Origin: an archaeon
Lineage (GTDB): Archaea; Iainarchaeota; Iainarchaeia; Iainarchaeales; Iainarchaeaceae
Assembly (NCBI GenBank): GCA_035289485.1
Contig: DATDXA010000024.1
Span: forward strand, 1-40,586
DNA length: 40,586 nt
Direction of reading: 5' to 3'
Both the position numbers and the translations under genes were made by a program. The number at the start of each line of letters is the position of its first letter. Position 1 is the stretch's first letter. The notes under the pieces were generated by a model. It did not search any database. It saw only the letters and a program-made list of their open reading frames with translations, and was not told the origin of the DNA. Shown here in pieces: positions 1 to 40,586 of the stretch.

Positions 1-2
1 AC

Positions 3-152
3 CTCAGAACAAGGACATTCCAAGGCCACATTAACGAGATTCTCTGCAAGGCTATTTGCCACAACATCGTTGTTCTGATTCACGAGATTAATGAAATGGG
101 CGTAAATCCTTCATTCTTCTGGGGCGCAAACGAAACTTTAAGGCACTGGTGA
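3..152 (+). CDS. Transposase, C-terminal fragment (IS4/IS5-superfamily-like DDE), runs off the left edge
   Basis: Not in the ORF track. Frame 3 reads LRTRTFQGHINEILCKAICHNIVVLIHEINEMGVNPSFFWGANETLRHW*. The NE-x-LCK-x-x-CHNI-x-VLI-x-E-x-x-E-x-G pattern matches my recollection of the C-terminal helix of archaeal DDE transposases. Confidence 0.65.
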   Translation, partial: LRTRTFQGHINEILCKAICHNIVVLIHEINEMGVNPSFFWGANETLRHW

Positions 153-1066
153 CTAATTCGGTTGGTTTATATAGGCGGGCAATTCATCGCCATTTGGTGG
201 TGTCAATTGAATTGCCCGTATTGTTTGGCGCAAACGCCAATAATATGGTGGGGGTATAGGAAAAACAAGGGTAGAGGCCGTGTTCAACGCTGGCTTTGCC
301 AGCGTTGTAAAAGAACGTTCATAGAACGCGATGCGTTCTATCGCAAGCATAAAGCTCCAGAAACGATTTTGAGCGTTCTCATTCAGTGGTTTAAGGGATT
401 GACTTCAAGAGAGCTCGCTGAAGAGCACTCAGTTTGCCAGCGCAGTGTGCTGCGCTGGCTCAAAGAATATATTGGAAAATTGTACGCGTACTTGCGTGAG
501 CGGGTTCCGCGCTTTACAAAGAAGCTTCATTTGGATGAATTGTTTTTGAAAATGCGCGGAACATTCTACTACCTCTGGGATGGATTGTGCAAAGAAACGC
601 GTTTCTTCGTGTTTTTCTTCAGCAAAAACAGGGATTATTATTCGTGCACGAAACTTTTGGAGCAATGCCCGCAAGCGGGCATTGTGGTAACCGATGGTGC
701 GTTCTCATACGCACGCGCAGTAAGAGAACGCTACGGTTCACAAGCTAAACACGTTCAATGCATAGAATTTGAAGACAAGAAAAACAACAATATAATGGAG
801 CGAATGCAAAACACAGCACGCAGATGGCTACATCCGCGCAGAGGGTTCCATTCATTGGAAACAGGAACCCTCCAACTACTCGGGTTTTGGGTTTTCTACA
901 ACTTCATCCGAACACACATGAGCTTAGGAAAAACCCCTGCCGAAAAGGCAGGGGTTATTGAACCGTGGAGAAACCTCAAAAACCAAAAGGAGCGCCTAAA
1001 GGCGCTCCTAAACCGAGCCTACCTTTTATGGCACATATTCCACCAACCGAAAATGTCAGCACTGCC
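142..1066 (+). mobile_element. IS6-family insertion sequence, 925 bp
   Basis: 25-bp imperfect terminal inverted repeats with 20/25 identity: 142-166 GGCACTGGTGACTAATTCGGTTGGT and the reverse complement of 1042-1066 GGCAGTGCTGACATTTTCGGTTGGT. They start GGCA(C/G)TG like IS26/IS6 ends and enclose a DDE transposase. No target-site duplication is visible. Confidence 0.85.
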
Positions 1067-1070
1067 ATAA
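207..1070 (+). CDS. IS6-family DDE transposase with N-terminal zinc ribbon and HTH
   Basis: CPYC...CQRC zinc ribbon, HTH (LTSRELAEEHSVCQRSVLRW), catalytic LHLDE / VVTDG / NNIMER. The likely start is TTG at 207 after GGTGGTG (196-202), with a TATA box TTTATATA at 166-173. The ORF track starts it at 162. Confidence 0.9.
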   Translation: MNCPYCLAQTPIIWWGYRKNKGRGRVQRWLCQRCKRTFIERDAFYRKHKAPETILSVLIQWFKGLTSRELAEEHSVCQRSVLRWLKEYIGKLYAYLRERVPRFTKKLHLDELFLKMRGTFYYLWDGLCKETRFFVFFFSKNRDYYSCTKLLEQCPQAGIVVTDGAFSYARAVRERYGSQAKHVQCIEFEDKKNNNIMERMQNTARRWLHPRRGFHSLETGTLQLLGFWVFYNFIRTHMSLGKTPAEKAGVIEPWRNLKNQKERLKALLNRAYLLWHIFHQPKMSALP

Positions 1071-1123
1071 ATCAACCTGGCGTAAAGCCCCTTGACCGCT
1101 AGATTAAAGTAACCCATTTTTTA

Positions 1124-1495
1124 TCACACCAAAAATGTCATCACCAAAAGCAAAGTGAAAACGGTAATTGCCCAGATTCCTGTGAAATTCTTTTTCACAA
1201 AAGAGCTGCTGTCCGCTGCGGAGAGTGCCACCATTTTCAGCGGCAGATAAAGCCCCACACCAAGAAGGTAGAGCCCGACTCCAGTTGCTGAAATGAAATC
1301 GAGAAAAATCCACACATAAGGCCAGAAGAGGAAAAAATAGAACACGGTGTGCTTCTCGCTAACGAACGCTGTAACGAATGCGTATCCGAGAACAACCCAG
1401 AGAAGATTATTCATGGTGATGTCTATGAACCAGACTAAATTCAGGGAGAATAGTGCCCCTACCGCGTCAAAGAAAAGTGTGGACATTTTATTCAA
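1124..1495 (-). CDS. Hypothetical multi-pass membrane protein (paralog of 1673..2041)
   Basis: 123 aa with about four hydrophobic segments. It aligns by eye with the 122-aa protein (FID..NN.L..., K.T...F..., D....TG..., K...LS). It overlaps the stop of the upstream gene. Confidence 0.7.
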   Translation of the reverse strand: MNKMSTLFFDAVGALFSLNLVWFIDITMNNLLWVVLGYAFVTAFVSEKHTVFYFFLFWPYVWIFLDFISATGVGLYLLGVGLYLPLKMVALSAADSSSFVKKNFTGIWAITVFTLLLVMTFLV

Positions 1496-1670
1496 CGCTC
1501 CCCAAAGTAAATAGTGAATCTAGTATCAACACCGCAAAAAAGCTGAATATTCCGATGTCAGTGAAGGCGGTGTCATTTAGCGAGCCTGGCAGAGCCGCTT
1601 CGCTAAGGCCAGTAAGAAGAAGATATGCAAGGCCAAACCAGAGGCCGTAAACTATTAGCTTAAAGCCCAT
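1488..1670 (-). CDS. Small two-TM hypothetical protein (60 aa)
   Basis: MGFKLIVYGLWFGLAYLLL... preceded by a strong RBS (GGAGGTG). It is tightly packed between the two paralogous membrane genes. Confidence 0.6.
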   Translation of the reverse strand: MGFKLIVYGLWFGLAYLLLTGLSEAALPGSLNDTAFTDIGIFSFFAVLILDSLFTLGSVE

Positions 1671-1672
1671 TG

Positions 1673-2041
1673 TTACGCACCTCCAATGAAAAAGGTATAG
1701 AACCACATCAGAAAGTATGCGGAAACGGATGAGACGACAACAATGTATTTTCTAAGCGAAGGGACGCTCTCAACAAATCCGAGGAGCGCAAGTTTTGATG
1801 CGTAGTAGAGCAAAAGGAAGGACGCGCCGCTGAATGCAATTCCAGTAATGTCCTGCCAGTCAATTATCGCCCAGAGCAAAAAGCCCCAGAGCACGAAAAA
1901 GTAAAGGGTTTTTTTGCCTCCGAAAAAGATGTGAATCATCACATAGAAGAGGAAAACAAAGAGAATGTTGTTCAGAACGAGGTCTATGAAGAATCCTATA
2001 TCTAAGCCTGCGATGGCATGTATTGCCTGCCAAAATACCAT
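1673..2041 (-). CDS. Hypothetical multi-pass membrane protein
   Basis: 122 aa and very hydrophobic, with RBS GAGGT upstream of the ATG. First gene of a three-gene operon. Confidence 0.75.
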   Translation of the reverse strand: MVFWQAIHAIAGLDIGFFIDLVLNNILFVFLFYVMIHIFFGGKKTLYFFVLWGFLLWAIIDWQDITGIAFSGASFLLLYYASKLALLGFVESVPSLRKYIVVVSSVSAYFLMWFYTFFIGGA

Positions 2042-2221
2042 TCTTTACCTCTAGCCTGCTAATATTGGCCCTTATAGAGTATATTAAGTTAATCTTGTAA
2101 CGATAAAGAGTTACTAATATAGTTGGTTTGATTCAGAGAGAGGTTTTTAAGCAATTCCTAGCGGTTTTCTTTACTCGGTGAGAGAGAGTACGACTAGACC
2201 GCCTTTTAGGCTTTCTTCTTT

Positions 2222-2275
2222 TTTCTTTTTCCCCGGGGTTTTTCTTTTTCTTTTTAAGAAAAAGAAAAAGGCCGG
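2222..2275. repeat. Hairpin-plus-tail dispersed repeat, copy 1 (5' of tRNA-Glu)
   Basis: Perfect 14-bp stem TTTTTCTTTTTCTT (2239-2252) / AAGAAAAAGAAAAA (2256-2269) with a 3-nt loop, preceded by a TTTCTTTTT tail. Confidence 0.75.
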
Positions 2276-2349
2276 CCCCGATCGTCTAGCCCGGTCAAGG
2301 ATGTCACCCTCTCACGGTGAAAACACGGGTTCAAATCCCGTTCGGGGCA
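2275..2349 (+). tRNA. tRNA-Glu(CTC)
   Basis: Acceptor GCCCCGA/TCGGGGC, anticodon arm TCACC-CTCTCAC-GGTGA, T arm ACGGG-TTCAAAT-CCCGT. No intron and no encoded CCA. Confidence 0.96.
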
Positions 2350-2397
2350 TTTAACGCATTAAACAGTGCCAAAAGGCGCAATTCCTTAGTTTGGGGC

Positions 2398-3042
2398 TCA
2401 TTTGTATGGCCCTATTGCCCCGAAAAATTCACTTTCAGTAATTGGCCCCACAAGCTTATCGGTGTAGAGGCAGACCCCTTCTTTTGGCCATTTTTCCCAC
2501 ATTCCGCTAAAGCCTTTGCCCATTACTTCGCTGAAATATTTGGACACTTCATTGAAATGTATGAAGCTCAAATCTACGTATGAGCGGTCAGCGCTTTTCT
2601 GCTTTAACCCGTGGCAGAAAGGGTACAATTCGGCATAATTCTCCACTTTTTTATCTGAAATGAAAGGAAACATCCGGCACTCAGCCGGGCGAGCGGAGTA
2701 GATTGTGCACCCAGAATTTTCGCTATTATAGAACGTGCATGCTCCGTCTTCTCTGCGCTTGAAAACAAGCATTGGAAGCGCTATGAAAAAATCAGGAACT
2801 TTTCCCAAGTGCCCCTCGATTTTTTCAAGGATTTTTTTAGGAATTAGGCTGCTTGAAACCATTATTTTCTCTTTTTGGTACTCTGTTGGGAAGAGCTGCA
2901 AAAAGAGCTGCATGTGCTTTTCTATGAACTCATTTACTGTGAGGTTTTTGAGCCTGGCCTGAGCCTCAACCTCGTGCGGGAGCGAAATGATGTAGTAGCG
3001 CTTGCAGCACTCCCCGCACCTCTGGCACTCGAAATTCAACAT
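2398..3042 (-). CDS. YkgJ-family (CxxCxxCC) cysteine-cluster protein
   Basis: FECQRCGECC at the N-terminus, then CTFY...CTIYSARPAECRMFPF...CHG. Confidence 0.88.
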   Translation of the reverse strand: MLNFECQRCGECCKRYYIISLPHEVEAQARLKNLTVNEFIEKHMQLFLQLFPTEYQKEKIMVSSSLIPKKILEKIEGHLGKVPDFFIALPMLVFKRREDGACTFYNSENSGCTIYSARPAECRMFPFISDKKVENYAELYPFCHGLKQKSADRSYVDLSFIHFNEVSKYFSEVMGKGFSGMWEKWPKEGVCLYTDKLVGPITESEFFGAIGPYK

Positions 3043-3122
3043 AACCTTTCCGAAAAAACCTTGAGATGGAACGGTTTTAAAGGGTTAAGAAAGTTCAATT
3101 AGTAAGCTAATCAGAAGAGTTC

Positions 3123-3177
3123 TTTTCTTTTTAGTCGAGGTTTTTCTTTTCTTCGCAGAAGAAAAGAAAAAAGTCGG
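3123..3177. repeat. Hairpin-plus-tail dispersed repeat, copy 2 (5' of tRNA-Thr)
   Basis: Perfect 14-bp stem TTTTTCTTTTCTTC (3141-3154) / GAAGAAAAGAAAAA (3158-3171) with loop GCA, preceded by a TTTTCTTTTTAGTCGAGG tail. Confidence 0.78.
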
Positions 3178-3268
3178 CCTCCATGGCTCAGCGGTAGAGC
3201 GGCGGTTTTGTAATTCCCGAAGGGAACAAACGAACCGCAGGTCCTGGGTTCGATCCCCAGTGGAGGCT
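3177..3268 (+). tRNA. tRNA-Thr(TGT) with 20-nt intron (3213-3232) at position 37/38
   Basis: Acceptor GCCTCCA/TGGAGGC, anticodon stem GCGGT/ACCGC. Clean bulge-helix-bulge: central helix TTTG/CAAA, bulges TAA and CGA, outer helix TTCCC/GGGAA. Confidence 0.95.
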
Positions 3269-3400
3269 TATTCCCATTGCAAATGGGAATACCCGTCGCA
3301 CCCAACTCCTCGTTGCGCCCTTCCGAGGCGCAACTCGGACGAAACTGTTGCTTTTAATAGTAGAATAACGTAATCATTGCAGCAGAAACGGTGAAAAAAA

Positions 3401-3847
3401 ATGCCAGACGAAAAATACATCCAGTTCATTTCAAATTACGATGACTGGGTCTCTATAAAAAAGCTCAAAATTGAGGGTGTAACAGACCCGCGCACCATAA
3501 TGGAATTTTTGGCAAGCCTTGGAACCGGAATCGACAACAAGGTCGAGGCGAATTTGCGCAAAATTGTAAAGCTTGAAAAAGTTGATGCCGCAATTGCGGA
3601 GCTTGGCTTAGGAAAGAGAACGGATATTGCAAAAGCGATTGAGGATGTTTCTTCACGGAAAGTAAATGCGGTGATAAAAGAAATTGTCGAAGAGACCGCG
3701 CTGCAAACCGGCGAGAAGAAGGAAGTCGAGGGTTTTTGCAGGACCTATGCCATGAGAAAGGCGCTCAAAGAGTGCGCCCTGCCTGTCGATTACAGCGGGA
3801 TTGAAATTCCCGGAATGAAAAGGCTTATGAAGAAGAAAAAAGAGTGA
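3401..3847 (+). CDS. DUF2666-like archaeal conserved protein
   Basis: N-terminal IQFISNYDDWVSIKKLKI...IMEFLAS pattern recalled from DUF2666. RBS GGTGA upstream. Confidence 0.7.
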   Translation: MPDEKYIQFISNYDDWVSIKKLKIEGVTDPRTIMEFLASLGTGIDNKVEANLRKIVKLEKVDAAIAELGLGKRTDIAKAIEDVSSRKVNAVIKEIVEETALQTGEKKEVEGFCRTYAMRKALKECALPVDYSGIEIPGMKRLMKKKKE

Positions 3848-3851
3848 ACAC

Positions 3852-4715
3852 ATGTTTGAACCATTGCAGCCGGAGATTGCTTTCAGCCACTTCGTCCAGG
3901 GTTTTTCAAGCGCGCCTGCAGATGTTTTTTTCCAAATAATTACCCTTTTTGGCAACCCGCTTGTGTGGTTTGCGCTCGCAGCTTTCCTTTACTGGAAAGG
4001 CGATGAGAAGAAATCTTTTTTCATAGCTTCTACGCTTCTTTTCGCGGCTGCGGTAGTTGGGTTGATGAAAGAGGCCACAGGAAGGCTGCGGCCATCTGAA
4101 CCTGAATTTCGCGTGATTGTAAAGGACATAGAGTCGCCCCTTTCATTCCCTTCAGGGCACGCGACAACCATTGCTGGAATTTTTGGGTATTATTATGAAA
4201 AAATCACACACGCCGGAAGGTATGCGTGGATTGTTTTAGTTCTCTTGGTGATGCTCTCAAGAATTTATCTGGGTGCGCACTATTTAGGAGACGTAATTGT
4301 TGGAGCGCTCTTTGGGCTTTTGATTGGAAGGCTTGTGCACTACTTAGAGGAGAGGTATTCGCGCACGAAATTTAACAGGGAAACAATGCTTGAAGAAGCG
4401 GGGCTTATTGTTGCGGTGGTAGCCGCCCTTTCAATTTCACTTTTCTTCCGCTCTTTTGCGCTTGCAAGCGCGCTGCTTGGGTATTTTGCGGGAGCTTTCG
4501 CTTTCAAATTGCTTAACCACGATTCGCCAAAGCTTGATGGCAGGCACCTTATTTTGAAAGAAGCGATTGGGTTTGGAACGCTTGGGATGATTGCGACGTT
4601 AGCACTTGTAGAAGAGCTGGCGCCCGAAGTTCTTTTTGCAGCGGGCCTCTGGGTTACATTCATTTACCCGATTTTATACAACAAGGTCATTTTGGGCCGC
4701 AAAGTCCTGCAATAG
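3852..4715 (+). CDS. PAP2-family membrane phosphatase
   Basis: Motifs KxxxxRxRP (KEATGRLRP), SFPSGH and SRIYLGAHY, plus multiple TM segments. Confidence 0.93.
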   Translation: MFEPLQPEIAFSHFVQGFSSAPADVFFQIITLFGNPLVWFALAAFLYWKGDEKKSFFIASTLLFAAAVVGLMKEATGRLRPSEPEFRVIVKDIESPLSFPSGHATTIAGIFGYYYEKITHAGRYAWIVLVLLVMLSRIYLGAHYLGDVIVGALFGLLIGRLVHYLEERYSRTKFNRETMLEEAGLIVAVVAALSISLFFRSFALASALLGYFAGAFAFKLLNHDSPKLDGRHLILKEAIGFGTLGMIATLALVEELAPEVLFAAGLWVTFIYPILYNKVILGRKVLQ

Positions 4716-4764
4716 CCTTTTAAATAATTCAAAGCCCAAAATAGTGCATACAATTCTGGCTAGA

Positions 4765-4963
4765 CCCTCCTTAGCATAGTAGCTAATGCGTCCGGCTGTA
4801 GAACAACCCTTTTCTTTCGTTACACGAAAGAAAAGCGTTGACGGAAAAGAAAGTGTAAAAGCTTGATTTTTCGTTGGCGTCAATCCCCTTGCGGGGACGA
4901 AAATAACCGTTTCTAGTTTGTGCGGTTACCGGAAGATCCCCGGTGCAAATCCGGGAGGAGGGA
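4765..4963 (+). tRNA. tRNA-Tyr(GTA) with a long 126-nt intron (4802-4927) at position 37/38
   Basis: Acceptor CCCTCCT/AGGAGGG (C1-G72, discriminator A, as in archaeal Tyr), anticodon stem TCCGG/CCGGA, T arm CCCGG-TGCAAAT-CCGGG. BHB: central helix CTGT/GCGG, bulges AGA and TTA, outer helix ACAA/TTGT. Confidence 0.9.
4804..4853. repeat. Hairpin-plus-tail dispersed repeat, copy 3 (inside the tRNA-Tyr intron, opposite orientation to copies 1, 2 and 4)
   Basis: CAACC-CTTTTCTTTCGT-TAC-ACGAAAGAAAAG-CGTTG-ACGGAAAAGAAAG. Perfect 12-bp stem; its flanks nearly match the reverse complement of copy 4. Confidence 0.8.
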
Positions 4964-5239
4964 TTACACCGAAAGGTTGGCGGTTGGGGGCATCTGACTT
5001 GTGGTGCGGGTTCTTGGCCTGTGGTTAACGGGCCACAAAATATACTGCGCCATAACGGATTATGATGAGAAATTTCATTGAAAATATCCTGAAGCTTTTT
5101 CACATTGAAAAACCAATATTGCCAAAACTGCTTAGTTTTGGGTTTTTGCCAAAGTTTATTGCCTCAAGCCAAATAATCCAATATTTTCATGAACCCTTGC
5201 GAAAGCAAGGTATAAATAGTAAGATATACTCTAAAGAAA

Positions 5240-7219
5240 GTGATGAAATTGCATAAGATGTATTTTATAGCGTTAATTCTTTTTTTCGCTTCACTTGCAA
5301 ATGCGGCCGCGCCAACTGTTGCCATTACTGACCCTGATGGGGATGGAAATTATTTGAGACAGACTCAGATAATTACTTTCACTGTAACCGACACGGACGC
5401 AAATTCCAATGCAGACGCCAACCTTTTTGCGGATATTTATGTTAGCGCAACGGCAGGAGCAAAAACAACTTTAGTAATAAACGACCTAAACTTAATGAAT
5501 ACTGCAAGATGTGGCGACCAGAACTTTGTTACCCAAAATACATGTACAATAGATTTCAACTTTGCAACACACGCTGATGGAAATTTCTTTTTGGACGTAA
5601 ATGTTGCGGATTGGACGCCGGCCGGGGTTGTGAGGGACTCTGCACTTGACTCTTCGGCAGGAAGTTTTACCATAGACTCAGGGGCACCTGTGATAAATTT
5701 TATTTCCCCTACAGCCGGCCAGACAGTGGTTTCAAAAGTCATGCGCTTTGATGTTAATGATTCGCGTTCCCCCATAACGCTTTCTTCCATAGCAGTAAAG
5801 CTAAATGGCGTGACTTCTTCGGCATTTACTAGCGGCGCGTGCAGTTTAGTCGGGGACAAGAACTACTTATGTTCTTACACTGAAACAGGAATAAGTTCAA
5901 ATCAGGATTACAACCTTACGGTGAGTGCAAGTGATTTTGCGACAAATGCTTCCGGTGACAGCAATAGGTCTTTTACATATGATTCCTCCGTTTCGGCAGT
6001 TACAATTACATACCCGTCACAAAATTTCGTTTACATCAATGTATTCGACTCCACGGTCACTTATAGCAATCCGGATTCTGATATAGCAAAATACTGGGTG
6101 TGGATTGACAATAGCTCGGTTATAGATAATGGCACAAACACGTCATATATTTTCGCAGGATTAACCCTTGGAACCCACACAATAAACGTAATTGCAATGG
6201 ATAATCTCGACAATAACAGTGTTACCGCCAGTGTTATATTCTCAATATCGGCAGGGGGAGGAAGCGGAGTGGCTTGCGGTAATCTTAGGTGCGATGGCAC
6301 GGAAAGCGCAGCCACATGCCCGACTGATTGTTCACCGGTATGCGGAGATAATGTTTGTACAGGCACAGAAAGCGTAAATACCTGCCCGGCAGACTGCGGC
6401 CCGGCAAAAGTATGCGGCAATGATGCGTGTGAAGCCGGTGAGAACTATAATCTCTGCCCGCAGGACTGTGAACCGCCGAAGGGACAGAAAGTTAGGGAGA
6501 TTATACTTAGCAGGGAAACAAAAGGAAAGCCCGGCATCGAGGATATGCGAAAAATACTTGAGGCTGCCGGGGCTTCGGAGAATGCTCTGGACAAGGCGGT
6601 AATGGCTCACTCTAAGGCAGAATCTTCAAGGAAATTTGAAGTCATAAGGGAAGAGGATGTAACGGGGGAGAGATTCACAACAATAGTTGAGATAGCGGTA
6701 AAAAATAATTCCGGAAGGGAGATGAGGAATGTCAAGGTTATGGAGGAAATACCAAAAGAGGCACTTGAGAGCGCCAAAAACATTGCAAGTTCCGCGCAAT
6801 TCAGGGTGATAAAAGACGACCCGATTGTGGAGTTTACTATTGAAAGTATTCGGGCAGGAGAATCAAAATCAATAAAGTACTCGATTGATGATGCCCTAAC
6901 AAGCGATAACATCGATAGTTTCCGGGTGGCCCCAATAATAGCGGACTTTTCAGAGGGGGAAAAAGCGGGCTGTTCGGCCCTTAATTGCAATGATGGGAAT
7001 GCGTGCACGAATGACAGTTGTGAAAATTCGGCATGCCTCAATATTCCAAAGTCCGATGGCACCAGCTGCGGTGCTGGCCTTGCATGCAAAGATGGGACAT
7101 GCGTTGCATCGCAGGTCCAGGAGCTTGCAGGAGACGGAAGTGGCGGCAATGCCTGGCTTTTGGCGGGCGCAATTGCAATTATTGCGGCACTTGGATACAT
7201 CTTCTTTATCAAAAAATAA
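5240..7219 (+). CDS. Secreted, C-terminally anchored surface protein with Ig-like domains and Cys-rich repeats
   Basis: Signal peptide, beta-rich Ig-like segments with many N-x-S/T sequons, three CGxxxCxxxE-x4-CPxDC repeats, a further Cys-rich module, and a C-terminal TM followed by IKK. TATA box TATAAATA at 5211-5218. Confidence 0.85.
   Translation: MMKLHKMYFIALILFFASLANAAAPTVAITDPDGDGNYLRQTQIITFTVTDTDANSNADANLFADIYVSATAGAKTTLVINDLNLMNTARCGDQNFVTQNTCTIDFNFATHADGNFFLDVNVADWTPAGVVRDSALDSSAGSFTIDSGAPVINFISPTAGQTVVSKVMRFDVNDSRSPITLSSIAVKLNGVTSSAFTSGACSLVGDKNYLCSYTETGISSNQDYNLTVSASDFATNASGDSNRSFTYDSSVSAVTITYPSQNFVYINVFDSTVTYSNPDSDIAKYWVWIDNSSVIDNGTNTSYIFAGLTLGTHTINVIAMDNLDNNSVTASVIFSISAGGGSGVACGNLRCDGTESAATCPTDCSPVCGDNVCTGTESVNTCPADCGPAKVCGNDACEAGENYNLCPQDCEPPKGQKVREIILSRETKGKPGIEDMRKILEAAGASENALDKAVMAHSKAESSRKFEVIREEDVTGERFTTIVEIAVKNNSGREMRNVKVMEEIPKEALESAKNIASSAQFRVIKDDPIVEFTIESIRAGESKSIKYSIDDALTSDNIDSFRVAPIIADFSEGEKAGCSALNCNDGNACTNDSCENSACLNIPKSDGTSCGAGLACKDGTCVASQVQELAGDGSGGNAWLLAGAIAIIAALGYIFFIKK
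6275..6469 (+). repeat. Three tandem Cys-rich protein repeats (CG-x3-C-x3-E-x4-CP-x-DC)
   Basis: CGNLRCDGTESAATCPTDC, CGDNVCTGTESVNTCPADC and CGNDACEAGENYNLCPQDC. Two more copies lie at the N-terminus of 7232..8986. Confidence 0.85.
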
Positions 7220-7231
7220 ACCATTGTAATT

Positions 7232-8986
7232 ATGGAAAAAAGGTTTTTTTTACTGGTTATACTCTTTACGGCCATCACTTTTTCTATGGCGGCATATTCG
7301 GCACAGGTTTGCGGCAATAGTGTATGTGAAGAGGGGGAGGATTCCTGCGCCTGCCCGAGCGATTGCGGAAAATGCTCAGGGGAAGTGAAAGGCAAATATT
7401 GCAGCGAATACTATTGCTCAACCGAAATGATATGTTCAATAAAAAAGATTTTGAATTGCTGCAGAAATGAAATTTGCGAAGATGGCGAAAGTTATGGCAA
7501 CTGCCCAGCAGATTGCGAGCCAAGAAGCGTGAATGTGGAAGTGCTCGCCCCCCAGGGAATCTACAAGGCACGTTATGGAGAACAGGTATTATATAAAATA
7601 AGCGTGGATGCCGACGGGGCAAATGTTGCCGGAGCCGGCATTTCTGTGAGCGGGCCATTTGAAAGGAATATTGAATTTTTTAATGATGGACTGCACGAGG
7701 ACGAAAAATTTAGCGACCGGATATACGCCGCACGAATTTCATTGCAATCGGACACAACGCCTGGAATTAAAGATGTCAACTTTTCGGCAAAATTCCGGGG
7801 TCTGGAAGGAAAAAAAACACTAAAAATAGAAGCGTACCCTTTTATTGACCTAGAAGTTGATTCGGATGGCGAAGTTGAACTTGGAAACACAATAAACATG
7901 AAGGCAAAGGCTTCAATAAATGGCAAACCGGCCCCGGCAGTCTTGAAAATAGAGTTGATAAATCAAGACGGTGACTTGATTGAAAGAAAGGAATTGGCAG
8001 GCGATGAGAATATTGATTTTAAATATAGGACGACTTTTGCAGATAAACCCGGAAAATGGAATTTGCACATTTTCGGAAGCGACCAGTTTGGGAATAGGGC
8101 AGATTGGAATAGGGCGCTTGAGGTTTACGAACCGGGGAAGACACCGCAAAGGGAAATCACATTAATAAAATCCTTAAAAGAATCCTATTCTGCCGGGGAA
8201 GAAATGGAGGTTGCAATAAAAGTACTTGAAAATTCCGCCCCGGTTTCTACAGGCTATGCATTTGCCAATTTTGGAGAGGTTAAACAGAGTCTTCTGAAGA
8301 TAGGCGAGGGGGAGTATGCATTCACCCTACGAATCCCTACGGATATCAGGGCCGGAAAACATGCGCTGGAAATAACTTTTTTTAACGCTGAAAACGTACT
8401 TCTCGCAACCGAAGAATTTGATTTGAACATTACTGCTGCGAGCATCACCATGCAGATAATAAGCCCTGATAAAAAAATATTCGAAGCAGGGGAGGAGATA
8501 GAATTTGTTGTCTTGCTTTTTTATGCGGATAATTCACCGGTGCAGGATGCGGAGGTGTCTGCGCTTTTCAACGGCAAGAAGCTTCCGCTCAAAATACGGC
8601 AGCCCGGGGTATTTAGCGCAAAATACACAGCAGAGCAGTCCGATTATGGATACCTTGAAGTTTCCATTATAGCCGCCACCCCGCAGGGGGCAGTTGCAGA
8701 AATGAAGAACAATGTTTTTATTTCGGGGAAAAGCATTTTTTATGACATGCAGAAATATTCGTATCTTCTTCTTATAGGCGCAGCAATCATAATTGGCATT
8801 TCTGCCTTAATTTTTAGAAAAATCAAGAACCGCAGTGTAAAAATAGGCAGGCATGAGGAACTTAAGAGGATTGATATGCTTGAAAAGGAGGCACAAACCA
8901 GGTATTTCCGCGAAAAAACAATTAATAAGGAAGAGTACAACAGGTTAATGGATAATTATGGCAAGGCGAGGAGAAAATTAGGTTAA
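7232..8986 (+). CDS. Membrane-anchored surface protein: Cys-rich repeats, Ig-like domains, TM and cytoplasmic SHOCT-like tail
   Basis: Signal peptide, two CxNxxCE...CPxDC repeats, FNDGLHEDEKFSDRIY loop, TM YLLLIGAAIIIGISALIF, tail QTRYFREKTINKEEY. Confidence 0.85.
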   Translation: MEKRFFLLVILFTAITFSMAAYSAQVCGNSVCEEGEDSCACPSDCGKCSGEVKGKYCSEYYCSTEMICSIKKILNCCRNEICEDGESYGNCPADCEPRSVNVEVLAPQGIYKARYGEQVLYKISVDADGANVAGAGISVSGPFERNIEFFNDGLHEDEKFSDRIYAARISLQSDTTPGIKDVNFSAKFRGLEGKKTLKIEAYPFIDLEVDSDGEVELGNTINMKAKASINGKPAPAVLKIELINQDGDLIERKELAGDENIDFKYRTTFADKPGKWNLHIFGSDQFGNRADWNRALEVYEPGKTPQREITLIKSLKESYSAGEEMEVAIKVLENSAPVSTGYAFANFGEVKQSLLKIGEGEYAFTLRIPTDIRAGKHALEITFFNAENVLLATEEFDLNITAASITMQIISPDKKIFEAGEEIEFVVLLFYADNSPVQDAEVSALFNGKKLPLKIRQPGVFSAKYTAEQSDYGYLEVSIIAATPQGAVAEMKNNVFISGKSIFYDMQKYSYLLLIGAAIIIGISALIFRKIKNRSVKIGRHEELKRIDMLEKEAQTRYFREKTINKEEYNRLMDNYGKARRKLG

Positions 8987-9901
8987 ATGGTTGGGAACAT
9001 GGGAAATATTTTTGAAAAAGTCTGGGGTACGGCAAAAGAGTTCTTAGGGGCAAAAGCGCCTAAGGCAGAAGAAAAAGAGGCTGCAGCCAACGGGGAATAT
9101 AGGGGTTTTACTAAGAAAAAACACAACATTATCCCGGAAAATAACCTTTTTTCCATATCATCTTCTGAAATAGAGCGTAAAACGCATGAAAATGATATTA
9201 CCCCGACAGGAATAAAGGAATTCGACCAGCTAATTAAGGATGGCGGTCTCGAACAGGGCTCTTCAATCTTAATTTCAGGGGGCACTGGCACTGGGAAAAC
9301 CACTTTTATCTTGCAGTCAATGCATAATTGCTCAAAAGAGCGCAGCCTGAAATGCATCTACATTTCTTTTGAAGAGGATCCAAAAAAAATAAAAGGGCAC
9401 ATGAAAAAAAATTATGGGTGGGATTTTGAGGCGCTAGAAAAAAGCGGGACATTTGCAATAGTCAAAGTTGACCCTCTTGATGTTGCACGTGATGTGGAGC
9501 AGATTTTTTTGGAAAAGCACGGAGAGCTCAAAATCAGGCTTGAGAAAATTCGGCTCCCGTTTCTGCCGGATATTATCGCACTAGACAGCCTCTCGGCTCT
9601 CTCCATAGCCTTTACTGAAGAGGAAAATTACAGAAAATACATCACTGAATTGTTTCAATCTTTAGTGCATATGAACTGCATCTCATATGTAATAAGCGAA
9701 ACCGAACAGGACCCAAGAATATATAGCAGGACTGGAGTTGAGGAGTTCTTGGCTGATGGGGTAATAGTCCTCTACAATTTAAAAAAACAAGGAAAGAGGG
9801 AGAATGAAATAGAGGTACTCAAGCTAAGAAGCAGCTCACACCACAAAGGAAGAGTGCCATACAGGATAACCACAAAGGGCATCTTAATAGGGCAGGGCTA
9901 A
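8987..9901 (+). CDS. KaiC/RAD55-family single-domain ATPase
   Basis: TGIKEFDQLI..GG, Walker A GGTGTGKT, YISFEE, Walker B IIALDSLS, EEFLADGVIVL, VLKLRSSSH. Confidence 0.93.
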   Translation: MVGNMGNIFEKVWGTAKEFLGAKAPKAEEKEAAANGEYRGFTKKKHNIIPENNLFSISSSEIERKTHENDITPTGIKEFDQLIKDGGLEQGSSILISGGTGTGKTTFILQSMHNCSKERSLKCIYISFEEDPKKIKGHMKKNYGWDFEALEKSGTFAIVKVDPLDVARDVEQIFLEKHGELKIRLEKIRLPFLPDIIALDSLSALSIAFTEEENYRKYITELFQSLVHMNCISYVISETEQDPRIYSRTGVEEFLADGVIVLYNLKKQGKRENEIEVLKLRSSSHHKGRVPYRITTKGILIGQG

Positions 9902-9914
9902 CTGGCGGCATTTT

Positions 9915-11108
9915 ATGAGAAATGTTTTCTTAATTTTTTTTTTGAGCGTTATCCTTTGCACAACTGCCTCTGCACTTGAATTTGACAAGGACAGCTATGT
10001 GAAAGGGGAAACTATTTGGATTACGGGGAAATGCATACCCGGAGAGGAAAATAGGATAAATGCCGCATTCCGAAACAGCATTATTTTTGACCAAAACACT
10101 GAATGCGTTCAAGGAAATTTCTCATTTTCTTATAAAACAAAGGTTGTGGACCCATCTGGAAGTTGGAATGTGATTGCCCGCCCGCAAAACGATAGTGGCA
10201 AAACAGAAGTTTTGCTCTCTGCCAGCTCCGCATACTACAAAATTACTTTCCTCTCCCCTTCAAATGGTGAACTCAAAAGGGGCCAAAGTGTGCCTATTAG
10301 CGTGATGGTTGATGATGAAGGAACAGCCGTTAATGATGCGAATGTATATGTGTTTGATTTTGAAGGAAAAAGGACACTGATGGAAAACCGGGGAAACGGG
10401 ATATATTCATTCAGTTCGCAAATGCCTTTTGACGGGCCCCTTGGGGAATGGGATATTATTGTTGTTGCGGAAAAAGAAAAAAATATTACTCTTGGAGGGG
10501 AGAGAAAACTCCTCATTCAAATAATAGGCGCCCCTATCGTCATTGACATTGAAAATCCGCAGGAAGGGTGGCACATGCAAAATAACAGGATACAAATCAG
10601 GGGCGAAGTTTCATATGAGAACGGAACTCTTATCCCACCGGACAAAATAAAAAGCATGGAAATTTATGCAAATGAAGAAAAAATATCCGATAATTCTGGA
10701 AAAAACACATTTACTGCCAGTTATGATGCCAAATCTGAAGGCACGCATACACTCAGGTTCGTGGTAGAGGATGAGGCGGGGAACAATGCTGAAAAATCTA
10801 TTGATGTTTATGTGACATGCCCACTTCAATGCACTTTTGAGAAAAATTTTCCTATAGCGATTTTGGGATTGGCTTTTGTGGCGCTCGTTGTATTTGTGGC
10901 GCACAAAACTGTGCTTTCCGGAAGAAAACTTGCGAATGCGAAATCTGAAAAGGAAAGGATGCACAGAGGGATGGAAAGGCTGCAGAAGGATTATTTCAAC
11001 AAGAAAATTGGGTCTCAAGAGTATAAGGAAGCAATGGCGGAGTACAGGGAAAAGCTTTTATACGCCGAACAAATAATAAAGGAGATTGGGAAAAAGGAAG
11101 GTAAATGA
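9915..11108 (+). CDS. Membrane-anchored Ig-like surface protein with cytoplasmic SHOCT-like tail
   Basis: Signal peptide, MG2/Ig-like beta domains, TM IAILGLAFVALVVFVA, tail LQKDYFNKKIGSQEY. Confidence 0.83.
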   Translation: MRNVFLIFFLSVILCTTASALEFDKDSYVKGETIWITGKCIPGEENRINAAFRNSIIFDQNTECVQGNFSFSYKTKVVDPSGSWNVIARPQNDSGKTEVLLSASSAYYKITFLSPSNGELKRGQSVPISVMVDDEGTAVNDANVYVFDFEGKRTLMENRGNGIYSFSSQMPFDGPLGEWDIIVVAEKEKNITLGGERKLLIQIIGAPIVIDIENPQEGWHMQNNRIQIRGEVSYENGTLIPPDKIKSMEIYANEEKISDNSGKNTFTASYDAKSEGTHTLRFVVEDEAGNNAEKSIDVYVTCPLQCTFEKNFPIAILGLAFVALVVFVAHKTVLSGRKLANAKSEKERMHRGMERLQKDYFNKKIGSQEYKEAMAEYREKLLYAEQIIKEIGKKEGK

Positions 11109-11199
11109 TGGGCTAAGAGGCTCCGTTAAAAATATCGCCACAGCTCTCAAATCAGGGAGGAGGGAATTATTTTAAATGGCTGGGCGCAATTAGGGTAGT

Positions 11200-12132
11200 A
11201 TGGAAAAAAATGCGCCCGGGCTATTGCTTTTCTTTTTAATCCTGATTCTTTGCGGGTGCGCGCAGGATGCGCCGGCGCAGGAAAATGAATTGGCCCCGGA
11301 TGTAAACGGCTCAGAGATGGAAGCCAGCACTGATTTTGATGCGCGTGGGACAACAGAAACGCCGCTCGGCTCAAATAACCAAAATAATCCTCTGCGAGAC
11401 GTAATCACGCAGCCACAGCCGGATGCAAATAGCACGGATGATTCCAATGCGGACATTTCTGAGAAAATAGAATTTGTAGAATGGCAATACAATGATTCGT
11501 GGAAACCGAGAACCGAGCCTCCCCAGTGCCCTGAAATATTTATTGCGCACTCCCCAGTGGACGTAACTCTTGCAACATCCGTTCTCTATCCGGGGCAGGA
11601 GCGCGGAGGGGATTTTAAGCCGCACGGGGGATTTAGATTTGACAATTCTAAAAATAATGAGATTGTGGTGTCCGCCCCTTTTGAAGGTTATGTCACTGAT
11701 GGAGCGCGCTATTTTGAAAAAGGGGAACTCCAGTACACTTTTGACATTATACATCCATGCGGCATCATGTATCGGTTCGACCATTTGCGCGAGCTATCGC
11801 CAGAGTTTCTAAAACTTGCAGAGCAATTTAGAGAACCAGTAGAGGGGGATTCCCGCGGGACTTGGATTGCCCCGGTTTTTGTGGATGAGGGGGATATTAT
11901 CGCCACTGCAGTGGGATCTCCCGGAAACACGGGAATGGATTTTGGATTATATGATTTGCGGCAAAAAAATAAGGCCTCGAAAACTAGCGCGTGGCTTAAT
12001 GAAACCGACAAGTCCCAGGCGCCATATGCTCTCTGCTGGCTTGAATTATTGCCAGAGCCGGACGCGGCCATTGTGCAAAGGCTTCCCGCAGGAGATGGCA
12101 AAAACGGGGAAAAAAGCGAGTATTGCGGCTAA
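11200..12132 (+). CDS. Putative lipoprotein, possible degenerate peptidase M23-like fold
   Basis: Lipobox LCGC and a low-complexity stalk, then PHGGFRFD...VSAPFEGYV...YRFDHL...FVDEGDIIATAVG, which follows the layout of M23/LytM domains. Confidence 0.65.
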   Translation: MEKNAPGLLLFFLILILCGCAQDAPAQENELAPDVNGSEMEASTDFDARGTTETPLGSNNQNNPLRDVITQPQPDANSTDDSNADISEKIEFVEWQYNDSWKPRTEPPQCPEIFIAHSPVDVTLATSVLYPGQERGGDFKPHGGFRFDNSKNNEIVVSAPFEGYVTDGARYFEKGELQYTFDIIHPCGIMYRFDHLRELSPEFLKLAEQFREPVEGDSRGTWIAPVFVDEGDIIATAVGSPGNTGMDFGLYDLRQKNKASKTSAWLNETDKSQAPYALCWLELLPEPDAAIVQRLPAGDGKNGEKSEYCG

Positions 12133-12194
12133 ATTTCCCTTGCAACCCGGGAGCAGGAATTAATCTTTCAAAAAGTGCAAAGGCGAGCAATATA

Positions 12195-12212
12195 GCATAT
12201 ATATTTATATGC
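12195..12212. promoter_or_regulatory. Palindromic operator overlapping a TATA-like region upstream of the toxin-antitoxin pair
   Basis: GCATATA-TATT-TATATGC, a 7-bp inverted repeat within an AT-rich promoter about 35 nt before the HTH gene. Confidence 0.5.
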
Positions 12213-12247
12213 GTTATATACATATATGGGTGTAGCCGGTGAAGATT

Positions 12248-12502
12248 ATGCAGATACTACACTACCCCACCCTGAAAACCGTTCTTTTGGTCGAAGAAAT
12301 TCTTAAAGATGCAAAAGAGCCCCTTTCCCGCTACGAATTATTGAAACGGGCAGGGAACAGGATAATGCGCCCAACACTTGATGTCATTATTGAATATCTG
12401 GAAAAGCGCTACATGGTTTTGGATACCCCTAAAGGAATTCTTTGGGTGTATGTCCCCAAGGAGAAAATGAGGCGCTTGATGGATGCGAGCGTGGAAGTAT
12501 GA
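12248..12502 (+). CDS. Winged-HTH protein, putative antitoxin/regulator
   Basis: HYPTLKTVLLVEE...LSRYELLKRAGNRIMRPTLDVIIEYLE. RBS GGTGA lies before ATG 12248 (alternative GTG 12239). ATGA overlap with the next gene. Confidence 0.75.
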   Translation: MQILHYPTLKTVLLVEEILKDAKEPLSRYELLKRAGNRIMRPTLDVIIEYLEKRYMVLDTPKGILWVYVPKEKMRRLMDASVEV

Positions 12503-12852
12503 AAGCGCGTGTCCGCCTGACAGGCCAGGCGCTCGAAGAGTATGAGCGCTTGAAGAAAGCCGTGGCAGAAGAAGAGGCTAAAGGAATCAAAAGCTCTGAA
12601 AACCAGACATTGTGGCGTTCCATTAACGAAAAGATTGAATGGCTAAAAGATGACCCTTTGCGCGGGGAAGTTGTGCCAAAAAAAGACATACCAAAAAATT
12701 TGGATGTTGACAATTTATTCAAAATCCGGTTGGCACAGTATTGGCGGATGCTTTTTACCATTCGCCGCCAGGAAATTGAAGTCATTTGTTTTGTATTAGT
12801 GATTGAGTCGCATCCTGATTATGACAAGCGGTTTAAGATAAAGAAAAGATAA
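12499..12852 (+). CDS. RelE-like toxin (putative)
   Basis: The ATG overlaps the TGA of the HTH gene. KIEWLKDDPLRGE...NLFKIRLAQYWRMLFTI...HPDYD resembles the RelE/ParE fold. Confidence 0.7.
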   Translation: MKARVRLTGQALEEYERLKKAVAEEEAKGIKSSENQTLWRSINEKIEWLKDDPLRGEVVPKKDIPKNLDVDNLFKIRLAQYWRMLFTIRRQEIEVICFVLVIESHPDYDKRFKIKKR

Positions 12853-12969
12853 AACTACTTCGACTGTATGGTTTTTCCATACTTGACACCGGCACTGACG
12901 TCTCCGAAACTTTAAATGTGGAATTGAATTATTTGAATAATAGTTCAGGTAACTTTGCGGGGGGATTAC

Positions 12970-13134
12970 ATGGAAAAAATGGTTGAGATTGACGTGAAAT
13001 TAAATGAATACACTAATAGAGTGTTAAGGGCCGTAAAGAAAAAGTATGGCCTTAAGAATAAGGGTGCTGCACTAGACAAGTTTGTCGAAATTTATGGCGA
13101 GGAATACGTCGAGAAAAAGGCAAACAGAGAATAG
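12970..13134 (+). CDS. DUF2683-like ribbon-helix-helix antitoxin, short (54 aa) and orphaned
   Basis: Below the ORF-track cutoff. MEKMVEIDVKLNEYTNRVLRAVKKKYGLKNKGAALDKFVEIYGEEYVEKKANRE*, with RBS GGGGGG upstream. The TNRVL..VK.KYGLK.K..A pattern is recalled from DUF2683. Confidence 0.72.
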   Translation: MEKMVEIDVKLNEYTNRVLRAVKKKYGLKNKGAALDKFVEIYGEEYVEKKANRE

Positions 13135-13186
13135 TTGAATTTGCAGCACTAACGCTTTTATTTTCCAAAAACCCAATGCTGGAGCA

Positions 13187-13438
13187 ATGCCCTATTTTGT
13201 CTACCTTCTTGAGTGCCGCGACGGAAGCTATTATTGTGGCTTTACAAAAAATGTCGCTGCAAGATTGAGCGCGCACAATAAAGGAACCGGAGCAAAATAC
13301 ACGCGCGCGAGAAGGCCTGTAAAGCTTGTGTATTTTGAGGGGAAGAAAACCCTGAAAACCGCAATGCGCCGCGAGCTTGAGATAAAATCGTTCCCGCACA
13401 GCCGCAAGCGAGCCATGATTGCATCTCGCGCCATGTAG
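13187..13438 (+). CDS. GIY-YIG nuclease family protein (UPF0213/YhbQ-like)
   Basis: YFVYLLECRDGSYYCGFT...RLSAHNKGTGAKYTRARRPVKLVYFE...AMRRELEIK. Confidence 0.93.
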   Translation: MPYFVYLLECRDGSYYCGFTKNVAARLSAHNKGTGAKYTRARRPVKLVYFEGKKTLKTAMRRELEIKSFPHSRKRAMIASRAM

Positions 13439-13473
13439 GCATTTCTTAACGTTTTCCGCCCAAAAATGGTTTT

Positions 13474-14619
13474 ATGGGACAGGATTATAGGGCGGTGCTG
13501 CAACAGTACAAAGCGGCAGAGCAGGAGCCAGAGTGCGCGCACCAAAAAGAGGAGTGCAATGGCTGCCCACTGATGCCCCTTCCATATGAGAAGCAACTGG
13601 AAATGAAAGGCCGGATGCTTAGGGAGATTTTTGGCAGGGAAATCGAAGTGGAGCCTGCGCCAAGCCGGCTAGGATACCGCAACAGGATTGACCTCTCATA
13701 CATTAACGGAAAACTCGGGTATAGGGAAAAGGGAAATGTCAGGGAATCTTTTGAGCTCAAAAAGTGCCTGCTTGTTAGCGATTCGCTCAATGAAAAAATA
13801 CAATCGGTTTCTGAAATGCTGCGCGGGAGCGGGATTGAAAGCGCGGACATAATGAGGCGCAAATCAGGGCTCGGGTACGCGGTTTTTCGCGAGAGCAGGA
13901 AAAATGATTGGATGGTTAATTTTGTTTTCTTTGGGGAATCTGACGCGAAAATAAATGCAATCTGCGAAAAAATTGCCAAGGACGGGGCCGCGGGCGCTTG
14001 CGTAATGGTAAATGAGACATGGAGCGACACTTCATCCGGAAAAATCGTGCAATTGTTTGGTGAAGGGAAGCTTGCCGAGGATATTCTTGGCAAAAAATTC
14101 CTGATTGGGCCGGAAACTTTTTTCCAGACAAATGTTGAAAGCGCGCAGAAAATATTTTCAATTGTGCGGGAGAATGTGCCCGCGGGTTCGGTTGTTCTTG
14201 ACCTCTATTGCGGAGTTGGAACTATCAGCCTCTGCATTGCAGAGAAGTGCGGGCGCGTTGTGGGAATTGAACTTAGCCGCGAGAGCATAAACTCGGCAGC
14301 GGAGAATGCGGAACTTAACGGAGTTAGAAATGCGTATTTTGCGTGCGGAAGCGCGGAAGAAAAACTAAAAGAAGTGGGGGGATTTGATGTGATTATTGCA
14401 GACCCGCCTCGGCAGGGGCTTACGCGCAAAACGATTCTTGCAATAATGGAACAGAACCCGAAAAAAATAATTTACATCTCGTGCAACCCGCAAACGCTTG
14501 CGGAGGACTTGAAATGGATTTCAGGGTATTCTGTTTCTTATCTGAAGGCATTTGACCAGTTTGCGCAAACACCGCACATGGAAATGCTCTGCATACTTGA
14601 AAGGGAGGCGGCGCTGTGA
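13474..14619 (+). CDS. rlmD: RlmD/TrmA-family RNA (uracil-5)-methyltransferase, lacking a TRAM domain
   Basis: Fe-S motif C-x5-CNGC, GYRNR, FFQTN, DLYCGVG, DPPR, YISCNP, DQFAQTPHME. Whether the substrate is rRNA or tRNA cannot be told from sequence alone. Confidence 0.88.
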   Translation: MGQDYRAVLQQYKAAEQEPECAHQKEECNGCPLMPLPYEKQLEMKGRMLREIFGREIEVEPAPSRLGYRNRIDLSYINGKLGYREKGNVRESFELKKCLLVSDSLNEKIQSVSEMLRGSGIESADIMRRKSGLGYAVFRESRKNDWMVNFVFFGESDAKINAICEKIAKDGAAGACVMVNETWSDTSSGKIVQLFGEGKLAEDILGKKFLIGPETFFQTNVESAQKIFSIVRENVPAGSVVLDLYCGVGTISLCIAEKCGRVVGIELSRESINSAAENAELNGVRNAYFACGSAEEKLKEVGGFDVIIADPPRQGLTRKTILAIMEQNPKKIIYISCNPQTLAEDLKWISGYSVSYLKAFDQFAQTPHMEMLCILEREAAL

Positions 14620-15542
14620 GTTCGGAAACTTTTATCCCGGAAGAATTCCGCAAAAAATATTCGGGGCTTGCGGGCAGCGAGAGCGCGGAATTTTTCGAAG
14701 CGTGCGCAACAAAAATTCCAAAAAGCATCTGGATGAATTCGCTAAAAATCAGGCCGGAAATTCTTGCAAGAGACCTTCGCAAGAAGGGCTGGAAAATAGA
14801 GAGGCTTTTTCACGAGAACGCCTACTCCGTTGGGGGAATTGACAGGCCCGGGCAGAGCGAGGAGTTCAAGCGCGGGCTTTTTAATTTGCAGGAAAAGGCC
14901 GCGATGATTCCTGCGATTGCGCTTGGCGCTGGAAAGCGAGACACCGCACTTGACGCTACCGCTGCGCCTGGAAACAAGACACTTCAGATGGCATGCATCA
15001 TGAACGGGGCTGGGAAAATAATTGCGGTGGAGAAGAATGTGGAGAGGTTTAGGAGCATGAAACTAAATGCGCAGAAGTGGGGGCTCAAAAATGCCGTGCT
15101 CAAGAGAATGGACCTGCTGGACGCTCGCAGAAAATCTGTCTTTGAAAAAATCCTTCTCGATGCCCCCTGCAGCTCCGAAGGCTTTATGAGAAAGGATTTT
15201 GACGCCCTGCGCAACTGGAACATGGAGCTTGTGATGAGAAAAGCGCAGCTGCAAAAAAAGCTCATGGAAAAATGCCTTGAGATGCTAAAGCCTGAAGGGA
15301 TTTTGGTTTACAGCACATGCACTTTTGCGCCCGAGGAAAATGAGGAAGTAGTGCAGGAAATCATTAAGGGCGGGAAAGCGGAATTGATGGCGGTGAAAAT
15401 CCCGGGCTTCAAAATAAGGGCGGGGCTTACGGAGTATAATGGGAAAAAGTTTGATTCCTCGATGGAGAAGGCGGCAAGGATATGGCCGCAGGACAATGAC
15501 ACGCAGCAGTTCTTCCTTGCGAAGATAAGGAAAACAGGATAA
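14616..15542 (+). CDS. RsmB/NOP2-family RNA (cytosine-5)-methyltransferase
   Basis: LDATAAPGNKT, ILLDAPCSSEG, LVYSTCTFAPEENE. GTGA overlap with the upstream gene. Confidence 0.93.
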   Translation: MSSETFIPEEFRKKYSGLAGSESAEFFEACATKIPKSIWMNSLKIRPEILARDLRKKGWKIERLFHENAYSVGGIDRPGQSEEFKRGLFNLQEKAAMIPAIALGAGKRDTALDATAAPGNKTLQMACIMNGAGKIIAVEKNVERFRSMKLNAQKWGLKNAVLKRMDLLDARRKSVFEKILLDAPCSSEGFMRKDFDALRNWNMELVMRKAQLQKKLMEKCLEMLKPEGILVYSTCTFAPEENEEVVQEIIKGGKAELMAVKIPGFKIRAGLTEYNGKKFDSSMEKAARIWPQDNDTQQFFLAKIRKTG

Positions 15543-15599
15543 GCGGCGGTGCGGAAAAACCTTTTAAAAGGCTTCTTGAAGCAGATTAGTTAGAGATTA

Positions 15600-15695
15600 G
15601 CCCTAGTAGTCCAATGGTTAGGACAGACCCCTGTCACGGAGTGCGTAATGCTCTGCAGCGCGGGTCAGACGCGGGTTCGATTCCCGCCTAGGGCG
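15600..15695 (+). tRNA. tRNA-Asp(GTC) with 24-nt intron (15637-15660) at position 37/38
   Basis: Acceptor GCCCTAG/CTAGGGC, anticodon stem GACCC/GGGTC, T arm GCGGG-TTCGATT-CCCGC. BHB: central helix CTGT/GCAG, bulges CAC and CGC, outer helix GGAGT/GCTCT. Confidence 0.94.
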
Positions 15696-15731
15696 TAGAA
15701 TATACATAACATTTGAAAGATAGGTGAACAC

Positions 15732-17738
15732 TTGGCTGCAAAGCCTTCCAAAAAGCTTGTTGAAACTGGGGCATTGGCAGCGCCCCGAAAAAATTTCTGG
15801 ATTCTCGCGCTTTGCGGGATGGTTCTCTACACGCTTTTTGCGCTGATACTCCCGTTCTGGACAGAGAACAATCTCATGGCATGGGACAGCGCAGGCCAGT
15901 ACTTTGCCGCATGGTACCAAAGCGAATACCTTTTTCCAAGGATTGTGGGCTGGAACCCTTTCTTTTTCCTCGGGTACGCACAGAACCAATTCTACCCTCC
16001 GCTTTATAGCTATGTTTCGGCGCTGCTTGCGCAGGTGATGCCGCTTGAGGCAGCATTCAAGCTCGTGCTTGTTGTGGTGCTGCTCGCGACACCATTTTCA
16101 TTTTTTTATTTCGCGAGGTCTTTTGGGTTTTCAAAGAATCGGAGCTCTGCTGTGGCGGTTTGCATGTTTGCGCTGCTCTTCATTTTCCCGCAAGATTATT
16201 TCGGCGGCAACATGCACGCAACATTCAATGTCGGTCTCTACCCGCATGCGCTTGGCCTTGCGCTCTTTTTCCTCTACTTTGGGAGCCTGCATCGGGCCGT
16301 GGGCTCCAAAAAAATCCTGCTGCCGACGATTTTGCTCTCCGCAATGGCGCTCACGAATGTGGCAACCGGACTTGCCGGAACTGTGCTGCTTGCTGCATAT
16401 GCGGCGAACAATTTGCACAAAAAAGAAAACCTCAAGGCGCTTGCAAAGCATTTCGCACTCGTTTTCGCGCTCACCGCGTTCTGGGTATTGCCTGCGGCCG
16501 CAAAGCTTGCTTGGACAAATGTGCTAAGAATCGGGAGCGCAGAGAGCTACAGCGCAATTCTCGTGCTTGCAGTTGCGTACTTTGCATATGTGCTGTTCAT
16601 GGGGAAATCGGCGTTCAGACCGATTGCCCTGTTTGGGATTGGGATCTCGGCAATGGTTTTTTTATTCGGCGCGCTGAATGTTCCGCTCCATCCTTACAGG
16701 TTTTTCATGTTCATAGTGCTTTTGATTCCGATAGCATTGTTTTCAATTCCGAGCAAGGAAAACGACTGGATTTATGTTGTGGCAGTAGCGGTTTGCGTGC
16801 CATTAATCCTGCTCTCGCCCAACCTGCATCCGGAAGGCCCTACGGGAATTGAGGCGAATGCAATAGCGGAAAAAATAGAAGGGCGCGTGATGGTACTCGC
16901 ACCTCTCAATGCAGAATCCTCGCCGCACCTGCTCCAGCATTCTCTCCCTATGCAAAATGGGTTCCATTCGCTGCGCGGCCTCTTTGTGGAATCCTCGAGG
17001 AACGCGAGCTTTGTCTTCGACGTAGAAAAGGAGCTTTTCAGAAACAGCAGCCTGCAGTGGGGCGTGATTTCACACAGGGAATTCTTGCCGCAGAATTGGG
17101 AGGACATTTCAGGGATTTTGAAGCGCCAGCTCGACTTGTTCGGCGTGAAATATGCGATTGTGCCGCAATCTGCACTGGAAGGGGAAAAGCTGCAGGAAAT
17201 TGCAAAATATGATAAATATTTTGGCGATGAGCCGGTTCCAACGGGGTACACTTACAACCTGATGAAAGTCGGGGATTCAAACCTTTTTGAAGTGCTCGAT
17301 TATAAGCCGCGGCTTGTCAGCCACTCCGGCTGGGAGAGGGCATCGGCGCAATGGTTCCTTTCAGATGACATTGCAAACGGGGTGCTTGTGGATGAGGAGG
17401 TTCCGGGATATGTCGGGAGCGGAACGGAAACTGTGAAAGTGCTGGAAATGAGCCCGACACTTGAGCGCATAAAATTTTTTGTGGATTCGCAAAAGCCTGT
17501 TCCTGTGCTGATAAAGATTTCGGATTTCCCGAACTGGAGGGCGTATGAGAGCGGGGCGCCAGTAAAGATTTACCGCGCCTCGCCATATCTCATGCTTGTT
17601 TACGGGAAGGGGGAAATGGAGCTAAAGTATGAGCAGCTGCTAGTTGATTTGGCAAGTGGCTTTATTTCATTTATTGGGTTAGGTATTCTACTAATTCTCA
17701 TGAAAAAAGAGCTTGGCGTGGATAAAATCGGCACATGA
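15732..17738 (+). CDS. PTPS-related-domain membrane protein (GT-C-fold glycosyltransferase-like)
   Basis: WDSAGQ...GWNPFFFLGYAQNQFYPPL, about 12 TM segments, C-terminal PVLIKISDFPNW...IYRASPYLMLV and a final TM. Confidence 0.78.
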   Translation: MAAKPSKKLVETGALAAPRKNFWILALCGMVLYTLFALILPFWTENNLMAWDSAGQYFAAWYQSEYLFPRIVGWNPFFFLGYAQNQFYPPLYSYVSALLAQVMPLEAAFKLVLVVVLLATPFSFFYFARSFGFSKNRSSAVAVCMFALLFIFPQDYFGGNMHATFNVGLYPHALGLALFFLYFGSLHRAVGSKKILLPTILLSAMALTNVATGLAGTVLLAAYAANNLHKKENLKALAKHFALVFALTAFWVLPAAAKLAWTNVLRIGSAESYSAILVLAVAYFAYVLFMGKSAFRPIALFGIGISAMVFLFGALNVPLHPYRFFMFIVLLIPIALFSIPSKENDWIYVVAVAVCVPLILLSPNLHPEGPTGIEANAIAEKIEGRVMVLAPLNAESSPHLLQHSLPMQNGFHSLRGLFVESSRNASFVFDVEKELFRNSSLQWGVISHREFLPQNWEDISGILKRQLDLFGVKYAIVPQSALEGEKLQEIAKYDKYFGDEPVPTGYTYNLMKVGDSNLFEVLDYKPRLVSHSGWERASAQWFLSDDIANGVLVDEEVPGYVGSGTETVKVLEMSPTLERIKFFVDSQKPVPVLIKISDFPNWRAYESGAPVKIYRASPYLMLVYGKGEMELKYEQLLVDLASGFISFIGLGILLILMKKELGVDKIGT

Positions 17739-17817
17739 TGAAAACAGGTTTTTTGGGCTTTTGTAGCCGGAAAACCCATTCGAAGGCATTATATATTTCT
17801 TAGTTTATCTTCTAATA

Positions 17818-20800
17818 ATGGAAATAAATTACAACGCCTCTTTGCTTCTTATTCTTTCAATATTGCTCTTTGGCTGCGTGCAGGAGCAGGCCGGTGCGGA
17901 AAATGCGAATCTTTCGCCCACGCAGCCTGAAAACGTTGCCGGCTTTGCGACTTTAGAATCCGGGGATGAATCTGGAGGCACGGGAACCGGAGAGTATACG
18001 CAACCTGCGCCAAGTGGCACAGGAACAGGCACTGGTACAGGATCCGGAAGTGGAAGCGAGTCAGGCTCTGAAAGCGGATCTGGCAGCGGTTCGGGATTTG
18101 GTTATGGAGATGACGGCTCGGGAAGCGGTTCAGGTTATGATTATGGTTCAGGCTCGGGAAGCAGCTCGGGAGATGAAGAGGGTTCGGGAAGCGGAACTGG
18201 TACAGGCTCTGGACAAGATTCAGAGCTTGCAGCGGAAAACCTCGCGCTTTCGCAATCACTCAAATGCACACTTGATTCGGCTTCAGAAGACCGCGTCGGA
18301 ACATGGAACAATTTCACTCCCGGAATCGGCGGCGGCAACCCAACCCCCTACGACTGGAAATGGATTTGCTCAATTGAATTCACAAAAACGAAAACAATAA
18401 CATCAATCACGCTCAAGCACGAACTCTCAACCGAAAGCTGGTCAACATCAAACACACAGCTATACCCGATAGTAGTGTTCAAAGGCGACACGCAGCTAAA
18501 CAGAGCATATGGGCAGACACTCGGAACATACAACGCAGGAAAATATGACAACTTCAAGCTATTTGGCCAGATAGAGAGCGAAACATTCTCCGGAGCAATC
18601 GCAACATTCACATTCTCAGACGGCACAACCGCAAGCACAAAAATACCGCCATCGGACAAAAAACCACAGGCGCCATGCATTGATTCGGACAACGGAGCGG
18701 ACTACTTCACACAAGGAACAACAACAAAAGGCGCAACAACAAAAACAGATTACTGCATCAACACCGAAACACTCAATGAATACACCTGCAAGGACAACCA
18801 GGTAAAGGATGCCACATACAAATGCCCAAACGGATGCGACAAGGACACGGGGGCGTGCAAGCCGGACACAACAACGCCTGCAATAAATTTCTGTTCGTAT
18901 ATTAGCCCGGACACGGCACAGCCATTCCATGAGGGAGAGATATATTACGGGGTTACAGGCGGTTACGAATTTAATTCGGGCATTGCACTTGACCTGAAAA
19001 TAAAGAAAGTCGAAAACGCAGATAACCCAGACAAGGCAAAGGCAACATTTGAGCTTTATGAGCAGCAGTCCGGAAACCTGCTTGGCACTGCAACTGCAGG
19101 ATACTGTGATGACCTGCGCAATTTATTTATCAGTAAGAGCGGAAAGCCAATGCTATTTGGGCACTTCTTCATAAAGGCATTTGGCAAGGATGACAAAGGC
19201 AAAGTTGTCTCACTCACCGCTCTTGGAAGTGATGTGTGCATCGAATCACAATACGGAGGGTATCCATCGTCTTCAACGGTAATCGGCACAACCGGAATGC
19301 TTTATGGCCCGATTTATAAAAACTCAAATCCGAATCTTGCCGAAGTGTCGGTTACGGCAAGCTTCAATAACGGCCCATTCATTGATTCAAAAGAATTCCC
19401 CACTTCAAGCCCGAGAGCGCCCACTCTGAACTATGATTACATTTCAATCCCGGCCACGCTGCAGGGAGAAACCACGGCAACAATGAAAATAAAAGCCATG
19501 GAGAACGGGCAGGAAGTAAATGTAACTTTATACTGCATAGGGGATGCACAAAATGATGAGGCGGGGATTGTAAAAGTTACAGTGCTTGACAGCGATACAA
19601 AAGAAGCCATCCCAGGGGCATTGGCAAAACTTATGCTTGACAATACCCTGCTTCATTACAATTCTACTGGCGATGACGGAGTAGTATTCCTTGCAAGCAA
19701 AGCCAAGACTCCGCCTGTGCGCTATCTTATTTTAGTGAACGCGGTTGGTTATGAAAGCCAATCAAACGGCAGTGCATATATTTACTCTGGCGGAAAGACG
19801 GAAGTCACGTTCTACCTCATGAAATCGCAAACAACCGCACGCGACCAGCTGCCTGAGCCTGTCCTAAACAAGAATCCAGAAAACAGGGTTTCGATTAAGG
19901 CATTCTTCGAGTTCGAAGGGCCTTTCACCAAAATGTTCTACAATAACCAGATGAAGCAGATATTGGATACATATCCAAACGAAGTCAGCTTCTCGTTTAC
20001 CAATTATCCGCTCTCAATAATACATAGGTACGGCACCATAACAGCACTTGCAGGCGAATGTGCGGCTGCACAGGGCAAATTCTTCGAATTCGCAGACCAA
20101 TTATACGGCAATGATTATTCCACATTTACAAGGGATGTTTTGCTAAACATTGCAATCGACGCCAAACTTGACTACCAGGCATTTGGAGAATGCCTCGAAG
20201 AGCAAACATATTACCCCGAAGTCCTCGATGACATCAAGCAGGGAAATGCGATTGACCTCACAGGAACACCTACATTTAGTCTAAGCAACGGAAAAAGGGA
20301 GATAAGAATTGTGGGCGCGCAATCCTATGATGAATTCAAGAAAGCGATTGAGTTCCTGCTAAATGACACAGAGCCGCCCGTTGATGATGCCGTGATAAAG
20401 TCCGATTTTATAGTCAAGGAAATAGTAATCAAGGATGCCAGCAACGGATATGTGGACATCATCCGCAACCCGTTCACAGGAGACACTGGCACATATTATG
20501 TGAAAAATAAGATTGGCGGCATAAAGGGAACCGGAAAATATGACGGTCAGAGCATGACAATTGTAATACTCCAGTTGCTCTCAACGAATCCGGCATTCGG
20601 CACGCCGCTGCAGGCGACATTCGAGCTGCAGGACAAGGAAGGCAACGTTGTTGACTGGAAAACCGCTTCAATCGGCGATAACCTCAGATACATTTTCAAG
20701 TACAATGACCCGGCAGTTTCGGGAAGGCAGTACATCGACGAGGGCGAAGGAATATACTCCCTGATGGGAAGCGGCATCTACAAAGGCCAGAAGCTCAGCA

Positions 20801-23800
20801 TAAAATTCGCCACGCTAGAAGTCAAGCGCGCAGCGGCAGGCTCGCAGTACCCGTTCATTTACACAGGAACGTTCGAATTATACAACGAGAGCGGCAAATT
20901 GCTCGACACACAAACCGCAGGCAAAAGCGATGACCTCGGAAGCCTCTTCAAGGACCCGAACGGGCAGGATGCGCTCGCAACAAGCGTGAACATTGATTTG
21001 ATAGGGCTTTCATGGCCGAACTATACAGGATATATTGAGGTGACGGTGAAAGAGAAGGAGCCGCCAACCGAGACTCCGCAAACAATCACATTAGTTGACA
21101 GCAAAGGCTACCCGTACGACCCGATAAACTATGAAGGGATATACGACTATGTGGTAAATCTCACTTCAGACAGCAATGGCATGAAGAAAATAAAAATAGC
21201 AAATTCGAGGGAGAAGTGGAACAATTCAGTGTCCTCTAATGGCCCGCTGTACCCGACCAACTCAGGTCAGTCTCTCACAGGAGTTAACAAGTTAGAGTAT
21301 CTTAATGAAGGCTTCTCAATTACAAATCTTGATGGAAAAAATTTATATGAAGGCAAGAAACTTACAGTTAAATTGGCTCAAGTAACTCAAGGTGGCGGCA
21401 CTACAGGCACTGGATATCAGGGTATTTTTGAACTTTATGATTTGGACAATCTCATTGATACCCAAACGGTAACAAGCAGACTTGGATATAATTTTGCATA
21501 TGCGTTCAGAGACCAGAATGATAAAGAGGCGCTTGGCACAGATATCTTTGTAAACTTTATTGGAGTAAACAATGCAAACGGCGTACCATACGCCTCATTT
21601 TTCAGGGGAAAGCTTCCAGAAGCCAAACCCGCAGTATTTGGGAGCGCAATGCCTAGCGGAACAGCAGGAAAAGGCTTTGCAACAGCGGAATTCTTGGGAT
21701 TTACAGGAAAAGAAAAGATGACGACGGTTACAATCGGCAATGCAGTAACCGGCCTTGATAGCGCCGCAAAGGGCGGACTGAGCTTTAGGGGAGCAGACGA
21801 CGCAGAACATAACATCCCATTCGCGCTTGAACTTGACGATGCTGAAACAGGAAGCACATTCCTATTTGACGGCAAAACGATTTGGTACAGGATGAACTAT
21901 GGTGCAAGCTCCGCAACCGGGGCAAAACGTGACTTCAAATTCACTGTCAAAAACGGCGACTATGTCAATAACAGGATTTGGAACTTCACAGCACCGAACA
22001 TATTGAAAATTGGCGGCGTTGGAAATTCAATTGGGATACCAATTTCGGCAGGAAAGATTCTGACGGTTGATGGGGTGACCTATTTTTTCAACTCAGTCTC
22101 AATAGAACAAAATCTTGCATCGTCAAGCGCAACAGTTCTTGTGGATGGGGAAATAAATTTTAGGAAAGAAAACTCCACAGGAACGCCCATATACAACACA
22201 TTTGGTGATGCAGCAGATGAGACTTACGGGAAATTTTACTTCACCGACGGCGCAGTTTTTGACAACCAGACACCGCAGTCCTCAATTGTTATTGGAGGAG
22301 TGACTCAGCACACCAATAATGGCATAATTTTGCCGGATAAGGAGCTTGGCGGCTTTTCATTTTCTGCAATGGCTAGCCAGGAAATCAACAGGCTCTGGCT
22401 TCTTTTGGACGCCCCACAATTTTTGGATGGAAAAGCCCAAACTGTGGGAACAATTCAATCCGGGAAAACACTTTATTTCCAGGGCACTGATGTGCCAAAT
22501 TTCCAGGGCACTGAAAATGGATATGCAAACACAGAATATTACGTGCCACAAGACACGGATTTCAATTTCTCCGACACAAGGTATTCTAATAAGTCGGCAT
22601 ATTTTGTTGCGAACTTTTTCATCAACGGGGATACCGACAACAGGATTTATGTTTATATTGATACCAGAGATTCGGGAGTAATAGGCCCATTCACAAATTC
22701 TGACCTTGCCAGCTATACTTCAGACGCTAAATTTGTCAGCAGTTTCTCAAAAAATACAACTTTATGGAGCCTCAAATCCGGCAACGACCCAAGTTACCTC
22801 AAGGCAGCCTATGCAGACGATGGCACCAAAGCATCACTCCTTGAAAACGATGCGGGTGTGAAAATTAGCATGCCGCAGAACCGCGAAAATGTGCAGGCAG
22901 CACTCATTTTCTCCGATGGGTATTATATTTTATACAACCCATACCTCAATTCGACTTCAGGGTCAAGCGCGGTTGAAATAAATGAACTCGTGAATTCACA
23001 CTTGATTAATACGGATACGTTCCAGGAAAGGCTCGGAATCACGGCGGATGCAAAAATGGACACATCCTCTGACATTAAGGATTTGGTTGCCTATATTGAG
23101 GGCGGAGAATTCTATTATGAAACGGCAAAGAAAACCGGCGCAATCCAAACAGGCGACTGCATCCCATTCTTTGGCAATTACTACAACGTGAGCAAAATCA
23201 ATACATCGCAATCACCATACAGCATCACGCTTGAAACGAGCGCGCAATGTTCGGCATTGCCGCGGATTTTGGGAGCAGATATAGCGCCACAGGGCACGGT
23301 TGATGACCAAATGCGCGGAACCATTGCTGAGCCGTTGCAAAAACCGCAGATGGAAGCGGCACCTGTGCCAAAGCCATGGAACCCCAAGGTTACAACAAGC
23401 GGCACCGGAGCTAAAATAAGCGCGATAAGAATTCTCAACCCGAAATTTGAAATCAATGACAATGTGAAAATAAAGGCAACTGCGGCAAGCAAGGTTTACA
23501 AGGCATACCCATCGGCAACCTCGCCAGATGCCACATGGCTCTCCGGCGGGCCTTCGAGCATTTCCTACGGCACAATAACTGAAATGCCATACACGGACAA
23601 TGGCGGTAATATATGGTACAACGCCCAATTCAAGCAAAAGCTCTCAACGCGCGGAGAGGCGATACTTGCAAACGCATGGGTCACACAGAACATGCTTGTA
23701 AAACTCAATGCTGACGGGACAACAACCGATTTGCCGGATTCGTATACGAGCCATTTCAAGCTTGAGGCGCGCGGAACAGGATACTCAGCCGGCCAGTTCC

Positions 23801-25824
23801 TCATGGCAAAAGCCGGAGGCGCGCTCACACAGGATATTTACCTTTACGTGATGTCAACCGATGCGGACCGCGGAGTAAGCGCATTCGCAGCATACGCCTC
23901 CGAATCCGAAGTGCTCTCAAGCACTGCGGCGCCGAAAACAATAAACCTGCAGGCAGTTTCAAGGCCGCCGATATTTGAAAAGAAACAAACCGCACTCTTT
24001 GAGGATTTGGCGTGCTATGATTTTGACGAAGACGGGACATTAACATCGGATGAATGCGTAGAAGACATCGAGACATACCTGCAAAAAAACATCCGCGGGT
24101 GCTGGACACAGATAATGGATGTGGACCACGCCGATACGCCGGCACAAAGGTCGGAGTACGGGATAAGCATTACAGGGTGGTATGCAGGGCAGGACTGCAG
24201 CACGGTGGATGTTGCAATACCGTTCCAAAGGGCAAAAAAAATCGAAGTTGTGACAACTGCCCCCGATGAGACACCATTAAAATTCCCGTATAAAGAGGTG
24301 ACGGAATATGATGTAGAAGAGTTGACAGCGCCTCTCCCGCCGCTACCATATGACGGCGAAGGGGAATTTACAATAGTCGTTGACAATGTTTGGCAGGATA
24401 AATCCATTTACCCGGGATATCTTACCCCAGAAGGAAGTGAAATTACAAGGAAAGTTCTTGAAGAGAAAATGGCGTACGGCGGAAGCAATTACACCGGAAG
24501 GGTAGAAATCACTTCAGGCGCTGAAAATGGCAACTATAAATCAAATGACCAATGGCTTGCCGCAATAGGAATGCAGATAACTGATTCGCTCTCGGAGAAC
24601 CAAATTGGCACCCTTACAAACTGCGATGCCGCCGAAAATGTAGGAATATCCTGCGATTTCCCGGCGTACAAAAACAAGCTGGATGATTTGCTGAATGCAC
24701 AAGCTCAGATCGGATTCAACGGCGACATAGCGACGTATGATGATATGATGAACATTTACATCAGAAGACTTGTTCTTGAGAGCCACATAGACAATGTGTT
24801 GGCATTCGCTGGTTCAGTGTCAGGAAAAGGCGCACAGCTTGCCGGAGAGGAAACATTTGGCAATGAAATGATTGGAAAAGCCGATTTTGCGGGCGGGAAT
24901 CAGGAATTGCCAGTGGTTTCAAGTGTGTGGGAGACCGCAATAGATGGGGCTAAGTTGAATCCTGAAGACACTGCGAAATTAAATAACTTAAAGTTTCAGT
25001 ACGATGGCGCGGTTGCACGTACAGAACATCTGAATAGCAGGGTATTAGGACTTACAGAGACTTCCAGGGCTTTGACTGTCGAATACACTAATTTGATTAA
25101 AGACATTGCTACAAAGGAAGCGGAGATTGCACCGCTTGAATTAGCACAGAGGCAAGGCGTATTGGTAGGGCAACACAACATTGATAGGTTACAAAGTTTG
25201 CGTGAAGAATTAACCAATCTAAGATATAATCTTGGCGTAAAAGGAAACCAACTCGGAATCGCAAATTCTGCACTAGGCGAATTTAGTGAAAAGCTTAGAA
25301 TGTCCAAAGCAAAAATTGTAAACTTGAGAACCCAGTGGTTCGCCGAGCGGACAGCCGCATTAGCAAGAGCCACAAAAGGCGCAGGGGTGCTCAATTCGGT
25401 TAAGAAGGGATTGGTGAAAATCGGAAGGGGTTTGGGAAGATTGGCAGGGGTTGGAGTCGCTGTGATTGTTGTAAATGACGCACGCAATGTTGGCGCGGCA
25501 GAAGCGTCATGGAAACTTGTGAACGGATTGATACCGATGACGGTTGCGCTTGATGATGTGGGACCTGACAGCCCAAAGGTCAAAATACAGCTTGCCGAAA
25601 AGAGACAGCAATTGCATGATAATGTGGTGCCGTACCTTGACAAATTAGGCAAGGCATATTGGCGCGGGATGAAAGCCGGAGGCGACAAAGAGGAATATAA
25701 TAGGCTACTTTTGGAAGACCAGCAGGCAATTAATTCCGGGGACCCTAACGCCGCGCAAAACCAGAGACTTATTAATGAGGCTAATGGCATAATATCTGCC
25801 GCGGAAGCAACACAGGGGCAATGA
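17818..25824 (+). CDS. Giant multidomain surface lipoprotein A (2668 aa)
   Basis: Lipobox LFGC, Gly/Ser stalk, CxDSD Cys module, carboxypeptidase-regulatory-like Ig domain, DsbA-like domain without CxxC, four copies of an ATFELY domain, an S-layer-like insert, SH3-like domain, EF-hand, coiled coil and hydrophobic tip. TATA-like TTATATAT about 25 nt upstream suggests a leaderless transcript. Confidence 0.9.
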   Translation: MEINYNASLLLILSILLFGCVQEQAGAENANLSPTQPENVAGFATLESGDESGGTGTGEYTQPAPSGTGTGTGTGSGSGSESGSESGSGSGSGFGYGDDGSGSGSGYDYGSGSGSSSGDEEGSGSGTGTGSGQDSELAAENLALSQSLKCTLDSASEDRVGTWNNFTPGIGGGNPTPYDWKWICSIEFTKTKTITSITLKHELSTESWSTSNTQLYPIVVFKGDTQLNRAYGQTLGTYNAGKYDNFKLFGQIESETFSGAIATFTFSDGTTASTKIPPSDKKPQAPCIDSDNGADYFTQGTTTKGATTKTDYCINTETLNEYTCKDNQVKDATYKCPNGCDKDTGACKPDTTTPAINFCSYISPDTAQPFHEGEIYYGVTGGYEFNSGIALDLKIKKVENADNPDKAKATFELYEQQSGNLLGTATAGYCDDLRNLFISKSGKPMLFGHFFIKAFGKDDKGKVVSLTALGSDVCIESQYGGYPSSSTVIGTTGMLYGPIYKNSNPNLAEVSVTASFNNGPFIDSKEFPTSSPRAPTLNYDYISIPATLQGETTATMKIKAMENGQEVNVTLYCIGDAQNDEAGIVKVTVLDSDTKEAIPGALAKLMLDNTLLHYNSTGDDGVVFLASKAKTPPVRYLILVNAVGYESQSNGSAYIYSGGKTEVTFYLMKSQTTARDQLPEPVLNKNPENRVSIKAFFEFEGPFTKMFYNNQMKQILDTYPNEVSFSFTNYPLSIIHRYGTITALAGECAAAQGKFFEFADQLYGNDYSTFTRDVLLNIAIDAKLDYQAFGECLEEQTYYPEVLDDIKQGNAIDLTGTPTFSLSNGKREIRIVGAQSYDEFKKAIEFLLNDTEPPVDDAVIKSDFIVKEIVIKDASNGYVDIIRNPFTGDTGTYYVKNKIGGIKGTGKYDGQSMTIVILQLLSTNPAFGTPLQATFELQDKEGNVVDWKTASIGDNLRYIFKYNDPAVSGRQYIDEGEGIYSLMGSGIYKGQKLSIKFATLEVKRAAAGSQYPFIYTGTFELYNESGKLLDTQTAGKSDDLGSLFKDPNGQDALATSVNIDLIGLSWPNYTGYIEVTVKEKEPPTETPQTITLVDSKGYPYDPINYEGIYDYVVNLTSDSNGMKKIKIANSREKWNNSVSSNGPLYPTNSGQSLTGVNKLEYLNEGFSITNLDGKNLYEGKKLTVKLAQVTQGGGTTGTGYQGIFELYDLDNLIDTQTVTSRLGYNFAYAFRDQNDKEALGTDIFVNFIGVNNANGVPYASFFRGKLPEAKPAVFGSAMPSGTAGKGFATAEFLGFTGKEKMTTVTIGNAVTGLDSAAKGGLSFRGADDAEHNIPFALELDDAETGSTFLFDGKTIWYRMNYGASSATGAKRDFKFTVKNGDYVNNRIWNFTAPNILKIGGVGNSIGIPISAGKILTVDGVTYFFNSVSIEQNLASSSATVLVDGEINFRKENSTGTPIYNTFGDAADETYGKFYFTDGAVFDNQTPQSSIVIGGVTQHTNNGIILPDKELGGFSFSAMASQEINRLWLLLDAPQFLDGKAQTVGTIQSGKTLYFQGTDVPNFQGTENGYANTEYYVPQDTDFNFSDTRYSNKSAYFVANFFINGDTDNRIYVYIDTRDSGVIGPFTNSDLASYTSDAKFVSSFSKNTTLWSLKSGNDPSYLKAAYADDGTKASLLENDAGVKISMPQNRENVQAALIFSDGYYILYNPYLNSTSGSSAVEINELVNSHLINTDTFQERLGITADAKMDTSSDIKDLVAYIEGGEFYYETAKKTGAIQTGDCIPFFGNYYNVSKINTSQSPYSITLETSAQCSALPRILGADIAPQGTVDDQMRGTIAEPLQKPQMEAAPVPKPWNPKVTTSGTGAKISAIRILNPKFEINDNVKIKATAASKVYKAYPSATSPDATWLSGGPSSISYGTITEMPYTDNGGNIWYNAQFKQKLSTRGEAILANAWVTQNMLVKLNADGTTTDLPDSYTSHFKLEARGTGYSAGQFLMAKAGGALTQDIYLYVMSTDADRGVSAFAAYASESEVLSSTAAPKTINLQAVSRPPIFEKKQTALFEDLACYDFDEDGTLTSDECVEDIETYLQKNIRGCWTQIMDVDHADTPAQRSEYGISITGWYAGQDCSTVDVAIPFQRAKKIEVVTTAPDETPLKFPYKEVTEYDVEELTAPLPPLPYDGEGEFTIVVDNVWQDKSIYPGYLTPEGSEITRKVLEEKMAYGGSNYTGRVEITSGAENGNYKSNDQWLAAIGMQITDSLSENQIGTLTNCDAAENVGISCDFPAYKNKLDDLLNAQAQIGFNGDIATYDDMMNIYIRRLVLESHIDNVLAFAGSVSGKGAQLAGEETFGNEMIGKADFAGGNQELPVVSSVWETAIDGAKLNPEDTAKLNNLKFQYDGAVARTEHLNSRVLGLTETSRALTVEYTNLIKDIATKEAEIAPLELAQRQGVLVGQHNIDRLQSLREELTNLRYNLGVKGNQLGIANSALGEFSEKLRMSKAKIVNLRTQWFAERTAALARATKGAGVLNSVKKGLVKIGRGLGRLAGVGVAVIVVNDARNVGAAEASWKLVNGLIPMTVALDDVGPDSPKVKIQLAEKRQQLHDNVVPYLDKLGKAYWRGMKAGGDKEEYNRLLLEDQQAINSGDPNAAQNQRLINEANGIISAAEATQGQ
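17960..18215 (+). repeat. Gly/Ser/Thr low-complexity stalk (GS/GT dipeptide repeats); near-duplicate at about 32140-32385
   Basis: GTGTGTGTGSGSGSESGSESGSGSGSG... in both paralogs, with small indels. Confidence 0.85.
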
Positions 25825-26576
25825 TGCACATGAAAACAACCCAAAAAATCACAATAGCAATTTTGGCACTCGCCATTCTGTTCTCCGGCTGCGCGCAGCC
25901 AGGAACGGAGCAGAATCAGCAGCAGGGAAACATTGCCCAGCCTTCGGCTCCGCCGGTTACAACCAACATTGAATTTGCAAGCCACATAGACGCGGGCTTT
26001 CCTGAGCAGGATGTTTTTGTAAAAGAAATCGCAACATCAAGCCAGGTTTTCAGGCTTGAGAAAAGCGGCACTTTGCAGCAGGGAAACCTTGAGAAAATTG
26101 TTTTTGCCACGGCAACAGAAACCGCGCACAACCCTTTCAAAACAGGGGACAATGCGCTCGGGCCTTTTATTGCAGGGCAGAACCTTGGGTTTACATTAAA
26201 GCAGTGGCTTGAAGCCACCGGGAAAGGAACATACTCCGTTGCGGGAAGCGACGCAGTACTCAGGCTCTCATTCCAGAAGCTTGTTCCGAACGGAGTTTAC
26301 ACTGTTTTGTGCTCAAGAATTACAATGCCCCCGAATGCAAAAATAGTTGATGCCCCGTGCGGAAAGGCGGACGGCTCGGACAACGCTTTCCTTGCGGACA
26401 AGGACGGAAACGGAAAAATTGAAATTGCGCTCTCACCGCTGCAGCAGAGCACAAATGACACTAAAACTGCAATAGCGATTGCGTTCCACAGCGACGGCAA
26501 ATCATACGGAGCAAGCGCCGGGCCATATGGGCAGAAGACGCATGTGCAGCTTGTATATATGATGCCGACGCCATAA
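25821..26576 (+). CDS. Hypothetical lipoprotein, translationally coupled to giant protein A
   Basis: Lipobox FSGC, ATGA overlap with the upstream stop, globular region FPEQDVF...LVPNGVYT...HSDGKSYG...THVQL. Confidence 0.8.
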   Translation: MMHMKTTQKITIAILALAILFSGCAQPGTEQNQQQGNIAQPSAPPVTTNIEFASHIDAGFPEQDVFVKEIATSSQVFRLEKSGTLQQGNLEKIVFATATETAHNPFKTGDNALGPFIAGQNLGFTLKQWLEATGKGTYSVAGSDAVLRLSFQKLVPNGVYTVLCSRITMPPNAKIVDAPCGKADGSDNAFLADKDGNGKIEIALSPLQQSTNDTKTAIAIAFHSDGKSYGASAGPYGQKTHVQLVYMMPTP

Positions 26577-26966
26577 GAGCCGATAACAGCCAATCCACTC
26601 TCTGATAAAAGCCCAAGATTTGCGACAAAATGCGGCGAGCCTGATTCTGCCCGAAAAAGGCTTTTTATTAACACCGCCCAGCATTTTGTTCAGATGTCCA
26701 GTTTTTTGGACAACCGAAATAATTTTTTGGACACACGATTTTTATGATGCTGCAGGAGATTTTTGGGTCAAAATCTAAAATCGGGCTCTTGGCCAGGGTC
26801 ATAGATTCCAAAGAATCGTTTTTGACCAGGGAGCTTGCGAGGCTTAGATAGTCGTTATAAGTATAAAATTTGACAAGTCATTATACTTTATAACGATAAA
26901 CATTACTAATTAAGTTGTATTTTACAAAAGATAACTATATAAATAGCTCTAGCACAATTTAGTGGT

Positions 26967-28445
26967 ATGGATGAAAATCAACTATTGTTACTAAGAGATC
27001 TCCAAAAGGAAAACAAATGGTGGTCAGATGGCCAAGCACCACCAGAATTAGTCAGGAAATTTAAAAGAGCTGACTTTTTCTCCTATAGAAATCTCATTGA
27101 GGGCGATTATCCAAATATTGTAGTGGGGCCTAGAAGAATTGGAAAATCTACAGTTCTGTATCAGCTCATTGATTTTCTTATAACCAGCAAAAAAATTCCC
27201 CCTAACCGGATAATATTTCTATCATTGGAAAGGCCGTTTTTTGGCATGGTAAAAAACCCGATAAAAAACTCACTGCAAATATTTGAAGAGGCCATTTTGA
27301 AAGAGCCGTTAGAATCGCTAAGCAAACCAATTTACATTTTCCTTGATGAAGCAAGCAGGAACTTGGACTGGGCTCTGCAAGTAAAGGAATATTTCGATAA
27401 AAAATACAAAATGAAATTCTTCATTACGGGGTCTTCAACCCCCGCACTCTTTGCAAAAAGTTCGGAGTCGTTAGTTGGAAGGCATAATCTGATCACAATG
27501 CTGCCCCTAAAATTTAGTGATGTTGTTAGGATGGCTAACGACCCAAAAACAGATGAATTGCTGAACCAATTAAGCAAGATTGTTCTAAGGACTTATTTTC
27601 TCGCAGCAATAAAGCAAAATAATCCAAAGCCATTTGCAGATGCGTTGCAATCTATTTACGTTCAAGTAGGTTCTGAAGGAGAAACACTCCTACAGATTAC
27701 ACTCAACAAATATCTTCTTAGGGGAGGATACCCTGAATTTTATGATAAGAACACATCTTGGGCGGAAGCCTCAAAAATAATGAGGGAGGCTTATTTTGAT
27801 GCAATAATAAGCTATGACATGATAAGGGTGTTCAATTCCAGAAATCCGGATAAAATAAAAGCATTATACACATTTCTCGCAACAACAACAGCACAACAAG
27901 TTAACCTTTCAACTTTGTGCGGCAAATTAGGCATATCAAAAACAGCACTTAACGAATATTTATCACAATTGCAAGAAACTCATCTCATAAAAATAATGCG
28001 GCCATACAAAAAAAATAAACTCAAAATAGGCAACGACATAAAAAAAATATATGTGGGCGATATAGGATTAAGAAACTCCGTTCTCGGAGTAACAGAAGAT
28101 GAAATAAACAGCACCACTCTGTTGGGGCACCTCGCTGAAACCGCTGCACAAGACCACACGTTAAGGCTAAAATTTAATGTGGATAAAGAGCATAAGCCTG
28201 AAACATTTTTTTGGAAGTCTGACAAAAAAGAAGTGGATATAATAATTGAAATATCCAAAAAAACCATTCCGATAGAATCAAAATACTCGGAACAAATAAA
28301 ATCGGAAGATTCACAAGAGCTCAAAGCCTTTATTCGGGATCACGGCAGCCCTTTTGGCATACTCTTGACAAAAAAATCTTTCCATTTTGATGAGAAGAGC
28401 AAAGTAATCAGCATTCCACTCTGGCTTTATTTGCTAATGTGTTAA
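26967..28445 (+). CDS. AAA_14 ATPase with DUF4143 (wHTH plus PD-(D/E)xK-like C-terminus)
   Basis: Walker A GPRRIGKS, Walker B IFLDEA, TGSS, LVGR, GGYPE, KKIYVGDIG, EVDII...PIESKY. TATA box TATAAATA about 25 nt upstream. Confidence 0.9.
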   Translation: MDENQLLLLRDLQKENKWWSDGQAPPELVRKFKRADFFSYRNLIEGDYPNIVVGPRRIGKSTVLYQLIDFLITSKKIPPNRIIFLSLERPFFGMVKNPIKNSLQIFEEAILKEPLESLSKPIYIFLDEASRNLDWALQVKEYFDKKYKMKFFITGSSTPALFAKSSESLVGRHNLITMLPLKFSDVVRMANDPKTDELLNQLSKIVLRTYFLAAIKQNNPKPFADALQSIYVQVGSEGETLLQITLNKYLLRGGYPEFYDKNTSWAEASKIMREAYFDAIISYDMIRVFNSRNPDKIKALYTFLATTTAQQVNLSTLCGKLGISKTALNEYLSQLQETHLIKIMRPYKKNKLKIGNDIKKIYVGDIGLRNSVLGVTEDEINSTTLLGHLAETAAQDHTLRLKFNVDKEHKPETFFWKSDKKEVDIIIEISKKTIPIESKYSEQIKSEDSQELKAFIRDHGSPFGILLTKKSFHFDEKSKVISIPLWLYLLMC

Positions 28446-28611
28446 ACTTTCCCAAAATTACACGGTGGCTTTTTACAGGCAATCGCCTATTCGGATATAT
28501 TCAACCAAAAGCATACAAAAGTATATCTTTGGTTAAATGCAGAAACTACGGGGGCTAACTCAGAATATGCCCCAAACCTAATACGGCCAAGCAAATGGCT
28601 GCTCTTTTGGA

Positions 28612-28649
28612 TTACCCTCTACATGCAAAAATTCAGTTGTAGAGGGTAA
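28612..28649. other. Perfect 12-bp inverted repeat with 14-nt spacer
   Basis: TTACCCTCTACA (28612-28623) / TGTAGAGGGTAA (28638-28649). Confidence 0.6.
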
Positions 28650-28702
28650 GTATTTTCCTGTGTGATTTTAAACCTTTTTCCCTCCTACTTCATTGATAGA
28701 AA

Positions 28703-29704
28703 ATGATTGTAATCGGCTTAACCGGAAAATACTGCTCGGGAAAGAGCACTGTCTGCGACTATCTCAAAAGCAAGAGCTTTTACTACAAATCACTCTCGGA
28801 TGAGCTTCGCACAATTCTTGCAAAGGAGCAAATCGAAACCACCCGCGAAAACCTCATAAAAAAGGGCAATGAGCTTCGGGAAAAGAACGGGAACAGCCAT
28901 CTTGCGCAGCTTGTGGTTGAAGGAATGTCAAAGGACAAGAATTATGTTGTTGATTCGCTGCGAAACCCCGATGAAATTCGCGAGCTGCAAAAGCTAAAGG
29001 GCTTTCATTTGTGGAACATAATTTCTTCCGAGCAGAAGAGGTTTGAGAGAATTCTTGAGCGGAAAAGGGAAGGCGACCCAAAAACTCTTGAGCAGTTCAA
29101 AGAGCTTGAGGCTAGGGAGAGCAAATCCGAAAGCGAGAGCAGCCAGCAGCTTGATGCGTGCGCAAATATGGCGGAGCACACAATAGAGAACATAGGAACG
29201 CTTGCAGAGCTTTTCGAGAAGGTTGATTCGCTTCTTCTAAATACCCCGCTTGACTTGAAGCGCCCTTCATGGGATGAATATTTCATGAACATTGCAAAGG
29301 AAGTTGCGATGAGAAGCAACTGCATAAAAAGAAAAGTTGCCGCGGTGATTGTAAGGGATAAGAGAATAGTTTCAACTGGGTATAACGGAACCCCGCGCGG
29401 AGTGAAAAACTGCAATGAGGGAGGGTGCGCGCGCTGCAATTCATTTGCAAAGGGCGGGACCGCGCTAGATGAGTGCCTCTGCTCTCATGCGGAAGAGAAT
29501 TCAATTGTGCAGGCGGCATACCACGGGATTGCAATCAACGGCGCCACGATTTATACAACCTACAGCCCCTGCCTCACATGCAGCAAGATGATAATAAATT
29601 CGGGGATAAAAAAGGTAGTTTACAACACGGAGTACCCTCTTGGGGATAAGGCGCTTGCAATGCTTGCGGAAGCGGGAGTTGAAGTGAAGAAAGCGAACGT
29701 GTAA
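28703..29704 (+). CDS. Fusion of a P-loop nucleoside-monophosphate/dephospho-CoA-kinase-like domain and a dCMP deaminase (ComEB-type)
   Basis: N-terminal IGLTGKYCSGKST...DSLRNPDE. C-terminal RPSWDEYFM...TGYNGTP...HAEENSI...SPCLTCSK. Confidence 0.92.
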   Translation: MIVIGLTGKYCSGKSTVCDYLKSKSFYYKSLSDELRTILAKEQIETTRENLIKKGNELREKNGNSHLAQLVVEGMSKDKNYVVDSLRNPDEIRELQKLKGFHLWNIISSEQKRFERILERKREGDPKTLEQFKELEARESKSESESSQQLDACANMAEHTIENIGTLAELFEKVDSLLLNTPLDLKRPSWDEYFMNIAKEVAMRSNCIKRKVAAVIVRDKRIVSTGYNGTPRGVKNCNEGGCARCNSFAKGGTALDECLCSHAEENSIVQAAYHGIAINGATIYTTYSPCLTCSKMIINSGIKKVVYNTEYPLGDKALAMLAEAGVEVKKANV

Positions 29705-29736
29705 AAAAAAGTAAACGAAGTGTGCTGATAAATTTT

Positions 29737-30669
29737 TTACTTTTCCTCTTTTGAAATTTCGCTGGCTTCTTCCTTTTCAGCGCCAAGTATTATTGATTCA
29801 AGATTCACCTTCAAATCCTTGTTGTCCGGCAGGATATAATCCGCAAGCCCGAGACGGTATGAAATTTTCTGCGCAGTTGTGGGGCTTGATGGCCGAAGAA
29901 GAATTGTAACAAGCATCTTTGCAATGTCGATATCGGCGTAGCTATCGGTTATAATCACGGATTTTTTCACATCGAAGTTTTTCCCCTGCGCTGCAAGGCC
30001 TTCTTTAATCGCAGTGAGCTTTGTGCGCACGGCAATTCCCTCAAATTCAAAGTCCTTTGTGCCGACCATGCTTTTTATTCCGGTAATCGCCCCCGCTTCA
30101 TTGAACCCAAGCTCGGTTCCTATGATGCAGTCAAACTCGAAACCATATTTTAGTTTCAGGTGCTCATTTAGCATATTTCCAAAATCTTTTGAGGAAAGGG
30201 TTGCGAGCACTATTGTTTTGCCGCTTGCCTTGATATCTATTAGCGCATTTATCAGCTGCCTGCGAAGTTGGGGCTTTATGCGGTCAAGGACATGGAAGAG
30301 GTGCGGGCGGGAAATTTTTCGCCCCATTAGAAACTTATTCCCTTCAACAATTGCCTTCTCGATGCTGTATTCTCCGGAGGCGATTTTAGAAATTACTGAA
30401 TTGTAAATTTCCTCCCCGGATGCCTTGCCGGATTCTGTCTTTTCAGGGTATGCAAGCGCGAGAGCCTCTAGGTTTGCATCGGTTTTGTAGAGGGTCCCGT
30501 CCATATCTACGATTATTGTGTCAAATTCGGCGTGGCGAAACCTTCGCAGCGCGCTTCGCTTTATCTTAAAGGTAAGGGAATTCTTGACAACAAGGCCAAG
30601 AAGCTTTGCGGCACCGAGCTTGGATTTGATGTCCCGCAGGCGCGGAACCTTAAGGCGTGGCATTTTCAT
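29737..30669 (-). CDS. HAD-superfamily hydrolase (phosphoserine-phosphatase-like)
   Basis: Motif I IVDMDGTL, motif II LATLS, motif III K, motif IV ITDSYAD, with a basic N-terminal extension. Confidence 0.82.
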   Translation of the reverse strand: MKMPRLKVPRLRDIKSKLGAAKLLGLVVKNSLTFKIKRSALRRFRHAEFDTIIVDMDGTLYKTDANLEALALAYPEKTESGKASGEEIYNSVISKIASGEYSIEKAIVEGNKFLMGRKISRPHLFHVLDRIKPQLRRQLINALIDIKASGKTIVLATLSSKDFGNMLNEHLKLKYGFEFDCIIGTELGFNEAGAITGIKSMVGTKDFEFEGIAVRTKLTAIKEGLAAQGKNFDVKKSVIITDSYADIDIAKMLVTILLRPSSPTTAQKISYRLGLADYILPDNKDLKVNLESIILGAEKEEASEISKEEK

Positions 30670-30783
30670 GGGAAATCAGATAGAATATTGGGTTAAGCAC
30701 TTTAAATTAGTGCCGCAAAAGCCCTTGAAAAGGGAATTAACAGCCGCGCTTAAGTTTAAATGGATTAATTCCAAGGTATTAGC

Positions 30784-31965
30784 ATGCCAAATGGTGAGGA
30801 GATTTTTGATGTTGTGGTTGTGGGAGCTGGGCCTGCGGGCGGCTCTGCTGCTTTGCATTGCGCGCGCAAAGGGCTCAAAACACTGATTATTGAAGAGCAT
30901 GAAAAAATAGGCGAACCTGTGCACTGCGGTGAGTGCCTAAGCCTTTATGCCGTGCAAAACACAGGCATTGTTCCGCCTGAAAGTGTGATTTCTGAGCATG
31001 TGAAAGGGGTGCGCATTGTCTTTCCCGATGGAACGGCTTCGTGCCTAAATGAAGCGGGGTTTGTTTTGGAAAAGCATCTTTTCGAGCAGTGGCTTTCTGC
31101 AGAAGCTGTGAAGGCGGGTTCGGAGCTGCGGCTTGGAATGAGGCTTGAGGATTTGAAAAGGGAAAACGGCATTTGGAATCTTAAAACGTCAAAAGGAGAA
31201 CTCAAAACAAAAATACTAATTGACGCTTCTGGAGTATCATCAGTTGTTTCGCGCAAATTAAACCTTAATGAAAGGTTCAAGACCGTGACAGGAATACAGT
31301 ACGAGATGCGCGATGTCCCGCGCGATGGGTATCTTGACTTTTATATCTGGCCAGAGCTTGCGCCGCACGGGTATTTGTGGATGATTCCAAAAAAGGACAC
31401 GCACGCAAATGTTGGCCTTGTAACAAATGAAACCAATAAGGCAAAGCAGTACACCGATGAGTTTGTAAAAAGGCTTGGATGGGAAAAAAATGCGAAGGTG
31501 AAAACTTTCGGCGGGCTTATTCCGGCTTCGGGGCCGCTAAAAAATACTTCGGGTGAAGGGCTGATGCTTATCGGGGATGCCGCAGGGTTCACTTCGCCGC
31601 TTTTTGAAGGCGGCTCTCATCTCGGGCTCAAAAGCGGGGAGATGGCGGCGATTGTTGCCGCAAAAGCGGTTGCGGAAAACAATTTTTCTGCGGAATTTTT
31701 CTCCCAGTATGATGCCATGTGGAAAGCGGAATTCCCTGAGTATGATAAAATAATCAAGGGCAAGGACGCGCTCTATGCATTTACGGATGAGGAAATTAGC
31801 TTTATTGGAAGGAGCTTCCCGAGGGATTTTGACAAATTTGATTCTGTGCAGAAAGTCATTTTCGGGCTCAGAGTCCTCTCCTCAAAGCCGCATCTTTTGA
31901 AAAAAGGGTTCCTGCCAGCAATGAAGGCATTTGAATATTCGCAGGCGAAGGCGTATGGGTGGTAA
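30784..31965 (+). CDS. Geranylgeranyl reductase family FAD oxidoreductase (digeranylgeranylglycerophospholipid reductase-like)
   Basis: VVVVGAGPAG, PVHCGE, PHGYLWMIPK (PxxYxWxFP-like), ANVG, LIGDAAG..SPLFEGG. Confidence 0.9.
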   Translation: MPNGEEIFDVVVVGAGPAGGSAALHCARKGLKTLIIEEHEKIGEPVHCGECLSLYAVQNTGIVPPESVISEHVKGVRIVFPDGTASCLNEAGFVLEKHLFEQWLSAEAVKAGSELRLGMRLEDLKRENGIWNLKTSKGELKTKILIDASGVSSVVSRKLNLNERFKTVTGIQYEMRDVPRDGYLDFYIWPELAPHGYLWMIPKKDTHANVGLVTNETNKAKQYTDEFVKRLGWEKNAKVKTFGGLIPASGPLKNTSGEGLMLIGDAAGFTSPLFEGGSHLGLKSGEMAAIVAAKAVAENNFSAEFFSQYDAMWKAEFPEYDKIIKGKDALYAFTDEEISFIGRSFPRDFDKFDSVQKVIFGLRVLSSKPHLLKKGFLPAMKAFEYSQAKAYGW

Positions 31966-31997
31966 TCAATAAATACTTGCATGCACTCCTTTAGTTC

Positions 31998-34900
31998 ATG
32001 GAATTTCGCCCTTTTGTGATATTTTCGTTTATTGCCATAATAGCCATTTTTGGCTGTGTGCAGGAACAGGGAACCAATGGAAGCGCGAATCTTTCGCCCA
32101 CGCAGCCTGAAAATGTTGCCGGCTTTGCGACTTTAGAATCCGGGGAAGAATCTGGAGGCACCGGAACCGGAGAGTATACGCAACCTGCGCCAAATGGCAC
32201 AGGAACAGGCACTGGAAGTGGAAGCGAGTTAGGCTCTGAAAGCGGATCTGGCAGCGGTTCGGGATCTGGTTATGGAGATGAAGGCTCGGGAAGCGGTTCA
32301 GGCTATGATTATGGCTCAGGTTCTGGCAGCGGCTCGGGAGATGAAGAGGATTCGGGAAGCGGAACTGGCACAGGCAGCGGCCCATCACCAATACCTAATG
32401 ACGCTTCAATCAAATGCACGCTTGACTCGGCTTCAGAAGACCGCGCAGGAACATGGAACAAATTCGAACCCGGAATCGGCGGCAGCAACCCAACACCATA
32501 CGACTGGAAATGGATTTGCTCAATTGAATTCACAAAAACCAAAACCATTAACTCAATCGAAATCAAACACGAACTCGCAACAGAAACATGGTCAACCCAA
32601 AACCCACAATTATACCCAATAGTAGCATTCAAAGGCGACACGAAGCTAAACACCGCATACGCTCAGACACTCGGAACATACAATGCAGGAAAATACGACA
32701 ACTTCAAGCTATTTGGCCAGATAGAAAGCGAAACATTCACCGGAGCAATCGCAACATTCACATTCTCAGACGGCACAAGCGCAAGCACAAAAATAGCGCC
32801 ATCGGACAAGAAGCCACAGGCGGCATGCAGCGACTCTGACGGAGCGGACTACTTCACAAAAGGGACAACGACAAAAGGCGCAACAACAAAAACAGATTAC
32901 TGCATCAACACCGAAACACTCAATGAATACACCTGCAAGGACAATCAGGTAAAGGATGCCACATACAAATGCCCGAACGGATGCGACAAGGATACGGGGG
33001 CGTGCAAGCCGGACACAACAACGCCTGCAATAAATTTCTGCTCTTATTTGAACAATAATACTTCATCACCATACCGCGAGGATGAAATTTTCAATTACGC
33101 TGCAGGCGACAACGAATTTTCAGGCAAACAGATTGACATTAAAATAAAGAAGATTGAAAATGTAGACTCCCAAAAACCCAAAGCGACTTTCGAACTTTAT
33201 GAAGCGGGAACCAAAAACCTGATTGCAACTGCCGCGGCAAGCCACTGCGACGATTTGCGCAATTTATTCATCGGCAAAGACGGAAAGCCGATACTGCTCA
33301 ATCACTATTTTATTAAGGGATTTGGCAAGGACGACAAGGGCAAATTCGTTTCACTGGCATGGCTGCAAAATGATGTGTGTGTGGAATCAGAGAACGGGGG
33401 CTACACACAATATGGAACTGTTATCGGAACAACAGGAATGCTGTTTGGGACGATTTACAAAAGCTCCCAAATTACGGATTTATCAATCTCGGGCAGCTTC
33501 AATAACGGGTCATTCATAGATTCGAAAGAGTTCCCTTCGACAAGTCCTGGGACACCGACACTTGTTATTGATTTGGCTTCATTCCAGACGCCACTGCAGG
33601 GAGAAACCACAGTGACCTTGAAAGTAAAAGGCAGATACAACGGCCAGGAAATTAATTCGACTTATTACTGCATAGGCGATGCAAAGAAGGATGATATTGG
33701 ATTTATTTTAGTAAGAGTCCTCGACGGCGAAACGAAAGAGCCGATTGCAGGGGCTTCACTCTCGCTTGGGGGCCCTGCTTCATCATATTATCTGGGATAT
33801 TATTCGACACAGGAGGACGGCGTTGGATTCCTAGCAGACAGGGCTAAATCCCCGCCTGCACCGTATCAGGTTAATGCCAGTGCAGCAGGATATGAAAAGG
33901 GCTGGAAATCCGATGTGTATATCTATTCAGGCGGCAAAACAGAAGTGACAATAGAGCTGAAGAAATCCGAAGTGCCTGCCAATAATCAGCTCTCGGAGCC
34001 AATACTAAACAAGAATCCAGAAAACAGGGTTTCGATTAAGGCGTTCTTCGAGTTCGAAGGGCCTTTCACCAAAATGTTCTACAATAACCAGATGAAGCAG
34101 ATACTGGATACATATCCAAACGAAGTCAGCTTCTCATTTACCAATTATCCGCTCTCAATAATCCATAGATATGGCACCATAACAGCACTTGCAGGCGAAT
34201 GTGCGGCTGCACAGGGCAAATTCTTCGAATTCGCAGACCAATTATACGGCAATGATTATTCCACATTTACAAGGGATGTTTTGCTAAACATTGCATACGA
34301 CGCCAAGCTTGACTCTACTGCATTTGCAGAATGCCTCGAAGAGCAAACATATTACCCCGAAGTCCTCGATGACATCAAGCAGGGAAACGCGCTTGACATT
34401 ACAGGAACGCCTACATTTATTTTAAGCAACGGCCAAAGGGAGATAAGAATTGTAGGCGCGCAATCCTATGATGAATTCAAGAAAGCGATTGAATTCCTGC
34501 TAAATGACACAGAGCCGCCAGTTGATGACGCCGTGATAAAATCAGACTTCATAGTGAAAGACATTGTAATCAAGGATGCTGGCAACGGATATGTGGACAT
34601 CATCCGCAACCCGTTCACAGGGGACACAGGCACATATTATGTGAAAAACAAGATTGGCGGCATAAAGGGAACCGGCAAATACGACGGACAGAGCATGACA
34701 ATTGCAATACTCCAGCTGCTCTCAACAAATCCGGCATTCGGCACGCCGCTGCAGGCGACATTCGAGTTATATGACAAAGATGGACGCATTGTAAGCACAA
34801 AAACCGCCTCAATCGGCGACAACCTAAGGTACTTATTCAAAGCTGAGCCCGAATCAGGAAAGGCGCATTATTATGAAGGCGAAACGATTTCTTCGGTGAT

Positions 34901-37826
34901 TGGAGCCGGACTTTACAAGGGCCAGAAGCTTGGCATAAAATTCGCCACGCTTGAAATCAAGCGCGCGGCGGCAGGCTCGCAGTACCCGTTCATTTACACA
35001 GGGACGTTCGAGCTCTACAACGAGAGCGGAAAACTCCTTGACACGCAAACCGCAGGCAAAAGCGATGACCTCGGAAACCTCTTCAAGGACCCGAACGGGC
35101 AGAACGCACTTGGTTCAAGCGTGAACATTGATTTGATCGGGCTCTCATGGCCGAACTATACCGGATATATTGAGGTGACGGTGAAAAAGCCGGAAGCGCC
35201 AACAACTCAGCCAAAACAGGTACGCATAGCGTCATCGCCAGAGCCGATGGAATGGAACCCAAAAGTTTCAACAAGCGGCACGGGAGCGAAACTTGGCGTG
35301 ATACAGGAACTTAATGAACAGTTTGAACTTGGGGTCAATGTGAAAATAGATGCGGCGGCTCCCAAAAAAATTTACAAAGAATTTCCAAGCTTCACTTCGC
35401 CTGATGCCACATGGCTCTCCGGCGGACCTTCAAGCATTTCCTACGGAACAATAACCGAAATGCCATTTAGGGATAGTGCAGGCAACATATGGTATAAAGT
35501 CCAATTCAAACAAAAGCTCTCAACGCGCGGAGAGGCGATACTTGCAAACGCATGGGTCACACAAGAAATGCTTCTAAAGCTCAACGCCGACTGGACAACA
35601 ACAAAAATCCCTAAAAGTTACACAAGCCACTTCAAGCTTGAGGCGCGCGGAACAGGATATAAGCAGGGCGACTTCCTTTTGGCAAAAGCAGGAGGCGCAC
35701 TCACGCAGGACGTTTATCTTTATGTGATGTCAACCGACAGCAAAGGCGGAGTAAGCGCATTCACAGCATACGCATCAGAATCCAAAGTGCTCTCAAACAC
35801 TGCCGCACCCAAAGCAATAAACCTGCAGGCAGTTTCAAAACCCGCAATATTTGAAAAGAAAAAGACCGCACTCTTTGAGGATTTGGCGTGCTATGATTTT
35901 GATGGCGATGGGACATTAACTCTGGATGAATGTGCAGAAGACATCGAGACATACCTGCAAAAAAACATCCGCGGATGCTGGACACAGATAGATGATTCAT
36001 CACATGATGACACGCCCGCTGAAGAAAATGATTTTGCAATCAACACCGAAATATGGTACGCCGGGCAGGACTGCGAAAAAATGGACATAACGATACCGTT
36101 TGAAAGGGCAAAAGAAATCAAAGTGAGGACCTATTTCGATGACGGAGCGGGAACAGTAGTGCCATATTACTTTCCGGTAACGGTGGTGGACTTGGGCGCC
36201 GAAAGCCTTGATACAGTGCCTCTGCCGTCGCTTGGGTGGGATGGGGAAGGGCACATAACGGTGGTGGTTGCCGACATCTGGCAGCCGGAAGGCAAGTTTA
36301 TCGGGGAAATAGCAGACATAGGTTTCCTTGATGACGATGGATGGCTCGGGCCAGGCGGAAGGGCAGGACTATTCACTGGCAACGGATACAACCGCACAGG
36401 AACAATAGATGTTGCCGCATCATCAGAAGACGATTCATACAAATCGCAGGACTTATGGGTTAGCGCAATAGGAACACCCATACACAATAAGGCGTCCACT
36501 TATCAGATGGCAACATGTGTGAAAAAAGACACTCCGCCGCCAACAGGAGAAGGGACATATCTCACAGGGATTCCATGCACGATATTCACCTTTGAAGACC
36601 CCGCAACAAAAGAAAAAGTCATAGCGACAGAGGAAGGCGTGAAATTGTTCATGACACAGTGCCAGTACGCACTCGGAGGCGCATGCGGGCTACCGGCATA
36701 CCGCAGCAAGCTAGAGGACATACTAAATGCACCCGCACCAATCGGATACAACGGTGACATAGCGACATACCAGGATATGATTGATTATATGACCTATGAA
36801 GCGCTTGAGAAGCACGCGGACCATGTGCTGGGGTTTACGCCGGAAGATACGGCACTTACAAAAGACCGCACGGAAAATGGCGAAGCCGCAGAAAATGCCT
36901 TTTTCGCGGGGGGCGAGGAACAATCGTCGGCTGGCGGTAAGTTGGAAGCGGAATTCAATTACGCGAAAATGGACCCTTCAGGTTTCCCGAAGGTGGATAA
37001 TGCGGCGCAGATTCATGGCATAGTTGCGAGGTACGAAAAGGCGCTCTCTGACAGGGTCATTAGGCTCACCGAGATATATTCCGGCTTGAAAACGGAGCTT
37101 GCTGAAATTGCAAGGCAGATAGATGAAAAAAGAACACGCCTCTCGGAGCTCAGTGCAAGGCAGACGGTGCCCATTTTACCTTCAGAAATCGATGAACTTA
37201 AGAGGCTGCCTGCGGAAATAGCCGAGCTTGAAAACCGCCAAAGATTGGTCGCGAACAACTTCGCCATTACAAAGCAATCTCTTGCCGAGCACAAGACAAA
37301 GCTGACAAAAACGCAGAGTGGGTTGATTTCTTCTGAACTTAAGTGGAGAAGCGAACTGGCGGCTGCCACGGCAAAAGCCGAAAAATCCGCCGGGATGCTA
37401 AGTTCAGTTAGGAAAGGCATAGTTAGTATTGGAAGGGGCCTTAAAAGGATGGCTGGACTCGGTGTTGCGGTTATTATTTTGAATGATGTGCGCAACAGTG
37501 GCGCCTCGGAAGCGGCATGGAATTTTGTTAACGGGATGGTGCCGGCCACAGTGGTGCTGGATAATGCCGGGCCGGACAGCATGGAAGTCGTGAAAAAACT
37601 TGCGGAAAAGAGGCAGCAATTGCACGACAATGTTGTCGGACCGCTGCAAGCATTGGGGAATGCGTATAATCGTGCAATGGGGATAGACAAAGCATCTGAG
37701 TATATGAGTAAACTTAGGGAAGACCAGAGGGCAGTTGAAGAGGGAGACCCGAACGCAGCCCAAAGCCAAAAATTAGTCAGCGAAGCAAATGGGCTGGCGG
37801 CATCGTTAGAAAATCAGAATCAATGA
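31998..37826 (+). CDS. Giant multidomain surface lipoprotein B (1942 aa), paralog of 17818..25824
   Basis: Lipobox IFGC. Colinear with protein A, with long near-identical DNA blocks, but it lacks the 775-aa central insert. Confidence 0.9.
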   Translation: MEFRPFVIFSFIAIIAIFGCVQEQGTNGSANLSPTQPENVAGFATLESGEESGGTGTGEYTQPAPNGTGTGTGSGSELGSESGSGSGSGSGYGDEGSGSGSGYDYGSGSGSGSGDEEDSGSGTGTGSGPSPIPNDASIKCTLDSASEDRAGTWNKFEPGIGGSNPTPYDWKWICSIEFTKTKTINSIEIKHELATETWSTQNPQLYPIVAFKGDTKLNTAYAQTLGTYNAGKYDNFKLFGQIESETFTGAIATFTFSDGTSASTKIAPSDKKPQAACSDSDGADYFTKGTTTKGATTKTDYCINTETLNEYTCKDNQVKDATYKCPNGCDKDTGACKPDTTTPAINFCSYLNNNTSSPYREDEIFNYAAGDNEFSGKQIDIKIKKIENVDSQKPKATFELYEAGTKNLIATAAASHCDDLRNLFIGKDGKPILLNHYFIKGFGKDDKGKFVSLAWLQNDVCVESENGGYTQYGTVIGTTGMLFGTIYKSSQITDLSISGSFNNGSFIDSKEFPSTSPGTPTLVIDLASFQTPLQGETTVTLKVKGRYNGQEINSTYYCIGDAKKDDIGFILVRVLDGETKEPIAGASLSLGGPASSYYLGYYSTQEDGVGFLADRAKSPPAPYQVNASAAGYEKGWKSDVYIYSGGKTEVTIELKKSEVPANNQLSEPILNKNPENRVSIKAFFEFEGPFTKMFYNNQMKQILDTYPNEVSFSFTNYPLSIIHRYGTITALAGECAAAQGKFFEFADQLYGNDYSTFTRDVLLNIAYDAKLDSTAFAECLEEQTYYPEVLDDIKQGNALDITGTPTFILSNGQREIRIVGAQSYDEFKKAIEFLLNDTEPPVDDAVIKSDFIVKDIVIKDAGNGYVDIIRNPFTGDTGTYYVKNKIGGIKGTGKYDGQSMTIAILQLLSTNPAFGTPLQATFELYDKDGRIVSTKTASIGDNLRYLFKAEPESGKAHYYEGETISSVIGAGLYKGQKLGIKFATLEIKRAAAGSQYPFIYTGTFELYNESGKLLDTQTAGKSDDLGNLFKDPNGQNALGSSVNIDLIGLSWPNYTGYIEVTVKKPEAPTTQPKQVRIASSPEPMEWNPKVSTSGTGAKLGVIQELNEQFELGVNVKIDAAAPKKIYKEFPSFTSPDATWLSGGPSSISYGTITEMPFRDSAGNIWYKVQFKQKLSTRGEAILANAWVTQEMLLKLNADWTTTKIPKSYTSHFKLEARGTGYKQGDFLLAKAGGALTQDVYLYVMSTDSKGGVSAFTAYASESKVLSNTAAPKAINLQAVSKPAIFEKKKTALFEDLACYDFDGDGTLTLDECAEDIETYLQKNIRGCWTQIDDSSHDDTPAEENDFAINTEIWYAGQDCEKMDITIPFERAKEIKVRTYFDDGAGTVVPYYFPVTVVDLGAESLDTVPLPSLGWDGEGHITVVVADIWQPEGKFIGEIADIGFLDDDGWLGPGGRAGLFTGNGYNRTGTIDVAASSEDDSYKSQDLWVSAIGTPIHNKASTYQMATCVKKDTPPPTGEGTYLTGIPCTIFTFEDPATKEKVIATEEGVKLFMTQCQYALGGACGLPAYRSKLEDILNAPAPIGYNGDIATYQDMIDYMTYEALEKHADHVLGFTPEDTALTKDRTENGEAAENAFFAGGEEQSSAGGKLEAEFNYAKMDPSGFPKVDNAAQIHGIVARYEKALSDRVIRLTEIYSGLKTELAEIARQIDEKRTRLSELSARQTVPILPSEIDELKRLPAEIAELENRQRLVANNFAITKQSLAEHKTKLTKTQSGLISSELKWRSELAAATAKAEKSAGMLSSVRKGIVSIGRGLKRMAGLGVAVIILNDVRNSGASEAAWNFVNGMVPATVVLDNAGPDSMEVVKKLAEKRQQLHDNVVGPLQALGNAYNRAMGIDKASEYMSKLREDQRAVEEGDPNAAQSQKLVSEANGLAASLENQNQ

Positions 37827-37890
37827 AATTTGCATCCAAATCGCCCCCAAAAAGTGATTATTAAATAGGTTCCCTTCGTAAGGTTAGAGT

Positions 37891-38604
37891 ATGCACTCTT
37901 CGGTTTCTGGATACCATCTTGGGGTAATCCCTGATGGGAATAGGCGCTGGGCGCTTGCAAACGGGCTGCACCCAAGCGAAGGGCACAGGCGCGGCGCTGA
38001 GAAAATGGAGCTTCTTGTCAACTGGGCAATGAAGCAGGACGGGGTAAAGGAACTGAGCGTTTATGGGCTTAGTGAGGAGAATTTCAAGCGCAACCCGGCA
38101 GAACTTGCATGGCTCTATGACATTTATTATGATAAGCTAGCAAAGCTGCTTGATTCGGATGATATGCACGAGAAGGGTGTGAAGGTAAATATTGTTTCCA
38201 CAAGCCCTCAGAAGGTTCCAAAAAACCTGCGCGATGTGTGCTTGGATCTTAAGAGCGAAACCAAATATTATGGAAATAAGGTCCTCAATATTCTTATCGG
38301 ATACACGGGCCAGAGCGAGATTTTGCGCGCTGTGAGCTCTCCGATGAATAGGGTCAGAAACCTCTTTTTTGGGCTAAGCGAGGAAGACATTGTGCGAAGC
38401 CTGGGAGTAAAGAGCACTTGCGATTTTGTGATAAGAACTGGAGAAGAGGAAGCAGAGCGCGAGGCGAAGTCCGGATTTTTGCTCTGGCAGAGCGCGTACT
38501 CAGAGTTTTACCACATACAAAAATTCTGGCCTGATTTGGAAGAGCGCGATTTGCAGGACGCGTGGGGATATTTTTCTAACACGAGAAGGATGCAGGGGAA
38601 ATAG
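37891..38604 (+). CDS. uppS: Cis-prenyltransferase (polyprenyl/undecaprenyl diphosphate synthase)
   Basis: IPDGNRRWA, GHRRG, SEENFKR, VIRTG...SGFLLWQSAYSE, FWPD. Confidence 0.9.
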   Translation: MHSSVSGYHLGVIPDGNRRWALANGLHPSEGHRRGAEKMELLVNWAMKQDGVKELSVYGLSEENFKRNPAELAWLYDIYYDKLAKLLDSDDMHEKGVKVNIVSTSPQKVPKNLRDVCLDLKSETKYYGNKVLNILIGYTGQSEILRAVSSPMNRVRNLFFGLSEEDIVRSLGVKSTCDFVIRTGEEEAEREAKSGFLLWQSAYSEFYHIQKFWPDLEERDLQDAWGYFSNTRRMQGK

Positions 38605-38636
38605 TCAACTATTTAGTTCAAGATAATTAACCTAAT

Positions 38637-39269
38637 TTATTTCAGCACTTTTCCCGTCTTCATATACCACAAATACAAATCGAGAAGAGAGTGGTTCATT
38701 TTAGCCTTTTGCGCGAAATTATCTAATGCGGATTCAATCTGAAGATAGTTTCGCTCAGTAATTGTTTTTGGAAGCGCGCTGATTAGCGCATGCTCGTGCA
38801 TGAGGCGGATTATGTGCCGGTCAAGTATTGCGCAGTTGTCATGGCCCGTGTTTCGCAAAAAATGCGAAGACTCCTTGAGACCGTAGCCTTTCACATTTTC
38901 AAAAAGATAATTTCTTTTTTCCCGGTCGTTCTCGAATTCCTGTAATTTTTCTTTTATTCCAAAATGCCTGCGCGCGCCCACAATATATTCCGCTCGCTTG
39001 TTGTAGAAGCGATAGCCAAGGGATTTTAGCTCGCGCGTGAGTTTTTTTTGCGGCAAATTATAGAACCCATCAAAGCCTAGCGCATCCTGAACCTTAAGGC
39101 CCATCATCGCACTTGAGTTTGCGGTTGTTAGGCAGAAACAAAGTTCGGAAAACCAGTCCTCTTCGCTTTTCCCGGCGAATGATTTGAATTCATTATAGCG
39201 CTCTTTTATGCTTTTGGAAATGCCGTTTGTTTGGAGGGCGCGAAGTTCAAAGAGAAGCGCATTTGACAT
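38637..39269 (-). CDS. ogg: 8-oxoguanine N-glycosylase/DNA lyase (OGG2 type)
   Basis: ELCFCLTTANSSA, GYRFYNKRAEYI, HhH VKGYGLKESSHFLRN, AILDRHI, C-terminal LDLYLWYMKTGKVLK. Confidence 0.93.
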   Translation of the reverse strand: MSNALLFELRALQTNGISKSIKERYNEFKSFAGKSEEDWFSELCFCLTTANSSAMMGLKVQDALGFDGFYNLPQKKLTRELKSLGYRFYNKRAEYIVGARRHFGIKEKLQEFENDREKRNYLFENVKGYGLKESSHFLRNTGHDNCAILDRHIIRLMHEHALISALPKTITERNYLQIESALDNFAQKAKMNHSLLDLYLWYMKTGKVLK

Positions 39270-39317
39270 GTAAGAAAGGGAGATTGGAAAGAATAAAAAG
39301 CGGTGCGCGGCGTTTAA

Positions 39318-39719
39318 TCAGGCAATTTTCAGGATTCTTGCCACTGCCTCAACTGAGCGGACGGAAAAATCCTTCGCGCGCGCCTTTGCCTGCGCAACAC
39401 TCATGCGAGGGCCGGTAATACCATAACCAACTGGCTTATCAAATTTGAGCGAGAGATCTGAAACCTTTTCGGCTACCGTGTACGCAACAATTTCATCGTG
39501 CGATGTTTCTCCCTGAACAAGCGCGCCAAGAACCACTGCGCCGTCGATATCGGTGCGCGCGAGCTCTCTTTTGAGCGCGAGAGGGATTTCAAAGCAGCCG
39601 CACACTTTTACAATGGAAGCAACTTCAATTCCTTTCGCTTGCGCGGCGCGCTTCGCATTTGAAATCATCTCCTGCGCGATTTTTTTGTGGAAATCTGCTG
39701 CGATTATTGCGATTTTCAT
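39318..39719 (-). CDS. ribH: 6,7-dimethyl-8-ribityllumazine synthase
   Basis: MKIAIIAADFH...GCFEIPLA...LGALVQGETSHDE...KPVGYGITGP. The ATG at 39719 follows RBS GGAGG. The longer N-terminus in the ORF track is probably spurious. Confidence 0.93.
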   Translation of the reverse strand: MKIAIIAADFHKKIAQEMISNAKRAAQAKGIEVASIVKVCGCFEIPLALKRELARTDIDGAVVLGALVQGETSHDEIVAYTVAEKVSDLSLKFDKPVGYGITGPRMSVAQAKARAKDFSVRSVEAVARILKIA

Positions 39720-39736
39720 TACATGTTCCTCCATCT

Positions 39737-39790
39737 CTTTCTTTTTCGTCAACGTTTTTCTTTCTCTTGGAAAGAGAAAGAAAAAGGTTG
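39737..39790. repeat. Hairpin-plus-tail dispersed repeat, copy 4 (ribC-ribH intergenic)
   Basis: CTTTCTTTTTCGT-CAACG-TTTTTCTTTCTCTT-GGA-AAGAGAAAGAAAAA-GGTTG. Perfect 14-bp stem with a 3-nt loop. Confidence 0.8.
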
Positions 39791-39847
39791 GTGGGGCTCC
39801 GCTGCGATGATTGAAATTTTCATTTTTCCAGAATTTTGTTTTTCCAT

Positions 39848-40327
39848 TCAGTTCACCTTCACGGGCGCCGCATTGTCCTTTCCCTGCCGCTCGCCAGTGC
39901 CGGCGCGCGCTGTGAGCTCGTGCGGCGCAAAGAGCATCCACATAATGTTTTGCGCGTGTTTTGATGCGCGGTTGTGCATGATTTTTCCGAGCTCCTCCGG
40001 AGTTTTAGCTTCATCTTCGTGCACGAAAACTTCGAACACTGTTTTTCCGGTCATGAGCTGCACTTGGCCAATTCCAAGTGATGCCTCGTGGCTGCAGGTT
40101 TTATCAACTGGAGCCGAGCCTGGCATTCCAAGAGCGATTGCGGCGGTGCACCCATGCTCTAGAAGCTGAAGGAGAGCAACGGGAAGGTCTTTTACTCCGG
40201 GAACGGTTTTTCTCAGGATTTTTACTTTCCATTTATTCGCTTTTGCGCAGGCATTGATTGTGTCGATTGCAATTTTTCCCATATCGCCGCGCGCAAACAT
40301 CGTATCTACTATGGCAATTTTTTTCAT
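39848..40327 (-). CDS. ribC: Archaeal-type riboflavin synthase
   Basis: MKKIAIVDTMFARGDMG...TVPGVKDLPVA...GMPG...HEAS.G...EVFVHEDE...AGTGERQG. Alternative start at 40375. Confidence 0.93.
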   Translation of the reverse strand: MKKIAIVDTMFARGDMGKIAIDTINACAKANKWKVKILRKTVPGVKDLPVALLQLLEHGCTAAIALGMPGSAPVDKTCSHEASLGIGQVQLMTGKTVFEVFVHEDEAKTPEELGKIMHNRASKHAQNIMWMLFAPHELTARAGTGERQGKDNAAPVKVN

Positions 40328-40375
40328 ATGATTTTCACCGCACAGTTGTACAATTTTTTCAGTTCCATTTTCCAT

Positions 40376-40585
40376 TCACTCCCTCACAATCTCAACTATC
40401 GAGCCGTTTTCAAGAGAAAACTTCTTGCGCAGGCTTATTGGCGCAATGATTTCAATAATATTTGCAGGATGGTTTGTGCGGTGCGGGAGAATTGCCGCGG
40501 CTTCAACTTTGCCGTTCACCGTGCATTTCCAGCAATCGATTCCGCCAAAGGTGCGCTGCTCTGTTTTGAAGCCTTCGATTTTTAT
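40376..40585 (-). CDS. ribK: CTP-dependent riboflavin kinase (DUF120), C-terminal fragment, runs off the right edge
   Basis: Not in the ORF track. IKIEGFKTEQRTFGG...AILPHRTNHPANIIEIIAPISLRKKFSLENGSIVEIVRE*, directly upstream of ribC. Confidence 0.88.
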   Translation of the reverse strand: MKIEGFKTEQRTFGGIDCWKCTVNGKVEAAAILPHRTNHPANIIEIIAPISLRKKFSLENGSIVEIVRE

Positions 40586-40586
40586 T

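Follow-up and report, generated by a model that had tools for sequence, protein, structure and literature searches.

Gene conversion between surface-protein paralogs is a textbook phenomenon in bacterial pathogens, as in Helicobacter pylori, where babA and babB, two outer-membrane adhesin paralogs, undergo short-tract non-reciprocal recombination that yields strain-specific chimeric alleles. The gene pair described here, ORF A and ORF B, lies in a window of 40,586 nucleotides (the whole stretch of DNA that was analysed). Like babA/babB, it consists of surface-protein paralogs at separate loci of one chromosome, with chimeric alleles and with unrelated 5′ flanks and promoters. Unlike babA/babB, it belongs to an archaeon, its products are predicted to be lipobox-anchored multidomain giants instead of beta-barrels, and the converted parts are shared scaffold modules.

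A second point of comparison is offered by the SPEARE-type giants of nanohaloarchaea, SVXNc_0300 and BNXNv_0298, which the accessible part of the source describes as single genes of 8,880-9,409 aa with a VirB4/TraG-like ATPase domain, genome-specific and proposed to contact hosts (PMC10266531). Set against that part of the source, ORF A and ORF B likewise come from a DPANN genome of about 1 Mb and encode very large secreted proteins, predicted to be membrane-tethered, with Ig-like arrays; they differ in their length (2,668 and 1,942 aa), in forming a recombining pair, in that no sequence similarity to those giants was found, and in that Pfam and NCBIfam scans of both ORFs and of their C-terminal parts returned no ATPase family. 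A search of titles and abstract openings yielded no account of paralog gene conversion in archaeal or DPANN giant surface proteins. The pair adds a new archaeal case, from a previously unstudied family, to the surface proteins known to be shaped by paralog gene conversion and module shuffling. We consider it probable that the two genes are old paralogs encoding species-restricted giant surface lipoproteins of a small-genome DPANN-type archaeon, in which blocks have been overwritten by recombination between the two.

Gene pair and domain architecture

ORF A and ORF B are, as a preliminary description of the locus had proposed, two co-oriented paralogs some 6.2 kb apart (Table 1): 6,173 nt separate them on the plus strand, and BLASTP aligns A147-1095 with B137-1080 at 77% identity and A1839-2668 with B1068-1942 at 50%. 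The DNA similarity between them sets in precisely at the lipobox (17869/32049) and runs to 25628/37636, while their flanks are unrelated and their promoter regions different. The DNA blocks that had been called near-identical are similar but fall short of that term (91.2, 94.4 and 90.1% identity, with a longest common exact run of 123 nt), whereas those called diverged are indeed only 64.4 and 52.1% identical; the signal peptides also differ as described, their h-regions agreeing at only 24% of residues. Among the alleles, P0004 is a full-length ORF A with one residue different, and P0003, P0005 and P0006 are alleles of ORF B. A 251-aa lipobox protein, whose start overlaps the stop codon of ORF A, is its probable operon partner; no equivalent lies downstream of ORF B. 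A crossover between the two genes, which are direct repeats, would delete the genes in between, an earlier argument whose geometry is sound; for one of these genes, GGR, the genome has three distant paralogs at other loci. Tandem Repeats Finder reported nothing of note.

Table 1. Positions of the two genes, their segments and one neighbouring gene in the window.
Feature	ORF A or single position	ORF B position	Strand	Details
ORF A, giant lipobox protein	17818..25824		+	2668 aa; identical protein on 2 contigs
ORF B, paralog of ORF A		31998..37826	+	1942 aa; on 3 contigs
Signal peptide of ORF A, lipobox-like LFGC	17818..17877		+	Cys20; sequence, hydropathy
Signal peptide of ORF B, lipobox-like IFGC		31998-32057	+	sequence, hydropathy
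Low-dS block I: lipobox, N-terminus, Gly/Ser/Thr spacer	17869..18117	32049-32285	+	dS 0.14
Low-dS block II: beta-sandwich, 6-Cys module	18268..18867	32418-33014	+	dS 0.38 (beta-sandwich), 0.15 (6-Cys module)
Diverged block: FELY-1, beta region, CarboxypepD_reg-like Ig	18868..19842	33015-33983	+	dS 1.86, aa identity 0.57
Low-dS block III: predicted redox-dead DsbA-like domain, FELY-2	19843..20607	33984-34748	+	dS 0.28
Low-dS block IV: FELY-3	20749..21042	34884-35177	+	dS 0.49
A-specific 762-aa insert: small domain, FELY-4, S-layer-like core	21079..23364	48 nt instead	+	
Low-dS block V: orphan beta region, Ca-binding-type loop between Cys pairs	23533..24087	35409-35963	+	dS 0.50
EF-hand-type Ca-binding loop	24019-24054	35895-35930	+	sequence, between Cys pairs
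Diverged orphan C-terminal part: variable region, long helices, short Gly/Ala/Val stretch, terminal helices	24088..25821	35964-37823	+	dS saturated
Conserved Gly/Ala/Val hydrophobic stretch	25432-25473	37440-37481	+	hydropathy
251-aa lipobox protein (LFSGC)	25821..26576		+	start overlaps ORF A stop codon (ATGA)

Both proteins begin with a signal peptide that has a hydrophobic h-region (maxima in 19-residue hydropathy windows of 1.96 within residues 1-28 of ORF A and 2.30 within residues 1-26 of ORF B), and the proposed lipobox and Gly/Ser stalk are both present, as a lipobox-like LFGC or IFGC and a Gly/Ser spacer. For archaeal lipoproteins of the AliA/AliB pathway, the accessible part of one source gives the consensus [L/V/I][A/S/T/V/I][G/A/S]C and reports AliA (arCOG02177) in DPANN (PMC12462473). 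The Phe at position -2 in both giants falls outside this published consensus; in this genome, 24 ORFs have a hydrophobic stretch followed by xxGC, and 3 of them carry Phe at -2.

The beta domain and the Cys module were borne out as a beta-sandwich (AF2 pLDDT 92) and a 6-Cys module. Fold searches with the N-terminal model (Foldseek best E 7e-4, TM 0.32; VIA best Z 8.3) matched generic beta-sandwiches only, and an assignment to a family by fold was dropped. We refer to the recurrent FxLYD-like module as “FELY”, a nickname that follows a weak, below-cut-off match to the NCBIfam model FxLYD_dom (E 0.0097). Other modules of the preliminary description stood in part: the Ig domain has a CarboxypepD_reg match but at a sub-threshold score; the coiled coil corresponds to long helices predicted with low confidence; and the hydrophobic tip is a conserved Gly/Ala/Val stretch of 11-14 residues, but weakly hydrophobic and with no transmembrane helix by hydropathy. 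Likewise, the EF-hand has a canonical DxDxDG loop, the 12-residue pattern D-x-D-x-D-G-x-[IL]-x-x-x-E occurring at B1300-1311 (DFDGDGTLTLDE) and A2068-2079 (DFDEDGTLTSDE), but it is a single, unpaired loop that scores 12.9 bits against a Pfam gathering cut-off of 25.4 (PF00036). An AF2 model of B1080-1942 from a 3-row alignment reached a mean pLDDT of 36.5 and is unusable beyond secondary structure, and the best score of 0.75 in an Atlas search of B1500-1942 is a lead at most.

The DsbA-like domain (A686-845 in ORF A) has the clearest relatives, with matches above the Pfam cut-offs of PF01323 (DsbA) and PF13462 (Thioredoxin_4) (41.6 and 47.8 bits versus 23.2; 40.4 and 44.6 versus 25.6) and with an E of 7e-6 to PDB DsbA chains. 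Beyond the fold, shared with PDB entries 4pwp and 7uno, the giants keep the Thr-Pro (cis-Pro) loop and an internal Cys pair. The redox-active CxxC site is missing: GPFT in both giants aligns with the CPAC and CPFC of the free-standing DsbA paralogs of the same genome (contig C43), which bears out the earlier description of a dead DsbA. Unlike DsbA oxidoreductases, this domain is embedded in a giant protein, of which it forms the best-conserved and most recently converted block; having lost both active-site cysteines, it is more likely to act as a binding or structural module than as an oxidoreductase.

S-layer link and distribution of the modules

The putative S-layer protein of the genome (contig C62, 1074 aa; PF05124, S_layer_C, E 9.2e-12) is related to both giants, to very different extents. 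The 762-aa insert of ORF A matches its residues 263-929 (E 3.6e-59), and homology extends over A968-1692 and residues 260-929 of the S-layer-like protein. ORF B has one FELY module in common with it (its residues 257-363), and FELY-3, in block IV, is homologous to its residues 260-363. Measured against S-layer proteins (PF05124) of DPANN and class I methanogens, homology covers about a quarter of ORF A and 6% of ORF B; among such proteins, the accessible part of a preprint lists MSTP-like beta-sandwich SLPs (bioRxiv 10.1101/2024.05.28.596244). Colinear homology over the whole S-layer protein of ~1,000-1,100 aa was not found; the N-termini differ, and the giants have a lipobox where S-layer proteins carry the conserved signal peptide MKGFNVKKLAAIATGA. 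Scans for PF05124 were negative for both ORFs up to an E of 0.1 and for their parts up to an E of 1, and neither protein matches a characterised S-layer family over its full length.

Of 150 other genomes from the order, 62 contain a match to the insert, usually in an ORF 1,000-1,100 aa long. The core of the insert is 47% identical to the protein of G002 and 42% to that of G012, compared to 33% for the genome's own S-layer protein. In a tree, the ORF A core falls in a clade with G002, G012, G011 and G017 (support 98/98), the genome's own S-layer protein in a separate one (100/97). By this comparison, the extra 762 aa of ORF A are the central core of an S-layer protein from a lineage other than the genome's own, and S-layer pieces were captured at least twice independently. 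The giants of related genomes contain the same modules in other orders which, together with the grouping of the insert, supports the module swapping proposed earlier.

In 40 relatives, which include six genomes of the same genus, we found neither a full-length ortholog of the pair nor a relative of B350-665, and 150 genomes from the order gave no relative of the C-terminal half; for the C-terminal ~860 aa, a single distant relative emerged among 1.84 billion representatives. A pattern scan of 185,579 species genomes, which detects close relatives only and may omit the window's own genome, returned nothing, and the sole match of a metagenome scan was contig L071, which adds no independent allele since it is identical to the window over 21998-40586. 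Word-based protein searches with the C-terminal half and the ORF A insert (near length class) recovered only the pair's own alleles. In the “shorter” class, a search with B130-1080 brought up no additional fragments of alleles; its one match, a disulfide-isomerase-like protein, is unrelated and was discarded.

These results bear on what the proteins might do. They may, though we think it unlikely, be structural pillars or tethers of the envelope, connecting membrane and S-layer or determining how the latter is spaced, instead of adhesins for a host or substrate. The predicted N-terminal lipid anchor with its long spacer, the FELY modules common with the putative S-layer protein, whose central core ORF A carries, and the GT-C-like membrane protein and second lipoprotein that flank ORF A would all suit such a role. 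Conservation would then be expected, yet full-length orthologs are lacking even within the genus; moreover, the C-terminal half is an orphan and, lacking the PF05124 part of the S-layer protein, ORF A need not insert into the lattice.

Synonymous divergence and block states in natural populations

Sliding dS along the two genes is strongly non-uniform, with five blocks at 0.14-0.50 and saturation over the remainder. Bootstrap upper limits for the low blocks are at most 0.93, and the lower limits for the two largest high blocks are 1.29 and 1.56. Low and saturated synonymous divergence thus alternate abruptly between paralogs of one genome. We also compared codon choice at the 1,252 positions where both copies have the same residue, in 30-codon windows and with 10,000 permutations. 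The identical-codon fraction ranged from 0.33 to 0.97 by window, with a variance of 0.032, whereas the permutations averaged 0.0068 and peaked at 0.0138 (0/10,000), and the longest run of identical codons was 43 versus a permutation maximum of 41 (0/10,000). That the C-terminal 145 codons retain 61% aa identity at a dS of 2.19 indicates an old duplication. As a comparison of two sequences with no ortholog, this analysis yields neither the direction nor the number of events, and import of diverged blocks looks the same in it as conversion of similar ones.

Evidence for exchange comes from the contigs of four public runs (X1-X4), which are short de Bruijn contigs that break at repeats, so that blocks are not phased with unique flanks. 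Over the homologous part of ORF B, all 30 letters in which these contigs differ from the window are A's letters (29 directly, the 30th after a reported 1-base insertion and deletion); stretches of ORF B without contig cover were left out (X4 32862-33088, X3 33089-33315). A 383-nt contig at 34005-34387 is A-type at 15 of 15 A/B differences, with no B-type contig seen there in X1, X2 and X4, and its depth was 22.5 versus 11.2-12 in X1, 25.3 versus 10.3-11.3 in X2 and 8.7 versus 4.4 in X4. Given even coverage, which this argument assumes, the twofold depth points to a single A-type version in three of the four runs, as a mixture of A and B would give about 1.4-fold. Similarly, X1 and X2 (two of three covering runs) showed 32871-33040 as A-type only, with a depth double that of single-copy stretches. 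The window's own B letters were found at 34104-34327 in one of four runs (X3) and at 32945-32993 in none of three covering runs, and its copy of ORF B may represent a minor strain or a consensus of strains. The B version of the diverged block, in contrast, is 100% identical to X1 and X2 contigs at single-copy depth.

Among the alleles, P0003 has 284 sites at which it departs from A, from B or from both; 262 of these are B-type and 11 are A-type, 10 of the latter being consecutive at B767-862. Together with the A-only blocks at twofold depth in three of four runs, this patch makes the exchange between ORF A and ORF B look recent. Two X3 contigs, one joining A-type 32945-34043 to B-type 34104-34327 and the other running from B-type 34455-34766 into A-type sequence up to 35076, come from low-depth de Bruijn assembly (depth about 5-9) and were not counted as evidence; these and P0003 could be assembly chimeras. 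Alternative tract states and chimeric alleles in natural populations are thus seen on contigs, not on phased reads. Of the 8 runs listed, none is recorded as RNA. The heterogeneous dS and the block states that differ between public runs support the patchwise gene conversion proposed earlier. The accompanying ideas, of a function in host attachment or penetration and of two variants with different specificity, drew no support from these results; the conversion we see homogenises shared scaffold modules and diversifies no binding part.

Could the diverged segments instead have been imported from other strains or species into a recent duplicate, so that the divergent blocks are derived and A/B conversion played no part? 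Foreign segments do enter these genes, as the position of the ORF A core in the S-layer clade of other species indicates, and relatives' giants shuffle the same modules. We nevertheless regard this as improbable: the diverged blocks of the shared parts are all without a donor in the 40 and 150 related genomes and in the 1.84 billion representatives, which gave one distant relative; at the gene ends (signal peptide and last 145 codons) homology is clear in spite of saturation, as an old duplication would leave it; the low-dS blocks are of several distinct ages (0.14 to 0.50); and two blocks are fully identical between the loci in three runs, which amounts to homogenisation between copies.

An assembly artefact, in which a repeat or mixed strains were collapsed or joined into chimeras to give the two genes or their mosaic, is very improbable. 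The contigs of all four runs do break at the shared stretches; in two blocks, most runs are without the window's B letters; compared with the window, both P0003 and the X3 contigs are chimeras; and L071 brings nothing independent. However, X1 and X2 reproduce the B-specific stretches 33011-34034 and 35945-38001 with 100% identity at single depth; for the shared blocks the depth is double, as two real copies predict. Independent assemblies reproduce both architectures, with ORF A at full length in P0004, ORF B from its own signal peptide past the insert-less junction in P0003, and the B C-terminus in P0005 and P0006. The flanks and promoter regions around each gene speak for two loci, and a collapse would give identical blocks, not blocks that differ by 6-10%.

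Finally, although the low-dS blocks are also the best conserved as protein (aa identity 0.84-0.98), a patchiness due only to differential protein constraint on an evenly old duplicate has a negligible probability, as the heterogeneity beyond permutation of same-residue codons excludes constraint alone and the C-terminal block exemplifies constraint without conversion.

Proposed mechanism and significance

In the reading we prefer, of old paralogs overwritten by recombination between them, the lipobox cysteine would tie the N-terminus to the cell's own membrane, and the acidic Gly/Ser/Thr spacer of about 100 residues would span the gap under the S-layer. A beta-sandwich chain would follow, made up of the Ig-like sandwich, the 6-Cys module, FELY modules and the CarboxypepD_reg-like Ig, and after it the DsbA fold without active-site cysteines; in ORF A only, about 670 residues of S-layer-protein core would be added. 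Both proteins would end in the orphan ~860 residues, with a beta region and one Ca-binding-type loop, long helices and a short hydrophobic stretch. They may accordingly be pictured as adhesins or spacers, anchored in the envelope and extending into or through the S-layer.

The duplication is old: the signal peptide, the FELY-1/Ig block and the C-terminal 580 codons all have saturated dS. At different times since then (dS 0.14 to 0.50), short-tract non-reciprocal recombination between the two genes has overwritten five blocks, 0.25-0.77 kb in length. The process appears to be ongoing, two blocks being identical in both genes in some populations. Whole modules have also moved between genes, the ORF A insert coming from the S-layer gene of another lineage. 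Any difference in specificity would sit in the diverged blocks, not in the converted ones.

A bolder picture, which we rate as speculative and quite improbable, makes the pair a contact device of a host-dependent DPANN cell. A lipid anchor would fix the pair in the symbiont's membrane, and the captured S-layer core would carry ORF A into or through the symbiont's own S-layer. The orphan region at the far end, with its Ca-binding loop, long helices and conserved Gly/Ala/Val-rich hydrophobic stretch, would enter the partner's membrane in the manner of an internal fusion or insertion peptide; gene conversion would serve to hold the shaft uniform, with the two heads remaining different.

For the biology of these organisms, the locus indicates that the large lineage-specific surface proteins of tiny archaea are built from a common module pool that includes pieces of S-layer proteins, and that ORF A and ORF B are still swapping sequence on the time scale of natural populations. 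It is a concrete target for long-read metagenomics, and the two versions that nature provides, one carrying the S-layer core and one lacking it, offer a handle on how DPANN cells build and use their envelope.

The gene pair and its mosaic of silent divergence

ORFs A and B, two giant proteins with a lipobox-like motif encoded 6,173 nt apart (see table), lie in a window that makes up an entire 40,586-bp contig (C24) of a 1.16-Mb genome (64 contigs, completeness estimate 90%). The genes of the window are archaeal in character (geranylgeranyl reductase, KaiC-type ATPase, DUF2666). A147-1095 is 77% identical to B137-1080 and A1839-2668 is 50% identical to B1068-1942, and 753 residues of A (A1088-1122 and A1131-1848) are missing from B. 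DNA similarity starts at the lipobox (17869/32049) and fades out at 25628/37636, with unrelated flanks that include short A/T-rich promoter-like regions. None of 40 relatives, including six genomes of the same genus, carried a full-length ortholog of either gene.

The preliminary description had near-identical DNA blocks alternating with diverged ones: We recovered the alternation, but identity was only 90-94% in the similar blocks and 52-64% in the diverged ones. Synonymous divergence (dS) ranged from ~0 to saturation in 40-codon windows and was non-uniform by block, with low values in the lipobox and spacer (0.14), the Cys module (0.15), the DsbA-like domain with the second FxLYD-like (FELY) module (0.28), the beta-sandwich (0.38), FELY-3 (0.49), and the beta region that bears the Ca loop (0.50), and high values in the inter-FELY region (1.50), FELY-1/Ig (1.86), the last 145 codons (2.19, at 61% amino acid identity), and the variable and helical part (2.37). 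Protein constraint as the sole cause of this patchiness was ruled out by a permutation test on only the 1,252 codons with the same residue in A and B (30-codon windows), where the identical-codon share per window ran from 0.33 to 0.97; 10,000 permutations failed to reach either the window variance (0.032, permutation maximum 0.0138) or the longest identical-codon run (43, permutation maximum 41). Because the gene ends are saturated in dS yet still homologous, the duplication is old, so that the low-dS blocks represent later overwriting; as these blocks differ in their dS values, they suggest several such events.

Features of the window and the putative S-layer gene of the same genome
Feature	Position	Strand
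DDE transposase, IS240 type, at contig start	162-1070	+
Membrane-anchored protein, many Cys-rich C..C..DC modules	5240-7219	+
Membrane-anchored protein, many Cys-rich C..C..DC modules	7232-8986	+
KaiC-family ATPase	8987-9901	+
Big_7/MG2-like membrane-anchored protein	9915-11108	+
Lipobox protein	11200-12132	+
Polytopic membrane protein, 668 aa, directly upstream of A	15732-17738	+
ORF A, 2668 aa	17818-25824	+
AAA_14/DUF4143 ATPase gene, between A and B	26967-28445	+
ORF B, 1942 aa	31998-37826	+
Putative S-layer protein with split match to PF05124, 1074 aa	contig C62:36404-39628	-

Block states in independent records

A mis-assembled or collapsed repeat, against which the preliminary description had cautioned, is made unlikely by independent protein records that reproduce both architectures. 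P0004 covers all of A with a single change, to the B-type residue; P0003 is a 1198-aa B fragment running from B's own signal peptide through the junction without the insert; and P0005 and P0006 cover the C-terminus of B. P0003, which could be a chimera, differs from A, B, or both at 284 sites: 262 have the B-type residue and 11 the A-type, and 10 of these 11 are consecutive at B767-862 with zero B-type sites among them. A metagenome contig (L071) was identical to the window and supplied no additional allele.

The gene was present in eight public sequencing runs from four studies, five of them with at least half of its words and none on record as RNA. We aligned contigs of four runs (X1-X4) to window positions 31500-38300; these are short de Bruijn contigs ending at repeats, with block states unphased. 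The B-specific stretches 33011-34034 and 35945-38001 showed zero differences in X1 and X2 (depth ~11), and in the A/B-homologous part all 30 differing letters across the four runs, counting an indel pair, were those of A. A 383-nt contig at 34005-34387 was A-type at 15/15 A/B differences and had ~2x single-copy depth in X1, X2, and X4, where no B-type contig was seen at this position; 32871-33040 was likewise A-type only, at ~2x depth, in X1 and X2. Were both versions present, we would expect a mean word depth of ~1.4x single-copy (our own estimate, from the spacing of differences). In X3, by contrast, 34104-34327 carried the window's B letters (chimeric low-depth X3 contigs were left out of the evidence). 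These A/B blocks therefore occur in nature in two or more states, and some populations have identical sequence there in both genes.

One X3 contig also differed from the window at six sites within 61 nt (37911-37971), at the start of an undecaprenyl-diphosphate-synthase-like gene, a sign that X3 contains a second strain.

Shared modules and S-layer cores

Both signal peptides are hydrophobic and followed by LFGC (A) or IFGC (B), and such an xxGC arrangement occurs in 24 ORFs of the genome, A and B being the largest. The archaeal lipobox as given in PMC12462473 has no Phe at -2, and the same paper reports AliA in DPANN. The spacer is acidic, rich in Gly/Ser/Thr, and ~100 residues long. B132-350 was modeled as a beta-sandwich plus a small six-Cys module (pLDDT 92), with generic structural matches only in fold searches; the Cys module recurs in large ORFs, often in tandem, and, of 150 further genomes from the order, 17 had a match to the sandwich-plus-Cys query. 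Pfam recognized in A and B only a DsbA/Thioredoxin_4 fold, plus a sub-threshold CarboxypepD_reg Ig. This DsbA-like domain retains an internal pair of cysteines as well as the Thr-Pro loop and carries GPFT where the free-standing paralogs of the genome have CPAC and CPFC, which confirms the earlier "dead DsbA" label: judged from the motif, it is a redox-dead thioredoxin fold. The FELY modules, four in A and three in B, resemble one module of the putative S-layer protein.

The latter was assigned through Pfam S_layer_C (E = 9.2e-12, residues 36-1069). All 14 S-layer-like ORFs of relatives that included the start codon (16 fetched) were 1,010-1,120 aa long and had a near-identical N-terminus, consensus MKGFNVKKLAAIATGA; this signal peptide is nearly invariant among relatives, while the core sequences split into two or more deep clades that cut across genera. 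A preprint (10.1101/2024.05.28.596244) reports orthology between the S-layer proteins of DPANN and those of class I methanogens.

A968-1692 matches residues 260-929 of the genome's putative S-layer protein (E = 1e-26 and 3.6e-59), and A's insert was matched in 62 of the 150 genomes, with zero matches in a near-length protein search. With the S-layer protein of a related genome, G002, the core of A shares 47% identity, versus 33% with that of its own genome. In a maximum-likelihood tree of 19 S-layer cores it fell, on a long branch (1.05), within the G011/G017/G012/G002 clade of related genomes (98/98), separate from the clade holding its own genome's protein (100/97), while the core in a 2504-aa giant of G003 grouped with S-layer proteins of its own genus. 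Because the two cores place in different clades, giant genes must have captured S-layer cores on two or more occasions. The giants of G003, G049, and G016 have the same module types in different orders.

A search of 1.84 billion representatives with the C-terminal half, B1080-1942, yielded, besides A and B alleles, one distant relative (P0007, 30% identical over B1187-1503); there was a single borderline match in the 150 genomes and none in Pfam, NCBIfam, or Atlas. Direct reading revealed a canonical Ca-binding-type loop flanked by Cys pairs, and a variable stretch; three long helices are predicted, at low confidence, at B1669-1807. Of the proposed hydrophobic tip, a conserved Gly/Ala/Val stretch (A2539-2552) stands, but it is too short and too low in hydropathy (maxima 1.41 in A, <1.3 in B) for a transmembrane helix.

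Neighboring genes and a reading of the pair

The 668-aa membrane protein had zero Pfam or NCBIfam matches, and its Atlas model aligned (TM 0.85) with PTPS_related (PF10131)/YfhO-type membrane proteins, which we take to be GT-C-type glycosyltransferases; a possible role would be glycosylation of A's Ser/Thr-rich spacer. The co-oriented run at 5240-12132 resembles another operon for surface proteins, one that includes a separate ATPase gene. A low-GC stretch (0.37-0.40 over 27001-29000) surrounds the AAA_14/DUF4143 gene, possibly a later insertion. Four further ORFs of 2,259-2,605 aa, on contigs C3 (1417-23931, three adjacent) and C29 (59147-66208), had zero match to B in a search of the genome.

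Overall, the data show an old paralog pair with repeated short-tract exchange that continues in populations and with a redox-dead DsbA fold, and sequence comparison shows modules captured from S-layer genes. The idea that module exchange diversifies the pair is supported for the exchange, seen in dS blocks and run contigs, but draws no support for diversification: the observed conversion homogenizes scaffold modules. Host attachment or penetration, the function put forward in the preliminary description, is a hypothetical role. Both proteins would be lipid-anchored at the N-terminus and displayed on the surface, extending into or through the S-layer in an adhesin-like or spacer role, and any functional difference between them would be seated in the diverged blocks. 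Nanohaloarchaeal giants (PMC10266531) resemble A and B by analogy only, their ATPase domain being absent from both. What the A/B case adds is its archaeal setting and the S-layer capture.
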